Source of the DNA: a bacterium
Lineage (GTDB): Bacteria > UBA9089 > UBA9088 > JAGUXG01
Assembly: GCA_043798435.1 (NCBI GenBank)
Contig: JAZDOR010000047.1
Coordinates: 1 to 37,932 of the forward strand
Length of the DNA: 37,932 nucleotides
Reading direction: 5' to 3'
How positions within the stretch are numbered: the stretch's first letter is position 1; every line of letters begins with the position of its first letter. The notes beneath the pieces are model-generated. The model was not told where the DNA came from. It saw only the letters and a program-made list of their open reading frames with translations, and made no database searches. The position numbers were made by a program, and so were the translations under genes. Below, in pieces: positions 1 to 37,932 of this stretch.

Positions 1-39
1 TGCGGCGTACTCGCCGTCAACTGCAGCGCCTGGTTAGGC
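1..39 (-). mobile_element. 5' half of a putative integron attC site (runs off the window)
   Basis: Minus strand reads GCCTAAC-CAGGCGCTGCAG-TTGACGGCG-AGTA-CGCCGCA: RYYYAAC inverse core, an L''-like box and a GC-rich inner hairpin. A matching core site GTTAGGC lies at 127..121 on the same strand. Confidence 0.6.
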
Positions 40-222
40 TTTTAATGGGTATCTGTCCCTATTTTTGTGCATCTTGGATTGAAAATATGCAATTCAATAC
101 GTGCCTCCTTCTCACCTTCTGCCTAACCTAAGATTTTACTACCTATTAGCAGTTTTATATTACTGCAACATAGATTATAGCATCTAAAGTTAATCCTTCA
201 AAATCAGCGTTTATCTAAAATT

Positions 223-1029
223 CTAATTTTCTTTTCTCCATTTCCCCATCTTCCCCTTTTCTATCTCATCCTTTATCCCTGGTGGGCATAACTCTAAATA
301 CTCACAATAGCCCTTCTCTTCAATTCGGGTAAACATCTCATAAGGCTCACCGCTCTTGACAATCACACCACCACACATTATATGAGCCAAATCAGGCTTC
401 AGGTAGGGCAGGATATGCCTGTAATGGGTGATGACTAAGCAGGCACAATGGTTCTCCCTGATATACTCACCCAAATCTCGACCAATCATTTTCAGGGAGT
501 CAATGTCAACACCAGAGTCTGGCTCGTCCAGGATCATTAACTTCGGCTTTTGGGCAAAGACCTGGGCTAATTCTGAACGCTTTCGCTCCCCTCCTGAAAA
601 GCCTACATTCACATCCCTGCCAGAAAACTGTTCTGGAGAGAGACCAACCTTTCGTAAGAGAGGAGTAGCAATCTTTTCTTCTGGTTCTTTGGATGGGTCC
701 CAAAGGGGCACACCCCCTGACAATCTAACTAAATCCCTTAGTTTCACCCCCCGTATTTCAGGTGGCGCCTGAAAGGAGATAGCCAAACCCAATCTCACCC
801 GTTGATGAATGGGCATAGAATTCAGTTCCTCTCCAGCAAACCTTATCGCACCCTGGACAATATTATAATGTGGCCAGCCCAGTAGGCTCATCATCAAACT
901 GCTCTTTCCAGAGCCATTTGGACCCATAATAATATGAACCCCTCCCTCTTCAATGCTTAGATTGACTCCATTCAACACACCTTTTCCCTCTACCTCTACA
1001 AACAAATTCTCTATCTCTAAAAGGTTCAT
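223..1029 (-). CDS. sufC: Fe-S cluster assembly ABC-type ATPase SufC/SmsC
   Basis: Walker A GPNGSGKS, signature VNVGFSGGERKRSELAQ, LDEPDSGVDIDSL, LVITH; Cys residues near the C-terminus. Confidence 0.85.
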   Translation of the reverse strand: MNLLEIENLFVEVEGKGVLNGVNLSIEEGGVHIIMGPNGSGKSSLMMSLLGWPHYNIVQGAIRFAGEELNSMPIHQRVRLGLAISFQAPPEIRGVKLRDLVRLSGGVPLWDPSKEPEEKIATPLLRKVGLSPEQFSGRDVNVGFSGGERKRSELAQVFAQKPKLMILDEPDSGVDIDSLKMIGRDLGEYIRENHCACLVITHYRHILPYLKPDLAHIMCGGVIVKSGEPYEMFTRIEEKGYCEYLELCPPGIKDEIEKGKMGKWRKEN

Positions 1030-1039
1030 CTTGGTAAAT

Positions 1040-1209
1040 AGAATACAGAATTCAGAATAAATAAATTATTTGACACAGATTTTCACAGATTTTCACAGAT
1101 TTTAGTGGTTAGAATAAAATCAGTGTTTGATCAGTGTAAATCAGTGTCTAAAAAAGGAAATTCCTATACAATCAAGTTCTTTCATTCTGACTCCTGAATT
1201 CTGACTTCT
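1040..1209. repeat. AGAATTC-armed palindrome with a nested CACAGAT-armed palindrome (1070..1151)
   Basis: Left arm AGAATACAGAATTCAGAAT, right arm ATTCTGACTCCTGAATTCTGACTTCT. Inner TTGACACAGATTTTCACAGATTTTCACAGAT ... ATCAGTGTTTGATCAGTGTAAATCAGTGTCTAA. Confidence 0.85.
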
Positions 1210-1975
1210 AACTTTTTATCAGCATTTCAGCTGCTTTTTTGCCAGAAAGGAGCATTCCGCCGAATATAGGCCCCATCCTTGGCCCTCCAAAAACAGCATT
1301 ACATGCCATTCCAGCCACATAAACCCCAGGGTATATCTCCTTTGTATTCTCCACAATGAGACGCTCACCTATCTCTGCCCACATAGGCTTTTCGCCCAAA
1401 ATGTCTCCTGTTTCTGTGAGAAGATTCTTCCCAATCTTTCTGGTGATTATATGAGCTATCTCAGCCGCATGTCCAGTAGCATCTATAATATATTTTGATC
1501 GAATTGTCAATGGGTCAACATGTAATTTAGCAATGTCAACCGCACTCCAGTTAAGAACAAGCCCCGTAACCCTTTCTTCACGAATCATCACATCCTCGCA
1601 AGAGATAAGATTATATATCCTTACCCCGGCCCTGATAGCTGAAAGGCAGAGGGCTGAAACCGTCTCTAAGGAATCTGTGACAAAATAGTTGGGTCGGTAT
1701 TCCTTATATCGTATCCCAAACTCATCTAAGATTGCCCTTGATTCCTCCTGAAAGACGCATTTGTTACACATCATCCCTCCACCCCACATTCCTCCACCAA
1801 TAGAGAGCTTTCTCTCAAAGAGGACCACCTTGAACCCCTTTTTGGCTAAGTAATAGCCGGCAGTAAGCCCAGCAGGACCTCCACCAACAATAGCCACATC
1901 GCTCTCTAAAGAGTCAATCATATCCTTTCCCCATTCCTCTAAAATAGCCCTTGAAATGACAATGTCATCTAACAT
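1208..1975 (-). CDS. thi4: Sulfide-dependent (His-type) adenosine diphosphate thiazole synthase
   Basis: GGGPAG dinucleotide motif, [15 protein letters not shown] (His where suicide Thi4 enzymes have Cys), [15 protein letters not shown]. Confidence 0.92.
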
Positions 1976-2001
1976 TTTATCCTCCTTCTTAAAAGATTTT
2001 T

Positions 2002-2217
2002 GTAACTATTCAGGTAGTAAGAAGACAGAATTCAGAATACAGAATTCAGGAGTCAGAATGAGAACGCTTACATGTAGTGTTCAAAACTTTGGGGTATGGT
2101 GATTCTTCAAAACTATTGATACTACTAAAAAAGGTCAGTAAATTATTAGAATCTTACTCTGATATTATTCTGAATTCTGAATTCTGACTCCTGAATTCTA
2201 ACTATCTAAACAGTTAC
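2002..2217. mobile_element. GTAA-ended MITE-like element carrying an AGAATTC palindrome
   Basis: Ends GTAACTATTCAGGTAG / CTATCTAAACAGTTAC; perfect 8-bp direct repeat AGATTTTT at 1994-2001 and 2218-2225. Confidence 0.88.
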
Positions 2218-2231
2218 AGATTTTTAACATA

Positions 2232-2636
2232 CTAAAAAAATATCTCAATCGCCTGATAGGGACATGCCTTCAGGCAGAGTCCACAGGCTGTGCAGTGCTC
2301 AGAGTCAAATGAGACCTTCATACTCTTTCTGTCAACAACCAATGCAGAAAATGGACAGATGGGAATGCAGGCTGTGCAATGGATGCATCTTTCTTCATTC
2401 CATCTCACATCAGAAGCTAAAGGTTGCACTACTACACCTAAATCTTTGAGGTAGGTCATACCCTTGTTTAGATTCTCATTCTCACCGCTTATCTCTACCA
2501 CCAACCTCCCTTCTTCATTCGGCTCTACCTTTGCACTCAGGATATTCACCATCAGGTCATATTCCTTAATCAAATGATAGGTGATTGGCTTTTCTACTGT
2601 CTCTTTCAGAAAGGTCAGGACCACTCGTTTTTTCAT
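2232..2636 (-). CDS. NIL domain + 2x[4Fe-4S] ferredoxin (MA1822/MJ0099-like)
   Basis: N-terminal NIL (YDLMVNILSAKV) plus two CxxCxxCxxxCP motifs; adjacent to a DUF39 gene. Confidence 0.88.
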   Translation of the reverse strand: MKKRVVLTFLKETVEKPITYHLIKEYDLMVNILSAKVEPNEEGRLVVEISGENENLNKGMTYLKDLGVVVQPLASDVRWNEERCIHCTACIPICPFSALVVDRKSMKVSFDSEHCTACGLCLKACPYQAIEIFF

Positions 2637-2656
2637 TATTTCTTACCTCCTACAGA

Positions 2657-2806
2657 ATAAGCGTTCAGGCAGTGTAACAAAAGGAGATAAGGAGATAAAA
2701 GGGATATGGAGATATTTTTAAGGGAAAAGAAAATAATTCATCTCCCCATCCCCCATATCTTCTTATCCCCCTTCTTACACTTTTTTTGTATAGCCTGAAC
2801 GGTTAC
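2657..2806. mobile_element. GTAAG-type MITE shell with GGAGATA arms and an empty centre
   Basis: (A)TAAGCGTTCAGGC-AGTGTAA...TTACAC...GCCTGAACGGTTAC with GGAGATAAGGAGATA / TATCTTCTTATCCCC arms. No clean TSD. Confidence 0.75.
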
Positions 2807-2813
2807 CAAATAA

Positions 2814-4007
2814 CTATGGTCTTTCATTTAGTGGCTTTATAGCGATATTAGCATCAATAGAAGGCACTCTTTGCACAGGTTCTGTCAAGAGAAAATCTCC
2901 TTTTAGTATCCATTCCTTCAGAATATTGGCTATCTCCTTTGCCTTGACATAACTTGAAAGCCCACCTGTAGGCACCTCTTTGCCATTTATCTTTATCTTT
3001 CCACTCTTCAACTGGGCATAGTTTACCTCAGTCAAAACATCTGGTTCCCTTTCTGGATAGGCATGGCTGTAATCTACCACTGGTGCAAATATCTCTTCAT
3101 CTCGAACTGCTGTATATCTACATATCTCCTCATTGAGCATAGGGATGGGAACACCAATCCCTACAGCAAGACTCACCCCATAACCTGTTATACTTGCACC
3201 TCGCAGCCAGGCGGGTTTCATCTGCTTCAGGTCTCCAATTACCGCTAAGGTTCCCCCAGACCTCTTTGGCACCTGGTTTTCTCCTCTAATGACATTTGGA
3301 TTGTGCTGTGTTCCCTGCCACGCAACATAGCCTATTCCACCACCCAAGAATATCCTTGTGCCGATGCCAATAATAGAATAGAGCGGGTCATTCAATAAAG
3401 GAGAAAGCTGTCCAGCACTGGAATAATTAGCGTTGCCAAGTCTTGGCAGTAAAGCCCCCAAATAGGTGTAAATAATCTTATCAGAAAGGTTTACGGCAAC
3501 ATTGTAGTTTTGATAAGCATTTCTGGGATTAAATAGCACAGCTTCATTTAGGTCAGAGATGTTAATCAAAGTGGTAAGCTCTTTTTTTGGATAGCAGTCT
3601 GTGCCATAAGAGACCACCTTCATTCTTATATCCTTTCCTGAAACCAGTTCTTCAATTATATGACCCCCACCATACCTGAATGCACCAGGATAGACAGTAT
3701 TAGCTGGATCATCCTCTGGGAGTTCTGTCGCCCCAAGATAGACATCTACTGCCGCTAAACCTGCATAAGCTGGAACATTGTTCAGCCATGCCTTCTGTGC
3801 CTTTATCCTTGGTTTAGAATGACCAAAGTTGAAATAGACTCCAGATGAGCACATGGGACCAAAGGTAGCCGTAGTTACAACATCAACCTCCTTTGCCACT
3901 TGAGACACACCCTTCTTATCCACCAGATCAATAATCTCTTCTGCTGTGACAACTACTGCTTCACCCTTCTTAATCTTCTCATTGATCTCTGCGATCGTCT
4001 TAGCCAT
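2814..4007 (-). CDS. DUF39 homocysteine biosynthesis protein (L-aspartate semialdehyde sulfurtransferase, MA1821/MJ0100-like; no CBS tail)
   Basis: KTIAEINEKIKKGEAVVVTAEE, VDVVTTATFGPMCSSG, YGTDCYP, NPRNAYQNY, SSAGQLSPLLNDP. Confidence 0.9.
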   Translation of the reverse strand: MAKTIAEINEKIKKGEAVVVTAEEIIDLVDKKGVSQVAKEVDVVTTATFGPMCSSGVYFNFGHSKPRIKAQKAWLNNVPAYAGLAAVDVYLGATELPEDDPANTVYPGAFRYGGGHIIEELVSGKDIRMKVVSYGTDCYPKKELTTLINISDLNEAVLFNPRNAYQNYNVAVNLSDKIIYTYLGALLPRLGNANYSSAGQLSPLLNDPLYSIIGIGTRIFLGGGIGYVAWQGTQHNPNVIRGENQVPKRSGGTLAVIGDLKQMKPAWLRGASITGYGVSLAVGIGVPIPMLNEEICRYTAVRDEEIFAPVVDYSHAYPEREPDVLTEVNYAQLKSGKIKINGKEVPTGGLSSYVKAKEIANILKEWILKGDFLLTEPVQRVPSIDANIAIKPLNERP

Positions 4008-4032
4008 ATCTAAACCTCCAGTATAAGTAACG

Positions 4033-5298
4033 CTATTTTAATAAATCGTTTAGTTCACAAGAAAGCAGGGCTGATTTATTGAGTATAATCTCTTCTTTCT
4101 GGTTGAAATTATCTGCGGTCATTCTGATGAGCTTGGTTGTAATGGTGTCACCGAGCATTATGCGATTCGTTTTTTTGAGATAGTTCTCGGTTTTCTGATA
4201 AAAAAGAGTAACATATTGCATCAATTTATCCTCCGGAGCAGGTTCCCAGCTGGTTTTTAATTCAACCAAGTCTTTAATTTTCTCGTCTACGGGTATTGAC
4301 AAATCTCCGTCTTGACGATCAATCCAGTAGTCACTGATAGAGTAAATAATTCTCACTGATTTTCCATTCTCTGTGTTGTATCGGCATATGAAAGAAAAAA
4401 TATCAGTGTGGAAGTCCTGATGGACATCCACATTTTTCAATGTAGTTACTGTATGAATCTTATATTCATCAAGAAGACGAAAATAGCTTTCTCGCCAATT
4501 TTTAAGCCAGTCTTCAATAAATGTCTGATTTATAAAAAGAGGTGTGAGATCCTGTTTAAGATTCGTGTCGTTCACCTTATTCATTTGTAAGGTAAGTTTG
4601 TCAAAAAGGGCTCGCTGGTCTTTTGCATCAACCCCTTTTGCAATAAGATATTCAAGATCAATCGCCACTTTTTTTCCCATATACCAGAGAAGATCATAGA
4701 TATCACGCCCCTTTTCTTCATATACCTCTTTACCTACTCCACGCTGTCCACGCAGGAAAATAGCAGCAATCTTGCTCGCCATAAGCGTAGGCATATTGTA
4801 GGTCTTAATCACAAATGAAAGCTGTCCGTAATTCATTGGTATTCGCTCAGTTACCGTTTTTGGAGCAGTAAAGTGATTGAGATCAATTTTGACATGCACC
4901 TGCTTTGACGGATGGCTGATACCTAACTCATCACATATATGGAAATTTAGACGCAATCCCCTGTTGTCTACTTTTATAGTAAGCAGTTTTGAATCGGTAC
5001 CATAGGTGCTTAAAAAATGTGCCTCTATTTCTTCTTTCAGCTCATTCAGAAATGCATCTGATATGGGGTGTGCAACTTCAAAATCTAAATCAACCGACAT
5101 ACGATCAAGCCCGTGGCATATGCGGAGCGCAGAACCGCCATACATAGTCCAATTGCTGTAATCTGGGTGATGATAAATAAAGTTAAGAACATAAAACTGT
5201 AACTCCTCTTTGAGCACATTACGCTGTCTCTCGACATCTACCTTCCCGGAAATGTCATCAAGCTTTCTTTTGAGTGCTATAAGAATCTGATTATTCAT
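4033..5298 (-). CDS. AbiEii-family nucleotidyltransferase toxin with C-terminal extension
   Basis: MYGGSALRICHGLDRMSVDLDF, ASKIAAIFLR, KGRDIYDLLWY; overlaps the upstream antitoxin gene. Confidence 0.88.
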   Translation of the reverse strand: MNNQILIALKRKLDDISGKVDVERQRNVLKEELQFYVLNFIYHHPDYSNWTMYGGSALRICHGLDRMSVDLDFEVAHPISDAFLNELKEEIEAHFLSTYGTDSKLLTIKVDNRGLRLNFHICDELGISHPSKQVHVKIDLNHFTAPKTVTERIPMNYGQLSFVIKTYNMPTLMASKIAAIFLRGQRGVGKEVYEEKGRDIYDLLWYMGKKVAIDLEYLIAKGVDAKDQRALFDKLTLQMNKVNDTNLKQDLTPLFINQTFIEDWLKNWRESYFRLLDEYKIHTVTTLKNVDVHQDFHTDIFSFICRYNTENGKSVRIIYSISDYWIDRQDGDLSIPVDEKIKDLVELKTSWEPAPEDKLMQYVTLFYQKTENYLKKTNRIMLGDTITTKLIRMTADNFNQKEEIILNKSALLSCELNDLLK

Positions 5299-5902
5299 AG
5301 TTTTTTATCATCATATAAAATTTTTCCTGCTCTTTCTCGCTCATCTCATCAATGTCAATACGTAACTCTGCAACCAGTGCTTTTATCTCCTCAAACTTTA
5401 TCCCACAAAATCGGTGTGTCTTGAAGTAAAGCAGATCGAAAAGTGCTTTTGCAGGAGATGCAATGAAGAAATCGAATCTCCCCATACCTAAAGAAAAATC
5501 TGAAAATAATTCTTTTTGAATAGATTGGTAAGAAAAATTACCTATCTTTGTCTTATACGCTCGGGTTACTTTTGGTGTAATTGACATTATTGTGTGTATT
5601 GCTTCAGTGGTCAGATCATAATATTGAAGAGCAGTCCACGAACTCACATATGACGGTGTGCGAAGGATATTAGCAAGATAGAATGAATAGGAGATGTCGC
5701 CTTTGTTTTTATTATAAAAATCAGCAGATACATACAATCCCTTTTTGATAGAGATGATTTCCTTGCGTTTTAATGACCGACTGATATAGGTATCAACTGT
5801 GGTGCTTTTAAGACCATACTGCTCGCTAAGCTGATATATAGCTTTCTTTTTGAAATATGGCTGAGATTTCAGTTGATTAAGTAATATCTCTCTGTATTTC
5901 AC
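5291..5902 (-). CDS. AbiEi-family antitoxin / transcriptional regulator
   Basis: N-terminal wHTH (IKKGLY), PSYVSSWTALQYYDL, IASPAKALFDLLY; translationally coupled to the AbiEii-like gene. Confidence 0.85.
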   Translation of the reverse strand: MKYREILLNQLKSQPYFKKKAIYQLSEQYGLKSTTVDTYISRSLKRKEIISIKKGLYVSADFYNKNKGDISYSFYLANILRTPSYVSSWTALQYYDLTTEAIHTIMSITPKVTRAYKTKIGNFSYQSIQKELFSDFSLGMGRFDFFIASPAKALFDLLYFKTHRFCGIKFEEIKALVAELRIDIDEMSEKEQEKFYMMIKNYE

Positions 5903-5943
5903 AATTGTGATGATATTGTATTAAATGTGAAATAAGATGTCAA
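5896..5943 (-). promoter_or_regulatory. sigma70-type promoter and candidate autoregulatory operator of the AbiE operon
   Basis: TTGACA (5943-5938), 17 bp, TACAAT (5920-5915); inverted repeat ATTTCACA...TGTGAAAT spans the -10 region. Confidence 0.65.
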
Positions 5944-5950
5944 GAAAAAT

Positions 5951-6041
5951 GTAACTACTCAGGTTGTCAAAGTTCAAGATTCATAGTTCATCGTTTAAGT
6001 CGCTTTCTGAAAACCGTGAAAGACTGAACCTGAATAGTTAC
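5951..6041. mobile_element. Short GTAA-ended MITE-like element with GTTCA-type arms
   Basis: GTAACTACTCAGGTT / AACCTGAATAGTTAC. No TSD. The right end contains the pscS stop codon. Confidence 0.75.
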
Positions 6042-7159
6042 CCTCCCTTCACTATCTCACTAAATGCAGAATATAGGTATTTAACCTGCTCCCAGGTTAA
6101 TCCATAAGTAGAAAGCTTAAACCAGTCAGTCTGACCCGGCTTTAAACCAGTTATTCCCCTTTTTTCCAACTCATAATAAAGAAAATAGCCTTTTTTACGA
6201 TGTTTTTCAGCAATCTTGCTTAAAGCAGGGGTTTTTAGTCGGATCAAATCATGGTCTTTTGGTCTCTTTCCAAGCTGTTCAATATCTCCGAGAGCCTCCA
6301 TCTGCTTCACAAACCAGCGGGCTTTTTCTACCTCTTCATTCCAATGTTTCACCCTCTCCTTTACATAAGGTAAGGCAGTAATAAGGCAGGCAGCAGCCCC
6401 TGAGCGGGCTGTGCAACCAAGAAGCTCAACATCCTTTTTGGGATACTTATCAGACTTTCTAAATAATCTCTCTGCCAATTTTTCAGTAGTGGCTAAAACC
6501 CCAATCGTCCCTGGGACACCAAACCCTTTATGGCAGGAGGTAACAATAAAATCAGCTAAAAGCTCCTTTCCCTTAACCTCCATCCTACCAGCAGTATAAG
6601 CACAGTTGAGGAGAAATGGCACATCAAGCCCCTGGCAGATTTCACCCACTTTTTTTGCATCAACTAAGTTGCCATAATCTCCATCAACATGGGTAAGCAA
6701 GGCAAGCTTTGGAGGTTTTTTTGTCTCTTCTAATACCTTCTCAAATGTCTTTTGATATGCCTCTGGTCGTATCTCGTATTCAGGATAGCCTGTATTTTCC
6801 ACCTCATAGATTTTGGCTCCGGCACGCTCTGCCGCCACATAGGTGCTATAATGCCGATTAGAATCAACTACTATTGAATCGCCGCTTGAAAGCAGGGTAT
6901 GCATCACGGCAAATTTTCCTTCACGGCAACCCAGGGTAAGCCGAGCCTCATCCATACCAAGAAACTGAGCTAAATCTTTGGTCAATTCGCAGATAGGAGG
7001 CTTTTCAATCAGATGAAGAACGCCTTTACAGTAGTCGCAAACAGAATATCCATCAACAAAACTCGCCGCCGTAATCCTTACCTCTGCATTCGTCCTTCCT
7101 CCAGTCTGAAGGGGATTCAAATTTATGCAGCACTCCTCCCTTGTTCTAATCAGGCTCAT
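6038..7159 (-). CDS. pscS: O-phosphoseryl-tRNA:Cys-tRNA synthase (SepCysS), PLP-dependent
   Basis: INLNPLQTGG, DGYSVCDYC (CxxC), HYSTYVAAERAG, THVDGDYGNL, SCHK (PLP Lys), ELLGC, KLSTYGL. Confidence 0.92.
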   Translation of the reverse strand: MSLIRTREECCINLNPLQTGGRTNAEVRITAASFVDGYSVCDYCKGVLHLIEKPPICELTKDLAQFLGMDEARLTLGCREGKFAVMHTLLSSGDSIVVDSNRHYSTYVAAERAGAKIYEVENTGYPEYEIRPEAYQKTFEKVLEETKKPPKLALLTHVDGDYGNLVDAKKVGEICQGLDVPFLLNCAYTAGRMEVKGKELLADFIVTSCHKGFGVPGTIGVLATTEKLAERLFRKSDKYPKKDVELLGCTARSGAAACLITALPYVKERVKHWNEEVEKARWFVKQMEALGDIEQLGKRPKDHDLIRLKTPALSKIAEKHRKKGYFLYYELEKRGITGLKPGQTDWFKLSTYGLTWEQVKYLYSAFSEIVKGG

Positions 7160-7323
7160 AGAGACCCCTCCAATTCATCTAATATCTCTTTTGCCTTCTG
7201 AATGCTTTGCTGTATCTGGTTCTTTTCTTCTGGACTAAACCTATGAACAGGTGCTGTCTGCCTGAGGATATCCCTTAACCTCTCCATCAATGCCAATATT
7301 TCAAATATCTTCTCTACCTTCAT
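7156..7323 (-). CDS. 55-aa helical protein, SepCysSn-like; not in the ORF track
   Basis: Manual translation MKVEKIFEILALMERLRDILRQTAPVHRFSPEEKNQIQQSIQKAKEILDELEGSL; fills the rrf2-pscS gap and ends in an ATGA overlap with the pscS start. Confidence 0.75.
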   Translation of the reverse strand: MKVEKIFEILALMERLRDILRQTAPVHRFSPEEKNQIQQSIQKAKEILDELEGSL

Positions 7324-7741
7324 TTAATTTTTTATCCAGTTTGACTAAATCAGAAAGCGTAGTTGAGCCCAAAACCTCAGCTATCTTCTTACCAACCTCC
7401 TCCCATAAAAGCCTTGTTGCACACCTTGATGCACGATGACACTCTTTCTTGCTTACCTCTGGATTGACACAGAACACCGGGTCAACATGGCCATCTAAGG
7501 CTTTAATTGTATCCAGGGCTGTAATCTCTGATGGCTCCTTCTTCAATCTATATCCACCAGAAGGACCCCTTTTGCTCTCTACAAGCCCAGCATTCTTCAG
7601 CCTGATCATAATCTGCTCCGCATACTGTGTGGTAATCTCCTGGCTCTTTGAAATTTGATGTATGGAGATAGTCTCTTTATTATGCAAAGCCAATTCAAGC
7701 ATCGCCCTTAAACCATATCTTCCCTTTGTTGAAAGCCACAT
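7301..7741 (-). CDS. Rrf2-family transcriptional regulator (CymR/IscR-like)
   Basis: LSTKGRYGLRAMLELA, SKRGPSGGY, three C-terminal Cys. Confidence 0.9.
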   Translation of the reverse strand: MWLSTKGRYGLRAMLELALHNKETISIHQISKSQEITTQYAEQIMIRLKNAGLVESKRGPSGGYRLKKEPSEITALDTIKALDGHVDPVFCVNPEVSKKECHRASRCATRLLWEEVGKKIAEVLGSTTLSDLVKLDKKLNEGREDI

Positions 7742-7758
7742 CTATCTTTGTTATCTTC

Positions 7759-7943
7759 GTAAGCGTTCAGCCTATTAATCAAAGAGTGTAAGAAGGGGGA
7801 TAAGAAGATAATGGGGAAACGAGAGAGAATCCAGAATACAGAATCCAGAATTCAGAATATTAAATTCTGTATTCTGACTCCTGAATTCTGACTTCTATTA
7901 ACCTTTCCCATATCCCCTTTTTTTACACTACCTGAACGGTTAC
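7759..7943. mobile_element. GTAAG-type MITE shell (GGAGATA arms) with nested AGAATTC palindrome (7826..7896)
   Basis: GTAAGCGTTCAG / CTGAACGGTTAC; flanks TTATCTTC (7751-7758) and TTATCTCC (7944-7951), a 7/8 match. Confidence 0.85.
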
Positions 7944-8076
7944 TTATCTCCCCAAATAAAGATATTTTACTAACTTTGAGCAATTTCATCAACAACTATC
8001 TATTCCTCATTTTGTATGTGTTTAGCTGTTTTGCAACCTCAGTATTTATAAGGGGTTATACACCATTATTTTCTGA

Positions 8077-8134
8077 TTTTGGAGTGCATTGACCATGTCA
8101 ATGCACGCATCGTCACTGACGATGCACTCCAAAA
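8077..8134. repeat. REP-like inverted doublet of GGAG-hairpin units
   Basis: TTTTGGAG-TGCATTGAC-CAT-GTCAATGCA followed by the inverted unit GCATCGTCA-C-TGACGATGCA-CTCCAAAA. Confidence 0.65.
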
Positions 8135-8138
8135 GGAG

Positions 8139-8813
8139 CTAAACACATACCTCATCTTTAATGGTCCCTGATATACACCCCGGCATATTCCTGGCAAAGG
8201 TGACAAGAAACAATAATCCCTTTTGAACATCAGGATCTCTTATGGCAGAAATAAGTTTTCTTAAGCCTGGTTTAGGTGGCTCTTTCGCAAATTGCTGCAT
8301 GGTTTTGACTGCACATTCTCCCATTCCTTGTATCATGCACTGCGTCTCTTTGCCAAGAAGAATATCAATCTCTTTAGCCTCAAAGCTGGCCAAGAAATTC
8401 AGGAGTTTATTGAAGGCACCAATATTCTCTCCAGTCTTTTGGATAAGCTGTAGCGTTTCATCCTTTTCAAAGGATTCTCTGAGCATTTTTATGCTGGGTG
8501 CTGTCTCCTTAGAAATCTTTTCAATAGCTGGATATAGGTCTTCAGCTAAACCCTTTGCAGCCACCATTACATCTAAAAGTTTTATAAAGGTTGGTATATT
8601 CTCCCCAACCTTCTTAATCAAGGTTAAGGTCTCATCCCTTTCAAATCTTTCTCGCATCTCTCTAATTGTTGTCTGCGTCTCCTTAGAGACCTTTTCAAAA
8701 CCAGGAGCCAAATCTGCTATAAGGTTTTCAATGGTGTTAAGCCTATTGTATATCTCATCTATCTGGACAGCCATTCTCTCATGACCATTCGTGGGTAACG
8801 ATTTATTTACCAT
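8139..8813 (-). CDS. DUF1641-family helical protein
   Basis: C-terminal GLRKLISAIRDPDVQKGLLFL; internal repeat FERDETLTLI / FEKDETLQLI; follows an SQR-like gene. Confidence 0.75.
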   Translation of the reverse strand: MVNKSLPTNGHERMAVQIDEIYNRLNTIENLIADLAPGFEKVSKETQTTIREMRERFERDETLTLIKKVGENIPTFIKLLDVMVAAKGLAEDLYPAIEKISKETAPSIKMLRESFEKDETLQLIQKTGENIGAFNKLLNFLASFEAKEIDILLGKETQCMIQGMGECAVKTMQQFAKEPPKPGLRKLISAIRDPDVQKGLLFLVTFARNMPGCISGTIKDEVCV

Positions 8814-8815
8814 CT

Positions 8816-9979
8816 TTACATCAACCCCCTAAGCATAAGATTCCAGTAAAGTGGTCTTAGCATGTGAACCTTAATTACCCAACTGAAGTAGCTTTCTATA
8901 GCTGGAGATATGCTTTCAGTATAGTTAAACTCTGCAAACAAAGCCCTCTTATACTTAGTTGGCATAGGGCATATTACCTCTCCATCATAAGTTGCCGTTG
9001 GCTCTTCACCCTTTAGAAGCGATTTCATTCGCTCTGTTAAAACCTTAGCCTGCTTTCTTATCCCTGAAGCTGTCTTTGATGTTGGAAAATCAGTGGCATC
9101 TCCAATTCCATATATATTGTTATAAGCAGTATGCACCATCCGATACTTATCACAGGTTACCCATCCGGCTGCATTTCCTATGCCCTTTGATTGCTCAATC
9201 ATAGGTTGGCCCTCGTGTGGCGGAGTAATACAGAGCAAATCAAACTTGACTGGTTCCTGTCCCTTTGTAAAGGATTTTATAACCCCTTGTTCATAATCAA
9301 CCTCTGATGGATTAAAATTTGGTATTGCCTCTATTCCTCTTTCCTTGAAAATGCTATTTAGTTTAGCGGCATAAGGCTGCCTGGAAAAGACATCGGGCAT
9401 TGAGGTGGTAAATACAAATCTGCATTTGTCCCTTATTCCTCTGCGTCTCATCTCATCTTCTGCTAACATAATAAATTTTGCAGGAGCAGCCGGGCATTTT
9501 ATAGGCATCTCACAGATAGAGGAGACTATCGTTCCACCCTCAAATTTCTTTAATGCCTCTCTGAGTTGTATAGCTCTATCAAGGGTATAAAACATAAAGA
9601 CATTTTTGCCCTTTTCAAGCCCTTCCTTCATCCCATCAGGTGCATCATAAACCAATTTAGCACCAGTAGCAATGACGAGATAATCATAAGAGATTTCGCC
9701 GTGCTTTGAAGTAGCCACTTTATTATTTTGTGGGTCTATTTTTGTAGCCTCGTCAGCGATGAGGTTAATTCCCTCATAAAATAAGTCTTTTACTGGCCTC
9801 GTAAGATTTTCTGGCGTATCCAGATCAAAGACTACCAATGTAAACGCTGGCTGGTAAAAATGTGTATCCCTCTTTTCGACAACAGTAATCTTTACTGTAT
9901 CCTCGCTAAACTCCCTTCTCATTCTGTTAGCAAACATCACCCCAGCACTCCCTCCTCCCAAAATTACAACACTCTTCAT
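8816..9979 (-). CDS. sqr: Sulfide:quinone oxidoreductase-like flavoprotein (type III-like)
   Basis: ILGGGSAG, HFYQPAF, YDYLVIATGA, PIKCPAAP, GIGDATDFPTSKTAS, YDGEVIC. Confidence 0.78.
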   Translation of the reverse strand: MKSVVILGGGSAGVMFANRMRREFSEDTVKITVVEKRDTHFYQPAFTLVVFDLDTPENLTRPVKDLFYEGINLIADEATKIDPQNNKVATSKHGEISYDYLVIATGAKLVYDAPDGMKEGLEKGKNVFMFYTLDRAIQLREALKKFEGGTIVSSICEMPIKCPAAPAKFIMLAEDEMRRRGIRDKCRFVFTTSMPDVFSRQPYAAKLNSIFKERGIEAIPNFNPSEVDYEQGVIKSFTKGQEPVKFDLLCITPPHEGQPMIEQSKGIGNAAGWVTCDKYRMVHTAYNNIYGIGDATDFPTSKTASGIRKQAKVLTERMKSLLKGEEPTATYDGEVICPMPTKYKRALFAEFNYTESISPAIESYFSWVIKVHMLRPLYWNLMLRGLM

Positions 9980-10121
9980 CTGTTTTTACCTCCTTCTGGT
10001 TCGTTTATACTTACGAACCTCATCATTCTCAACCCAAATCTCACCCAACATTCTCTTTTTATAATATACACCACCTCCTTCTCTAATCTTGACAAAAATA
10101 TATATGAGTATTTTAATCAAC

Positions 10122-10150
10122 ATTATAATTAAAAAAATATAATCTGTCAA
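10122..10150 (-). promoter_or_regulatory. Consensus sigma70 promoter for the sqr-DUF1641 operon
   Basis: TTGACA (10150-10145), 17 bp, TATAAT (10127-10122). Confidence 0.75.
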
Positions 10151-10172
10151 GCAAAATAAATATTAAGACTAC

Positions 10173-10319
10173 GTAAGCGTTCAGCCGTCAGCCATCAGCA
10201 GTCAGCAAAGACCATAAAATCAAGACAAAAGAGGTTTTCCTAACTTCACGGCTTCCTGCTCTTTGTGCTGTAATACCTTGTAAAAGCTGAAAGCTGTCCG
10301 CTGATAGCTGAACGCTTAC
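10173..10319. mobile_element. GTAAG-type MITE with TCAGC-heptamer arms
   Basis: Perfect 13-bp TIR GTAAGCGTTCAGC / GCTGAACGCTTAC; perfect TSD AAGACTAC (10165-10172, 10320-10327). Confidence 0.92.
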
Positions 10320-10323
10320 AAGA

Positions 10324-11031
10324 CTACTCAACCAATCTGAATCCCTTTCCATATAAGCCAAGGCAGTCATCCTTAATAATAACGGCTCCTCTTATATCCT
10401 GGATATTTGTTATCTCTTTGATTGCCGTATCTATATCGCTTTTTTCTAAGATGAGGTTTCCTATCCTTGTTGCCCAGGCATCGGCGAGGGAGCCTGATTT
10501 TGCCAGCACAAGGCTCACATCAGCCTTTCCAAGGCTAATTGACCTTCCCATTACACCTGAGGATGTGCAGACAGAGATGGGCATCTCCTCTGGTTCTATA
10601 GCTATAGCCATCTTATTAAAAAGAGGGGATTTGGTATAGATGCCAACATTCCTTGCTTTCTTGCTGTCTATAAAAATGTCGCCACCATTTTCTACGATGA
10701 CCTCCTCAGAGAATAGCTTCAGCCTTCTTGCCAGCCTCTCGGCTATTGCCCCAGCTACAGCCGCCATAGGACCAACCCTTGCAGAAAAACCCGCTTCTGC
10801 CATCTCTTTGACAATTGACGGTGCATTACTTTTAGGTTTATAAGGCTCAAATGTAGTAAGATATGTAGGGTCATTAACAATATAATCCTCTATATCCCTT
10901 CTGATGTCTATAAGTATCTCTTCTGCCACATCTGCGAGGTCTTTTTCTGCACTAATCAAAATGTCAGACTCTTTTACCTTTATCCGAAAAGTGAAGAGGT
11001 CATTGCCTTTAATCAGCTTGCGATACCTCAT
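10324..11031 (-). CDS. UPF0280 / COG2122 ApbE-like protein (MA1715-like)
   Basis: VGPMAAVAGAIA, EVIVENGGDIF, SVCTSSG, SISLGKAD, LADAWAT. Confidence 0.88.
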   Translation of the reverse strand: MRYRKLIKGNDLFTFRIKVKESDILISAEKDLADVAEEILIDIRRDIEDYIVNDPTYLTTFEPYKPKSNAPSIVKEMAEAGFSARVGPMAAVAGAIAERLARRLKLFSEEVIVENGGDIFIDSKKARNVGIYTKSPLFNKMAIAIEPEEMPISVCTSSGVMGRSISLGKADVSLVLAKSGSLADAWATRIGNLILEKSDIDTAIKEITNIQDIRGAVIIKDDCLGLYGKGFRLVE

Positions 11032-11205
11032 ATCCTGATAGTCTACTGAACTTTTGCAAATTTACGCAAGTAGCAACTGAAATACCACCCCCAGAGAAGA
11101 TGACTATCAATTTTTGATGCAAAAATCCTTGAAAATAGCTTAAACTTTACCTTATATTTCTGCTACTGTAAGAAATATCTTGAATTATATAGGAATTTCC
11201 TTTTT

Positions 11206-11280
11206 TGGACTTTAGATGAACTTTAGATTTTCAAGATTTATAAAATATTATCCTGTAAATCTGCGAAAATCTGCGTCCCA
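11206..11280. repeat. Degenerate GACGCAGAT-family palindrome
   Basis: GGACTTTAGATGAACTTTAGATTTTCAAGAT ... ATCCTGTAAATCTGCGAAAATCTGCGTCCC; same family as 32230..32316. Confidence 0.55.
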
Positions 11281-11308
11281 TTAATTTATCAACAAAGGAG
11301 GTAAAGTT

Positions 11309-12400
11309 ATGGTCAAAAGGATTGGTGTTTCAACAGGTGGAGGGGATTGCCCAGGGCTTAATGCAGTCATTCGAGCAGTGGTAAAGAGTGCCCTGAATCT
11401 TGGTTGGGAGGTTATTGGCATCAGAAGAGGGTTTGAGGGGCTTATAGATATTAAAAAGTCAAAGCTACTCAAATCAAAGGATATTGCTGGAATACTGCAT
11501 ATAGGCGGCACAATCCTTGGCACAACAAACAGGGGCGACCCATTCAAGATGGAGGTTAAGGTTGGAAGAAAGACTGTTGTAACCGATGTTTCCGACAAAG
11601 TAATAGATGGATTCAGGAGATTAAGGCTTGATGCCTTAGTTATGATTGGTGGTGATGGAACCCTTACGATTGGCAAAAAACTTTATGATATGGGGCTACC
11701 CATTGTTGGTGTGCCAAAGACAATAGACAATGACCTTTCAGGAACAGTGATGACCTTTGGTTTTGATACGGCTGTCTCCACGGCTACTGAGGCTTTAGAT
11801 AAACTCCATTCTACAGCAGAAAGCCATCAGAGGGTGATGGTGGTTGAGGTGATGGGCAGGTATGCGGGCTGGATTGCCTTACATTCTGGGATTGCCGGGG
11901 GTGCCGATGTCATTCTTATTCCAGAAATTCCCTTTGATATGGACAGTGTCTGTGAGAAGGTAAGGGATAGATACAGGATACAGAAGAATTTCTGTATCAT
12001 TGTGGCAGCAGAGGGGGCAAAGTTAAAGGGAGGCGGTCTATTCACCAAAGAGTGCAAGGATAAAGGCAGGGTAGAGCCACTCTTGGGTGGAATTGCCGAG
12101 AATGTAGCTAAGGAGGTAGGAAGATTAACAGGAAAAGAGACAAGGTCCCTGGTCTTAGGACACCTTCAGAGGGGAGGACATCCTACAACCTTTGACAGGC
12201 TTCTTGCCACAAGATTTGGCTCTGCGGCTGTAAGGCTGATTCAAGAAGGAAAGTTCGGGAATATGGTTGCCCTTCATCCACCGAATATTACCGCAGTTCC
12301 TTTGAGCGAGGCTATTGGCAAGATGAAGACTGTTCCCCTTGATTCTGATGTAATTCAATCAGCAAAGTCTCTGGGCATATCCTTTGGAGACGGAGGGTAA
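11309..12400 (+). CDS. pfkA: 6-phosphofructokinase (PfkA family)
   Basis: TGGGDCPGLNA, IGGDGT, PKTIDNDL, VEVMGR, LGHLQRGG. Confidence 0.93.
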   Translation: MVKRIGVSTGGGDCPGLNAVIRAVVKSALNLGWEVIGIRRGFEGLIDIKKSKLLKSKDIAGILHIGGTILGTTNRGDPFKMEVKVGRKTVVTDVSDKVIDGFRRLRLDALVMIGGDGTLTIGKKLYDMGLPIVGVPKTIDNDLSGTVMTFGFDTAVSTATEALDKLHSTAESHQRVMVVEVMGRYAGWIALHSGIAGGADVILIPEIPFDMDSVCEKVRDRYRIQKNFCIIVAAEGAKLKGGGLFTKECKDKGRVEPLLGGIAENVAKEVGRLTGKETRSLVLGHLQRGGHPTTFDRLLATRFGSAAVRLIQEGKFGNMVALHPPNITAVPLSEAIGKMKTVPLDSDVIQSAKSLGISFGDGG

Positions 12401-12767
12401 TTACTCAAAATCTTAGGGAGAATATTTAGCCACAGAGCTCACAGAGAGCACAGAGGAATTAGCCACGAATGCACACGAATTAACACTAATAATTCATTCG
12501 TGCCTATTCGTAATATTCGTGTTTATTCGTGGTTTATTCATCTTTCTTTGTGACCTCTAAAGTTCTCTGTGGCGTAACTATTTACCCAAGTGAAGCAGAA
12601 GACAATTGTTCACCTTTAGGGCACCGCTGAGGACGCAGAGAATTTACAAAATTTTTAAGTTTTTATTTCTCTGTGCTCTCTGCGAGCTCTGCGGTTAATC
12701 TCTTCTTCAGATGAGTAAAGTGTTACTCTGTGGCTTTTCCACAATCCTAAATTTTATGAGTAGTTAC
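12397..12767. mobile_element. Composite GTAA-ended MITE: CACAGAG palindrome, nested CACGAAT palindrome and a nested second MITE
   Basis: GTAATTACTCAAAA / TTTTATGAGTAGTTAC; perfect TSD GACGGAGG (12389-12396, 12768-12775). Confidence 0.9.
12574..12726. mobile_element. Nested GTAAC MITE (CGCAGAG arms)
   Basis: GTAACTATTTACCCAAGTGAAG / CTTCAGATGAGTAAAGTGTTAC; perfect TSD TCTGTGGC (12566-12573, 12727-12734); closely similar inverted copy at 24202..24351. Confidence 0.9.
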
Positions 12768-12952
12768 GACGGAGGTTAATAAGATGGGACTGGTTCGCTT
12801 TGGTGTGTCGTTGGAAGATGTGCTTTTAGTAAACTTTGATGATTATATCAAGAAAAAGAGTTATCAGAGACGGAGGTTAATAAGATGGGACTGGTTCGCT
12901 TTGGTGTGTCGTTGGAAGATGTGCTTTTAGTAAACTTTGATGATTATATCAA
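12768..12952 (+). repeat. Direct duplication of the nikR RBS and 5' end
   Basis: 12768..12851 is repeated at 12869..12952 (84 bp, period 101). Confidence 0.9.
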
Positions 12953-13322
12953 AGAAAAGGGGTATCCTACAAGGTCTAAAGCCATCTCCGACCTGATAAG
13001 AGAGGCTTTAGTCAAAGAAGAGTGGCGAGGGCAAGAGAATGTTGCTGGAGCTGTCACCTTAATCTATGACCATCATAGACGGGAATTGGTAAATAAGCTG
13101 ACTGATATCCAGCACGATTTTTATAAAATAATCATCTCCTCCCAGCACGCCCATTTAGACCATAATAACTGTTTGGAAGTAGTTGTGGTGAAAGGAGATC
13201 CAGAAGAGATTAAGAAGCTCGCCAATAGGCTAAAGTCAACTAAGGGTGTCAAGCACTCTGTTTTGACTATGACTACAATTGGAAAGGAGGCTGGAAAAGA
13301 AATAAGTAAAATTGTTAGCTAA
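12885..13322 (+). CDS. nikR: Nickel-responsive regulator NikR
   Basis: RFGVSL ribbon-helix-helix, TRSKAISDLIR, YDHH, QHAHLDHNNCLE. Confidence 0.93.
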   Translation: MGLVRFGVSLEDVLLVNFDDYIKEKGYPTRSKAISDLIREALVKEEWRGQENVAGAVTLIYDHHRRELVNKLTDIQHDFYKIIISSQHAHLDHNNCLEVVVVKGDPEEIKKLANRLKSTKGVKHSVLTMTTIGKEAGKEISKIVS

Positions 13323-13325
13323 CAG

Positions 13326-14174
13326 TTACGCATTTATTTTAGTATATACAGGTTCTGCTATCACTATAGTAAGGTCTGGAGATTGTAGATTCTTTTTTAT
13401 CCTCTCTGCTTCTTTTCTTTCCCCTACTATTCCAAAGATGACTGAGCCTGAGCCTGTCAAGGCTGAACTGCAAACACCTTCTGAGATAAGCCTCTTCTTT
13501 ATCTTAAGAAGCTGCGGGTATTTGCCAAAGACAACCCTTTCTAAATCATTATGCAAGGCATTGGCTATTCCAAAGAGGTCTTGTCTTTCAATAGCCTCCA
13601 ACATCTCTTTGGTCTCATAATCTTCACCCTTCCCATTAAAGCTCTCGTAGACCTCTTTTGTGGATATAGATACCTTTGATATGGCAAGAAGAAAGTAGCA
13701 AGGAGGGATTGGTTTTAGCCTGGTAAGTTTTGCACCTATTCCCTCGCCAAGCACTGTGCCTCCCATCAAAAAATAAGGGACATCCGCACCAAGTCTCTCA
13801 GCTAAACCAAAAATATCTTTATCTGAAACCCCCAAATCCCAGAAGGAGTTCAAACCGGATAAAACAGCAGCTGCATCCGATGAGCCACCACCTAGCCCTC
13901 CTCCTATGGGTATATTCTTTTCTAAGCTTATCTTAGCACCCTTCTTTTTGCCTGTCCATTCAAGGAGCAAAAGAGCTGCTTTTTTTATAATGTTCTCTGT
14001 TTGAGCTATTTTTTCTGGCAAGACAACAATTTTATCTTCGGATGTTATAGTGATTTTGTCATAGAGGCTTATTGATTGGAAGACTGTCTCTATATTATGA
14101 TACCCATCCTCTCTTTTATTTAATACCCGCAAGGATAGGTTTATCTTGGCAGGAGCTAATATAGTCAATGGCAT
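13326..14174 (-). CDS. ispE: 4-diphosphocytidyl-2-C-methyl-D-erythritol kinase
   Basis: APAKINLSL, KNIPIGGGLGGGSSDAA, LGADVP, LTGSGS. Confidence 0.93.
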   Translation of the reverse strand: MPLTILAPAKINLSLRVLNKREDGYHNIETVFQSISLYDKITITSEDKIVVLPEKIAQTENIIKKAALLLLEWTGKKKGAKISLEKNIPIGGGLGGGSSDAAAVLSGLNSFWDLGVSDKDIFGLAERLGADVPYFLMGGTVLGEGIGAKLTRLKPIPPCYFLLAISKVSISTKEVYESFNGKGEDYETKEMLEAIERQDLFGIANALHNDLERVVFGKYPQLLKIKKRLISEGVCSSALTGSGSVIFGIVGERKEAERIKKNLQSPDLTIVIAEPVYTKINA

Positions 14175-14233
14175 AAACCGTATAATAGCAATTATTTACC
14201 AAAAGTGAAGTGCAAGAAAAGAATATGAGCTGC

Positions 14234-14328
14234 AGTCATTAGTCAATAGTCATTAGTAGGAGAAATTTTTTACTGATGACAAGTGACCAGTAACTAATGA
14301 CCATAAATTTTGTGTCTCTGTGGCTAAA
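14234..14328. repeat. AGTCATT-heptamer palindrome plus an orphan CACAGAG right arm
   Basis: AGTCATTAGTCAATAGTCATTAGT ... ACTGATGACAAGTGACCAGTAACTAATGAC, then TGTGTCTCTGTGGCTAAA. Confidence 0.75.
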
Positions 14329-14333
14329 TTTAT

Positions 14334-15551
14334 TTATTTCCACTTATCTCTTCTTCTAATAATTTCACCCATTCTTGCCCCTTTCCTGTTTTGTTTTCCA
14401 AGATAGGTAGAAATATTTTTTCTTTCCTCTTCCTCAAAGACACTTTTTGCTGACAGGACCATTCTTTTATTTTCTGAGTCAATATCTATAATTTTTACAG
14501 AAATTTTATTTCCTTCCTTAAGATGGGCAACATCCTCCATCTCTCGCTTTGGAAGAAAACCATCAACCCCATCCGCCACCTCAACAAAAGCATAATTTGG
14601 AAAGACCTTTACCACTTTACCTTCCACAGTAGAACCAAGCGAGAGTGTCTCTCTCATTTTTTCCCAGGGAGAGGGAAGCGTATCTTTCAAGCTCAAAGAA
14701 ATCTTCCTATTTGTCTTATCTACACTCAGCACTATAACATCTACAATATCTCCTACCCTGACGACATCTTTGGGATGTCGTATCCTTCTAAAAGAAAGCT
14801 CAGAGATAGGAATCAAGCCCTCTATAGCACCAATGGAGACAAATGCACCAAACCCTACTACTTTGCATATCTCTCCTTTCAGCCTTTGTCCCTCTTTTAT
14901 CTCCTCAAGAAATACATCTTGTCTTTTTCTTATATCCTCTTCCTCTGCCTCTTTGATAGATAAAATAACCCGTCGAGCCTTTCTGTCAAACTCAATAATT
15001 TTTAATTTTAGCGTTTTTTCCAAATATGAGTCAAGGTTTCTTACCTTCTCTATTCTTGTGTGTGAAGCTGGAATAAAGCCTTCAATGCCAACATCAACAA
15101 GAAGCCCTCCCTTTATCTGAGAAATTATCCTTCCTTCAATCAATACATCAGCCTTAAAAGCCTCTGTTATTTTATCAAGTGCGTTTTTGAGGTCGCACCT
15201 CTTTTTTGAGAGCACCATATTCCCAAATTTATCATCAATTGAAAGGATAATTACATCTATCTCTTCTCCTATCTTTACAACCTCTTCTGGTGAGTCAAAG
15301 CGTGACAAAGAAAGCTCATTCAGGGGAACAATTCCTTCTTGTTTTCCTCCAACAGAGACAAGAACACCCTCTTCTACTATTCCCACGACCATTCCAGAAA
15401 GAATATTCCCTTGCTTTATCTTTTTAAGGTGTTTTTCAAAAAGGGGCTCTAACCTTTCTTCCTCTGGTTTTTCTGGTTTCTCTGTTAGAAGGGCAGGCGT
15501 AGATATTTTCTGCTCTAAATCCTTTATAGCACGGGCAATAACATCATCCAT
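14334..15551 (-). CDS. rpsA: 30S ribosomal protein S1 (four S1 repeats)
   Basis: IKGGLLVDVGIEGFIPASH, FGAFVSIGAIEGLIPISELS. Start placed at the non-overlapping ATG (15551); the ORF track start is 15584. Confidence 0.88.
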   Translation of the reverse strand: MDDVIARAIKDLEQKISTPALLTEKPEKPEEERLEPLFEKHLKKIKQGNILSGMVVGIVEEGVLVSVGGKQEGIVPLNELSLSRFDSPEEVVKIGEEIDVIILSIDDKFGNMVLSKKRCDLKNALDKITEAFKADVLIEGRIISQIKGGLLVDVGIEGFIPASHTRIEKVRNLDSYLEKTLKLKIIEFDRKARRVILSIKEAEEEDIRKRQDVFLEEIKEGQRLKGEICKVVGFGAFVSIGAIEGLIPISELSFRRIRHPKDVVRVGDIVDVIVLSVDKTNRKISLSLKDTLPSPWEKMRETLSLGSTVEGKVVKVFPNYAFVEVADGVDGFLPKREMEDVAHLKEGNKISVKIIDIDSENKRMVLSAKSVFEEEERKNISTYLGKQNRKGARMGEIIRRRDKWK

Positions 15552-15562
15552 TTTATTAGTTT

Positions 15563-15979
15563 TTAATACAGATCCATAACCCACTTTCCATCGTGTTCGG
15601 GGTTTGGAATTATCCTCTGTGATTTTACATCAACAACAAGATCCATAGTTTCTAATACCAGATATCCTATTAGAGGTGGTGTAGTTGCATCGTTCTCCAT
15701 CACCTGCATTTCAATATCCCTATCCTGGATAATGATAATAGCTCCATAAAAGATACGTCGCTCTACCCGTCCATTTGCAGTAGTTACTCCTCGTGTATGT
15801 GAATACAATAGCCCTAATCTCTCAATTACATCTGGCGGCAAACATAAATATGCCGCACCGGTATCTACTAAAGCCTCAATTTCAACGGTTCTTATTTCAT
15901 CCTCGGGAGCCTTCCCCTCAGAATGCAAGAAAACATCACCAAAATTCTTCACTATAACCTTTTCAACAGTTTTTCCCAT
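15563..15979 (-). CDS. Clan AA (retropepsin-like) aspartic protease
   Basis: ALVDTGA motif and PLIGYLVLETMDLVVD; GAGGT RBS before the ATG at 15979. Confidence 0.85.
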   Translation of the reverse strand: MGKTVEKVIVKNFGDVFLHSEGKAPEDEIRTVEIEALVDTGAAYLCLPPDVIERLGLLYSHTRGVTTANGRVERRIFYGAIIIIQDRDIEMQVMENDATTPPLIGYLVLETMDLVVDVKSQRIIPNPEHDGKWVMDLY

Positions 15980-15992
15980 TTTATTTACCTCT

Positions 15993-16061
15993 AACGAACA
16001 CAATTTTTGGTAAGCCTAATTTATTCTCGGCATATACTCAACTAAATCAGGTTTCCAAAAA
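15993..16061. mobile_element. Two abutting ends of the TA-type MITE family
   Basis: AACGAACACAATTTTTGGTAAGCCTAATTTATTCTCGGCA-TA-TACTCAACTAAATCAGGTTTCCAAAAA; both halves resemble the TATACCCAAACAAATCAGG end at 22516 and 27510. Confidence 0.6.
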
Positions 16062-16107
16062 CTAAGAGTAGGCTAAGGATGAAAATCAAAAATAAAAAAT
16101 CAAATAT

Positions 16108-16184
16108 TTAGACACTGATTTACACAGATGAACACAGATAATTTTTAAATTTTATCAGTGAAAATCAGTGTTAATCTGTGTCAA
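16108..16184. repeat. CACAGAT-armed palindrome
   Basis: TTAGACACTGATTTACACAGATGAACACAGAT ... ATCAGTGAAAATCAGTGTTAATCTGTGTCAA. Confidence 0.85.
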
Positions 16185-16215
16185 AAAAATTTTATTTATT
16201 TTTTGCCATCTCAAT

Positions 16216-17099
16216 TTATTTGAGTATATACACCTCTTTCCTCCTTTTGGCTCCTGTGACTGTATTGGCAAGAAGCATAGTTATGGTCATTGGACCAACC
16301 CTCCAGGAACAGGGGTTATGGCTCCAGCAACCTTCGAAACCTCAGCAAAATCAACATCACCAACAATCTTATCATTTATTCTATTGATGCCTACATCAAT
16401 AACTGTTGCCCCGCGCTTTACCATATCTTTTTTCACAAAACAAGGAATGCCTATGGCAGCCACCAATATATCTGCCCTGCTTGTCACATCTTTCAGATTA
16501 GCTGTTTTTGAATGGCAGATAGTAACTGTGGCGTTAGCAGAGAGTAAGAGCAGGGTAATCGGCTTGCCAACAATGTTTGACCTTCCCAAAACAACTGCCT
16601 CTTTACCATTTATTTCAAGCCCTGACCTCAAAAGCATCTCCATAATTCCATAAGGTGTGCAAGGAAGGAAAAGCCCCTCCTTCTTCATCTGGGAATATGA
16701 TTTTTCACAGAAGAACCTTCCCACATTATAATAATGAAAGCCATCAACATCCTTTTCTGGTAAGATAGCGGACAATATCTTTTTCTCTTCTATCTGAGAA
16801 GGCAGGGGAAGTTGAACTAAAATGCCATCAATATTCGGCTTTTTGTTCAATGTGGCTATCAGTTCCAAAAGCTCCTCTTCTTTTATCTCTTTGGGTAGGG
16901 TGTGTTGCTCGGAATAGATGCCGAGTTTCTCACAAGCAGAAGTTTTATTTTTCACATAAACATGAGAGGCAGGATTATCTCCCACAAGGATTGTCGCCAG
17001 CCCTGGGATGATACCACCCCTTGAAAGCTCTTCAATCTCTATCTTTAACTCTGCCTTTATCTCTTCGGCTATCCTCTTTCCATCAATTATCTCTGCCAT
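16216..17099 (-). pseudogene. folD: Methylene-THF dehydrogenase/cyclohydrolase, frameshifted near the 3' end (or a sequencing error)
   Basis: GILVQLPLP, KDVDGFH, PCTPYG, GRSNIVGKP. ITPVPGG is followed by VGPMTITMLLANT only if one G is added in the GGAGGG run at ~16299-16303. Confidence 0.85.
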
Positions 17100-17113
17100 A
17101 ATCTCTTCCTCGT

Positions 17114-17542
17114 CTAATTCTGAACCTTTCTATATAATTCAATCTCTTTGAAAAACTGCTGAAAAATAGGTTTTGCTTTCTCAGCCAAAGGTATCAGAAG
17201 TTCTGGTTCCAACATAAAGCCGTATCCATGTATAAAAAAGTGGCGGAATCTCAGGTAATCCCTTAATTGATCTGCCAATGATTCACTTACAATACCTTGA
17301 TTTATGGCCGCCATAAGAAGTTCCTTGTGCCAGCTATCTGATAGTGCAATATGAATCCCATGATGCTTCAAGATATGTTTCAGGATATTTTCAACCCCTC
17401 CGTAAAGATTGTGTAAATATGTAGAGATACCAGCATAGTCAAGTTCTTCCTTTAATTCCCGTAATAGACCTTTAGATAACAGCTCAATTGTTCGCTCCAT
17501 AGATTGTTTTTCAGCAAGCTGGTATTCCTCATATTCACCCAT
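17114..17542 (-). CDS. HEPN ribonuclease toxin (HepT-like)
   Basis: LHNLYGGVENIL, WHKELL, RHFFIHGY (RX4H); likely start MGEYEEY at 17542 overlaps the MNT stop. Confidence 0.85.
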   Translation of the reverse strand: MGEYEEYQLAEKQSMERTIELLSKGLLRELKEELDYAGISTYLHNLYGGVENILKHILKHHGIHIALSDSWHKELLMAAINQGIVSESLADQLRDYLRFRHFFIHGYGFMLEPELLIPLAEKAKPIFQQFFKEIELYRKVQN

Positions 17543-17804
17543 AAATATGTCTCCCGTACTTGCGGATGATCGGAGCAAAGGGATTATTGGAGTCAAGGTC
17601 CACCACATCAACCGATTTTGATAGTGCCCAGTCAAGTTTACCTGTCAGTTCGAAAAAACGCTCTCTGGGAATACCCTCAATACCAAGATCTATGTCACTA
17701 ACTTCGCTTGATTCCAAAAGACTGGAACCAAAAAGATAAACAGAACGGATGCCATATCTTTGTGCCCACTCTTGTATTGCCTTTAGATCTGATGTTGACA
17801 CCAT
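17535..17804 (-). CDS. Minimal nucleotidyltransferase (MNT) antitoxin
   Basis: YLFGSS...SDIDLGIEG...VDVVDL. Confidence 0.88.
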   Translation of the reverse strand: MVSTSDLKAIQEWAQRYGIRSVYLFGSSLLESSEVSDIDLGIEGIPRERFFELTGKLDWALSKSVDVVDLDSNNPFAPIIRKYGRHIYG

Positions 17805-17854
17805 AATTTTCCTCTAATAATATGATTTTATCAAGGATTTGTAAAGGAAAATTT

Positions 17855-18769
17855 TTATTCTACCATTTCAGAGACCCAAACAAGCTCATATCCTTTCTCA
17901 GTGAGCTTTGGAATCTCGCTTTTTAAGAATTCAATAGTTGACTTTTTGGTGATATGACCAATAGCAATTGCCTCTCCGTCCTTTCTTGCTCTCGAAAGCA
18001 GAAGCTCAAACTGCTTTGCCACATATTCCTGATTGTCCTCATTGTCCAAAAAGACCTTTCTTATACCTGTCCTGAGTCCCATCTTCCTTGCTATTTTTGC
18101 CGCACAGCTCTTTTCTGTAGTAATACTATCAATAAAGTAAAGCCCTTTTTCCTTTACCTCAGAAAGTGTAGCCTCCATTGTCTTTACATCTGCTGTTGCC
18201 TTAGAACCCATATGATTATTTACACCTGAAATATATGGAATTGCTTTTATTGCGGATCTCACATCTTCTCGTATCTCATCTTCTTTCATATTCACTAAGA
18301 TTGTCCCTTTTAGCTTAGTTGGTTGGTTTGCCTCCATAGGAAGGTGAAGCATTACCTCACCGTTATGCTCCTTGACCACCTCTGCTGTCTTTTTTGAGTA
18401 ACTAAGGAATGGAAAGATAGCAACTGTAATGGGCCAGCCCTTTTCCACTAATTCTAAAGCTCCTCCAGAAAGTGAATATCCTGCATCATCAAGGATTATG
18501 GCAATTCTTTTTGTTTTTCCAACCCTTGGAACATGCTTTTCTGCGGAAACTACCTCAAGTGGTTTAACTGTCTCTTTTTCTTTCCGCTTTTTTTCAATCC
18601 GCTCTTCGCTCTTCGCAATCCGCGATTCCTTAAATACTGGGGTCCTAATCTCCCTGATAATCTCCTGATAAGAGTTTATTACCCAGTATAAACTAACCAA
18701 CCAACCACCTATAATTATAAAAAGCCCGAAAAAGAGCAAAAACCAACCCTTATCTTTTTTCCTTCTCAT
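17855..18769 (-). CDS. Divergent polysaccharide deacetylase (YibQ family), membrane anchored
   Basis: N-terminal TM helix; IAIILDDAG, EVMLHLPME, GVNNHMGS, FIDS, VFLDN, AIAIGH. Confidence 0.9.
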   Translation of the reverse strand: MRRKKDKGWFLLFFGLFIIIGGWLVSLYWVINSYQEIIREIRTPVFKESRIAKSEERIEKKRKEKETVKPLEVVSAEKHVPRVGKTKRIAIILDDAGYSLSGGALELVEKGWPITVAIFPFLSYSKKTAEVVKEHNGEVMLHLPMEANQPTKLKGTILVNMKEDEIREDVRSAIKAIPYISGVNNHMGSKATADVKTMEATLSEVKEKGLYFIDSITTEKSCAAKIARKMGLRTGIRKVFLDNEDNQEYVAKQFELLLSRARKDGEAIAIGHITKKSTIEFLKSEIPKLTEKGYELVWVSEMVE

Positions 18770-18791
18770 ACAATAAATTTACCATTCAAAA

Positions 18792-18922
18792 GACAGAGAA
18801 TACAGAGAAATTCAATGTAAAATTAGCAATGCAAAACTATCAATGCAAATTTTTGAAATGCTAATTGCTAATTTTGCATTTTACATTGAGTTATCTCCTA
18901 ATAACTCTGTGCCTCTGTGGTG
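18792..18922. repeat. CACAGAG palindrome with nested AATGCAA-heptamer palindrome
   Basis: GACAGAGAATACAGAGA [AATTCAATGTAAAATTAGCAATGCAAAA ... TTGCTAATTTTGCATTTTACATTGAGTT] CTCTGTGCCTCTGTGG. Confidence 0.8.
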
Positions 18923-18932
18923 AATATTTGTG

Positions 18933-20150
18933 TTATTCAAACTCTTCAGACGCTTCTGCTGCCTTTCTGGCTACAATAACCGTCAGTGCCTGAATCACCT
19001 TTGGGTCGTGTTGTTTTCCGGCATTCTTTCTTAGCTCATCTAAGGCTACCTCTGGAGTTATCTTTCTTCTGTATGGCCTTTCTGAGGTCATAGCACAAAA
19101 GGCATCGCAGGCAGCGATTATTCTTGCTCCAAGGGGAATCTCGTTTCCTTTGAGCTTATCAGGATACCCTGTGCCATTAAACCTTTCGTGGTGGTTTCTT
19201 ATATATGAAAGCCCATTAGAGAGAAAAGAGACTGGCGAGGTTATATACTCAGACCTTATGGCATGGCTTTTTATCAGCTCAAACTCCTCATCATTCAGGA
19301 TATCAGGTTTATTGAACATAGACTCAGGAATCCCAACCCTGCCCACATCATAGATAAGGGCAGCCTTCTCTATAATCTCTGCCTCTTTTTCCAAAAGACC
19401 AAACTCTCCAGCCACTTTTGCTGAAAGCTCTGCCACCCTCTCTGAATGCCCGCGAATATAAGGATCCTGGGACTCCCTTACCTTAACCATAGCTATCAGC
19501 ATTCGGTAGTAGTTTTCTTCAAGGTTCTGAATGAGAAAGTCGCTCTCTTTGAACTCCCTGTGAAAGAAATCCTCTTTTAATTTTAACTCATCTCTCAGCC
19601 TTCTTATGGCAAAATTAGCCTTTTTCTCTGCATCCTTATGCAACCTCTCCTTTTCCTTTTGTGTCGCAGCCAAACCGCCTACAGCAAGCCCCAATATAGT
19701 GCTTCGCAAAAACCATAAGATTATAGCCTCAGATGGAGCCATCATAGAATGTATTGGGGAATCTATCAGCAAAAACTTCTCTAAGAAAACTGCTACGGTA
19801 TAAGCAGAAAAGGAGAAAATAAGCGTTTTATATGGAGAGGCATCAAGAAAGATGGCACAAGATATAGGCAGAAGATAGAGAAGAAAGAGATGGCTTTCTA
19901 TTCCACCTGTGTAAACAACCAGGCATGTGATGATGAAGAGGTCTAAAAGGATAAGAGGAAAAGATAAGTCTTTTTTGGGTTTGATGAGGCTAAGTAAGAG
20001 GTTTGAGCCAAGAACCAAAGAAAATAGAACCAGCCAGAGACCAAGATATGATCTCACCTCTGGAACAAAAACAAGGGCTGAAACCAAAAGAAGGGAATAG
20101 AATAAAATCCCCATCCACCGTATTTTTACAATTTTTCTTGTTTTATCCAT
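18933..20150 (-). CDS. Membrane HD-GYP domain protein with a degenerate HD motif
   Basis: Several TM helices, coiled coil, GHSERVA, IYDVGRVG (HD replaced by YD), HHERFNGTGYP. Confidence 0.85.
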   Translation of the reverse strand: MDKTRKIVKIRWMGILFYSLLLVSALVFVPEVRSYLGLWLVLFSLVLGSNLLLSLIKPKKDLSFPLILLDLFIITCLVVYTGGIESHLFLLYLLPISCAIFLDASPYKTLIFSFSAYTVAVFLEKFLLIDSPIHSMMAPSEAIILWFLRSTILGLAVGGLAATQKEKERLHKDAEKKANFAIRRLRDELKLKEDFFHREFKESDFLIQNLEENYYRMLIAMVKVRESQDPYIRGHSERVAELSAKVAGEFGLLEKEAEIIEKAALIYDVGRVGIPESMFNKPDILNDEEFELIKSHAIRSEYITSPVSFLSNGLSYIRNHHERFNGTGYPDKLKGNEIPLGARIIAACDAFCAMTSERPYRRKITPEVALDELRKNAGKQHDPKVIQALTVIVARKAAEASEEFE

Positions 20151-20162
20151 CTGTTAATAGTG

Positions 20163-20255
20163 TATGGTTTATGGTTTATGGTTTATAGTTTATGGTTTAT
20201 GGTTTATGGTTTATAGTTTATAGACTATCAACTATAAACTATCAACTATAGACTA
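20163..20255. repeat. TTTATGG/TTTATAG-heptamer palindrome
   Basis: About 9 units of TTTAT(G/A)G followed by ACTATCAACTATAAACTATCAACTATAGACTAT, which includes the DUF1015 stop codon. Confidence 0.85.
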
Positions 20256-21400
20256 TACATCACCACCCCAGAGAAGGGCTTGGGAAAAAAGTAGGTTGCC
20301 TTTCCTGGCATATAAAGAGAGGCTCTTGCTACATCCATCACACCTTGAAACCCTGGTGGTCTGAGCAAAAACCCACAATAGAATTCGCCGCTTTCCACAC
20401 GAGAGAAGACCTCTCTGGCATCTTTGGTATATGCCACATCCTTCTCTTCTTCCTGACTATCAAAGATTACATTATGAAGTATCGCCACATCAACTTTTTT
20501 CAAAGGCTCAGTAAGATTAATCTCCTCTCCTTGTTTTAGGGTTAATATGTATGCCCCGTCCTTTTTTACCATACCAAAAATGCCTATGCCTTTTCTTTCT
20601 GAAAGAATGTTGAGAAGCTCCTCCTTTTTCACCTTCTCTCTTGAAAAGTCAGCAAGTCTCTCCTCTAATAAAGTATCTTTGAGGAGTCTATGTGCCGAAA
20701 GAATAATAAACCCTCCCATATCCTTTTCTAAAAGCATAGCCATCACGGGCTTTTTCAAGGCAAGGGCTGTCTCGTATCTATGATGTCCATCAGCAATAAA
20801 TAGCTGTTTCTTTGAAAGCTCACGAGAAAGCTTCTCCATATCCTCTTTAATCTGCCATAGCCTGCAAAATAGCCCCTTTTTATATTCAAACTGGATTTTG
20901 GGCGGACCAGATGGAGTAAGCCATCTTCCAATCTTTTTCTCTTCATCGCAGTAGACAAGAAATATGGGGCAGAAGTTTGTCTGGGTTTTCTTCAATAGCT
21001 CCAATTGATCCTTCTTTGGTGCGGCAAGTGTTCTTTCGTGAGGAAGAATCGTTTTTGCATAATATGGCTCAGCCTCAATAGACGCAATAATACCTGACAT
21101 TACCCCTTTTTCCCATTCCTGTTGATAGAGATAGAAAGAGGGGCTTTCCTCCTCTATCAAAACACCCTCTTTCTTCCATTTTGTCTGGAATTCCGCGGCA
21201 CGCGTATATCTATTATTCTCCTCTGTATCCTCTGGATAACCCTTTCCAAGTATGAGCCTGATGACATTACATTGGTGAGCCTGATAGAAAGCCTCTTGCT
21301 CTACACAAGAGATTATATCATAAGGAGGAGCCACAACAGAAGAGATATCAACCTTCTCCTGATTATAAAAAACGCCTCTAAACGGATGTATCTTTGCCAT
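20246..21400 (-). CDS. DUF1015-family protein
   Basis: IHPFRG, VAPPYDII, ILPHERTL, FIADGHHRYETAL, KATYFFPKPFSG. Confidence 0.9.
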   Translation of the reverse strand: MAKIHPFRGVFYNQEKVDISSVVAPPYDIISCVEQEAFYQAHQCNVIRLILGKGYPEDTEENNRYTRAAEFQTKWKKEGVLIEEESPSFYLYQQEWEKGVMSGIIASIEAEPYYAKTILPHERTLAAPKKDQLELLKKTQTNFCPIFLVYCDEEKKIGRWLTPSGPPKIQFEYKKGLFCRLWQIKEDMEKLSRELSKKQLFIADGHHRYETALALKKPVMAMLLEKDMGGFIILSAHRLLKDTLLEERLADFSREKVKKEELLNILSERKGIGIFGMVKKDGAYILTLKQGEEINLTEPLKKVDVAILHNVIFDSQEEEKDVAYTKDAREVFSRVESGEFYCGFLLRPPGFQGVMDVARASLYMPGKATYFFPKPFSGVVMYSL

Positions 21401-21403
21401 AGT

Positions 21404-21480
21404 AAATCGCGAATCTCGAGTCGTTGATCGCGAATTTATTTTTTTTCAATTTGCGATTCGCAATCCGCGATTCCAAATTT
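21404..21480. repeat. CGCGAAT-heptamer palindrome
   Basis: AAATCGCGAATCTCGAGTCGTTGATCGCGAA ... TTTGCGATTCGCAATCCGCGATTC. Confidence 0.75.
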
Positions 21481-21484
21481 CTTA

Positions 21485-22168
21485 TCATATCACTTCCCGT
21501 ATCAGCCTGAATGCCTCTGCGGCACTCTTTGCCACAACAAGACCATTCTTCTCGGAATATGTTTTTACAGCCTTAATAGACCTTGGATGTGGAAAGGGTC
21601 TCAATTCACTCTTGTATGCTTTCATAGCAGCTAATTTCTTTTTTAGTGTCTCTGAGATGTCAACATAGACATTTGGAAGGAATACAGCCTCAGGTAAGGG
21701 TGCATTCCACTCAGTAGACGAGGGTGTTTCATAGAGGAGAACCCTCTTTATCTGCCAGGAAATCCCGGGTCTTGTGGCAACCATTGTTGACTCAAAGACA
21801 AGTTTATGATCTTTGTTCACATCTCCCCAGTGATGCGTGTATAAAATATCTGGTTTTACCTCTTTAATACAACTCTCAATAGCACCGTTTAACTCTGTAT
21901 GAGCTATGGTATCAAGCTGCATATCAGGCAAGTCAAGGAAGAAGACCTCCTTTACCCCTAAAATTTTAGCCGACTCCTTTGCCTCTTTCTTTTTCTGATG
22001 GGTTATTTCAGCCAGCTTTTTTTCTCCTAAGTCTCTATACTGCTGACTGCATCCCTCAGTCACTATGCAAACAAAGGTTTCATCGCCAGCCTCTTTATGT
22101 CTGGCAAGGGTTCCGCCTACGCCATAGACCTCATCATCTGGATGAGCCGCCACAACCAACACTCGCAT
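21485..22168 (-). CDS. PIG-L/LmbE-family deacetylase
   Basis: VAAHPDDE, YTHHWGDVNKDH, YETPSSTEW, FPHPRS. Confidence 0.9.
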   Translation of the reverse strand: MRVLVVAAHPDDEVYGVGGTLARHKEAGDETFVCIVTEGCSQQYRDLGEKKLAEITHQKKKEAKESAKILGVKEVFFLDLPDMQLDTIAHTELNGAIESCIKEVKPDILYTHHWGDVNKDHKLVFESTMVATRPGISWQIKRVLLYETPSSTEWNAPLPEAVFLPNVYVDISETLKKKLAAMKAYKSELRPFPHPRSIKAVKTYSEKNGLVVAKSAAEAFRLIREVI

Positions 22169-22176
22169 ATTAAAGT

Positions 22177-22205
22177 ATTTTATGGAAAAAGAGTCTGTCT
22201 GTCAA
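22177..22205 (-). promoter_or_regulatory. sigma70 promoter directly upstream of the PIG-L start (leaderless-type)
   Basis: TTGACA (22205-22200), 17 bp, TAAAAT (22182-22177), 8 nt before the ATG; no Shine-Dalgarno. Confidence 0.65.
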
Positions 22206-22255
22206 GGGTTTTTGTAACTAAACACTCACAAAAATATCTGATAAAGGAAAAGGTC

Positions 22256-22284
22256 TTGACAAAATATTGCTTCCAGAGTATATT
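22256..22284 (+). promoter_or_regulatory. Candidate sigma70 promoter toward waaA
   Basis: TTGACA (22256-22261), 17 bp, TATATT (22279-22284). Confidence 0.5.
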
Positions 22285-22515
22285 TCAAGATATTTCTTTT
22301 AAGTAGCAAGAAATATAAGGTTCTGGCAGAGCCAGAACAAAAAAGAAAATTCCTATACTATTACTATTACTATCAAGATATTTTTTTGCAAGGAGCAAAA
22401 AAATATTTTGAGTTTGTTGATGACTATAGCACTTATTTAACCAACTCTATGACCGGATGGATCTCTTGACCCCTTGAACCCTTTTAAGCACATAAATTTA
22501 CTTCAGATGGGTAAA

Positions 22516-22669
22516 TATACCCAAACAAATCAGGCTTACCAAAAATTGTGTTCGTTTATGGTTCTGAGGTTCAAGGTTAGAGAATAAGAGGATTAACCGT
22601 GAACCTTGAACCCTTTAACCCCTGAACCTGAGTAGTTACTTTTTTGTAAACCAATTTCTTTTCGGTATA
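22516..22669. mobile_element. TA-duplicating MITE inserted in the terminal repeat of a GTAAC MITE
   Basis: TATACCCAAACAAATCAGG ... CCAATTTCTTTTCGGTATA; removing it with one TA restores CTTCAGATGGGTAAATAGTTAC; inverted copy at 27350..27510. Confidence 0.85.
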
Positions 22670-22696
22670 GTTACAAAGTTTTTAAAAGAGAAAAAG

Positions 22697-22981
22697 ATGA
22701 AGATTGAAGAAGTAAAAGGAATACGGTATTGCCCAAATTGTGAAAATAGGGGAAGGCACAGAGAAAATAAGCCTTCCTTAATCTCCTTGATATTAACATT
22801 ACTTTTTGCCATCCCTCTTATCATTACGCGGATGTTAGGGGTTTCAGGAAGAAGGAGGAGATACTCCGGGGGCTTTTGGGGATTTGGTAATGGCTTTGGT
22901 GGAGGTAGAGGATTTTCTGGTGGATTCGGTGGCTTTGGTGGAGGTTCCTCTGAAGGAGGGGAAACCTCAGGAAGTTGGTAA
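22697..22981 (+). pseudogene. Probable C-terminal remnant of a TPM-domain (YgcG-like) protein
   Basis: One TM helix followed by the Gly-rich tail GGFGGFGGGSSEGGETSGSW; no TPM domain; starts just after a MITE stack. Confidence 0.5.
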
Positions 22982-24172
22982 ATGTTAAACTGGCTTTATA
23001 ACCTTTTACTTCTCTTTTCAGCTATCCCATTTTTGCTCAAAAACTTCAGTCTGCAAAGGCTTGGTCTCTCTATTCCAAAGGTAAAGCCTGACATCTGGCT
23101 ACATATTGCCTCTATGGGAGAAATGGTCGGGGTTAAGCCGTTCCTTGATGAGGCAAGAAAATCAAACCTTTCCTTTGTCATCTCCTGTATGACCAAGACA
23201 GGTTATCAGACAGCAAAAGGGTTTAGAGAAGAGACATTCTATCTCCCCTTAGACTTCGGCTTCCTTATAAAAAGAACCATCAAAAAGCTTGAGCCAAAAA
23301 TGCTTATCATCTCTGAGACAGAGCTTTGGCCCAATCTGATAAGGTCTGCTAAAAAAATGGGCTGTTCGGTCGTCCTGATAAACGGAAGAATAACAGAAAA
23401 AAGCTACCGAAGGTATCAGCTACTCTCATCTTTGACAAAGGAGGTTCTCTCTTCTTTTGACCTTTTCCTTATGCAGTCGAGCCAAAATGCCGAGAGGATA
23501 AAAAAACTTGGCGCTTCTCCTGATAGGGTAAAGATCTCCGGAAATACAAAGTTTGATTGGTTGGCTTATGATCTCCCTTCTCTCAATATTGATTTTAGAG
23601 GTCTTCCTGTGGTAACATTCGGCTCTATCAGGGAGATGGAAGAGGAGGCTATCGTTTCTTGTTTTTCTAAGCTACGGCAAGCGAATCCGCAAGTAATTGG
23701 CATTATTGCCCCAAGGCACCTTGAAAGGGTAAAGGCAATCTCTGAAAGGCTGGTAGAAAAAAAGATTCCCTTTGTCAAAAGAACAGAGATGCCAACAGAA
23801 ATAGACCCAGGCTCTGTCCTCATTTTAGATACAATAGGTGAACTCAGGTCAGCCTATAAGTCTTCATCCCTTTCCTTTGTTGGAGGAACATTGGCAGACT
23901 ATGGTGGTCACAACCTTCTTGAGCCAGCCTTATTTGAAATACCTGTTCTCTTTGGCACTTATACCTCTCATTTTAAGGATGTAGCTATGGCGATGAAGAA
24001 GGAGAAAGCGGCAATTGAGGTGAGCAATGAAAAGGGGTTAGCAAAAAAGATGGTCTGGTTACTTTCTAATGAAGAAGAGCGACTTTTAATGGGAAAGAGA
24101 GCAAAAGAAGTGGCTCAAAAGTTTGTTGGTGCCTCAGCTCGGGTGTATCTTGAGATTAGTAAATATTTGTAA
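22982..24172 (+). CDS. waaA: 3-deoxy-D-manno-octulosonate (Kdo) transferase
   Basis: IWLHIASMGE, YLPLD, ETELWPNL, APRHLER, DTIGEL, GGHNLLEPA. Confidence 0.92.
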   Translation: MLNWLYNLLLLFSAIPFLLKNFSLQRLGLSIPKVKPDIWLHIASMGEMVGVKPFLDEARKSNLSFVISCMTKTGYQTAKGFREETFYLPLDFGFLIKRTIKKLEPKMLIISETELWPNLIRSAKKMGCSVVLINGRITEKSYRRYQLLSSLTKEVLSSFDLFLMQSSQNAERIKKLGASPDRVKISGNTKFDWLAYDLPSLNIDFRGLPVVTFGSIREMEEEAIVSCFSKLRQANPQVIGIIAPRHLERVKAISERLVEKKIPFVKRTEMPTEIDPGSVLILDTIGELRSAYKSSSLSFVGGTLADYGGHNLLEPALFEIPVLFGTYTSHFKDVAMAMKKEKAAIEVSNEKGLAKKMVWLLSNEEERLLMGKRAKEVAQKFVGASARVYLEISKYL

Positions 24173-24201
24173 CTATTCAGTTTAAGAAACCTCAGATTTT
24201 A

Positions 24202-24351
24202 GTAACACTTTACTCATCTGAAGAAGAAATTAACCGCAGAGCTCGCAGAGGGCACAGAGAAATAAAAACTTAAAATTTTGTAAATTCTCTGCGTTCTCAG
24301 CGTGCTCTGCGGTAAACAATTATCTTCTGCTTCACTTGGGTAAATGGTTAC
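24202..24351. mobile_element. GTAAC MITE (inverted copy of 12574..12726), 33 bp after an orphan GTAACTATTCAG end at 24169
   Basis: Perfect TSD AGATTTTA (24194-24201, 24352-24359). Confidence 0.9.
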
Positions 24352-24398
24352 AGATTTTACGGGCTTTCTGCAAAATTTGCAAAAGTTCAGTATTTATT

Positions 24399-25241
24399 CT
24401 ATTGTCTTTGGCTAACTAAGGTATCTACTACTGAAGGGTCAGCTAAGGTGCTGGTATCACCAATGTTAGAGATATCACCTTCAGCAATTTTACGGAGGAT
24501 TCTCCGCATTATCTTACCTGAACGCGTCTTTGGCAAGGTATCCGTAAACTGTATCTTATCTGGTGTGGCAATGGGACTGATCTCTTTACGCACACGGCCA
24601 ACCAAAGTTTTCTTTAAGGTATCCGATGGCTCAATTCCCTTCTTTAAGGTGACAAAGCAGTAAATGCCCTGTCCTTTAATATCATGGGGGAAACCTACTA
24701 CTGCTGCTTCTGCTACACTGCCTGAAGAGACTAATGCACTTTCTATCTCAGCAGTAGCCAAACGGTGCCCAGAAACATTAAACACATCATCAATCCTTCC
24801 CATTAACCAATAAAAACCATCCCCATCTATTCGACAACCATCACCAGTGAGATATTTACCAGGGAAGACTGAAAAATAAACCTTTTTGATTAGCTCATTC
24901 TTTGGGTCACCAAATACCCCACGAATCATTCCTGGCCAGGGCATGGTAATCATTAGAGAACCGCCTTCGTTGACACCGACAACAGTGCCATCCTGTCTTA
25001 AAATCTCAGGGACAACACCAAAGAACGGCTTTGAAGCAGAACCCGGTTTTGTTGGAGTAGCACCTGCAAGCGGTGTAATCAGTATGCCACCGGTCTCGGT
25101 CTGCCACCATGTATCTACCAGCGGACATCGTTCTTTACCAATAACTTTGTAGTACCACATCCATGCCTCAGGATTGATTGGTTCACCTACTGTTCCAAGG
25201 ACACGCAGACTGGAAAGGTCGTGTTTATTATTGTGGAACAT
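24399..25241 (-). pseudogene. acs: 3' fragment of acetyl-CoA synthetase
   Basis: Begins at [21 protein letters not shown]; contains [10 protein letters not shown] and [12 protein letters not shown]; the N-terminal half or more is absent. Confidence 0.85.
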
Positions 25242-25344
25242 CCGTTAAATATCGAGATATGCCTCGGTGTAAAAGCAGATCCGGGAAGTAGGAAGCGAAA
25301 GAGAGGGAGTATTTTATCTGTAACTGCTTGATATTAAAGGAGTT

Positions 25345-25386
25345 ATGTAAACTGTTTAGTTATTAATGTAAACTGTTTAGTTATTA
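25345..25386. repeat. 21-bp tandem duplication
   Basis: ATGTAAACTGTTTAGTTATTA x2. Confidence 0.85.
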
Positions 25387-25499
25387 ATGCAGAGGTTAAT
25401 TAGAAAAGTCTTAGTCTTGAGTCTCTTATTGTCTGGAGTTTAATGTTCTTGAGTCTTTGTAATTAGTGTCCAGATTTATGCGGTTAACTATAGTTGCCT

Positions 25500-25919
25500 T
25501 TATACCCCTTTTCTTGCCATAGCCTTGACCACATCAGAGATAGAGAGTATTCCAGCCGGAAAGAGTTTGGTCTTTTCGCCAACCTTCACCTCTTGCTGGA
25601 CAATAAGCCTATGGATGCTGTATATACCCATAAGCCTGACCGCCTCCCTTAAATTATCCTCTCTGTTGACAGTTATAGCCGGAGAGGTCATTATCTCCTT
25701 GACCGTTATCTTCTCTAAGTCGCCCTCCATATTACCGCTTACCACCCTGACCATATCAGCCTCAGAGAGAACACCAACTAATTCTCCATCAACAGAGGTG
25801 ACTGCCAAACCACTCACATCATTATCTACCAGCATCTCCACAGCTTCATAGATTGGAGCATCCTCTAAAATGGTAATCACGCCCCTTGTCATTATATCCT
25901 TAACCTTTAGTTCCTTCAT
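25500..25919 (-). CDS. Stand-alone CBS-pair protein
   Basis: VKDIMTRGVITI, GVLSEADM, VKEIMTSPAITV, GILSISDV. Confidence 0.9.
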   Translation of the reverse strand: MKELKVKDIMTRGVITILEDAPIYEAVEMLVDNDVSGLAVTSVDGELVGVLSEADMVRVVSGNMEGDLEKITVKEIMTSPAITVNREDNLREAVRLMGIYSIHRLIVQQEVKVGEKTKLFPAGILSISDVVKAMARKGV

Positions 25920-26081
25920 TGTTTATATCTCCTTAATTATTATTTTCTTGTCGTTCGATCTTTCTTGCTTCATAATTCCTCCTATCTTAATATAGAATCT
26001 TTTGAAAAAAATTGATTGAGTTCTTCTATAAATACCTTTTTTGGAGCTGAACTATAAAGTTAAGAATATCATCCTTTAATT

Positions 26082-26175
26082 TTTCGTGTTTTCGCTCTTT
26101 CGAGGTTTCGTGATTATATTTTATTTCTCCAAAGTCTCTAAAAACTAATTTTACTTCAGGTAGCTAAAGTGTTAC
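26082..26175. mobile_element. Truncated GTAAC MITE (right part only)
   Basis: TTTCGTGTTTTCGCTCTTTCGAGGTTTCGTGAT arm, then CTTCAGGTAGCTAAAGTGTTAC; the dxr C-terminus and stop are read from this end. Confidence 0.6.
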
Positions 26176-27310
26176 TATCCGATAAAAAACTTTTTGCCTT
26201 CTTTCTTGCCCATTTATCTGCCATCAGAATATCCTCTATATCTGGATTATCGGTCGCAAAATGAGTAGAGAGGACATCTTCTATCAGCTTTGGAATTATA
26301 GTAAATGAAATTTCTCCATTCAAGAAAGCCTCAACTGCCACCTCATCTGCAGCGTTCAAGACAGCAGGCATCGTGCCACCCTTTTCTATAGCGAAATATG
26401 CCAGAGAAAGACAGGGAAACCTATCTATATCAGGCTTCCTGAATGATAGCTTACCTACCTCTGTTAAGTCAAGTGGCTTTATAAGGTTTTTGCTTCTCTC
26501 TGGGTAGGTTAAGGCATAGGCTATGGGAAGCCGCATATCTGGATTGGATAGGCAGGCAATCACTGTGCCATCAGAAAATTCAACAGCAGAATGGAGGATA
26601 GCCTCGGGGTGGATAATCACCTCAATATTTTTGGGTTTGAGATTAAATAGTCTGACAGCCTCAATCACCTCCAAGCCTTTATTCATCAAGGTAGCAGAGT
26701 CTATAGTGATTCTCTTTCCCATCTTCCATCTTGGGTGAAAGAGAGCTTCATCTCGGGAAATATTCGTTAAGTCAGGTCTATCCAAAAATGGACCACCAGA
26801 GGCAGTAAGGATAATTCTTTTGGGATTTTTCCTACCTTGCAGGCACTGAAATATAGCCGAATGCTCACTATCCACAGGGATTATCTCTGCCCCACACTTT
26901 TTTGCTTCCTCCATCAAGATCTCCCCTGCCAGAATCATAGCCTCTTTGCTGGCAAGGGCTATCCTCTTTCCTGCTTTTATGGCTGTTAAGGTAGGAAGTA
27001 AGGATTCTGCGCCGCTTATGGCGACTAAAACTATATCTGCTTCATTTAAGCCAGCTACAGAAACGGAGGCGGATTCTCCAGTTATTACAGAAATATTTAT
27101 ATCAGCGAGGTTTTTTTTGAGTCGCTCTCCTTCTTGTTCTTCCGCCACTCCGACTATCTTTGGTGAGAATTCCCTTGCCTGAGCTTCAAGGAGCTTTATA
27201 TTCCTTTTAGCAGAAAGCCCAACCACAGAAAACTCAGGAAGCTCTCGTATCACAGAAAGGGCAGCCAGACCGATTGAACCTGTGGAACCGAGTATAGCTA
27301 CTTTTTTCAC
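26156..27310 (-). CDS. dxr: 1-deoxy-D-xylulose 5-phosphate reductoisomerase
   Basis: ILGSTGSIG, PVDSEHSAIFQ, LTASGGPF, IDSATLMNKGLEVIEA. Confidence 0.95.
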   Translation of the reverse strand: MKKVAILGSTGSIGLAALSVIRELPEFSVVGLSAKRNIKLLEAQAREFSPKIVGVAEEQEGERLKKNLADINISVITGESASVSVAGLNEADIVLVAISGAESLLPTLTAIKAGKRIALASKEAMILAGEILMEEAKKCGAEIIPVDSEHSAIFQCLQGRKNPKRIILTASGGPFLDRPDLTNISRDEALFHPRWKMGKRITIDSATLMNKGLEVIEAVRLFNLKPKNIEVIIHPEAILHSAVEFSDGTVIACLSNPDMRLPIAYALTYPERSKNLIKPLDLTEVGKLSFRKPDIDRFPCLSLAYFAIEKGGTMPAVLNAADEVAVEAFLNGEISFTIIPKLIEDVLSTHFATDNPDIEDILMADKWARKKAKSFLSDSNTLAT

Positions 27311-27349
27311 TTAAATTATAACTTTGGGAGACTTAGGAGGAATTCAATG

Positions 27350-27510
27350 TATACCGAAAAGAAATTGGTTTACAAAAAAGTAACTACTCAGGTTCAGGGG
27401 TTAAAGGGTTCAAGGTTCACGGTTAATCCTCTTATTCTCTAACCTTGAACCGTGAACCTCAGAACCATAAACGAACATAATTTTTTGCAAACCTGATTTG
27501 TTTGGGTATA
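27350..27510. mobile_element. TA-duplicating MITE inserted in an AATGCAA palindrome (27341..~27577)
   Basis: Removing it with one TA restores AATTCAATGTAAAATTAGCAATGCAAAA, identical to the uninterrupted copy at ~18809. Confidence 0.88.
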
Positions 27511-27609
27511 AAATTAGCAATGCAAAATTATCATCTTAAAATGATAATTGCTAATTTTGCATTTTGCAATGAGTTATTCTCTGTATCCCTAAAGGTAAAT
27601 AGCTATTTA

Positions 27610-28512
27610 TCATCCTATAGCCAGCATCTTCTCAATAGACACACTTGCTCTCCGTGCTATCTCTTTGGGTATTTCTATCTGATAAGCCTCTTCTTCAAGT
27701 GACCATAAGACCTTTTCTAATGTGGTGAGCTTCATATTTGGGCAAATAGCCAGATCTGCGGCAGGATAAAACTCTTTTTCCGGATTCTCCTTTTTCAGCC
27801 TGTAAATGATACCTAACTCTGTGCCGATGATAAACTCCTTCTTATTGCTCTCCTTCACACATTTGAGCATTCCACCTGTTCCGAATATCTCATCTGCCAG
27901 GGCTAATGAATCTTTACTGCACTCAGGATGAAGAATAACAACAGCCTCTGGATGCTCCTTTCTTTTTGCGGCAATCACTTCAGGGATTATCCTCATATGG
28001 GTTGGACAGAACCCAGGCCAGAGAATAAGCTCCCTTTTTGTCTTCTTTGCTGCATAATCACCAAGCCATTGGTCAGGCACAAAGATTATCTCTTTGCCTT
28101 CCTCTATCTGAGAGATAACATTGATAGCATTAGCTGAGGTGCAACAAACATCAGCAAGAGCCTTTATTTCAGCAGATGTATTTACATAAGCAACCACAAC
28201 CGCATCTGGGTGAGAGGCTTTTAACTTCTTGAGTTCTTCTGGGGTGGCCATATCAGCCAAAGGACAGCCAGCATTCACATCAGGAAGAAGAACCATCTTC
28301 TCTGGTGAGAGAATCTTGGCAATTTCAGCCATAAAATGGACGCCACAGAAGACGATAATATCTGCTGTTGTAGATTGAGCCCTCCTTGAAAGGTCAAGGG
28401 AATCCCCTAATAAGTCTGCTATATCCTGAACTTCACCTATCTGATAGTTGTGAACCAGAATGATTGCATTCTTCTTTTTCTTAAGCTCTAAAATTTTATC
28501 CTTTATCTTCAT
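27610..28512 (-). CDS. nadA: Quinolinate synthase
   Basis: HNYQ, FCGVHFMAE, AGCPLAD, CPTH, HPEC, CPNMK. Confidence 0.95.
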   Translation of the reverse strand: MKIKDKILELKKKKNAIILVHNYQIGEVQDIADLLGDSLDLSRRAQSTTADIIVFCGVHFMAEIAKILSPEKMVLLPDVNAGCPLADMATPEELKKLKASHPDAVVVAYVNTSAEIKALADVCCTSANAINVISQIEEGKEIIFVPDQWLGDYAAKKTKRELILWPGFCPTHMRIIPEVIAAKRKEHPEAVVILHPECSKDSLALADEIFGTGGMLKCVKESNKKEFIIGTELGIIYRLKKENPEKEFYPAADLAICPNMKLTTLEKVLWSLEEEAYQIEIPKEIARRASVSIEKMLAIG

Positions 28513-28515
28513 CGT

Positions 28516-28682
28516 ATGAGTTTTGAGTTATGAGTTTTGAGTTATGAGTTTTGAGTTATGAGTTTTGAGTTATGAGTGATGAGTTATGAGTTTTGAGTTT
28601 TGAGTTTTGAGTTTTGAGTTTTGAGTTTTGAGTTTTGAGTTATTTTATTAAACTCTAAACTCTGAACTCTACACTCTGAACT
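28516..28682. repeat. GAGTTTT/GAGTTAT heptamer palindrome with an expanded left arm
   Basis: About 18 heptamer units, then AAACTCTAAACTCTGAACTCTACACTCTGAACT. Confidence 0.9.
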
Positions 28683-28689
28683 TTTCTGA

Positions 28690-29004
28690 CTATAGAGTTT
28701 CAGTGAAACAGCTCCTCGTTCCCCTATGGCAAGCAACACCTGTCTGTTTCACCTTAATAAGAAGTGTATCTTTATCACAGTCATAGAGTATCTCTTTCAC
28801 ATCCTGAAGGTTTCCAGAGGTCGCCCCTTTGTTCCAAAGCTCCTGCCTTGACCGGCTGAAAAACCAGGTCTTTCCTGTTTCAAGGGTCTTTGCCAGAGAC
28901 TCCTTGTTCATATAGGCAAGCATCAGGACTTCGTTATTATCTACATCCTGAATGATGGCTGGAATCAGACCCTCTTTGTTAAAAGCAAGTTCTTCTATCT
29001 GCAT
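28690..29004 (-). CDS. hisI: Phosphoribosyl-AMP cyclohydrolase
   Basis: [31 protein letters not shown]. Confidence 0.95.
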
Positions 29005-29017
29005 ATTTCTAAAAGAA

Positions 29018-29092
29018 GTGATCGGTTATCGGTAATCAGTAATCGGTAAGGGAAACAATTACCGGTAACCGATTACCCGATAACCTGATTAC
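29018..29092. repeat. GTAATCG-heptamer palindrome
   Basis: GTGATCGGTTATCGGTAATCAGTAATCGGTAA ... TTACCGGTAACCGATTACCCGATAACCTGATTAC. Confidence 0.88.
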
Positions 29093-29099
29093 CATTTTC

Positions 29100-29270
29100 C
29101 TATTTTTTCTTCGTCTTCTCTATCATGGAAGGAGAGAGGAGAATGCTTATCGGCACAAGCACAAGCCCAGCAACAATGAAGAGCGGACCAAGAAATAGCC
29201 TCCTCAGATAGAGAAGGAGAAACCCTAAAGCATATACCCCAACTGCAATGGCGAATATCTTCTTGTTCAT
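29100..29270 (-). CDS. 56-aa two-helix membrane protein; not in the ORF track
   Basis: MNKKIFAIAVGVYALGFLLLYLRRLFLGPLFIVAGLVLVPISILLSPSMIEKTKKK; TATAAT 7 nt upstream of the ATG. Confidence 0.65.
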   Translation of the reverse strand: MNKKIFAIAVGVYALGFLLLYLRRLFLGPLFIVAGLVLVPISILLSPSMIEKTKKK

Positions 29271-29318
29271 TGGCTATATTATATCAACCACACCTTAAAA
29301 ATTGCAATCAGATTTTAA

Positions 29319-29481
29319 ATAAGCGTTCAGGTAGTGTAAGAAAAGGAGAGGACAGAGATTATGGAGATAAGGGGATAAAATTTTGAATTAAAAATTAAGA
29401 ATTAAAAATGAATTATCTCCATATCCCCATTATCTCCTTATCCCCTTTCTTACACCTCTGATACATAGCCTGAACTGTTAC
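29319..29481. mobile_element. GTAAG-type MITE shell (GGAGATA arms)
   Basis: (A)TAAGCGTTCAGGTAGTGTAAG ... CTTACAC ... GCCTGAACTGTTAC; same family as 2657 and 7759; no TSD. Confidence 0.78.
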
Positions 29482-32163
29482 CTATCTATTTATCACCCTA
29501 TCCAAGATATCACCCATCTCCTCTGGAGCATATGGCTTGGGTATAACACCAGCGAAGCCATAACTTTTATAATCAGACATTATTGGGTCATTGGAGTATC
29601 CAGATGAGACGACGGCTTTAACCTCAGGGTCAATATTCTTCAGGAATTTAAGGCACTCTAAACCACCCATTCCACCAGAGACAATCAGGTCTAAAATGAC
29701 GGCATCAAAGGGCTTTCCTCTCTCCTTTTCCTTTCTGTATAGCTCAATAGCCTCTTTGCCATTTGTGGCCAGGGTTGTTTCATAGCCAAGAAATTTGAGG
29801 AGTTCGTCTGTAACCTCAAGGACAAGGGGTTCATCATCCATAAGAAGCACCCGTCCACCTTTTCTTGTTACTGGTTCTGGCCTTTCCTGCTCTCTCCTTT
29901 CTGAGGCAGGAAGAAAAATGGTGAATGTTGAACCTTCTCCCAGCTCTGAGGTTACCTCTAATCTACCACCGTGCTTTTTGATGACTGAAAAGGCTACAGA
30001 GAGTCCCAGGCCACTCCCCCTCTGCTTTGTCGTAAAGTATGGGTCAAATATTTTGCTGATATGCTCTTTGGAGATGCCAATCCCTGAGTCTTTTATGGAG
30101 AATTTGATAAATCTATCGCCGTTTTCTTTTTTGTTTTCTGCCAAAACCTCTATTACACCGCCACCTGGCATAGCATCACTGGCATTTAGGATTAGATTGG
30201 TGATTACTTGAGATATCTGGCCAGGGTCGCATTCAGTCTGCCAGAGGTTATCTGGTATATGAAAAGAGCAGACAGAGGCAGAGCCAGTTAAAGCAAAGCC
30301 TGCTATATCCCGTATCAGCCCTGAGATACATATTATTTTCTTTATAGGTTCTCCACCCTTAGCAAAGGTGAGCAATTGCTGGGTCAGGTCCTTTGCCCGT
30401 AAGATTGCCTTTTCTCCACCCGCTAACATCCTGTTCACCCTATCCTCTTTGGTGTGCATCTTGGCTAAGGCAATGTTGTTCAAAACCGCTGTCAGAATAT
30501 TGTTGAAGTCATGGGCTATGCCACCGGCAAGGAGACCGATAGATTCAAGCCTTGAGACCTCTGTTCTCTTCAACTCTTCCTCCATCCTTCTCTTTTCAGT
30601 AATATCTGTCAAGAAAATAAGGGTGGCAGGTTGCCCTTGCCAGGTAATCAAGACACCATAAATCTCTGTCCATCTTACCTTGCCATCCTTTGTCTGCCAC
30701 CTGAAGGTATAGAAAGGAACATCTTCTCCTGAAAGCCTTCTTTTGTGATGCTCACCTACCAAGCTTCTGTCATCTGAATACACAAAATCAAGGAAATGCT
30801 TAGTGAGAAGCTCTTCGTCTGAATAAGCGGAAAGCTCCTTTGCCTTTGGGTTGAAGAAGACTATCCTTTCGTTCTGGATTACTAATATAGCTTCACTGGC
30901 ATTATCTACAACTAATCTATACTTCTCCTCTTGTTGTCTCAGAGCATCTTCTGCCTTCTTTTTAGCCGTAATATCACGGGTGACACCAAAGATGCTTGTA
31001 GGCTTGTTATCCTTATCGCGGAGGAATGTTGTCCTGTTCTCTGTCCAGATTATTGAGCCATCTTTGCAGGGCTGTTCCACCTCAATGGTTCGCCATCTTC
31101 GTAGGTCTTTCTTTTCTTGCTTCTCAATCTCCATCTCCTCAGCCAGGACCTTCATGGCTACTTGATAAGATTCAGGGGTAAGGGTATCTTTTATTGTCTG
31201 GTTCATCACTTCTTCAACCGTATAGCCCCTCAGCCTCTCAATATAAGGGCTGATATAGGTAAATCTGAGGTTCAGGTCGCGTATCCAGATGACATCAGCT
31301 ACATTTTCAACCAGGAAGCGATACTTCTCCTCTTGTTGCTTCAGGGCATCCTCTGCCTCCAGACGCTTGGCAATATCCTCCTTCAGGAACTCTATATACT
31401 TCTCCCAGAGCCTTTTAGTAATATCTGACTGGGTGATTATGCCGCAAATCTCTTCTTTCTCATTGACAATAACCAATCTGCGAATCCTCTCCATGTCCAT
31501 TCTCTTTGTCGTCTCATAGACAGAAACATTTATGGTTATGGTCTTCGTAGGCTGGCTCATCACACTGCTTATTTTCAACCTTTTTATCTGCTTTCTTTTA
31601 TGAAAGAGCCGTGTTACATCCCTCTCAGTCAATATGCCGATAGGCTTTTTACACTCCTCTACAACGATACAACTGATAGAAAGCTCAACCATTATTTTTA
31701 TAGCTTCAGAAAGCAGGGTTTCTTTCTGGCAGGTGACTACATTGCGGGTAATCAGTCTGGAGATATCCTTCAATTCAAGAAGGTATTCCGCAGAAAGGTT
31801 TTGGATAATGTCAGAAATGGTTACAACACCAGCAATACTGCCACTGGCTTCTACAACCACAAGGTGCCGTATCTTATGCTTCTCAAACATCTCATGTGCC
31901 TGATAGATGTTCATATCAAGCACAGCAGAGAGGATGGGGCTGGTCATCACCTCACCTATCCTTCTCTCTAAGGAAAGCCCATCGTGAAGCACACGGACAG
32001 CATCCTTTTCTGTAAATATGCCAAGGGGCTTTTTATCCTGGGAGATGATTAGACAGCTTATCTCCTCCTTTCCCATAAGCTGGATGGCATCAGAAATGGT
32101 CGTCTCCGGAGGCACAGAGACAACATTTGTTACGAGGATATCTTTAAGCAGTCTTTCAGCCAT
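29482..32163 (-). CDS. Hybrid histidine kinase: 4 CBS - 2 PAS - HisKA - HATPase - REC
   Basis: Two CBS pairs, two PAS/PAC, LAGGIAHDFNNIL, FDPYFTTK, GSGLGL, LLMDDE. Confidence 0.92.
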   Translation of the reverse strand: MAERLLKDILVTNVVSVPPETTISDAIQLMGKEEISCLIISQDKKPLGIFTEKDAVRVLHDGLSLERRIGEVMTSPILSAVLDMNIYQAHEMFEKHKIRHLVVVEASGSIAGVVTISDIIQNLSAEYLLELKDISRLITRNVVTCQKETLLSEAIKIMVELSISCIVVEECKKPIGILTERDVTRLFHKRKQIKRLKISSVMSQPTKTITINVSVYETTKRMDMERIRRLVIVNEKEEICGIITQSDITKRLWEKYIEFLKEDIAKRLEAEDALKQQEEKYRFLVENVADVIWIRDLNLRFTYISPYIERLRGYTVEEVMNQTIKDTLTPESYQVAMKVLAEEMEIEKQEKKDLRRWRTIEVEQPCKDGSIIWTENRTTFLRDKDNKPTSIFGVTRDITAKKKAEDALRQQEEKYRLVVDNASEAILVIQNERIVFFNPKAKELSAYSDEELLTKHFLDFVYSDDRSLVGEHHKRRLSGEDVPFYTFRWQTKDGKVRWTEIYGVLITWQGQPATLIFLTDITEKRRMEEELKRTEVSRLESIGLLAGGIAHDFNNILTAVLNNIALAKMHTKEDRVNRMLAGGEKAILRAKDLTQQLLTFAKGGEPIKKIICISGLIRDIAGFALTGSASVCSFHIPDNLWQTECDPGQISQVITNLILNASDAMPGGGVIEVLAENKKENGDRFIKFSIKDSGIGISKEHISKIFDPYFTTKQRGSGLGLSVAFSVIKKHGGRLEVTSELGEGSTFTIFLPASERREQERPEPVTRKGGRVLLMDDEPLVLEVTDELLKFLGYETTLATNGKEAIELYRKEKERGKPFDAVILDLIVSGGMGGLECLKFLKNIDPEVKAVVSSGYSNDPIMSDYKSYGFAGVIPKPYAPEEMGDILDRVINR

Positions 32164-32171
32164 TTTTTTTG

Positions 32172-32381
32172 GTAAGTGTTCAAGTAGTATAAAATAAGGA
32201 GAAATGGGGAAAGGGGAGAATTGAAGAAATAGGACGCAGATTAACGCTGATTTACAAGATAGGAATTAAATAAGAATCTGCGCTAATCCTAAAAAATCCT
32301 GAAAATCTGCGTTCTAATTCTTCCCCATCTTCTCCTTTTCTCCTTTCTTACGCATCTTAAAATATAGCCAGGAACGGTTAC
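32172..32381. mobile_element. Degenerate GTAAG-type shell with nested GACGCAGAT palindrome (32230..32316)
   Basis: GTAAGTGTTCAAGTAG ... GGAACGGTTAC; GGAGAAATGGGG / CCCCATCTTCTCC arms; no TSD. Confidence 0.7.
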
Positions 32382-32384
32382 AAT

Positions 32385-32786
32385 TTAAGCCATCATTGAC
32401 AGACGAAAATTGCCCTCAGACCCTTTTATGTTCTTTTGTACCCGCAGGATGAGGTCCTCGGGCTGAAAGGGCTTGGTAATATAATCATCCGCACCCTCTT
32501 TCTTGGCTCTATTCCTGTCCTCTTGCTCAGCCTTGGCTGTAATAATAGCTATAGGAATATTGCTTGTCTTCTTGCAGGCTTTAAGCCTCTGACAGACCTG
32601 CCAACCATCCATCACAGGCATCATAATGTCAAGGAGAATGAGATGAGGCATCTGCTGATAAGCCTTGTCTATCCCCTCCTTTCCATCATAAGCCTCAATG
32701 ACATCATAGCCCTCTGACTCAAGAAGAGCCTTTAAGATATCAACAATGTCATGGTCATCATCCACAATCAAAATCTTCTTTGCCAT
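32385..32786 (-). CDS. Single-domain response regulator (REC)
   Basis: ILIVDDD, LILLDIMMP, ITAK, DDYITKPF. Confidence 0.92.
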   Translation of the reverse strand: MAKKILIVDDDHDIVDILKALLESEGYDVIEAYDGKEGIDKAYQQMPHLILLDIMMPVMDGWQVCQRLKACKKTSNIPIAIITAKAEQEDRNRAKKEGADDYITKPFQPEDLILRVQKNIKGSEGNFRLSMMA

Positions 32787-32792
32787 TTTTTT

Positions 32793-32963
32793 TTAGACAC
32801 AGATTACACTGATGAAGAACCAATAAAGAATAAATATTTTGACACAGATTACACTGATGGACACTGATAAAGAGATATTATAAATATAAAGAAAGATATT
32901 TAATCAGTGAGTATCTGTGTTAATCAGTGTCTAAAATATTTCTTCATTTATAATCAGTGTCTG
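32793..32963. repeat. CACAGAT palindrome nested in a second CACAGAT palindrome
   Basis: Outer TTAGACACAGATTACACTGATGAAG ... CTTCATTTATAATCAGTGTCTGA; inner TTGACACAGATTACACTGATGGACACTGAT ... ATCAGTGAGTATCTGTGTTAATCAGTGTCTAA. Confidence 0.85.
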
Positions 32964-32971
32964 ATATTTTA

Positions 32972-35095
32972 TCATATCTCTTTCTCTTTGTCAATCTCCT
33001 TGTTTTTGGAAATAGTAAAGGTAAATGTGCTTCCCTCGCCTGATTTTGAGGAGACCCAGATTCTACCTCCGAGGGCTTTGACTAATTCAGAGACGATAGC
33101 AAGCCCTAAACCTGTTCCACTATATTTGCGGGTGCTTGTGTAGTCTGCCTGATAGAACCTTTCAAAGATTTTCTCCTGCTCCTCCCTGGCTATGCCAATC
33201 CCTGTATCAGAGACGGAGAGCTCTATCTCTTTCTCTGTTTCCTTTGCCCCAATGGTTACATCTCCTCCAGAAGGCGTGAACTTGACGGCATTATCAAGGA
33301 GCCTGTAAAAGATATCGCTTATCTTTTGGGAATCAGAGATTACAGTCGATAATCTTTGGGGAAGGTCAAGCTCTATGTTCAGCCCTTTATGATACACCAG
33401 CAAGCCAAAGCTCCTTGTCACTTCATCAATCACCTTCTTTAGATAGACCTTCTCTGCTTTAACCTCATAAACCTTGCCACTCTCAATAGCAGCCAGATTG
33501 AGAATATCTGTAATGATGGAGTTTAGCTTAAACCCCTTCTCCTCTATCTTCTTTATACCCTCTTTCTGACTCTTAGTCAGCCTTCCGAGAGTCTCTCTCT
33601 TCAAAAGCCCGAGCTGAGCAATGATGAAGGTAAGGGGAGTCTTCAGCTCATGGGAGACGATATTCAGGAAGTCAGACTTGGCTACATTTGCCTTTTCTAA
33701 TTCTTTTGCCCTGGCCTTTAGAGAAGTATGCAGTCTTGAATTCTCCAAAGAGATCGCCAGCTCTTTGGCTATGGTATCTAAGAAACTTATCTCATCATAG
33801 GTATAGCCACCGTCTCCCTTCTTCTCTCCGAGGTTCAATAACCCCATCAGCTCATCTCTATGAATTAAAGGTGTGACAAGCATGGCATTTGTCTTCTTAA
33901 AATCGCTTTGTATCTCTGTTTTTGAGCCAGAGAAGTCAGGGTCTTTATCTAACTCCTCATAGAATATCACTTGACGTTTTTTAGAAAGCCACTGAATAAG
34001 TGGGGCATCTGCTGATATAAACACATTTTCCTCGCCCTGGCCTACCAAGTATTTGAGGATATAACTATTGTTCACAGGAAGCATACAGGAGATAAACTCT
34101 GGATGCAGGGTCTCTTTAATCTGGTTCATGAGATATGGAATAAGCATGTCCGGGTCATAATTTGTGGCAATTTCATGGGTAATCTTCTTAGAGAGAGAGA
34201 ATAGCTCCTGAGTCTGGCGATAGAAGAGCCTGTCAACGATGAGCTGAACCCTCTCCCTGAGAAGATTGAAGATGAAGACGAAGATGACAATAGTTATAAC
34301 CCTGGCCAGGGTTGCTTGAAGATGCAAGGTATTCTCAAAGAGAAAGATGGAGGAAAACCATATAGCTGTAACTAAGGCAGTGAGCATAGTGTAGGCAAGA
34401 CCTGGCCTGATTAACACATTGATGTCCATCAATCGATAGCGGACAATGGCAAGGGCTGTCATACACACAAAGGAAAGTTCAGCAATATTACCAATGGGAA
34501 ATACCATTTGTTTCCCGGAAGCTAAGAGGAAGTTTGATATACCGCCAGCTATAGATATAGATAGACCCATTAAGAGGTATTTCAGTTGGTTCTTCTCTAA
34601 GTAGGATGTCGCTATTCTAAACCTTTTAATAAGCAGAAAGGCACCCATTAGGGTCAAGCCATAAAAGAATAAGAGGAAGAGCAAGGGCATAGGTGGATTA
34701 CAAAAGACTGGAAAGTATCCCTTCTTTAGAGGTATAACATCCTTTATAAGCAACCCGGATAAAGACAAGAGGCCAAAGATGAAACTTATAATGTAGCCTA
34801 TAGGAATCAGCCTTTTAATTCTTGTTTTGGATTCATTTAAGAAGCTCACCACAAAATGGAAGAAGGTGGAAGGGATGAAGATAACACCTATGAGGAGTAC
34901 CCTTGCCCAGACTAAGGCAAAATGAGGCTCTTTGGCAAAACAGAGCCCAAAGTCCATAAGGTTCCAGATAGAGGTACAGATTACCCAATAACAGAAGGTT
35001 CTGTTTGCCTCTTTACTACTATCCCTGCTCAGGACAAAGATGCCCAGGAATAGATTGAGCAGGGCAATCACAAGAAGGGTCAATCCATAGAACAT
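32972..35095 (-). CDS. Multi-TM (7TM-type) sensor histidine kinase with GAF domain
   Basis: Hydrophobic N-terminus ending AIVRYRLMDI, GAF, VSHELKTPL, LLDNAVKFT, GTGLGL. Confidence 0.9.
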   Translation of the reverse strand: MFYGLTLLVIALLNLFLGIFVLSRDSSKEANRTFCYWVICTSIWNLMDFGLCFAKEPHFALVWARVLLIGVIFIPSTFFHFVVSFLNESKTRIKRLIPIGYIISFIFGLLSLSGLLIKDVIPLKKGYFPVFCNPPMPLLFLLFFYGLTLMGAFLLIKRFRIATSYLEKNQLKYLLMGLSISIAGGISNFLLASGKQMVFPIGNIAELSFVCMTALAIVRYRLMDINVLIRPGLAYTMLTALVTAIWFSSIFLFENTLHLQATLARVITIVIFVFIFNLLRERVQLIVDRLFYRQTQELFSLSKKITHEIATNYDPDMLIPYLMNQIKETLHPEFISCMLPVNNSYILKYLVGQGEENVFISADAPLIQWLSKKRQVIFYEELDKDPDFSGSKTEIQSDFKKTNAMLVTPLIHRDELMGLLNLGEKKGDGGYTYDEISFLDTIAKELAISLENSRLHTSLKARAKELEKANVAKSDFLNIVSHELKTPLTFIIAQLGLLKRETLGRLTKSQKEGIKKIEEKGFKLNSIITDILNLAAIESGKVYEVKAEKVYLKKVIDEVTRSFGLLVYHKGLNIELDLPQRLSTVISDSQKISDIFYRLLDNAVKFTPSGGDVTIGAKETEKEIELSVSDTGIGIAREEQEKIFERFYQADYTSTRKYSGTGLGLAIVSELVKALGGRIWVSSKSGEGSTFTFTISKNKEIDKEKEI

Positions 35096-35517
35096 CTAAT
35101 CTCCTCCACCCTGTTTTTTATCCTATTTAATGTATCGGGGCTGAGTCTCATTAAAGACCTGATAGCAATCAGTTCTATTATTCTTCTAATCAAAGGAATC
35201 TTCAATTCAACCTGGTGAATCAAAGAAAGACTTGTCTTGCCAGATTGGTCGCTGAATTTATACTCTGCTTTCAGTCCCTTTACCAGCCCTGAAAGTTGCT
35301 CGGTGACCATTCTTTTGTTAATTCTATCAATGAGGATGGAGGTCTTCAATTTAACCTTCATTTTCCATTCAATCAATAGCCTATCTTCCTCCTGGCTGAT
35401 TATCGTCATATTCCTGTGGGAAGGAAGAAACTCTGGCCACCTGGCTACATCTGTTACTATCTTGAAGACCTCATCAACAGGTTTATCAATTAAGATTCTA
35501 TTTTCCAGATGAATCAT
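35080..35517 (-). CDS. SRPBCC / polyketide cyclase-like ligand-binding protein
   Basis: IDKPVDEVFKIVTDVARWPEFLP. Confidence 0.8.
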   Translation of the reverse strand: MIHLENRILIDKPVDEVFKIVTDVARWPEFLPSHRNMTIISQEEDRLLIEWKMKVKLKTSILIDRINKRMVTEQLSGLVKGLKAEYKFSDQSGKTSLSLIHQVELKIPLIRRIIELIAIRSLMRLSPDTLNRIKNRVEEIRCSMD

Positions 35518-36846
35518 CTAAAACCTATAGCTTCCAGTGACACCAAGGGCATCTCCATTCTTCTCATACTCCACGCCATTCAAGGTCTCCTTGCCAGATA
35601 AATTCACATAAGCAAAATCAAGGACAAGATTTCCTTTTCTATAACCTGTTCCAAGGGTGAGGAATCTGCAATCTACATCAATCAGCTTAGTGATATCTAC
35701 GCCATCTGCAGGTACAGGGGATGGTGAGAAATAGAACCCGGCTCTCAATGACCAAACCTCATATGGTCTGTATTCAAAACCCATCCTGAATCTGTCTGTA
35801 TTGCTCCAGTTAAGACTTTTGTCTCTATCCTGAAGGAACTTAGTCGTGCCACTCCCGGTATCCCGCTCAAAGTCTATATCCTCCTCCATACTGCTCCAGT
35901 ATGTCCTTGCCAAATCACAGACTATGGTTATCTTTGGGGTCAGTCTGTAAGCTGTTCCAAGATCTAAGGTAGCTGGGTAAGAAAAATTTTGGGTGTAGTT
36001 GCTCTTTTCAGTTCCTGTCGCTGCTCCTAACATCTGACCTTGAAGACTCCCCTCTCCCTCTCCTTCTAATGAAAGGAGACTGCCGCTCCTGGCCACACCT
36101 CCGATAGAGAGCTTATCTGATGGTTTAAGCAAAAAGCCTACTACCCCTTCAAGACCTGTTCCATCACCAGAGACCTTATTAACAAAGTCATAGTTATAGA
36201 AAGACGCAGTAGCAGTAGAATAGCTCTTCTTTGCCTCTACCTCAAATTTGCTATAGAGGAGATTGAGACCTGCACCAATAGAGAGGTCATCTGTTACCTC
36301 CTTGGCCAGAGATATATTCCCCACAGATACAGATAACTGGGTATGGTATGAAGCATTTATATCAGCACCCATAGCATCCTTCATCCCATCCTTCCAGTCT
36401 ATGGCATTCCCATTCGGAGTGTAGAGACCTCCAGCCAAAGTCCATCCGCTCCGTTTCTGCCACCCACCAAGAGAAGGAAGGATAGCAGATGTCTCTATCT
36501 CCTTTTTGGCAAACCTTGTTGGCTCACCAGGATAGCCAGGAAGAAAACCGCCCATATCAGGTCCATAGAGACGAAAAAAGAGTGTTTTATAGTCATCACC
36601 ATTAGCCACAGAATTCCCATCCTCACCCTTTAGCGATACATACTCTAAATACCCACCTGCCCCTTTCTCAGAAACCTGGGAAAGCCCTGCGGGATTCCAG
36701 TATATAGCTGTCCAGTCATCAGCTAAGCCAACGAATGCCCCGCCCATTCCAATAGCCCTTGCTCCCAATCCACCAAACTCATAACCTCCACCAAGCACAA
36801 GACCTGGCAGACCCAACACCATTAACAAAACTAAACCTTTCTTCAT
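35518..36846 (-). CDS. OmpP1/FadL-family outer-membrane transporter
   Basis: Signal peptide MKKGLVLL, GARAIGMGGAFVGLADDWTAIYWNPAGL, C-terminal SYRF; GGAGGT RBS before 36846. Confidence 0.9.
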   Translation of the reverse strand: MKKGLVLLMVLGLPGLVLGGGYEFGGLGARAIGMGGAFVGLADDWTAIYWNPAGLSQVSEKGAGGYLEYVSLKGEDGNSVANGDDYKTLFFRLYGPDMGGFLPGYPGEPTRFAKKEIETSAILPSLGGWQKRSGWTLAGGLYTPNGNAIDWKDGMKDAMGADINASYHTQLSVSVGNISLAKEVTDDLSIGAGLNLLYSKFEVEAKKSYSTATASFYNYDFVNKVSGDGTGLEGVVGFLLKPSDKLSIGGVARSGSLLSLEGEGEGSLQGQMLGAATGTEKSNYTQNFSYPATLDLGTAYRLTPKITIVCDLARTYWSSMEEDIDFERDTGSGTTKFLQDRDKSLNWSNTDRFRMGFEYRPYEVWSLRAGFYFSPSPVPADGVDITKLIDVDCRFLTLGTGYRKGNLVLDFAYVNLSGKETLNGVEYEKNGDALGVTGSYRF

Positions 36847-36913
36847 TTTCAAATACCTCCTTTTTATAATCAACATATCCTTTTACCCAACCCCTCAATC
36901 AAGACCTTCTCTT

Positions 36914-37105
36914 GTATTTACTCAAAATTTTGGGGAATTAACCAAAAAATTAGACACTGATCTACTATAGATGAACACTGAAGAGATATTTAGACACTGA
37001 TTTGCACAGATGAACACTGATTAAAATAAAGGAAGAAATCTGTGTGAATCAGTGTAAATCTGTGTCAAAAAAATTTTAGTCCTCCTCAAAATTATGAGCA
37101 ATTAC
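36914..37105. mobile_element. GTAA-family MITE carrying CACAGAT palindrome(s)
   Basis: GTATTTACTCAAAATTTTG / CAAAATTATGAGCAATTAC; perfect TSD CTTCTCTT (36906-36913, 37106-37113). Confidence 0.88.
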
Positions 37106-37122
37106 CTTCTCTTCATCTTCTT

Positions 37123-37683
37123 TCACCTCCTTTTTATAGGCAACAGCCCAAACACCTCTTTTCTGTAATCAATATATTCCTGGCCCAATTTTTCAATCAA
37201 TGCCTTCTCTTCGAGGTGTATCCGAATCAAAATAGAGGCAAGATATATTGTCCAGACAAAGATAAGGGCATAATAAGAGTTTGGAATAAGGCAGAGCCCA
37301 TTTGCCTCAAGGAAGAGACAGAGCAGGTTAGGATGACGGACATATCCGTAAGGTCCCTCTTTTATCAGCCTGTGATCCTCCCTTATGCGAATATCTACGC
37401 TCCAGTATCTTCCAAGTGTCCTAATCACCCATTCCCGACCAATTATTCCAGCAAGATAGAGGATTAGACCAGAAAGACTGACGAATAGATTCATTCTTCT
37501 TTGAACAAGAAAAAACTCCACCAGGCTAAAGATTACCATCGCCACATAAAGCCAGAACTGGAGAGAAAAGATTGGCTTGAAATAGACAGTGCCTCCTTCT
37601 CTATTCCGCTTAGTCCTATTCTGAAAGATGCGCAGCCCTAAGGATACGACCAAAAAGGCTATATAAAATAGTGTAAAATTCAT
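37123..37683 (-). CDS. Isoprenylcysteine carboxylmethyltransferase (ICMT) family membrane protein
   Basis: TLGRYWS, HRLIKEGPYGYVRHPN, RIHLEEKAL; AGGAGG RBS before 37683. Confidence 0.88.
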   Translation of the reverse strand: MNFTLFYIAFLVVSLGLRIFQNRTKRNREGGTVYFKPIFSLQFWLYVAMVIFSLVEFFLVQRRMNLFVSLSGLILYLAGIIGREWVIRTLGRYWSVDIRIREDHRLIKEGPYGYVRHPNLLCLFLEANGLCLIPNSYYALIFVWTIYLASILIRIHLEEKALIEKLGQEYIDYRKEVFGLLPIKRR

Positions 37684-37747
37684 CTCCTCCTTCTGAAACA
37701 CTTTACGGTATTGTCAAACATTAACCACAGAGTCCACAGAGAAAAAC

Positions 37748-37932
37748 GTAACTACTCATAAAATTTAGAATTGTGGAAAAACCACAGAAAAATAAAATAA
37801 ATTTTGCCACAGATGACACAGATTAACACTTATTCTTTTGACACAGATTAACACAGATTACACTGATAAGAATTAAAAAATTATCTGTGAGTATCTGTGT
37901 AAATCAGTGTCTAAATATCTCTTCTGTGTTCA
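37748..37932. mobile_element. Left part of a GTAA MITE (12397 family, inverted) with nested CACAGAT palindromes; runs off the window
   Basis: GTAACTACTCATAAAATTTAGAATTGTGGAAAAACCACAGA closely matches the reverse complement of 12727..12767. Confidence 0.8.

Follow-up and report, generated by a model that had tools for sequence, protein, structure and literature searches.

The window, by which we mean the whole stretch of 37,932 nucleotides analysed, carries a row of minus-strand genes between positions 223 and 11031. All the genes that an earlier note had named there were recovered on that strand with strong family matches, and in the family-profile search the curated cutoffs were reached or exceeded by SepCysS, Thi4, SufC, HcyBio, NIL/Fer4, Rrf2 and DUF1641. 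The features are:

223-1029, minus: SufC-type Fe-S assembly ATPase, 268 aa (TIGR01978, 234 bits, cutoff 212.8)
1208-1975, minus: Thi4 of the non-cysteine (His152) type, 255 aa (TIGR00292 'sulfide-dependent ADP-thiazole synthase', 334.6 bits, cutoff 148)
2232-2636, minus: NIL plus 2x[4Fe-4S] ferredoxin protein, 134 aa (PF09383 NIL, 68.2 bits; Fer4 in two stretches)
2814-4007, minus: DUF39/HcyBio (COG1900) homocysteine-synthesis protein, 397 aa (PF01837, 521.2 bits, profile 1-349 of 349)
4033-5902, minus: AbiEi/AbiEii type IV toxin-antitoxin/abortive-infection pair (PADLOC; PF08843, 81.5 bits)
4033-5298, minus: AbiEii (PADLOC, 106.9 bits)
5291-5902, minus: AbiEi (PADLOC, 115.8 bits)
5943-5915, minus: AbiEi promoter-like site (consensus 11/12)
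6038-7159, minus: SepCysS (Sep-tRNA:Cys-tRNA synthase), 373 aa (TIGR02539 equivalog, 512.1 bits, cutoff 365)
7156-7323, minus: SepCysSn adaptor peptide, 55 aa (homologs upstream of SepCysS; SepCysE-like profile)
7301-7741, minus: Rrf2-family regulator, 146 aa (PF02082, 136.4 bits)
8139-8813, minus: DUF1641 protein, 224 aa (PF07849, 45.1 bits, cutoff 21)
8816-9979, minus: SQR-like flavoprotein, 387 aa (Pyr_redox_2, 69.5 bits; NF049943 type III SQR, 336.5 bits, below cutoff 525)
10122-10150, minus: sigma-70-like consensus promoter 5' of the SQR-like gene (TTGACA-17-TATAAT, 12/12; pattern match only)
10173-10319, no strand: palindromic heptamer-repeat element between the UPF0280 and SQR-like genes (inverted repeat I7, 34-nt arms, 79% complementary)
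10324-11031, minus: UPF0280/COG2122-like (ApbE-related) protein, 235 aa (NCBIfam PRK04334.1-3, E 3.8e-76, 255.8 bits, just below cutoff 271)

Elsewhere in the window waaA (22982-24172), dxr (26156-27310) and rpsA (14334-15584) were confirmed, the waaA product scoring 269.2 bits with its top lipid IV(A) Kdo transferase model (below cutoff 438). The host is probably a diderm; UBA9089 is among the MAGs nearest to it. Searches of the window for tRNA genes and against Rfam returned no match.

The 1.9-kb AbiE pair, missed by the earlier note, splits the cluster between pscS and DUF39. Its genes have a G+C content of 0.346 and 0.382 (0.40-0.456 in the neighbours), and it is missing from L006, the closest relative found, where the SepCysS-HcyBio gap is 30 bp. 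The toxin-antitoxin module would be a selfish insertion. Equally overlooked were the heptamer-repeat palindromic elements that fill the cluster spacers and also occur outside the cluster. That at 10173-10319 consists of period-7 arrays with the end motif GTAAGCGTTCAG exact at both ends; a 60-aa ORF within it (10188-10370) had no family match in Pfam or NCBIfam and, given both observations, is probably not a gene.

Predicted sulfide-using enzymes and the SepCysS adaptor

Among PDB structures, SepCysS matches 3wkr_A (E 5e-114) and 2e7i_A (E 5e-107). In an alignment of 18 bacterial-type sequences C41, C44, R79, H103, Y104, K211 and C249 are invariant, and they align with A. fulgidus positions 39, 42, 79, 103, 104, 209 and 247, which we take to comprise the cysteines that carry persulfide, the site for the Sep phosphate and the PLP lysine. 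As judged from this alignment, the catalytic and phosphoserine-site residues are retained.

What had been listed simply as a small ORF is indeed present, and proved to be a conserved gene, SepCysSn, an identity that the earlier note had missed. It shares 23 bp with Rrf2 and 4 bp with SepCysS, and a homolog lies immediately 5' of SepCysS in 37/80 related loci: 14/16 in the bacterial clade, 23/23 in the Altiarchaeales/Methanofastidiosa/Bathyarchaeia clade and 0/41 in the Methanobacteriaceae/Methanococcales clade. None was present in the locus DNA examined for L004 and L006. The peptide is 43% identical to that of ADurb.Bin236 (L025), and E14, R17, R21 and P25 are invariant among its homologs. 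The top PDB match of its profile is SepCysE (MJ1481), residues 64-97 (E 0.0041), which fall inside domain 35-101, reported to bind the SepCysS dimer (PMC5688128).

The earlier assignment of Thi4 to the histidine type held: in the alignments, His152 takes the place of the Cys in the 'QSCMDP' motif of plant THI1 (1rp0) and coincides with the His in the M. jannaschii enzyme (4y4n, E 2.7e-70; 7rk0 matches with E 4e-91). No sufB/D follows sufC within the window, where positions 1-222 hold no minus-strand ORF of at least 25 aa. The UPF0280 protein, with no match in local Pfam, resembles PDB 2o34 ('hypothetical protein', E 1.6e-31), and its nearest Atlas clusters are PF27030 AbpE_bact (score 0.96). 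In D. vulgaris, homocysteine synthesis is reported to require DUF39, NIL/ferredoxin and COG2122 genetically (PMC5764234).

Conserved core and variable neighbours

The core, SepCysSn-SepCysS/DUF39/NIL-ferredoxin/Thi4/SufC, recurs in 3/8 nearest species. L006 has SepCysS-HcyBio-NILFd-Thi4-SufC, five genes in the order of the window and 81-89% identical (DUF39/HcyBio 89%); L005 has SufC-SufBD-Fer4-Thi4-x-HcyBio-NILFd-SepCysSn-SepCysS-MnmA, and L007 Thi4-HcyBio-NILFd-SepCysSn-SepCysS. The proposed linkage of the sulfide-using genes is thus borne out, SepCysS, DUF39, NIL-ferredoxin and Thi4 being adjacent in all three and joined by SufC in L005 and L006.

The same cannot be said of the "one Rrf2-controlled locus" that had been proposed. 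UPF0280, SQR-like, DUF1641 and Rrf2 genes lie beside SepCysS in 0/16 bacterial-clade loci, adjoining it only in the window and in a near-identical strain, so a single Rrf2 locus fed by SQR is unsupported. Mutual overlaps join only Rrf2, SepCysSn and SepCysS (23 and 4 bp), and the row is broken by the toxin-antitoxin module and by repeat-filled spacers of 177-397 bp. Separate promoter-like sites precede the SQR-like/DUF1641 pair (12/12) and AbiEi (11/12), although such sites show no excess over shuffles across the region. The Rrf2 protein carries three cysteines (Cys91, Cys101 and Cys107) and would be translationally coupled to SepCysSn-SepCysS. Models for IscR, CymR and NsrR were tried, and all three scored below their cutoffs.

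The SQR-like protein matches human sulfide:quinone oxidoreductase best (E 3.5e-68, residues 4-386); its two redox cysteines, Cys162 and Cys337, align with the human 'pvkCagap' and 'ytsCplv' motifs and are invariant among 32 homologs. The DUF1641 gene begins 3 bp downstream of the stop codon of the SQR-like gene. Its product has two helical repeats (internal repeat D7, alignment A4) followed by the C-terminal DUF1641 domain, and ForE1/YjgD (8rqz) is the best PDB match of its profile (E 1.9e-4). The homolog lists of the two proteins have 7 longest-contig values in common. This separately promoted pair would most likely oxidise sulfide with a quinone acceptor, DUF1641 serving as scaffold and quinone conduit.

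The earlier note suggested the SQR-like protein as a possible persulfide source; in this reading the pair, together with the COG2122-like protein, would be a supply line that turns sulfide into sulfane sulfur and loads it onto the persulfide-carrying cysteines of SepCysS and DUF39. The genes do adjoin the cluster in the same orientation, both redox cysteines are conserved, and PMC5764234 cites persulfide forms of SepCysS and DUF39 as well as the proposal that COG2122 takes part in their formation. We nevertheless regard such a flow of sulfur from SQR as unlikely. Besides the unconserved adjacency with SepCysS and the consensus promoter of the pair, homologs of the pair occur widely in Nitrospirota-type MAGs, and the next-closest ones (84-86% and 57-60% identity) lie on 6,526- and 14,987-bp contigs, neither value occurring in the SepCysS list. 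Detoxification or energy conservation suits a quinone-linked oxidase at least equally well.

SepCysS phylogeny and the presumed source of Sep-tRNA

In the tree, the window SepCysS falls within a 9-row bacterial clade (SH-aLRT 98), whose sister is an 8-row bacterial clade containing ADurb.Bin236 (support 95). Bacterial SepCysS had been called rare, a fair statement, though the clade is already in print (PMC5424206; PMC8762117). From ADurb.Bin236, a SepCysSn-SepCysS operon and a SepRS homolog are reported (PMC5424206). The arrangement of the window differs from the SepRS-SepCysS operon which that source describes as usual in bacteria.

The absence of SepRS from the window was confirmed by family-profile search, and profile searches found none in any SepCysS flank examined. 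Among 131 ORFs from the 16 bacterial-clade loci, a set that leaves out cluster-gene homologs and one antisense ORF over SepCysSn of L009, PheT was the only match to an aminoacyl-tRNA-synthetase family. Searching 15 family-less ORFs of these loci again against NCBIfam gave no SepRS match, and among ORFs 480-640 aa long from 63 further loci of the set of 80, none matched SepRS either (0/48). The surroundings of SepCysS in the bacterial loci lack a tRNA-Cys gene (0/16).

The lack of both genes near any bacterial-clade SepCysS would fit a SepRS-independent role, in which this PLP enzyme, with its cysteine-desulfurase fold and persulfide cysteines, relays sulfide-derived sulfur to enzymes of the tRNA-thiolation or Fe-S type, for example MnmA, ThiI-like proteins, NadA or NifU. 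MnmA directly follows SepCysS in 3/8 loci of the window's sub-clade (L001, L002 and L005), an adjacency that echoes the desulfurase/thiouridylase pair YrvO-MnmA of Bacillus. In L003 SepCysS is followed by a ThiI/NFACT-R_2 protein and in L002 by an FdhD-NadA fusion and NifU, while in L004 NadA comes before it. In the window, however, mnmA does not adjoin SepCysS. R79, H103 and Y104, which bind the phosphoserine phosphate, are invariant in 18/18 sequences, which is unexpected if Sep is no longer a substrate, and the SepCysE-like adaptor is kept in 14 of the 16 bacterial loci. Moreover, PMC5424206 reports canonical in vitro activity for bacterial SepCysS of other clades, a SepRS homolog in ADurb.Bin236, and SepCysS in none of the complete genomes without SepRS. 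We thus hold the relay to be quite improbable and prefer the conversion by SepCysSn-SepCysS of phosphoseryl-tRNA(Cys) to Cys-tRNA(Cys), the Sep-tRNA presumably being supplied by a SepRS encoded elsewhere in the genome.

Origin and meaning of the cluster

A chimeric assembly, in which archaeal DNA has been fused to a bacterial contig, is very improbable: the nearest non-bacterial relatives of SepCysS and SepCysSn are archaeal, and mis-binning does occur (the SepCysS of L038, labelled Bipolaricaulota, is almost the same as one from Methanobacteriaceae), but G+C is even along the window, the heptamer-repeat elements are common to the cluster and its surroundings, L006 keeps five cluster genes in the same order, and the SepCysS clade sits amid bacterial genes in 16 independent MAG loci. 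Among these, L007 comprises cluster genes and one radical-SAM ORF only; the other 15 have neighbours including MnmA, SecA, PheT, ribosomal proteins and LptC/D. In addition, for homologs 97-98% identical to the SepCysS, SQR-like and DUF1641 proteins the longest contig is 17,281 bp in each case, which points to a second, independent assembly of this arrangement. The bacterial origin claimed for the contig is upheld.

We consider it reasonably probable that 223-11031 represents a true chromosomal gene cluster from an uncultured anaerobic bacterium, whose enzymes would incorporate sulfide directly into biomolecules. From the archaeal-style genes we infer that Cys on its tRNA, homocysteine, thiamin thiazole and iron-sulfur clusters would be made straight from sulfide. 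Within the proposed conserved core, SepCysSn-SepCysS would be joined by DUF39 and NIL-ferredoxin, predicted to form homocysteine from aspartate semialdehyde and sulfide with help from the COG2122-like protein, as in Desulfovibrio and Methanosarcina; by the His-type Thi4, which would use free sulfide for the thiamin thiazole; and by SufC, with a putative role in Fe-S assembly. The Rrf2 regulator, the SQR-like/DUF1641 pair and the AbiE insertion would be lineage-specific additions. The system is of a known kind, to which the window adds another well-preserved example and some extra neighbours; the least explored part of the cluster is the SQR-DUF1641 pair.

Gene content and conserved core of the cluster

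ORF listing together with Pfam and NCBIfam scans confirmed the gene list of the earlier note, every item of which lies on the minus strand. An AbiE toxin-antitoxin pair, missed by that note, was found between SepCysS and DUF39.

Features of the cluster
10324-11031, minus strand, UPF0280/COG2122-like protein (PRK04334.1-3, 255.8 bits versus a cutoff of 271)
8816-9979, minus strand, SQR-like flavoprotein (Pfam/NCBIfam scans)
8139-8813, minus strand, DUF1641 protein (PF07849, 45.1 bits versus 21)
7301-7741, minus strand, Rrf2 (PF02082, 136.4 bits)
7156-7323, minus strand, SepCysSn, 55-aa ORF (23-bp overlap with Rrf2, 4-bp overlap with the SepCysS start)
6038-7159, minus strand, SepCysS (TIGR02539, 512.1 bits versus a curated equivalog cutoff of 365.25)
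5291-5902, minus strand, AbiEi (PADLOC, 115.8 bits)
4033-5298, minus strand, AbiEii (PADLOC, 106.9 bits; PF08843, 81.5 bits)
2814-4007, minus strand, DUF39/HcyBio (PF01837, 521.2 bits, full length, positions 1-349 of 349)
2232-2636, minus strand, NIL and two Fer4, NIL-Fd (NIL 68.2 bits; Fer4 in two stretches)
1208-1975, minus strand, Thi4 (TIGR00292, 334.6 bits)
223-1029, minus strand, SufC (234 bits versus a cutoff of 212.8)

The remainder of the window is bacterial housekeeping (pfk, nikR, ispE, rpsA, folD, waaA, dxr, nadA, hisI), with two-component kinases and a FadL/PorV-like outer-membrane protein. The latter and waaA, both below curated cutoffs, fit a diderm cell. No tRNA gene or Rfam match was found across the window. 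Three further observations concern this part. The ORF at 24399-25241 is limited to the C-terminal 280 aa of an acetate-CoA ligase (model positions 373-645 of 649) and looks like a truncated gene remnant. A 101-bp tandem duplication at 12768-12958 (1.9 copies, 98% matches) spans the nikR start codon (12885), so that the 5′ end of nikR is present twice. A second toxin-antitoxin-like pair, at 17114-17804, comprises a HepT-like protein (PF20797, 71 bits) overlapping an 89-aa ORF that matches PADLOC PDC-S09.

The UPF0280-like protein matches PDB 2o34 (E 1.6e-31) and AbpE_bact among the Atlas clusters (0.96), the PRK04334.1-3 match being below cutoff. We take the UPF0280, AbpE_bact and PRK04334 families to be COG2122. 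These matches are consistent with the description of COG2122 as ‘distantly related to ApbE’ (PMC5764234, partial text). Of the three protein types of the homocysteine pathway known from M. acetivorans (MA1821, MA1822, MA1715) and D. vulgaris (DvMF_1464, _0262, _0044), the window encodes DUF39 and NIL-Fd together with a candidate for COG2122 (PMC5764234, partial text). DUF39 and NIL-Fd are adjacent, and the pair is kept in relative loci L005-L007. In D. vulgaris, which lacks SepCysS, the three genes are scattered (same partial text), whereas in the window the homocysteine genes line up with SepCysS and Thi4, the COG2122-like gene lying 6 kb from DUF39 in a position that is not conserved.

The Thi4 protein aligns with the non-cysteine, sulfide-dependent enzymes 4y4n of M. 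jannaschii (E 2.7e-70) and 7rk0 (E 4e-91). Its His152 (‘AKLHVDP’) aligns with the His of 4y4n and with the Cys of the 1rp0 motif ‘TQSCMDP’, which is presumably the sulfur donor. Like 4y4n, the bacterial enzyme of the window carries His where plant THI1 has its suicide cysteine. The best-matching Thi4 structure, 7rk0, differs in carrying Met at that column.

To delimit what is conserved, the window's proteins were compared by tblastn with all 80 relative loci carrying SepCysS. A core arrangement is found in three of the eight loci of the window's own sub-clade; the other five are 4-12 kb contigs with different neighbours.

Core arrangement in relative loci
L006 (closest relative found): SepCysS-HcyBio-NILFd-Thi4-SufC; SepCysS 85% identical to that of the window
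L005: SufC-SufBD-Fer4-Thi4-x-HcyBio-NILFd-SepCysSn-SepCysS-MnmA
L007: Thi4-HcyBio-NILFd-SepCysSn-SepCysS

Neither SufB nor SufD was found in the window, in contrast to the SufC-SufBD of L005. None of UPF0280, SQR-like, DUF1641 and Rrf2 occurs near SepCysS in the 16 loci of the bacterial clade, and UPF0280 appears once among the 80, in archaeal L061. The picture that fits the locus best is of a conserved core to which lineage-specific genes have been added. For this core, homology, active-site residues, synteny and published genetics (PMC5764234, partial text) lend good support to the functional reading. As a separate observation, a ThiI/NFACT-R_2 protein directly follows SepCysS in L003 (L003:11385-12365).

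The AbiE pair, a type IV toxin-antitoxin/abortive-infection module made up of an AbiEi antitoxin gene and an AbiEii nucleotidyltransferase gene, is one such addition. The two genes overlap by 8 bp and have a G+C content of 0.346 (AbiEi) and 0.382 (AbiEii), compared to 0.40-0.456 in the flanking genes. In L006, SepCysS and HcyBio are 30 bp apart, without AbiE genes. Low G+C, a promoter-like site of its own and absence from L006 together show that the pair is an insertion; no target-site duplication around it was seen by eye. At L006:2629-6982, upstream of SepCysS, Schlafen/AlbA_2 and NACHT-HEAT genes lie on the opposite strand in place of Rrf2 and SepCysSn. The locus seems to draw defence-type genes in both genomes.

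SepCysS, its adaptor peptide and the question of SepRS

SepCysS aligns end to end with the solved enzymes of M. jannaschii (E 5e-114) and A. fulgidus (E 5e-107). All 18 bacterial-type sequences compared share residues C41, C44, R79, H103, Y104, K211 and C249, which correspond, in the 2e7i alignment, to A. fulgidus positions 39, 42, 79, 103, 104, 209 and 247. We take K211 to be the PLP lysine, C41, C44 and C249 the sulfur-relay cysteines, and R79, H103 and Y104 the site for the phosphate of phosphoserine. Retention of this phosphate site argues, at the level of sequence, that phosphoserine would still be the substrate.

In a quick IQ-TREE tree of the window and the 80 loci (SH-aLRT support only, midpoint root), the window falls in a nine-row clade whose other rows are all bacterial (SH-aLRT 98). 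Its sister (95) is formed by eight further bacterial rows, including bacterium ADurb.Bin236 (L025), and the combined 17 rows are sister (99) to SepCysS sequences of Methanococcales/Methanobacteriaceae. One contig labelled Candidatus Bipolaricaulota (L038) has a SepCysS that hardly differs from the one in the Methanobacteriaceae MAG L045 (branch lengths 0 and 0.015) and is probably a mis-binned archaeal contig.

The ‘small ORF’ of the earlier note is indeed present, and its identity, which had been missed, could be assigned: it encodes SepCysSn, a 55-aa peptide with a predicted adaptor role. Besides the window's own copy, a profile built from 22 copies detected a homolog immediately before SepCysS in 37 of the 80 loci. 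Its distribution tracks the tree, with 14/16 bacterial loci (absent from L004 and L006), 23/23 loci of the Altiarchaeales/Methanofastidiosa/Bathyarchaeia clade and 0/41 of the class I methanogen clade. Among 177,635 PDB sequences, the first match of the profile, a weak one, was SepCysE (MJ1481) residues 64-97 (E 0.0041, 20.3 bits). This segment falls inside residues 35-101, the domain that binds the SepCysS dimer (PMC5688128, partial text). In the Atlas search with SepCysSn the best score, 0.81 to small archaeal hypothetical proteins, is below the level that counts. The homologous peptide of ADurb.Bin236 has been named SepCysSn (PMC5424206, partial text).

Comparison with the class I methanogen transsulfursome (SepRS-SepCysE-SepCysS; 3wkr, 5x6b) shows a SepCysS about 50% identical to that of the window, with the same catalytic residues. 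SepCysSn resembles the SepCysS-binding part of SepCysE (PMC5688128, partial text), yet with only 55 aa it is devoid of both the N-helix, the part of SepCysE that binds SepRS (PMC8762117, partial text), and the tRNA-binding C-terminal domain (111-213), and hence we would not expect a complex in which three proteins are bridged.

Among the closest described systems is that of ADurb.Bin236 (‘Desantisbacteria-like’; Mukai et al. 2017 and 2022, PMC5424206 and PMC8762117, partial texts), where a SepCysE-like peptide gene also directly precedes SepCysS on a bacterial contig. SepCysS is 55% and SepCysSn 43% identical between these sister clades, and in both cases the pair lies outside any SepRS operon. 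The surroundings differ. In seven of the eight loci of the ADurb.Bin236-type sub-clade (L012, L014, L018, L024, L025, L031, L009), PALP and/or Cys_Met_Meta_PP genes, apparently for transsulfuration, are oriented divergently to the pair, which in L024, L025 and L031 is followed by queH/QueH. In the window it is instead joined to Rrf2, DUF39, NIL-Fd, Thi4 and SufC.

SepRS was not found in the window, and was then sought around SepCysS in relatives. In the 16 bacterial-clade loci, 160 ORFs of at least 70 aa were called, and 65/85 and 49/75 were scanned against Pfam in first passes. Of the 46 left (20 + 26), 17 were scanned later (mostly short or contig-end, one giant); the 29 unscanned ones comprise 28 homologs of cluster genes, recognised by tblastn, and an ORF antisense to the SepCysSn of L009. 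Fifteen family-less flank ORFs were rescanned against NCBIfam. No SepRS was detected among these scanned flank ORFs (Pfam; NCBIfam for the 15 family-less), and the 48 ORFs of 480-640 aa taken from 63 further loci among the 80 did not yield one either. A very divergent SepRS is possible among ORFs with no family match, e.g. L003:2056-4062, L025:31-1488 and L034:7219-8586. tRNA-Cys was likewise absent near SepCysS in all 16 bacterial loci; a single ‘tRNA-Arg’ call in L009 was discounted, as it sits inside a POR gene.

Several points bear on a SepRS elsewhere in the genome. In its favour, no SepCysS was found in complete genomes devoid of SepRS, and ADurb.Bin236, from the sister clade, has a SepRS homolog; against it, bacteria as published normally have SepRS and SepCysS in one operon, and no such operon is seen here (all PMC5424206, partial text). 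It is conceivable that SepCysS acts as a sulfur relay without SepRS. mnmA, encoding the tRNA 2-thiouridylase, directly follows SepCysS in three of the eight nearest loci (L001:2856-3923, L002:1683-2747, L005:8773-9882), which is compatible with such a role. However, the phosphoserine site and the SepCysSn adaptor are both retained, which speaks against the relay and for a SepRS encoded elsewhere.

The SQR-like/DUF1641 pair, Rrf2 and intergenic repeats

The best solved relative of the SQR-like protein is human sulfide:quinone oxidoreductase (SQOR; E 3.5e-68), with an FAD fold. Cys162 and Cys337 align with both SQOR active-site cysteines and are invariant in 32 homologs. The score stays below the cutoff of the curated SQR subtype model NF049943 (type III, selenoprotein subtype: 336.5 bits versus 525). 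The DUF1641 gene, separated from the SQR-like gene by 3 bp, encodes a protein of two helical repeats that ends in a DUF1641 domain; its best PDB match is ForE1/YjgD (E 1.9e-4). Homologs of the two proteins have seven longest-contig sizes in common (17281, 6526, 14987, 14833, 55042, 7800 and 3492), and only the 17,281-bp size, of a 97-98% identical strain, also occurs among SepCysS homologs. From these matching contig sizes, rather than from the DNA itself, the two appear to be conserved together as a pair in their own right.

DUF1641 proteins act as scaffolds of the Huc, ForCE and Ndh-Ncp complexes, which they also anchor at the membrane, and serve as conduits for quinone (PMC13524794, partial text). 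As in Huc-HucM, ForCE and Ndh-Ncp, a DUF1641 protein with an N-terminal helical region is encoded beside a flavoprotein of the NDH-2/SQR superfamily. In the window this partner is of the SQR type and has two redox cysteines, in contrast to the NDH-2, hydrogenase or formate dehydrogenase of known DUF1641 complexes. The host is not of the Bacillota, and Sqr figures only as an outgroup in that work (PMC13524794, partial text). The part of the DUF1641 literature consulted describes no SQR-DUF1641 complex. By analogy, the pair would most likely be a quinone-linked sulfide oxidase.

The earlier note had gone further and proposed one Rrf2-controlled locus with the SQR-like flavoprotein as a possible persulfide source. 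This is unsupported. Only Rrf2, SepCysSn and SepCysS are joined by overlaps, adjacency is not conserved, and separate promoter-like sites are present, namely a consensus promoter (12/12 match) before the SQR-like gene and an 11/12 site before the AbiE pair. These sites are pattern matches only, since their count in the region is not above that in shuffles. Overlaps, promoter-like sites and a shared 18-mer gave no sign of a common Rrf2 regulon across the cluster. The Rrf2 fold itself carries three clustered cysteines (Cys91, Cys101, Cys107) and scores below the cutoffs of every named subfamily model (IscR, CymR, NsrR, RirA). As to sulfane sulfur passing from the SQR-like protein to SepCysS or DUF39, the absent conserved adjacency speaks against it. 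We consider it improbable that the pair represents a new class of DUF1641-scaffolded enzyme in this lineage, with SQR on a quinone-conducting tube, whose sulfane sulfur would load the persulfide cysteines of SepCysS and DUF39 via the COG2122-like protein. If true, this would constitute a bacterial persulfide relay feeding tRNA-dependent cysteine synthesis.

The 18-mer, AAAAAGGAAATTCCTATA, occurs exactly at 1151-1168 and 11188-11205, in inverted orientation at the two cluster ends. A third site with one mismatch (22340-22357) lies outside the cluster, before the waaA operon (three sites versus 0.22 expected). Since it recurs outside the cluster and no enrichment of its palindromic core was seen, it was dropped as an Rrf2 operator. 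As the 18-mer runs into a TATA(C/T)AAT box, it may be a promoter element. An intrinsic terminator after DUF1641 was also dropped: the fold is strong (z -5.68) but lacks a U-run.

Spacers in the cluster measure 177-397 bp, compared to 0-30 bp in L006, and are filled by palindromic heptamer-array elements that had escaped the earlier note. One such element contains a 60-aa ORF (10188-10370) that is unlikely to be a gene. Period-7 tandem arrays occur in spacers window-wide and are often paired as inverted copies, which would fold into long hairpins.

Period-7 arrays
1022-1214
2001-2218
7822-7897
10173-10319
14234-14257
16082-16104
20153-20257
28515-28682
29377-29447

The unit varies by site, e.g. 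TGAGTTT x17.9 then TAAACTC, and the motif GTAAGCGTTCAG (at most two mismatches) occurs 11 times versus 1.7 expected. In appearance these arrays are like a family of small palindromic repeats. Several intergenic regions also contain phased 10-bp repeats (CACAGATTTT / AAATCTGTGT type), at 1074-1147, 11257-11275, 12431-12539, 32234-32252, 37036-37065 and 37841-37860; they may be binding sites or bent DNA.

Significance for bacterial sulfide assimilation

Bacterial SepRS and SepCysS, bacterial SepCysSn and a SepRS fused to a ThrRS editing domain are already published, the fusion being reported for ‘Desantisbacteria-like’ bacteria and a Nitrospirae MAG (PMC5424206 and PMC8762117, partial texts). 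Within the literature consulted, SepCysSn is named in these two papers only. The portions of the supplementary files of these two papers that were consulted do not mention the present MAGs; supplementary figures S1/S2 of PMC5424206, a SepCysS tree with loci, may already show related neighbourhoods (partial text). Current knowledge is not overturned, as it is already published that SepCysS and methanogen-type homocysteine genes occur together in bacteria (PMC5424206, partial text).

With this locus, tRNA-dependent cysteine synthesis with its SepCysSn adaptor would reach a further lineage of uncultured anaerobic bacteria. Among the nearest MAGs is the one that gave the groundwater phylum UBA9089 its name (PMC11484514, partial text). 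The physical linkage, in some relatives, of four sulfide-using routes (Cys-tRNA, homocysteine, thiazole and Fe-S) supports the idea of one physiological package for sulfidic, anoxic water. The compact gene set also raises the question of whether SepCysSn suffices as the sole adaptor in bacteria, and the SQR-DUF1641 pairing falls outside the scope of recent work on DUF1641 quinone conduits, as far as its partial text goes. The main value of the locus thus lies in a compact bacterial SepCysSn-SepCysS system and its linkage to three further routes that use sulfide, together with an unstudied SQR-DUF1641 pairing.

Follow-up and report, generated by a model that had tools for sequence, protein, structure and literature searches.

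The 23S rRNA gene of Coxiella contains an intervening sequence with an ORF for the four-helix-bundle protein S23p, which is apparently not made, and a 28-bp terminal stem that is cut by RNase III (PMC4990558). Mobile elements of the IS66 family have inverted repeats that begin with GTAAGCG and make 8-bp repeats (PMC11946415). In the window, i.e. the whole stretch of 37,932 nucleotides analysed here, many intergenic gaps hold hairpin modules built from short tandem units, a spacer and the complementary units. An earlier note, made from the letters alone, had listed such modules, and all its units were present where it had placed them. In Coxiella, AGAAGA and tandem GACAGAT heptamers precede the ORF (PMC4990558), an arrangement resembling the AGAAGA-CAGAATT found here. 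We regard the cassettes described below and the ORF-bearing 23S rRNA intervening sequence as elements of one kind.

Hairpin modules in the window and the genome

In the window, Tandem Repeats Finder (TRF) detected 54 arrays of period 6-12 after merging, compared to a mean of 6.8 and a maximum of 14 in 30 first-order shuffles, and 38 of the 54 are intergenic despite a window that is 83% coding in the ORF list of this analysis. When RNA folding was compared with shuffles, the MFE z-score was below -3 in 17 and below -2 in 21 of 25 window gaps, whereas none of 25 coding control segments reached z < -3. Genome-wide, TRF gave 3616 rows (1171 of period 7, 103 of period 6, 78 of period 11 and two of period 5), which merge into 2585 arrays covering 77 kb of 2.23 Mb. 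The commonest arm families are AGAATTC, CACAGAT and GAGTTTT, and single families are spread over 30-90 contigs; the assembly is 84% complete and its 233 contigs break at the hairpin repeats, therefore all copy numbers are only rough. The AGAATTC right arm that the note had given as identical at 1209 and 7896 is an exact 26-mer (1184-1209 and 7871-7896) that occurs 13 times in the genome. Its view that the unit families are unrelated does not apply to those of period 8-10 (CACAGAT, CRCAGAG, CACGAAT and GACGCAGAT), which have a common C-R-C-R-R-A-K core.

Among about 25 window modules, 13 are bare. Bare modules, remnants and a few other parts are listed first, with the strand given where assigned:

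1040..1209, bare AGAATTC-armed module, arms 1040-1059 and 1184-1209, with the next hairpin at its centre
1070..1157, CACAGAT hairpin, period 10, arms 1074-1103 and 1117-1147, nested in 1040..1209
11206..11275, decayed GACGCAGAT-type hairpin
14234..14301, bare AGTCATT hairpin, period 7
16108..16185, bare CACAGAT hairpin within a longer inverted repeat (16032-16229)
18770..18932, CACAGAG-armed shell with an AATGCAA hairpin (18805-18895) inside
20153..20262, bare TTTATGG hairpin, period 7, 8.4 copies
21404..21478, bare CGCGAAT hairpin, period 7
26040..26125, forward strand, GxxExxY cassette remnant, last ~11 codons and right arm TTTTTCGTGTTTTCGCTCTTTCGAGGTTTCGTG (compared with C214 and C186)
27341..27577, AATGCAA hairpin in two pieces, 27341-27351 and 27511-27577, split by the TA-flanked MITE 27352..27508 (compared with 18805-18895)
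28515..28682, bare GAGTTTT/GAGTTAT hairpin, 17.9 + 4.9 units
29013..29111, bare GTAATCG hairpin, period 7
32793..32960, bare CACAGAT/CACTGAT hairpins
36950..37075, bare CACAGAT/CACTGAT hairpins
37730..37932, CACAGAG units, GTAACTACTCATAA end (37748) and CACAGAT hairpin (37806-37915), reaching the contig end

Strong folding is seen at 20153..20262 (MFE z -11) and 32793..32960 (z -7.1). The hairpin at 16108..16185 has 87-94% copies on contigs C123 and C112, the left piece at 27341 is separated from its rest by a 159-nt insertion, and metagenome contigs show loose ends at 26048 and 26072 in the GxxExxY remnant.

About half of the window modules (12 of about 25) lie in MITE shells. The shell-type parts are:

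2002..2217, forward strand, IS66-type MITE GTAACTATTCAGG...CAGTTAC, AGAATTC arms 2020-2059 and 2167-2199
2657..2806, GTAAGCG-type shell with the first base mutated to A, GTGTAAGAA and GGAGATA arms, period 8
5951..6041, short GTAACTACTCAGG...CCTGAATAGTTAC shell with AGTTCAn units
7759..7943, GTAAGCG-type MITE, GGAGATA arms, AGAATTC hairpin 7826-7896 at its centre
10173..10319, GTAAGCGTTCAGCC MITE, TCAGCnn arms, period 7
12397..12767, composite IS66-type MITE GTAATTACTCAAAA...TTATGAGTAGTTAC, duplication GACGGAGG on each side
12574..12726, IS66-type MITE GTAACTATTTACCC...GTAAAGTGTTAC with CGCAGAG hairpin, inserted in 12397..12767, own duplication TCTGTGGC
22518..22667, TA-flanked MITE, TIR TACCCAAACAAATCAGG..., GGTTCAn hairpin 22551-22629, GTAACTACTCAGG end 22627-22639
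24202..24351, IS66-type MITE GTAACACTTTACTC...GGGTAAATGGTTAC, CGCAGAG hairpin 24230-24316, duplication AGATTTTA on each side
27352..27508, TA-flanked MITE, TIR TACCGAAAAGAAATTGGTTTACAAAAAA, GTAACTACTCAGG at 27380 and GGTTCAn hairpin
29320..29481, GTAAGCG-type shell with GGAGATA arms
32171..32381, GTAAG-type shell, GGAGAAA arms, GACGCAGAT hairpin 32223-32323 at its centre

The earlier statement that the modules lack terminal inverted repeats and target duplications of their own is right for the arms themselves but not for the shells, six of which (2002-2217, 7759-7943, 10173-10319, 12397-12767, 12574-12726 and 24202-24351) start with GTAA, end with TTAC and have flanks identical at 7-8 of 8 positions. 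For example, AGATTTTT flanks the first of them at 1994-2001 and 2218-2225, AAGACTAC the third at 10165-10172 and 10320-10327, and the flanks of 7759..7943 (TTATCTTC / TTATCTCC) match at 7/8; at the flanks of 2657..2806, a target duplication was not seen. The composite element contains CACAGAG arms (12426-12459, 12665-12698), a CACGAAT hairpin (12464-12539) and the inserted MITE, which has a 96% copy at C127:6900-7052. Copies of 7759..7943 (89-93%) occur on C165 and C133, and 83-89% copies of 10173..10319 were found in other families of the phylum, at least seven in G024 and at least one each in G011 and G015.

Presence and absence among congeners

At each of the ten gaps that could be compared, at least one congener lacks the window module; seven of these sites are empty and three hold a different element. 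The modules are mobile. The MITE 10173..10319 is precisely absent from G001, where the sites of 2002..2217 and 2657..2806 are empty as well and only 23 nt remain at that of 32171..32381. Bare copies are likewise polymorphic, and they lack a target duplication. The module 1040..1209 is missing at the orthologous site of G001 with its gap of 18 nt, the AATGCAA gap at 27341..27577 is empty in G002 (-4 nt), and different elements occupy the sites of 20153..20262 in G002 and of 21404..21478 in G001. Two modules separate a start codon from the stop codon next to it. The one at 18770..18932 is inserted exactly there, in a gap that measures -2 nt in G001 and -4 nt in G002; at 28515..28682 the gap is 7 nt and 0 nt, respectively.

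Cargo-bearing cassettes

The note had pointed to an association of similar arms with TIGR02436 and TIGR04256 genes, and in this genome the association is real. Profile searches gave five TIGR02436 and seven TIGR04256 matches in the own genome, and wherever both flanks of a copy are assembled, inverted tandem arms of window families stand on either side of it. Such a full cassette of about 430-500 bp consists of one gene of ~120 aa between inverted arrays of a 7-10-base unit. The cargo is either a four-helix-bundle protein (PF05635/TIGR02436, Avd-like, '23S rRNA IVS protein') or a GxxExxY protein of PD-(D/E)XK fold (PF13366/TIGR04256), in which E32, Y35, E42, Y60, D71, E81, K83 and Q95 are kept in 29 of 29 proteins and make up a full PD-(D/E)XK signature. 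Four-helix-bundle genes are bracketed by AGAATTC on C122, GAGTTAT on C168 (9228-9548, the family of 28515..28682), CGCGAAT on C42 (3515-3832, that of 21404..21478) and, in G011 (L167), by the GTAATCG family of 29013..29111. CACAGAT arms, as in 1070..1157, enclose a GxxExxY gene at C72:5306-5638, and further cassettes have AATGCAA arms on C159, GACGCAGAT arms on C129 and GGAGATA arms on C100. Altogether, a cargo-bearing copy was found for 11 of the 14 listed unit families in the own genome and its relatives; for GGTTCAn, AGTCATT and TTTATGG none was found in the 25 phylum genomes searched.

Decayed copies occur as well. The MITE 2002..2217 is a copy of the C122 type of cassette with an internal deletion, which retains the arms, the start region (~2057) and ~80 nt of the 3' end of the gene (~2085-2166), and GxxExxY remnants occur at C186:1433-1528 and at 26040-26125 of the window. 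Given this deleted cassette and the pervasive polymorphism, the descriptions of the modules as cargo-less derivatives and as mobile both hold.

Conservation of gene and arms

Orthologues of the C122 protein with 65-80% identity were found at 80 loci in more than 10 phyla. Their flanks contain inverted repeats scoring above 20 shuffles in 70 of 80 cases, and CAG at spacing 7 also recurs in the left flank of 70 of the 80 (consensus CAGRAKN). Metagenome loci of the C214-type GxxExxY protein have inverted arms in 56 of the 78 usable cases, and the unit CACGAAAN recurs every 8 nt at 49 of 52 callable loci. Such conservation of the unit sequence with each cargo lineage across phyla points to a sequence constraint, contrary to the former proposal that structure and periodicity are recognised rather than sequence. 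Unit length tracks the cargo, being 7 nt with four-helix-bundle and 8-10 nt with GxxExxY genes: in the two phylum sets, spacing 7 was seen at 17 of 27 callable four-helix-bundle loci versus 0 of 23 GxxExxY loci (Fisher p = 1.5e-6, the loci being non-independent), the GxxExxY loci showing spacings of 8 (12) or 9 (11). Ten of the 27 four-helix-bundle cassettes thus deviate from spacing 7, which among the orthologues was found in 46 of 47. Moreover, the two arms co-vary within loci (own-partner score 32.6 on average versus 25.3 across loci, Wilcoxon p = 6e-6).

Possible origin and fate of the modules

The analysis shows the anatomy, the cargo link, the polymorphism, the duplicated targets and the joint conservation of gene and arms across phyla. 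Regarding their origin, we consider it probable (about 0.65) that the gap hairpins are copies of palindromic one-gene cassettes which are decayed or no longer code for a protein, and that they belong to a superfamily of such very small mobile elements. The cargo gene would be lost by internal deletion, leaving unit array, spacer and complementary array in the gap, while each cargo lineage would retain its own unit. By analogy with the 23S rRNA intervening sequence, the arms may pair in the transcript and the stem may be cut by RNase III, so that a perfect hairpin between genes could be tolerated, with its flanks held together and the hairpin itself removable from the RNA. An RNase III gene is present in the genome, and metatranscriptome contigs break at the hairpin repeats like the DNA contigs do. 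Sense-strand mismatches are more often G.U (240) than A.C (189, p = 0.016), in a weak test that is significant alone in one of four sets. Against the reading as a whole stand the three unit families mentioned above for which no cargo copy was found, the deviating spacings, and the own 23S rRNA gene, which is 330 nt longer than the model but in which a long inverted repeat was not found. In this lineage the cassettes have been amplified to hundreds of copies, and about half of those in the window lie inside ordinary MITEs or make up their core. These MITEs, IS66-type (GTAAGCG/GTAAC ends, 8-bp duplication) or TA-flanked, can be shown to provide a route of transposition. Genome-wide, 29 of 114 GTAA...TTAC pairs have flanks identical at 7/8 or more, whereas none of the 114 reaches even 6/8 in an offset control; the phylum contains an intact IS66-family element with matching ends (L183, 1737 bp, 541-aa frame) and the own genome a transposase fragment with a matching end on C211, and TA flanks are found at 20 of 22 TACCSAAA-type pairs of the second family.

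It is rather unlikely that ordinary MITEs explain everything. In this reading, every module would belong to the interior of an IS66-derived or TA-type MITE and be moved by the respective transposase, the ends of the bare copies would have decayed, and the small genes would be passengers as in mobile insertion cassettes. The shells around 12 of about 25 modules agree with it, as does the MITE inside a MITE at 12574-12726 with its own duplication, and some bare ends resemble decayed IS66 tips, e.g. ACAATAAATTTACC at 18770. The 29 GTAA...TTAC pairs with duplicated flanks fit it too. However, arms occur in about 70 of 80 cross-phylum cassettes, but IS66-type TTCAG ends plus a 7-8/8 duplication in only four of the 80 and at one phylum locus, all five with four-helix-bundle genes, so that the MITE layer may have been added locally. 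At the 99 CACAGAT hairpins of the own genome, palindromic A/T flanks are conserved and duplications of 4, 6 or 8 nt are not above control. The link between period and cargo would be unexpected for passengers. The same arms are shared by two MITE families unrelated to each other and by 23S rRNA intervening sequences, hence the hairpin unit is older than any one shell. With 13 modules bare, they are not all fixed parts of IS-derived MITEs, but with about half of them inside ordinary MITEs the system is not entirely 'distinct', as the note had called it. Very improbable are RNA structures in the service of the host (terminators, REP/BIME-like stabilisers, control sites for RNase III) with an origin in situ by slippage and inverted duplication. 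The intergenic position, the strong folding and the location within operons, where expression might be adjusted by RNA structure, would suit them, but the modules are missing at orthologous congener sites, their families are spread over 30-90 contigs and accompany the gene in other phyla, terminator-like sites are not enriched (21 versus 17.1 +/- 4.9), the stems lack a following T-run, and an Rfam family match to the modules was not found. It is hardly credible that the modules are doublets of REPIN type mobilised by a RAYT (Y1/HUH) transposase: two Y1_Tnp genes are present and REPINs are hairpins without target duplications, but the RAYT-like gene C122:46947-47288 is flanked by a different motif (GGGGACGCAACC) with only four genome copies, and the families have no common conserved 5' tetranucleotide.

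Clearly less probable than the cassette reading is that the cargo proteins themselves recognise and mobilise the elements, in which case each would bind its cognate arm units as DNA hairpin, cruciform or RNA. The GxxExxY nuclease would then cut at the arms, and cargo-less hairpins would be non-autonomous copies served in trans. Beyond mere pairing, CAGRAKN and CACGAAAN are kept with their cargo lineages across hosts, and a host factor could not co-vary in such a way; the separation of periods by cargo family, the nuclease signature and the polymorphism of bare copies without target duplication fit as well, and for each of the three commonest families the genome contains an intact cargo-bearing copy. 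Against this, gene and arms travel together, hence shared descent and concerted repeat evolution could also keep the units alike. The abundant GGTTCAn, CRCAGAG and TCAGCnn families have no intact cargo copy in the own assembly, S23p is apparently not made in Coxiella, and a lone protein of ~120 aa would be an unusual transposase. If this reading were true, the cassettes would represent a new class of autonomous mini-element.

Hairpin modules in the window and in the genome

The earlier note described modules built from a tandemly repeated short unit, an A/T-rich spacer and the repeated reverse complement of the unit, and when the gaps between long ORFs were read, this architecture was present at every place for which it had been reported. 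The window, which is an entire 37,932-bp contig of a 2.23-Mb, 233-contig and 84%-complete assembly, yielded 74 TRF rows and, in an inverted-repeat scan, 50 inverted-repeat pairs lying <=400 nt apart. After merging, 54 arrays with a period of 6-12 were counted, as compared to a mean of 6.8 and a maximum of 14 in 30 first-order shuffles. In a window that is 83% coding, 38 of these arrays fall between genes, and so do all window copies of the modules. The hairpins were judged by fold z-scores, which fell below -3 in 17 of the 25 gaps but in none of 25 coding controls, and below -2 in 21 gaps, while strict 6-mer pairing of the TRF arrays undercounts them (4 in the window). An identical 26-mer shared by two of the modules was confirmed as an exact match between 1184-1209 and 7871-7896. 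The Rfam search of the window at gathering score returned no match.

Genome-wide, period 7 is dominant among the 3616 TRF rows (1171, compared to 103 for period 6 and 2 for period 5), and the arrays total 77 kb. The unit families are spread over many contigs, for example AGAATTC over 90, CACAGAT over 85 and CRCAGAG over 63. Left arms most often have four units, with no clear fit to the idea of a pentamer.

Other repeats were observed as well. The palindrome at 8077-8134 (TTTTGGAGTGCA...TGCACTCCAAAA) is without tandem units and has a 99% copy at G000:C54:15067-15203 in the same genome; its motif GCACTCCAAA also occurs beside cassettes on contig C100 and in locus L146. A perfect 21-nt tandem repeat at 25345-25389 (2.1 copies) has the palindromic core GTAAACTGTTTA, and a similar GTAAACTGTTTAC pair is located at C122:24364-24512.

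Cargo genes between the arms

Profile searches of the genome gave five matches for TIGR02436 (four-helix-bundle), all of them over the 24-bit cut-off, and seven for TIGR04256 (GxxExxY), six of them over the 35-bit cut-off. In Pfam, the TIGR02436 proteins correspond to PF05635 (23S rRNA IVS protein, weakly bAvd-like) with 126.7 and 65.6 bits, and the TIGR04256 proteins to PF13366 (PDDEXK_3) with 142 bits. The GxxExxY proteins display the complete PD-(D/E)XK signature, and the GxxExxY and D...ExK residues are invariant in 29/29. Every cargo copy of the genome with both flanks assembled is bracketed by inverted tandem arms of window families, which makes up what we call a cassette, i.e. one gene for a protein of about 120 amino acids between such arms.

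Cargo-bearing copies in the genome, by contig, with the repeat units of their arms
C122: four-helix-bundle gene, AGAATTC arms
C168: four-helix-bundle gene, GAGTTAT arms
C42: four-helix-bundle gene, CGCGAAT arms
C159: four-helix-bundle gene, AATGCAA arms
C68 (contig edge): four-helix-bundle gene, AGTCTAT unit
C214: GxxExxY gene, CACGAAA arms within a CACAGAG shell
C72: GxxExxY gene, CACAGAT arms
C129: GxxExxY gene, GACGCAGAT arms
C100: GxxExxY gene, GGAGATA arms

An S23p/four-helix-bundle ORF between terminal inverted repeats is found on C122, C168, C42 and C159, but not in GxxExxY or cargo-less copies. Cargo-bearing copies in relatives add the families CRCAGAG, CACGAAT, TCAGCnn and GTAATCG. 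The link of arms to these two kinds of genes, which the earlier note had suggested, is borne out: among 25 genomes of the phylum, 11 of the 14 unit families have a cargo-bearing copy, and only GGTTCAn, AGTCATT and TTTATGG have none.

Partly deleted cassettes were found as well. The stretch 2002-2217 aligns to the C122 cassette with both arms, the start region and approximately 80 nt of the 3' end of the gene, the middle being deleted, and remnants of GxxExxY genes occur at window 26040-26125 and at C186:1433-1528. From the cargo copies with window-family arms, this internal deletion and these remnants, it follows that the window modules are cassettes that lack their cargo or have decayed. Partial cargo matches are also numerous in the large genomes of the phylum. 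In three sequencing runs (X3, X5 and X8), contigs of other populations join the 5' end of a GxxExxY gene to window 26048-26072; hence, the remnant cassette there is polymorphic in the extent of its deletion.

A scan of 80-220-aa ORFs between inverted arms revealed no third cargo family: its seven loci comprised three known cargo genes and four ordinary genes between neighbouring hairpins, and several known cassettes were missed, i.e. the scan is insensitive. Furthermore, the 84%-complete genome gave no match to the reverse transcriptase family PF00078.

Cassettes in other phyla and the period of the arms

Relatives of the C122 protein with 65-80% identity were fetched with 80 loci, their hosts including Nostocales, Peptococcaceae, Nitrospirota, Verrucomicrobiota, Acidobacteriota, Desulfobacterota, Bacteroidota, Ignavibacteriota, Scalindua, Elusimicrobia and others. 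The flanks form inverted repeats above 20 shuffles in 70/80 loci, with a score of at least 40 in 41/80, and the left flank displays 7-spaced CAG in 70/80. The 305 units of these left arms have A or G at position 4 in 288 cases, A at position 5 in 301 and G or T at position 6 in 291. The second cargo gives a similar picture, since 56 of 78 usable metagenome loci of the C214 GxxExxY type have arms, and CACGAAA-type units are spaced by 8 nt in 49/52 callable ones. Moreover, the pairing score of a left arm is higher with the right arm of its own locus (32.6) than with right arms of other loci (25.3; p = 6e-6). Across phyla, the cassette is inherited as a unit.

Of the 46 plasmid records that contain the four-helix-bundle gene, most are cyanobacterial and 17 are conjugative; a search of 50,697 phage records gave no match to it. 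On plasmid pNPUN02 of Nostoc punctiforme PCC 73102, the gene NPUN_RS35280 is situated between AGGAGTC arms and between two adjacent genes, and this cassette is placed exactly from the stop codon of one to the start codon of the next.

The most unexpected result of our analysis is a rule for the period. In the four-helix-bundle cassettes of the phylum, the motif spacing is 7 in 17/27 callable loci (the rest 6, 8, 9, 11 or 13), whereas it is 7 in none of 23 callable GxxExxY cassettes (8 in 12, 9 in 11). The association between period and cargo has a Fisher p = 1.5e-6 with the loci being related to each other, and p = 3.7e-4 in a stricter autocorrelation test. It also runs through the 11 window families with cargo, six of which have period 7 and the four-helix-bundle gene and five period 8-10 and the GxxExxY gene. 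This rule argues for a functional coupling between the arms and their cargo.

MITE shells and bare copies

Many modules are enclosed in an outer MITE, here called a shell. The genome holds 114 terminal inverted-repeat pairs starting with GTAAGCG/GTAA at >=12/14 complementarity; the flanking bases are identical at >=7/8 in 29 of them (21 perfect), while in an offset control 0/114 reach 6/8. Six GTAA-type shells with an 8-bp duplication occur in the window, one nested within another, and the congener G001 has an empty site for the shell 10173-10319. An intact IS66-family element was found in another genome of the phylum (locus L183, G015:C86 485-2221; PF03050 with 141 bits, 541-aa frame) with the same kind of ends as the shells, namely GTAACTACTCAGG / CCTGAGTAGTTAC. 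No complete IS66 element with GTAAGCG/GTAA ends is assembled in the genome itself, where an IS66 transposase fragment followed by ...GAGTAAATAGTTAC, a matching end, lies at the contig edge of G000:C211.

According to PMC11946415, an inverted repeat beginning with GTAAGCG and 8-bp direct repeats are hallmarks of IS66. The shells are 90-370 bp long, run from GTAAGCG/GTAAC to the complement, carry no transposase gene and are flanked by 8-bp duplications, and in this they match IS66-family MITEs and mobile insertion cassettes. They differ in that their interior is a tandem-unit hairpin that is also found in non-IS66 contexts, and in that half of the modules and most cassettes of other phyla are without such ends. 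IS66-type TTCAG tips with 7-8/8 duplications were found at five four-helix-bundle cassettes (L089, L091, L069, L158 and L055), hosted by Dolichospermum, Nostoc, a deltaproteobacterium, G018 (a genome of the phylum) and a verrucomicrobium.

A second MITE family has a 28-nt TIR, TACCSAAA...GGTTTRCAAAAAA, a length of about 156 bp and TA on both sides in 20/22 pairs of the genome; it includes window 27352-27508 and 22518-22667. It carries a GGTTCAn tandem-unit hairpin and one IS66-type tip in its interior, and one copy splits the arm of an AATGCAA hairpin at 27352. This family may be of the TA-duplicating IS630/Tc1-mariner type, whose MITEs it resembles in the TIR, the length and the TA flanks, but from which it differs by the hairpin core and the IS66-type tip.

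Next to the composite MITE 12397-12767, a 101-bp tandem duplication (12768-12958; 1.9 copies, 98% matches) covers the RBS and 5' end of a NikR-like gene and starts exactly at the right target duplication GACGGAGG.

The earlier note had named as a counter-case that all modules might be internal parts of IS-derived MITEs; about 13 of the 25 window modules are bare, i.e. without MITE ends, and so are nearly all cassettes of other phyla. No target duplication above control was found at bare cassettes, nor at 99 CACAGAT hairpins, whose conserved palindromic flanks consist of a T-run on the 5' side and an A-run on the 3' side.

Polymorphism between relatives

Presence/absence differences between close relatives were found throughout. 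The two congeners are syntenic, with about 78-91% nucleotide identity over aligned blocks, and in all ten comparable gaps the window module is missing from at least one of them. Seven of these sites are empty, the genes often being 0-12 nt apart or overlapping, and three hold a different element. The modules 18770-18932 and 28515-28682 exactly fill the space from a start codon to the stop codon next to it.

Other differences concern genes. Window 4033-5902 holds one gene of 421 aa and one of 203 aa, in place of which the syntenic stretch of G001 has approximately 60 nt with the IS66-type end GGCTGAACGATTAC. The gene of a retropepsin-like aspartyl protease (15563-16003) and a HepT/nucleotidyltransferase pair (17114-17804) have copies with 81-86% identity in other families of the phylum, compared to about 70-77% for core genes nearby, and they are missing or different at the orthologous place in the second congener, G002. 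Both look like small mobile islands.

Relation to the 23S rRNA IVS and a probable mechanism

The ORF-bearing IVS in the 23S rRNA of Coxiella and Leptospira is the closest likeness in cargo, with a four-helix-bundle ORF between terminal inverted repeats. The Coxiella IVS described in PMC4990558 has an S23p four-helix-bundle ORF that is directly preceded by AGAAGA and tandem GACAGAT heptamers, and RNase III cleaves its 28-bp terminal stem at the first of these repeats. The AGAATTC family reads AGAAGA-CAGAATT...-ATG and is close to this arrangement. Moreover, both are horizontally spread and regarded as selfish. The elements of this genome differ in several respects: they occupy hundreds of intergenic sites, some between coupled genes, and not rRNA; they have a second cargo, GxxExxY, with an arm period of 8-10 nt; and most copies are without a gene, many nested in MITEs. 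The position within helix 9, 25 or 45 of 23S rRNA, by which an IVS is recognised, is not that of the window copies. No long inverted repeat was found in the 23S gene of the genome (L182, G000:C210:585-3839), which has 3255 nt compared to a 2925-position model; an AATGCAA-type module lies just downstream of it (L182 3994-4075).

By this analogy, the window elements would most probably be IVS-type cassettes outside rRNA. The arms may pair in the transcript, a perfect hairpin would hold the host flanks together, and RNase III, whose gene rnc is encoded at C155, could remove the hairpin from the transcript. In the AGAATTC family, the unit CAGGAGT supplies AGGAG and the start codon is often in the last unit (CAGAATG 22 times). 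The stem would also mask translation of the cargo, because AGGAG and often the start codon fall in arm units. The asymmetry of G.U versus A.C mismatches is weak. Contigs of one metatranscriptome and three DNA runs stop at the repeats, with joints that have short sides.

Over modules of window 18000-37932, contig depth adds up to 10-80x that of flanking genes in four runs of metagenomes and metatranscriptomes, for example 953 versus about 12-20 in run X4. This depth shows the repeat families to be very abundant in the sampled communities.

Alternative explanations and other known systems

One may regard the modules as nothing else than MITEs, as the target duplications at the shells would suggest, but the bare copies, the cross-phylum loci and the rRNA contexts contradict this. 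Likewise, hairpins between genes might serve the host as terminators or stabilisers; this reading is contradicted by the polymorphism, by missing T-runs and by the lack of enrichment, since the window has 21 terminator-like sites as against 17.1 +/- 4.9 in shuffles. Of the 21, no more than two, 24248-24234 and 29073-29061, fall within modules in our reading of the table. A further candidate is REP/REPIN, doublets that are moved by RAYT transposases. Like the modules, these are short, abundant, intergenic and hairpin-forming, and like the bare copies they are free of target duplications. The modules differ by having many unit families rather than a single REP, by arms that are internally periodic, by the lack of a cognate RAYT and by full-length forms that bear non-transposase genes; the motif flanking the RAYT gene, GGGGACGCAACC, has only 4 copies in the genome.

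A more far-reaching explanation, which goes beyond decayed cassettes, we consider rather unlikely. The tandem 7-mer and 8-10-mer repeats, which have been noted for long in many bacterial phyla without an explanation, might be the ends of unrecognised autonomous mini-elements. In these, one protein of about 120 amino acids would read its own periodic arms, be it the four-helix-bundle protein as an Avd-like ring or the GxxExxY protein as a PD-(D/E)XK nuclease, with rRNA IVS, cargo-less hairpins and the hairpin cores of several MITE families as products. The unit conservation and the period rule favour such a reading of the arms by the cargo proteins.

Heptamer tandem repeats have been known for long in bacteria, including the cyanobacterial STRR. 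Intergenic inverted pairs of GGGAATC in Xanthomonas and GGGGATT in Nostoc (PMC4692102) and TAACTGA repeats in Beggiatoaceae (PMC4679880) belong here, and they resemble the modules in being intergenic and often convergent pairs able to form stem-loops. The phyla with heptamer repeats are phyla where cassette orthologues occur. Such repeats are described as generally not associated with mobile elements in the main text of PMC4692102, which links them neither to S23p/four-helix-bundle nor to GxxExxY genes ('S23' and 'four-helix' are absent); the main text of PMC4679880 also makes no link to cargo genes ('four helix', 'intervening sequence' and 'GxxExxY' are absent). In the literature searched, again as far as main texts go, only the Coxiella heptamer remark touches on a link between cargo and arms, and the heptamer surveys make none. 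IVS-type selfish cassettes and MITEs form the known part, and no earlier cargo-arm link was found in this literature.

Implications

The elements break metagenome assemblies, as contigs of congeners and of sequencing runs end at the repeats. They also insert inside operons and therefore bear on annotation and on the reading of polycistronic expression. The Nostoc punctiforme PCC 73102 cassette with NPUN_RS35280 offers a cultured and tractable carrier. Several predictions follow, namely that arm period and unit track the cargo lineage, that RNase III cuts the stems, and that cargo-less copies depend on a cargo copy. If true, one testable system would join the rRNA IVS and the S23p ORFs, the over-representation of heptamers, and the roles of TIGR02436 and GxxExxY proteins.

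Follow-up and report, generated by a model that had tools for sequence, protein, structure and literature searches.

Insertion sequences of the IS66 family have, as a rule that emerges from ISfinder tables and from published descriptions, ends that start with GTAA and an 8-bp duplication of the target, and to our knowledge the transposition of this family is poorly characterised. MITEs (miniature inverted-repeat transposable elements) of bacteria, such as Correia/NEMIS, RUP, Nezha and MITEPsy, are small, non-coding, multi-copy and mostly intergenic, carry terminal inverted repeats (TIRs) and target-site duplications (TSDs), and use a transposase that acts in trans. The term 'IS66' occurs 0 times in a review of prokaryotic MITEs (PMC10969869), and the MITEs tabulated in another study have a parent assigned as 'IS5?' or as unknown (PMC3189936). 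Within the ISBst12 group, ISDge4 is described in a passage of PMC12898284 with the TIRs GTGACTACTCAGCA / GTAACTGCTCAGCA, a 449-aa transposase and 8-bp direct repeats, and the inverted repeats (IRs) of IS66 itself include GTAAGCGTCCGG... and GTAACCGTCCGGGCA according to a passage of PMC12888890.

The window analysed here, a stretch of 37,932 nt (contig JAZDOR010000047.1, assembly GCA_043798435.1), contains 11 two-ended elements, at 2002, 2657, 5951, 7759, 10173, 12397, 12574, 24202, 29319, 32172 and 36914, together with five single ends, at 22639, 24169, 26175, 27380 and 37748, a tally that fits the 'about 12 copies plus orphan ends' of the initial annotation. They share with the ISBst12 group (ISBst12, ISDge4) the GTAA-type tips and the 8-bp duplication, and in related elements of about 1.5 kb the zf-IS66 and DDE_Tnp_IS66 domains belong to one transposase, the only one encoded; unlike that group, however, the window elements are gene-free, have only about 22 nt per end in common with it, and have interiors composed of foldback arms of short tandem words. 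From bacterial MITEs in general, which they otherwise resemble, they differ in the parent family. Sequence comparison makes it very probable that they are foldback MITEs which share only the ~22-bp TIR of single-gene IS66-family (ISBst12-type) elements and are moved by an IS66-type transposase. The present elements are a new example of a well-known kind.

The four TIR subtypes recognised in the initial annotation are real and are here termed types A (GTAAGCGTTCAG / GTAACCGTTCAG), B (GTAACACTTTAC / GTAACTATTTAC), C (GTAAYTACTCA) and D (GTAACTAYTCAG). Judging from the passages cited above, the type C/D ends have close counterparts in the TIRs of ISDge4 (PMC12898284), while GTAAGCGTCCGG and GTAACCGTCCGGGCA of IS66 resemble the type-A ends GTAAGCGTTCAGG / GTAACCGTTCAGG (PMC12888890). 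Three-gene IS66 elements (IS66, IS679, ISPa75, ISPsy43) likewise have IRs starting GTAAGCG or GTAACCG; in contrast to them, the full-length relatives are only about 1.5 kb long with a single ORF, and TnpB_IS66 (PF05717) has 0 matches in the present assembly, which is fragmented and 84% complete. The elements and ends in the window are as follows.

2002..2217, no strand: 216-bp foldback MITE, type D/A, ends GTAACTATTCAGGTAG / GTAACTGTTTAGATAG, arms of CAGAATT-type heptamers; TSD AGATTTTT on both sides (1994-2001 and 2218-2225); fold z -3.7
2657..2806, no strand: 150-bp type-A MITE, mutated left tip ATAAGCGTTCAGG, right end GTAACCGTTCAGG; no TSD (5 of 8 flank positions differ)
5951..6041, no strand: 91-bp mini-element, type D, ends GTAACTACTCAGG / GTAACTATTCAGG; no TSD
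7759..7943, no strand: 185-bp type-A MITE, ends GTAAGCGTTCAG / GTAACCGTTCAGG; TSD TTATCTTC / TTATCTCC, 7 of 8 positions matching
10173..10319, no strand: 147-bp type-A MITE, perfect 13-nt ends GTAAGCGTTCAGC, heptamer arms NNNTCAG; TSD AAGACTAC; fold z -5.4
12397..12767, no strand: 371-bp type-C MITE, ends GTAATTACTCAAAAT / GTAACTACTCATAAAAT; TSD GACGGAGG
12574..12726, minus strand: 153-bp type-B MITE nested within the preceding element, IRR-like end GTAACTATTTAC on the left and IRL-like end GTAACACTTTAC on the right; TSD TCTGTGGC
22516..22639, minus strand: element end of C/D type, GTAACTACTCAGGTTCAGGGG
24169..24193, plus strand: orphan type-D end GTAACTATTCAGTTT, adjoining the next element
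24202..24351, plus strand: 150-bp type-B MITE, IRL-like GTAACACTTTACTCATCTGAAG, IRR-like GTAACCATTTACCCAAGTGAAG; TSD AGATTTTA; fold z -7.8
26048..26175, minus strand: partial type-B element, its sole recognisable end GTAACACTTTAGC at 26175
27380..27600, plus strand: element starting GTAACTACTCAGGTTCAGGGG in the dxr/nadA spacer, inverted twin of 22516-22639
29319..29481, no strand: 163-bp type-A MITE, mutated tip ATAAGCGTTCAGGTAGTGTAAG, right end GTAACAGTTCAGG; no TSD
32172..32381, no strand: 210-bp decayed type-A MITE, ends GTAAGTGTTCAAG / GTAACCGTTCCTGG; no TSD
36914..37105, no strand: 192-bp type-C MITE, left tip GTATTTACTCAAAATTTTGGGG, right end GTAATTGCTCATAATTTTGAGG; TSD CTTCTCTT
37748..37932, plus strand: left end of type C, GTAACTACTCATAAAATTTAG, cut off by the contig edge, so that the assembly break falls within the element

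All seven element/TSD pairs reported initially were read directly at their positions, except that the left tip at 36914 is GTAT rather than GTAA. The density, which had been called very high, amounts to 17 MITE-like regions in 37.9 kb, and this is not exceptional for a genome with 732 such regions in its 2,229-kb assembly (4.4% of the sequence). As had been noted, no transposase is in view: a Pfam scan found no transposase domain in 36 of the 48 window ORFs of at least 100 aa, a set that excludes 12 ORFs contained antisense within longer ones. The end at 22516..22639 belongs to a 161-nt inverted duplicate of 27350-27510 (93% identity over 161 nt), which includes about 30 nt of flank. The type-C element at 12397..12767 was inserted one codon upstream of the stop codon of a phosphofructokinase gene (identified by Pfam PFK), and the protein is unchanged (GGG for GGT, both Gly), as a TAA stop is newly provided by the GTAA of the element itself.

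Comparison with genomes of the same genus, which have 80-90% DNA identity to one another and differ in their insertions, revealed empty orthologous sites in G001 or G002 for five window elements. In G001 the spacer orthologous to 2002..2217 has no element, the element is absent from the site of 2657..2806, a single AAGACGGT occupies the site of 10173..10319, and 17 bp stand in place of 32172..32381; the empty site for 12397..12767 in G002 reads GACGAGGG-TTAATA. The dxr/nadA spacer (27380..27600) contains nothing in G002 and a different type-B MITE, with the TSD CGGCATTT, in G001, an independent insertion. Taken together, the empty orthologous sites and this independent insertion indicate that the elements have moved. 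Moreover, nested insertions occur, each with its own TSD, as for 12574..12726 within 12397..12767, and the 101-nt core of the former is 100% identical to the core of an element on another contig (C127:6900-7052).

The assembly contains 20,448 GTAA...TTAC pairs with a spacing of 60-700 bp, of which 83 are flanked in register by exact 8-bp repeats and a further 48 by repeats with one mismatch. Base composition predicts 0.41 exact-flank pairs, corresponding to an excess of about 200-fold; registers offset by 1-3 bases gave 0-5 exact matches, and the median count across all 256 tetramer/reverse-complement pairs was 1. Two tetramers scored above GTAA in this survey, GAAT (311) and GGGG (261), both as artefacts, the former of tandem heptamer arrays and the latter of CRISPR arrays on contigs C4 and C158. 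The TSD is 8 bp long and not 9, as the next outward base would lengthen the repeat for just 11 and 2 of the 83 elements. A chance origin of the TSDs is thus excluded, and the MITE reading, for which the initial annotation had named a TSD frequency no higher than chance as the refuting result, stands. The 83 elements, all with terminal inverted repeats, measure 111-372 bp, the longer ones being nested pairs. These repeats are real MITEs, that is, non-coding elements with TIRs, a fixed 8-bp TSD and many dispersed copies. The TSD excess, the empty sites, the nesting and the lack of a transposase among the 36 scanned window ORFs also support the earlier proposal that a DDE transposase moves such non-coding TIR elements in trans. 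We found 802 element ends genome-wide, 372 of them in pairs and many unpaired, and of the 186 same-type pairs 78 have an exact TSD while 82 differ at two or more TSD positions; with exact TSDs in only 78 of 186 pairs and so many unpaired ends, a large share of the population must be old or have undergone rearrangement. The MITE ends occur in abundance throughout the phylum, but only at background frequency beyond it.

The sole match to DDE_Tnp_IS66 (PF03050) in the assembly lies at the edge of a contig (C211:4-150; 48.8 bits, cut-off 23.1) and represents the last 98 codons of a transposase. No stop codon interrupts these 98 codons, and the open frame stops 4 nt short of ...CTTCAGATGAGTAAATAGTTAC at C211:301, which is a type-B 'CTA' end and matches the MITE end GTAACTATTTAC. 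An intact full-length IS66 copy was not found in the fragmented, 84%-complete assembly; multi-copy sequence typically breaks assemblies. The search suggested in the initial annotation, for TIR pairs with 8-bp TSDs enclosing an ORF, likewise yielded no autonomous copy, since only 5 of 95,772 long pairs had exact flanks and none of these had similar ends. The fragment shows 91% identity to the C-terminal 98 aa of a related 472-aa protein (P0001), which has a DDE_Tnp_IS66 domain (129.5 bits) and, upstream of it, a zf-IS66 domain (35.6 bits, cut-off 27.3) in a region that the 98-aa fragment is too short to include. The element encoding this protein (L116:85-1598) is 1,514 bp long and has one 472-aa ORF, its other ORFs being at most 80 aa, and an element of the same kind, 1,517 bp long, is present at L013. 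These closest full-length relatives, each with one 472-aa gene, have the two type-B MITE end types as their left and right ends (IRL GTAACACTTTACCCAACTGAAG and IRR GTAACTATTTACCCATCTGAAG in L116). The MITE consensus agrees with the insertion-sequence ends at 20 of 22 positions for one end and 21 of 23 for the other, and only these 22-23 nt or so per end are common to MITE and insertion sequence. In addition, a 'CAC' end is paired with a 'CTA' end in 32 of 33 type-B MITEs, an asymmetry that the related insertion sequence shares. Exact 8-bp TSDs surround related insertion sequences at 7 of the 16 genome-contig loci with both flanks and at 6 of 41 metagenome loci on short contigs; none was found for the other 35 metagenome loci or for L013 and L116, and the metagenome copies without TSDs may reflect chimeric assembly at repeats. 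On this sequence evidence the family, which the initial annotation had been unable to assign, can be named as IS66, of the single-ORF ISBst12 type, and a transposase of the C211 type is the putative mover of the elements.

In the proposed mechanism, another part of the genome would hold a full-length insertion sequence producing an IS66-type DDE transposase (zf-IS66 and DDE_Tnp_IS66, about 472 aa), which would bind the GTAA-tipped ends. Insertion would take place at staggered cuts 8 bp apart, preferably in A+T-rich, weakly palindromic targets (R-A-A-W-T-T-T-B), and repair of the gaps would create the 8-bp duplication.

It is conceivable, though rather unlikely, that the copies are now immobile and represent fossils of a past IS66-type spread whose working transposase has since been lost. 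The transposase fragment of only 98 codons, the 82 same-type pairs with diverged TSDs, the mutated tips and missing TSDs of several window copies (2657, 29319 and 32172) and the stop codons in insertion sequences of the same phylum (L004, L005) would all be in line with such a loss. However, perfect TSDs are kept in 78 of the 186 pairs, the 101-nt cores of one pair are identical, and insertions differ between same-genus genomes with 80-90% DNA identity. Furthermore, the C211 fragment is free of stop codons and is located at the kind of place where multi-copy sequence causes assemblies to break, and 127 of the 466 contig ends fall inside these repeats.

As to the number of enzymes, it is improbable that the single type-B transposase represented by C211 moves all four end types in place of four cognate enzymes. 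Only one IS66 piece is present in the assembly, where no transposase for types A, C and D was found within the 84% covered, and all end types have in common the GTAA tip, T-richness at positions 8-10 and the same 8-bp TSD. The ends, however, do not mix, since 78 same-type pairs (A-A 40, B-B 32, C-C 6) compare with one mixed A-D pair, and from genome to genome the numbers of A ends and of B ends change independently of each other (536 A and 15 B in G017; 5 A and 71 B in G002). Distinct IS66-domain insertion sequences also occur in genomes of the same phylum with ends of type A (GTAACCGTTCAGGTA, L004), type D (GTAACTATTCAGCA, L005) and types C/D (GTAACTACTCAGG, L002), although the same-phylum copies with A, C and D ends have no intact TSDs and two of four (L004, L005) contain stop codons. 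The end types therefore behave as separate families, each of which probably needs its own cognate transposase.

ISL3, IS1595, IS1 and IS256 elements also generate duplications of about 8 bp, and IS1 and IS1595 had been named as candidates initially. That one of these other families is the mover is very doubtful. Nine ISL3-domain remnants match in the assembly (best 63 bits), but they are riddled with stop codons and end in ...TATCCACAGAGAAAGCCAGTAGAACC and not in GTAA; DDE_Tnp_IS1 (PF03400), DDE_Tnp_IS1595 (PF12762) and Transposase_mut each have 0 matches in the 84%-complete assembly, and it is the C211 IS66 fragment that leads straight into a MITE-type end. Host palindromic elements (REP-like sequences, terminators or protein-binding sites) with incidental flanking repeats are scarcely credible, for although the folds of 78 of the 83 elements are far more stable than those of shuffled sequence (median -28.8 versus -11.8 kcal/mol) and coding sequence is avoided (31 of 83 element sites fall in open frames encoding 150 aa or more, versus 2,378 of 3,000 random sites), such a view is at odds with the ~200-fold excess of in-register flanks, the sister genomes with empty sites and one target copy, the nested insertions with their own TSDs and the match of the ends to those of transposase-bearing insertion sequences.

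The assignment of these repeats to IS66-type transposition chiefly serves annotation, the kind of element being unsurprising, as it links a large, previously unlabelled repeat fraction to a transposase family, namely 4.4% of this assembly, where the four end families occur side by side, and ends numbering in the hundreds per genome throughout the candidate phylum. It also bears on assembly quality, since these metagenome-assembled genomes break at repeats, and with 127 of 466 contig ends in MITE-like sequence the MITE load is a practical limit for assembling the lineage. Finally, four non-mixing end families with recognisable partner insertion sequences offer naturally occurring data for asking which positions of the ends determine transposase specificity.

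The foldback interiors might themselves be a self-propagating module of tandem 7-10-nt words that was merely captured by IS66-type ends, which we consider unlikely. If true, a second mechanism, not yet known, would seed hairpin arrays genome-wide. Word arrays without TIRs, at 1033-1214, 18781-18929, 28513-28681, 29013-29111 and 32790-32969, are also insertions relative to same-genus genomes, and the MITE families have different words in the same architecture. Period-7 arrays, moreover, are the commonest tandem repeat of the genome, and only 279 of the 808 lie in MITE-like regions. Against a separate module, at least one array counted as TIR-less, that at 18781, resembles a decayed type-B end, and similarity between the cores of different families mostly represents nesting.

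The GTAA...TTAC elements of this genome are a real, dense and cleanly documented set of IS66-type MITE families; every defining MITE feature that was tested was found, and the elements work like bacterial MITEs in general. Across the assembly (2.23 Mb in 233 contigs, 84% complete) the 8-bp target-site duplications (TSDs) described in the initial annotation are far more frequent than chance, with identical abutting 8-mers at 83 of the 20,448 GTAA...TTAC pairs lying 60-700 bp apart and 8-bp flanks with one mismatch at a further 48, compared to a base-composition expectation of 0.41 exact matches. With the right flank displaced by 1-3 bases, 0-5 exact matches remained, the median count in the same test across all 256 tetramers was 1, and the duplication length is 8 bp, not 9. 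Two other tetramer pairs showed an excess that proved to be an artefact: GAAT...ATTC (311 matches in 14 places) reflects tandem heptamers, and GGGG...CCCC (261 matches in 5 places) reflects CRISPR-like arrays on two contigs, neither of them transposons. These arrays lie at the contig starts (C4:33-821 and C158:42-825), and their repeats contain ...ACGCTTGTGGGGAACAC / GGGGATGAACCG.

Within the window, the earlier estimate of about 12 copies plus orphan ends was accurate, with seven plus four two-ended elements and five single ends. The seven elements originally proposed could all be read directly, with GTAA-type tips, inverted ends and the 8-bp direct repeat abutting the tips, apart from the departures listed for two of them.

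Elements and single ends in the window (elements with flanking repeats, direct reading; all others, end-motif scan and BLAST of genome-wide copies).
2002-2217, exact TSD and GTAA tip
7759-7943, flanking repeat agreeing at 7 of 8 positions
10173-10319, exact TSD and GTAA tip
12397-12767, exact TSD and GTAA tip
12574-12726, exact TSD and GTAA tip
24202-24351, exact TSD and GTAA tip
36914-37105, exact TSD as proposed, but left tip mutated (GTAT in place of GTAA)
2657-2806, two-ended without TSD
5951-6041, two-ended without TSD
29319-29481, two-ended without TSD
32172-32381, two-ended without TSD
22639, single end
24169, single end
26175, single end
27380, single end
37748, single end

The element at 12574-12726 is nested within that at 12397-12767, and their separate TSDs mark two insertions in succession. 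The outer element lies one codon ahead of the stop of a phosphofructokinase gene, where the GTAA of the element forms the new TAA and leaves the protein unchanged. The window's own end falls inside MITE-like sequence, as do 127 of the 466 contig ends in the assembly.

The 83 elements with exact TSDs measure 111-372 bp. When the first 12 nt of each end were used for typing, four types (A to D) were distinguished, and types were almost never mixed within one element (A-A 40, B-B 32, C-C 6, D-D 1, A-D 1, one end unclassified 3). As single-stranded DNA, 78 of the 83 fold much better than their shuffled versions (15 mononucleotide shuffles per element; median -28.8 vs -11.8 kcal/mol), and the interiors consist mostly of two inverted arms made up of tandemly repeated 7-10-nt words that vary among copies (CAGAATT, NNNTCAG, CACAGAG, ACACTGA, TAGCAAT). 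When one mismatch was allowed, the assembly yielded 802 ends (A 334, B 267, C 110, D 91) forming 186 same-type pairs, 78 with an exact TSD and 104 with at most one mismatch. BLAST with the 83 elements delimited 732 MITE-like regions totaling 97,320 bp, or 4.4% of the assembly. Cores shared between different end families were considered and rejected, most cross-type matches being nested insertions; one weak match of a type-B to a type-A core (74%) may be an exception. Nesting of a type-A within a type-B MITE (C100:8147-8518), with the families in the reverse order compared to the B-in-C nesting in the window, indicates that the activity of the families overlapped in time.

The statement that no transposase is in view agrees with the Pfam search, which covered 36 of the 48 window ORFs of at least 100 aa (the other 12 being shorter ORFs opposite longer ones) and revealed no transposase domain. 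Genome-wide, the single match to DDE_Tnp_IS66 is located at the very start of another contig (C211:4-150), where an open frame, represented by its final 98 codons, stops 4 nt ahead of ...CTTCAGATGAGTAAATAGTTAC, followed by unrelated sequence and then a 351-aa ORF. Read from outside, this end is GTAACTATTTACTCATCTGAAG, which is the 'CTA' end of type B. Over its residues 375-472, P0001 shares 91% identity with the fragment; this 472-aa transposase has zf-IS66 and DDE_Tnp_IS66 domains, and its contig (L116) carries a whole element of 1,514 bp with one long ORF and the ends GTAACACTTTACCCAACTGAAG (left) and GTAACTATTTACCCATCTGAAG (right); an 80%-identical copy of 1,517 bp with the same ends is present on L013. 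Positions 6-8 distinguish the two ends of this IS (CAC vs CTA), and the same asymmetry is seen in 32 of 33 type-B MITEs, which combine one CAC with one CTA end. Agreement between the MITE consensus and the IS ends extends to 20/22 and 21/23 positions and is completely lost beyond them, so that the MITEs carry only the transposase-recognition ends of the IS.

The domain, ends, TSD and single ORF of the ISBst12 group of the IS66 family, as the partner of these elements, were all found, but an intact copy was not found in the fragmented assembly. A tblastn search of the assembly with P0001 and two further proteins (P0006, P0044) returned only C211, and the search proposed earlier for an autonomous copy was unsuccessful: of 95,772 GTAA...TTAC pairs 701-5,000 bp apart, five had a TSD and none had similar ends. 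The two insertion sequences closest to the C211 fragment, on L013 and L116, show no TSD. The left flank of the former, TTGAATATTG (611-618), reappears some 80 bp past the right end (2220-2227), which may reflect a later insertion or deletion beside the IS. Exact 8-bp TSDs accompany related single-ORF insertion sequences at 7 of the 16 genome loci where both flanks are present (all seven on contigs of at least 28 kb) and at 6 of 41 on short metagenome contigs, a low figure that may be due to chimeric flanks at repeats.

With respect to the other end types, PF03050 matches occur in 16 of 30 related genomes, and at four loci they are enclosed by MITE-type ends, none with an intact TSD.

Loci with PF03050 matches enclosed by MITE-type ends.
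L004, GTAACCGTTCAGGTA, type A, 1,563 bp, two stop codons
L003, GTAACCGTTCAC, 1,505 bp, 476 aa
L005, GTAACTATTCAGCA, type D, 1,214 bp, one stop codon
L002, GTAACTACTCAGG, types C/D, 1,737 bp, intact 541-aa gene

These ends are of the same kind as those published for IS66-family members, which are GTGACTACTCAGCA / GTAACTGCTCAGCA with an 8-bp repeat for ISDge4 (PMC12898284) and GTAAGCGTCCGG / GTAACCGTCCGGGCA for ISPa75 and ISPsy43 (PMC12888890). The candidate families of the initial annotation, IS1 and IS1595, were not found, with zero matches each in the 84%-complete assembly, where IS256 and the IS66 accessory gene TnpB_IS66 likewise had none. ISL3 gave nine matches in the assembly, all riddled with stop codons and with a different inverted repeat at the ends; decayed remnants ending in ...TATCCACAGAGAAAGCCAGTAGAACC lie at C222:33091-33507, C94:2-432, C136:6749-7018, C13:4-258 and C58:3340-3468. 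In the searchable literature, a coverage outside which ISfinder, TnPedia and subscription papers lie, no IS66-derived MITE is described, and a 2024 review of prokaryotic MITEs contains no occurrence of 'IS66' (PMC10969869).

When ends were counted per genome (one mismatch allowed, reversed pattern as control), type B was represented by 173 ends in this genome, 110 and 71 in the two same-genus genomes, 0-40 in each of the other same-phylum genomes and none in six genomes outside the phylum. The corresponding numbers for type A were 180, 52 and 5, up to 536 (G017) and 457 (G022), and 0-1. As the control gave 0 for type B and 0-2 per genome for type A, the numbers from genomes outside the phylum are no higher than the control. 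The numbers of A and B ends vary independently among genomes, which argues for separate partner transposases serving the two types. The heptamer repeats at first suggested cyanobacterial STRR or Nezha-type elements, an idea dropped on the evidence of the relatives. Genomes of the relatives measure 1.3-4.7 Mb; the nearest named Dxr carries the label Candidatus Desantisbacteria (86% identity at 66% query coverage), and the nearest named transposases carry that of Candidatus Omnitrophica.

Comparison with the same-genus genomes G001 and G002 (about 76-91% DNA identity across syntenic genes) revealed empty sites. The G001 spacer corresponding to 10173-10319 is uninterrupted and contains AAGACGGT once, compared to AAGACTAC-MITE-AAGACTAC in this genome, and at 12397-12767 G002 reads GACGAGGG-TTAATA without the element; those at 2002, 2657 and 32172 are also absent from G001. 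The three genomes also differ between dxr and nadA, where a C/D-type element is present in this genome, a separate type-B MITE (TSD CGGCATTT) in G001 and no element in G002. One type-B core of the window is identical to a copy on contig C127 over 101 nt (100%). After in silico removal of each element, 31 of 83 sites fell in stop-to-stop frames of at least 150 aa, compared with 2,378 of 3,000 random positions, and several of the 31 lie at the very ends of genes, most clearly that of the element at 12397 in the phosphofructokinase gene. A+T makes up 73% of the duplicated 8-mers (genome 59%), which show the weakly palindromic preference R-A-A-W-T-T-T-B.

In addition, hairpin arrays of tandem 7-14-nt words without recognisable GTAA ends or TSD were seen at 1033-1214, 18781-18929, 28513-28681, 29013-29111 and 32790-32969, and further word arrays of this kind at 14190-14330, 16095-16197 and 20153-20262. 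The first five are missing from the corresponding spacers of G001 or G002; that at 28513-28681, about nine copies of a 14-mer, separates nadA from the PRA-CH gene, which abut directly in both. The commonest tandem-repeat period in the genome is 7 (808 arrays, 279 in MITE-like regions). Word arrays without recognisable ends are also insertions relative to the sister genomes, and they are common outside MITEs.

A 161-nt inverted duplication (22516-22669 vs 27350-27510, 93% identity) includes a MITE end and about 30 nt of flank. This reach past the element tips places the single ends at 22639 and 27380 in a duplicated segment, and a transposition-driven inversion was rejected. The duplication flanks 4.7 kb with a Kdo-transferase gene, a type-B MITE, a truncated AMP-binding gene, a CBS gene and dxr, and could promote inversion of this segment. 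For the ORF at 24399-25241, similarity is confined to the C-terminal end of the profile for AMP-binding enzymes (positions 280-380 of 384) and to AMP-binding_C; this ORF is probably a 5'-truncated gene remnant. Finally, a toxin gene of the AbiEii nucleotidyltransferase type (421 aa) and, upstream of it, a 203-aa partner (no Pfam match) occupy 4033-5902; in G001 about 60 bp replace this block and the 91-bp mini-element at 5951-6041, so that the toxin-antitoxin module has been either inserted or deleted.

Follow-up and report, generated by a model that had tools for sequence, protein, structure and literature searches.

The intergenic spacers of a Nitrospirota draft genome, from which a stretch of 37,932 nucleotides (the window) was analyzed, are crowded with several MITE families, among them the shell repeat described here. 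The shell is a non-coding, non-autonomous MITE of the IS66 family, and the nesting around it would reflect ordinary transposition into MITEs, with the axis preference of a second group of elements, termed Y-type, as the exception. The copies support the view that one shell carries interchangeable centres.

Shell copies in the window

Four intervals of the window (2657..2806, 7759..7943, 29319..29481 and 32172..32381) had been proposed in the initial annotation to share a common shell with different centres. All four indeed carry a 5' end of the form (G/A)TAAG(C/T)GTTCA and a 3' end of the form GAAC(G/T)GTTAC, with GTGTAAG/CTTACAC and GGRGATA-like repeat arms internal to these ends, and their centres differ. 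No ORF of at least 80 aa was found inside these intervals. A search of the window for TAAGCGTTCAG with up to two mismatches gave 15 matches compared to 8.4 expected, a count reached in 1 of 100 shuffles.

Hairpin centres are present in only two of the four intervals. The copy at 2657..2806, previously described as empty, instead contains a 25-nt AT-rich non-palindromic centre between arms of 57/57 and 66/67 nt, folds with one hairpin loop (dG -31.8, z -6.7) and has a sibling at C93:18243. Since its flanks match at 3/8 positions, this copy is considered to have no surviving duplication. The copy at 7759..7943 does harbor an AGAATTC-repeat hairpin at its centre, although not as a pure insertion, as its left arm is cut to 35 of 57 nt; it is flanked by an 8-bp duplication (TTATCTTC/TTATCTCC, 7/8) and has three siblings at other loci (C90, C165:11206 and C52). 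The commonest subfamily is represented by the copy at 29319..29481, whose flanks match at 3/8 positions and whose right end adjoins the stop codon of the ORF at 29482..32163. What had been read as a TAAAAAT-type arm in this copy is an AT-rich tandem repeat with no hairpin arm. Finally, the copy at 32172..32381 belongs to a diverged shell subfamily with GGAGAAA-type arms, contains a GACGCAGAT palindrome at its centre and has more copies in the same genome with 86-95% identity. At the orthologous site in the same-genus genome G001, the element is absent except for a stretch of about 20 nt similar to one end of the shell.

Shell copies across the draft genome

The draft genome contains 118 end pairs, 62 of which are shell copies of 128-361 nt; the same ends are also found on elements whose arms and cores are quite different. 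Over the shell copies, a median of 57/57 nt of the left arm and 66/67 nt of the right arm is retained, the centre length ranges from 9 to 236 nt, and the variation of the shell is limited to the middle. Centre-only variation is expected in a MITE if continued transposition is restricted to copies whose ends and arms are intact.

Folding of the copies agreed with the earlier suggestion that each composite forms one longer stem. One hairpin loop was predicted in 46 of the 62 copies, zero by the stem criterion in 8, two in 6 and three in 2, with a median z of -6.7 against 30 shuffles, and relocation of the centre into an arm gave 1.94 loops compared to 1.04 (57 copies).

The composites are copied as units. 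A full 8/8 duplication surrounds one AATGCAA-centre copy and one GACGCAGAT-type copy, and because composites have their own duplications they are seen to move as units; another MAG contains at least 18 near-identical copies of 230 nt that have a different centre again. Copies with the AGAATTC centre are present at four loci, where 5, 8, 7 and 5 of the 8 flanking positions match, and as only 35-38 of their 57 left-arm nt are left, this centre has replaced arm sequence and was not simply inserted. In 2/25 true copies, the TAAAAAT centre has the opposite orientation with respect to the asymmetric ends. The deepest nesting, at C32:13183, reaches four layers.

Relation to the IS66 family

The shell ends start with GTAAGCGTTCAGG, and their GTAAGCG/GTAACCG starts resemble the IS66 ends quoted in PMC12888890. 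They are also similar to those of ISDge4, which PMC12898284 places in the ISBst12 group with an 8-bp repeat. Among the ends of 73 elements, GTAAGCGTTCAG occurs 32 times and GTAACCGTTCAG 18 times, and end pairs accompanied by a duplication were found 73 times genome-wide compared to 0 in a shifted control. An 8-bp duplication (at least 7/8) is present at 29/62 shell copies, the other 33/62 being without a recognizable one, and at 12/21 complete copies in other MAGs. For duplications of 2-7, 9 and 10 bp, the mean matches were near the shuffled null, with 1-3 near-perfect copies among lengths 5-10.

A DDE_Tnp_IS66 fragment located at a contig end in this genome is followed by a Y-type end. An autonomous DDE_Tnp_IS66 element with shell-type ends was found only in the relative G017, where GTAACCGTTCAGGTA ends enclose the IS66 transposase gene (L063 893-2455); a 1505-bp element in a further genome, G014, contains a single 468-aa ORF. 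The flanks of the G017 and G014 elements show no matching duplications. This 84%-complete draft genome yielded neither TnpB_IS66 nor any autonomous element bearing shell-type ends.

The GTAA-starting ends, the 8-bp duplication, the small size and the lack of a transposase gene are the features of an IS66-family MITE, and the shell probably falls within the single-ORF ISBst12-like group. It shares with this group (ISDge4 and classic members like ISPa75) the GTAA-starting ends (GTAAGCGT.../GTAACCGT.../GTAACT.CTCAG), the 8-bp target duplication and, in relatives, a DDE_Tnp_IS66 transposase between such ends. It differs in being non-coding, 128-361 nt long and built as a long palindrome of short tandem repeats, and in the absence of a cognate full element with shell-type ends from the draft genome.

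Bacterial MITEs such as the Nezha, Chunjie, Correia and RU elements have been reviewed (PMC3184786, PMC10969869), and the terms "IS66", "nested" and "Nitrospir" are absent from the 2024 prokaryotic MITE review. Like these MITEs, the shell lies between genes, has conserved terminal repeats around a variable interior, duplicates its target, multiplies in bursts and may be present or absent at a given orthologous site; nesting four layers deep and arms of heptamer-like repeats set it apart. The small dispersed repeats of Nostocaceae, cyanobacterial sequences of under 30 nt, are reportedly tiny mobile repeats that occur within one another and within MITEs, and some reportedly form hairpins. Small elements nested in MITEs are also seen here, and the sole object of that size is a 23-nt hairpin in a shell arm (C54).

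REPs are short and G+C-rich, are linked to a Y1 (RAYT) transposase gene that they flank and make no target duplication. Together with REPINs, they are abundant intergenic palindromes that act as a replicating population, and in both respects the present elements are alike. An identity with REPs or REPINs was rejected, as the elements are AT-rich, at least 128 nt long and flanked by 8-bp duplications, and as no shell or heptamer modules were found in the flanks of the Y1_Tnp gene at C122, one of two such genes (the other at C28).

Other elements and nested modules in the window

The ends of the shell are shared by a fifth element, at 10173..10319, which has NTCAGCN-repeat arms and another core and is flanked by a duplication of AAGACTAC (8/8). 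The MITE at 2002..2217 has related ends (GTAACTATTCAGG), AGAATTC-repeat arms around a core of ~100 nt and a duplication of AGATTTTT (8/8). Two Y-type MITEs were also found. The one at 12574..12726 (ends GTAACTATTTAC / GTAACACTTTAC; duplication TCTGTGGC, 8/8) is an off-centre insertion into a CACAGAG hairpin, at the outer end of its right arm, and the right end of the MITE is a near match to the DNA following this genome's IS66 transposase fragment. The other, at 24202..24351 (duplication AGATTTTA, 8/8), has inserted into another MITE, which starts at 24169, about 25 nt in from its left end.

Four examples of a module in the loop of another had been proposed, and all were located, one of them with a different meaning. 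At 1040..1209, AGAATTC-repeat arms (1040-1059 and 1184-1209) enclose a CACAGAT hairpin (1072-1149) and ~35 nt of other sequence, the inner 105-nt block lying 0.18 of the half-span off the axis relative to two paralogous copies. The loop of the CACAGAG hairpin at 12426..12573 (arms 12426-12459 and about 12545-12573) is occupied by a CACGAAT hairpin (about 12460-12534), and the CACAGAG-type arms at 18793..18925 hold an AATGCAA module (18810-18891), folding as a single hairpin (dG -24.3). The fourth, at 32795..32962, is a CACAGAT/CACTGAT palindromic element with a two-tier architecture common to its family, and the orthologous site in G001 lacks the entire unit.

Some of the shell centres are modules that recur in other hosts. 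Among the AATGCAA modules with both flanks (n=42), the host stem is continued in 15, in three host types, and the flanks are unpaired in 20. The termini of these modules are constant across at least three host types and unique DNA, which suggests that AATGCAA-like modules move. No duplication was found for the AGAATTC, AATGCAA, GACGCAGAT and CACNGAG modules, for which only 9 end pairs were testable, and for modules of this kind the sequence does not distinguish insertion from deletion or replacement.

Position of insertions relative to palindrome axes

Insertions were treated as dated when the ends were accompanied by an 8-bp duplication (n=82 in the genome) and as near-axis when located within 15% of the half-span, a cut-off picked after the data had been seen. 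Most of the dated insertions (65/82) lie in no palindrome. Those within hosts were near the axis in 10/17 cases compared to 3.63 expected under a target-motif null (P 4.6e-4; small sample, post hoc cut-off). Y-type elements show an axis bias, with 9/37 near the axis overall compared to 5.7% at motif-weighted random non-ORF positions (P 1.9e-4) and 9/11 in-host compared to 2.97 expected from the Y-specific motif (P 3.5e-5; small n). Shell-type and other non-Y elements were near the axis in 1/45 cases overall and 1/6 in-host. Of the nine Y-type events, C95 is an artefact of a tandem array, and C43 and C134 have near-identical flanks, leaving about 7 of 9. The near-axis hosts comprise about 7 repeat families, one being a unique inverted repeat, which does not fit recognition of a single host family.

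A version of the test using RNAfold loop labels gave 8 observed and 6.1 expected (P 0.26). Near-axis shell insertions in other MAGs numbered 0/11 usable, and 0/2 Y-type insertions in G001 lie inside any host. In a second, overlapping set obtained by split alignment, 14/26 de-duplicated events were near the axis compared to 6.75 expected in the detectable range (P 0.0012); this near-axis set includes elements with TA-type flanks, and with about 7/26 events judged by eye to be tandem-array artefacts, about 10 of 18 remain. Dated insertions into centres include C32 and C81, where a Y-type element entered a shell centre, and C3, at the exact apex (duplication GAATATTC); the duplications are intact at C3, C32, C200, C186 and C231. 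Clear insertions into arms are seen at 12574-12726 of the window, at C164, C205 and C54, and for small TGAAC-duplicating elements.

The initial annotation had held that new modules prefer hairpin loops, naming AT-richness as the explanation that would undermine this. Such a preference is seen, in a small sample, for Y-type elements, whose bias exceeds the expectation from AT-richness and from their own motif although the RNAfold-label test was null, and it does not extend to shell-type elements. General structure-directed growth is not established.

According to Tobes and Pareja (2006), the REP-targeting IS1397, ISKpn1, IS621 and ISPsy8 insert in palindromic repeats, ISPsy8 at the symmetry axis of a predicted hairpin, and the targeting elements, from IS3, IS110, IS4, IS256 and IS5, each recognize one host REP family. 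The present case differs from the systems described there in that an IS66-type MITE acts as the guest, about 7 unrelated AT-rich palindromes serve as hosts and three quarters of the insertions lie elsewhere.

Discussion

The transposase of the shell would require the ends and arms, keeping the ends and the long GGRGATA-repeat arms conserved, and leave the middle free to change. The different centres may have arisen a few times, some by insertion of small mobile elements and some by replacement, each composite afterwards being copied as a unit. Nesting would be ordinary MITE-into-MITE transposition, with shell-type elements picking AT-rich 8-bp targets regardless of hairpins. Y-type elements, a sister family whose ends match the IS66 transposase fragment found in this genome, would land near the dyad axes of varied palindromes and produce longer single stems. 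This bias may read DNA structure, two-fold symmetry or another feature. We tentatively put forward, as possible rather than probable, that a Y-ended IS66/ISBst12-family transposase reads the palindrome dyad, either as cruciform tips or as two-fold symmetric bendable DNA, independently of sequence and so stacks multi-layer stems.

It is unlikely that every new module, whether or not it has terminal repeats, enters the loop of an extruded cruciform or single-strand hairpin, with growth from the apex. The Y-type bias above motif expectation in unrelated hosts, the split-alignment excess and the mid-element position of every shell centre type would be consistent with such growth. However, the many dated insertions outside palindromes, the unbiased shell-type elements, the arm insertions, the loss of split-alignment events to artefacts and the AATGCAA modules with unpaired flanks argue against it, as does the Y1-transposase gene at C122, of the hairpin-reading kind, with none of these modules in its flanks.

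We assign a similarly low probability to a change of centres without insertion, in which deletion, template switching or recombination between palindromic MITEs alters the middle, favored by breakage at the tip. This would account for the 19-22 nt missing from the left arm of AGAATTC-centre copies, the inverted TAAAAAT centres, as arm recombination would give, the pairing of identical ends with quite different arms or cores and the shell-like remnant in G001 at the 32172 site, and the direction of change cannot be read for any module lacking a duplication. The dated centre insertions with intact duplications and the constant AATGCAA termini argue against this reading.

Hairpins selected as terminators, RNA-processing or protein-binding sites, with selection keeping the single stem, are very improbable: although the elements occupy the short gaps that separate same-strand genes, adjoin stop or start codons and form stems much stabler than shuffles, no Rfam family matched in the window, copies are absent at orthologous sites in the same-genus genome, target duplications and bursts of near-identical copies mark transposition, and selection for retention should affect Y and shell guests alike, compared to the observed 9/11 and 1/6 (one-sided Fisher about 0.02).

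Ordinary IS66-family transposition, with the Y-type exception, is the reading that we prefer. It gives the repeat a family, the IS66-type MITEs, a group unmentioned in the 2024 prokaryotic MITE review. The filling of spacers by these MITEs would explain why nearly every intergenic spacer of the window holds a long hairpin, and their abundance why the MAGs are broken into hundreds of contigs at such repeats. With a variable-centred IS66 MITE and a sister element tending to palindrome centres, this would be mobile DNA of an ordinary sort, unusual in how it nests. If it holds in larger data, the Y-type preference would add IS66 to the palindrome-targeting families, with targeting independent of any single host sequence.

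Structure of the shell and its variable centre

The draft genome G000 comprises 2.23 Mb in 233 contigs (41% G+C, 84% complete), and the window corresponds to its contig C135. All four intervals initially grouped as one shell (2657..2806, 7759..7943, 29319..29481 and 32172..32381) start with (G/A)TAAG(C/T)GTTCA and end with GAAC(G/T)GTTAC. Inside these ends lie GTGTAAG/CTTACAC and then arms of GGRGATA-like repeats, and the middle differs among the four copies. With two or fewer mismatches allowed, the end motif occurs 15 times in the window compared to 8.4 expected, a count reached by 1 of 100 shuffles. When ends were paired across G000, 118 pairs resulted; 62 of these are shell copies, 128-361 nt long. 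When every shell copy was scored against one reference copy, median retention was 57 of 57 nt for the left arm and 66 of 67 nt for the right arm, with a centre of 9-236 nt. Folding with DNA parameters produced one hairpin loop in 46 of the 62 copies, two in 6 and three in 2; the other 8 score zero loops because their apical stem is shorter than 4 bp. The folds are stable (median z -6.7, 30 shuffles), and a control with the centre moved into the arm gave a mean of 1.94 loops compared to 1.04 for the real copies, which were more stable in 46 of 57 cases. The proposal of a single shell with a variable centre, folding as one stem, was thus borne out by both arm retention and topology.

Several details of the initial annotation required revision. 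The copy at 2657, described as empty, contains an AT-rich 25-nt centre, and the TAAAAAT centre at 29319..29481, read as a hairpin arm, is an AT-rich tandem repeat. An AGAATTC palindrome does occupy the centre of the copy at 7759, as claimed, and across the AGAATTC copies 19-22 nt of the left arm are gone. The copy at 32172 shares the ends common to all four but has other arms, and belongs to a diverged subfamily with further matching copies in G000. Among true copies, 23 have the TAAAAAT centre in forward orientation and 2 have it inverted (C103:7544-7868 and C119:3336-3500), opposite to the asymmetric shell ends, as though the arms had recombined and flipped the centre. Shell copies were also observed to occupy entire same-strand intergenic spacers (window 29481/29482, 32163-32172 and 32381-32385), stopping directly at the stop codon or 8 nt from the start codon; no ribosome-binding site was visible on the sense strand inside these spacer-filling shells.

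Repeat content of the window and genome

Some repeat is present in almost every intergenic spacer of the window. Masking of 14-mers present at least three times covered 17.6% of G000, which is an upper bound; a 12-mer mask was dropped as too permissive, covering 72% of the genome. Tandem heptamer arrays (TAACTCA, GTTTAGA, ACAGAAT, TGGTTTA and others) are common genome-wide, with examples at window 20163-20259 and 28515-28677, and are reminiscent of cyanobacterial short tandem heptamer repeats. Such an array is often followed by its reverse-complement array, so that hairpins form. Unlike these heptamer modules, a G+C-richer palindrome with 28-nt arms at window 8077-8134 lies inside an inverted repeat (8014-8032 / 8132-8150). 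A direct repeat of about 31 nt, ACGGAGGTTAATAAGATGGGACTGGTTCGCT, occurs in two copies about 100 nt apart (window ~12771-12801 and ~12870-12900) just upstream of the ORF at 12885..13322. An Rfam search identified no family match within the window.

Assignment of the shell and Y-type elements to IS66

On the basis of its ends and target duplication, the shell is an IS66-type MITE. Direct repeats in the shell flanks were found only at length 8, where 29 of 62 copies match at 7 or more of 8 positions; other tested lengths differed little from the shuffled null. When the whole genome was screened for GTAA(G/C) ends that had complementary termini and an 8-bp duplication, 73 elements were recovered compared to 0 in a shifted control, and relaxed settings recovered 82 compared to 2 and 2 in two shifted controls. 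Two main end kinds were present, that of the shell (GTAAGCGTTCAG/GTAACCGTTCAG) and that of a sister MITE family, the Y-type (GTAACTATTTAC/GTAACACTTTAC). Published accounts quote ends GTAAGCGTCCGG and GTAACCGTCCGGGCA with 8-mer duplications for IS66-family elements (PMC12888890), and ends GTAACTGCTCAGCA with an 8-bp repeat for ISDge4 of the single-ORF ISBst12 group (PMC12898284). At a contig end of G000, a DDE_Tnp_IS66 gene represented by its C-terminal part is followed about 150 nt on by a sequence nearly identical to the Y-type right end. IS66 matches were identified in 14 of 20 relatives, including a transposase gene flanked by GTAACCGTTCAGGTA ends in G017 and a 1505-bp element with ends GTAACCGTTCAC and one 468-aa ORF in G014. 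TnpB_IS66 was not found in the 84%-complete G000, in keeping with the single-ORF group. The end pattern of the shell was also present in four other MAGs (Nitrospira / Nitrospirota), and several families of this phylum contain shell-like matches.

A REPIN/RAYT reading was considered, as G000 has two Y1 (IS200-like) transposase-domain genes (C122:46947-47288 and C28:6531-6806; L053 and L054, one of 258 aa), but was rejected because the C122 gene, whose flanks were read, has no shell or heptamer modules beside it.

Other small elements were also observed. One, very small at about 40-58 nt, is bounded by CCCCGTTAG...CTAACGGGG, duplicates 5 bp (TGAAC) and lies inside CACAGAT module arms (C31:5113-5339, C31:2819-3193, C10:1656-1932 and C134:8200-8524), and its target looks sequence-specific and not structural. 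TA flanks a further set of 120-240-nt elements, whose ends are TACCCAAAYAAATCAGG (in another, GTTAACTCC; window 22244-22703 and 27349-27578; C19:15854, C145:19047 and C103:5169), suggesting a third transposition chemistry, in which TA is duplicated.

Unit-wise copying, nesting and recent mobility

Composites of shell and centre are copied as units. Shells with an AGAATTC centre occupy four loci, where the flanks match at 5, 8, 7 and 5 of 8 positions, and perfect duplications flank an AATGCAA-centre copy and a copy of the GACGCAGAT type. A marine MAG (L003-L052) has the shell ends around a different, non-palindromic centre in at least 18 near-identical 230-nt copies; this near-identity indicates a recent burst and a likely cause of assembly breaks. 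Many shell copies in this MAG lie at contig ends. Because composites are copied as units, independent centre-forming events are few, perhaps nine in G000 and not 62.

Certain centres also exist independently as modules. The AATGCAA module has constant termini, and among 42 such modules with both flanks, 15 extend the stem of their host (a CACNGAG hairpin in 7 cases, a shell in 7 and the diverged shell in 1), pairing is offset in 7, and the flanks of the other 20 do not pair. The deepest nesting, at C32:13183, has four layers, with an AATGCAA module in a CACGGAG hairpin within a Y-type MITE (duplication AAAATTTT) inside a shell. Hairpin modules bounded by TAACC...GGTTA showed no direct repeat of 3-9 nt among the only 9 pairs available.

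Comparison with G001, of the same genus, points to recent mobility: its counterpart of window 28690-33000 aligns piecewise, skipping the shell at 32172, where about 20 nt resembling the shell end are left, and the two-tier element at 32795-32962, which is absent. No clean empty site for the shell at 29319 was found in G001 or G002, in which synteny differs.

Position of insertions relative to palindrome axes

The initial annotation had proposed that elements grow by structure-directed insertion into hairpin loops. The ends and duplication allow each element to be removed in silico, so that the empty site can be rebuilt. With RNAfold labels, 8 of 73 insertions fell in apical loops compared to 6.1 expected (P 0.26). 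Because the labels included many weak, non-repeat hairpins, inverted-repeat hosts were substituted, although the RNAfold negative still stands. The host was defined as the best inverted repeat spanning the site with a score of at least 18, the maximum over 40 shuffles being 18. Only 17 of 82 insertions lay inside a palindrome and 65 outside. Within hosts, 10 of 17 lay within 15% of the half-span (axis to edge) from the axis, a cut-off picked after the data were seen (binomial P 4e-5, KS P 4e-4). Insertions occur at an 8-bp target whose positions 2-7 form an AT-rich core, and a null weighted by this motif gave 3.63 expected compared to the 10 observed (P 4.6e-4).

The excess resided in the Y-type. 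Its 37 insertions include 11 in hosts, 9 of them near the axis, a count corrected to about 7 of 9 given a tandem-array artefact at C95 and near-identical flanks at C43 and C134. All other types, including the shell-type, gave 45 insertions, 6 in hosts and 1 near the axis (one-sided Fisher ~0.02 for 9/11 against 1/6, by hand arithmetic). Random non-ORF positions weighted by the motif (700 samples; effective n ~79) were near an axis in 5.7% of cases, giving P 1.9e-4 for Y-type insertions and 0.93 for all others. When the motif was derived solely from Y-type insertions lying outside hosts, 2.97 of 11 were expected near the axis (P 3.5e-5). Hosts of the near-axis insertions represent about seven repeat families unrelated to one another, plus an inverted repeat that is unique. 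Split alignments yielded a second set, overlapping the first, in which 14 of 26 were near the axis, whereas 6.75 were expected within the detectable range (P 0.0012); about 10 of 18 remain after about 7 of the 26 were judged by eye to be tandem-array artefacts. If retention were the only filter, shell-type guests would be expected to show the same bias, which they do not.

Off-centre insertions speak against aiming at loops. Y-type copies lie at the outer end of a CACAGAG arm (window 12574-12726, duplication TCTGTGGC) and about 25 nt inside the end of another MITE (window 24202-24351); insertions at C164 and C205 are off-centre at 0.79 and 0.34 of the half-span; a 23-nt hairpin sits within a shell arm at C54; and 53-nt elements with CCCCGTTAG ends lie in CACAGAT arms with TGAAC duplicated. 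Other MAGs provided no axis cases among 11 usable shell insertions (9 without a host, 2 at margins of weak repeats), neither of two Y-type insertions in G001 was in any host, and a search of five relatives for the Y-type element gave only 7 short matches. Structure-directed growth as a general rule is therefore not supported, with 65 of 82 insertions outside palindromes and 1 of 45 non-Y insertions near an axis. The Y-type excess, which exceeds that expected from the AT-rich target motif, is real but modest and still fragile.

Relation to known systems

Tobes and Pareja (2006) describe REP palindromes as targets of insertion sequences of the IS3, IS110, IS4, IS256 and IS5 families, with ISPsy8 landing at the symmetry axis. 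These REP-targeting sequences parallel the elements described here. Nested plant MITEs and the Nostocaceae small dispersed repeats are further parallels. IS66 and nesting both go unmentioned in a 2024 review of MITEs, and the literature searched contained no account of a nested IS66-type MITE system in Nitrospirota. An interchangeable centre is usually the behaviour of MITE families, and variation of the centre only would also be expected if continued movement needs intact ends, and perhaps arms.
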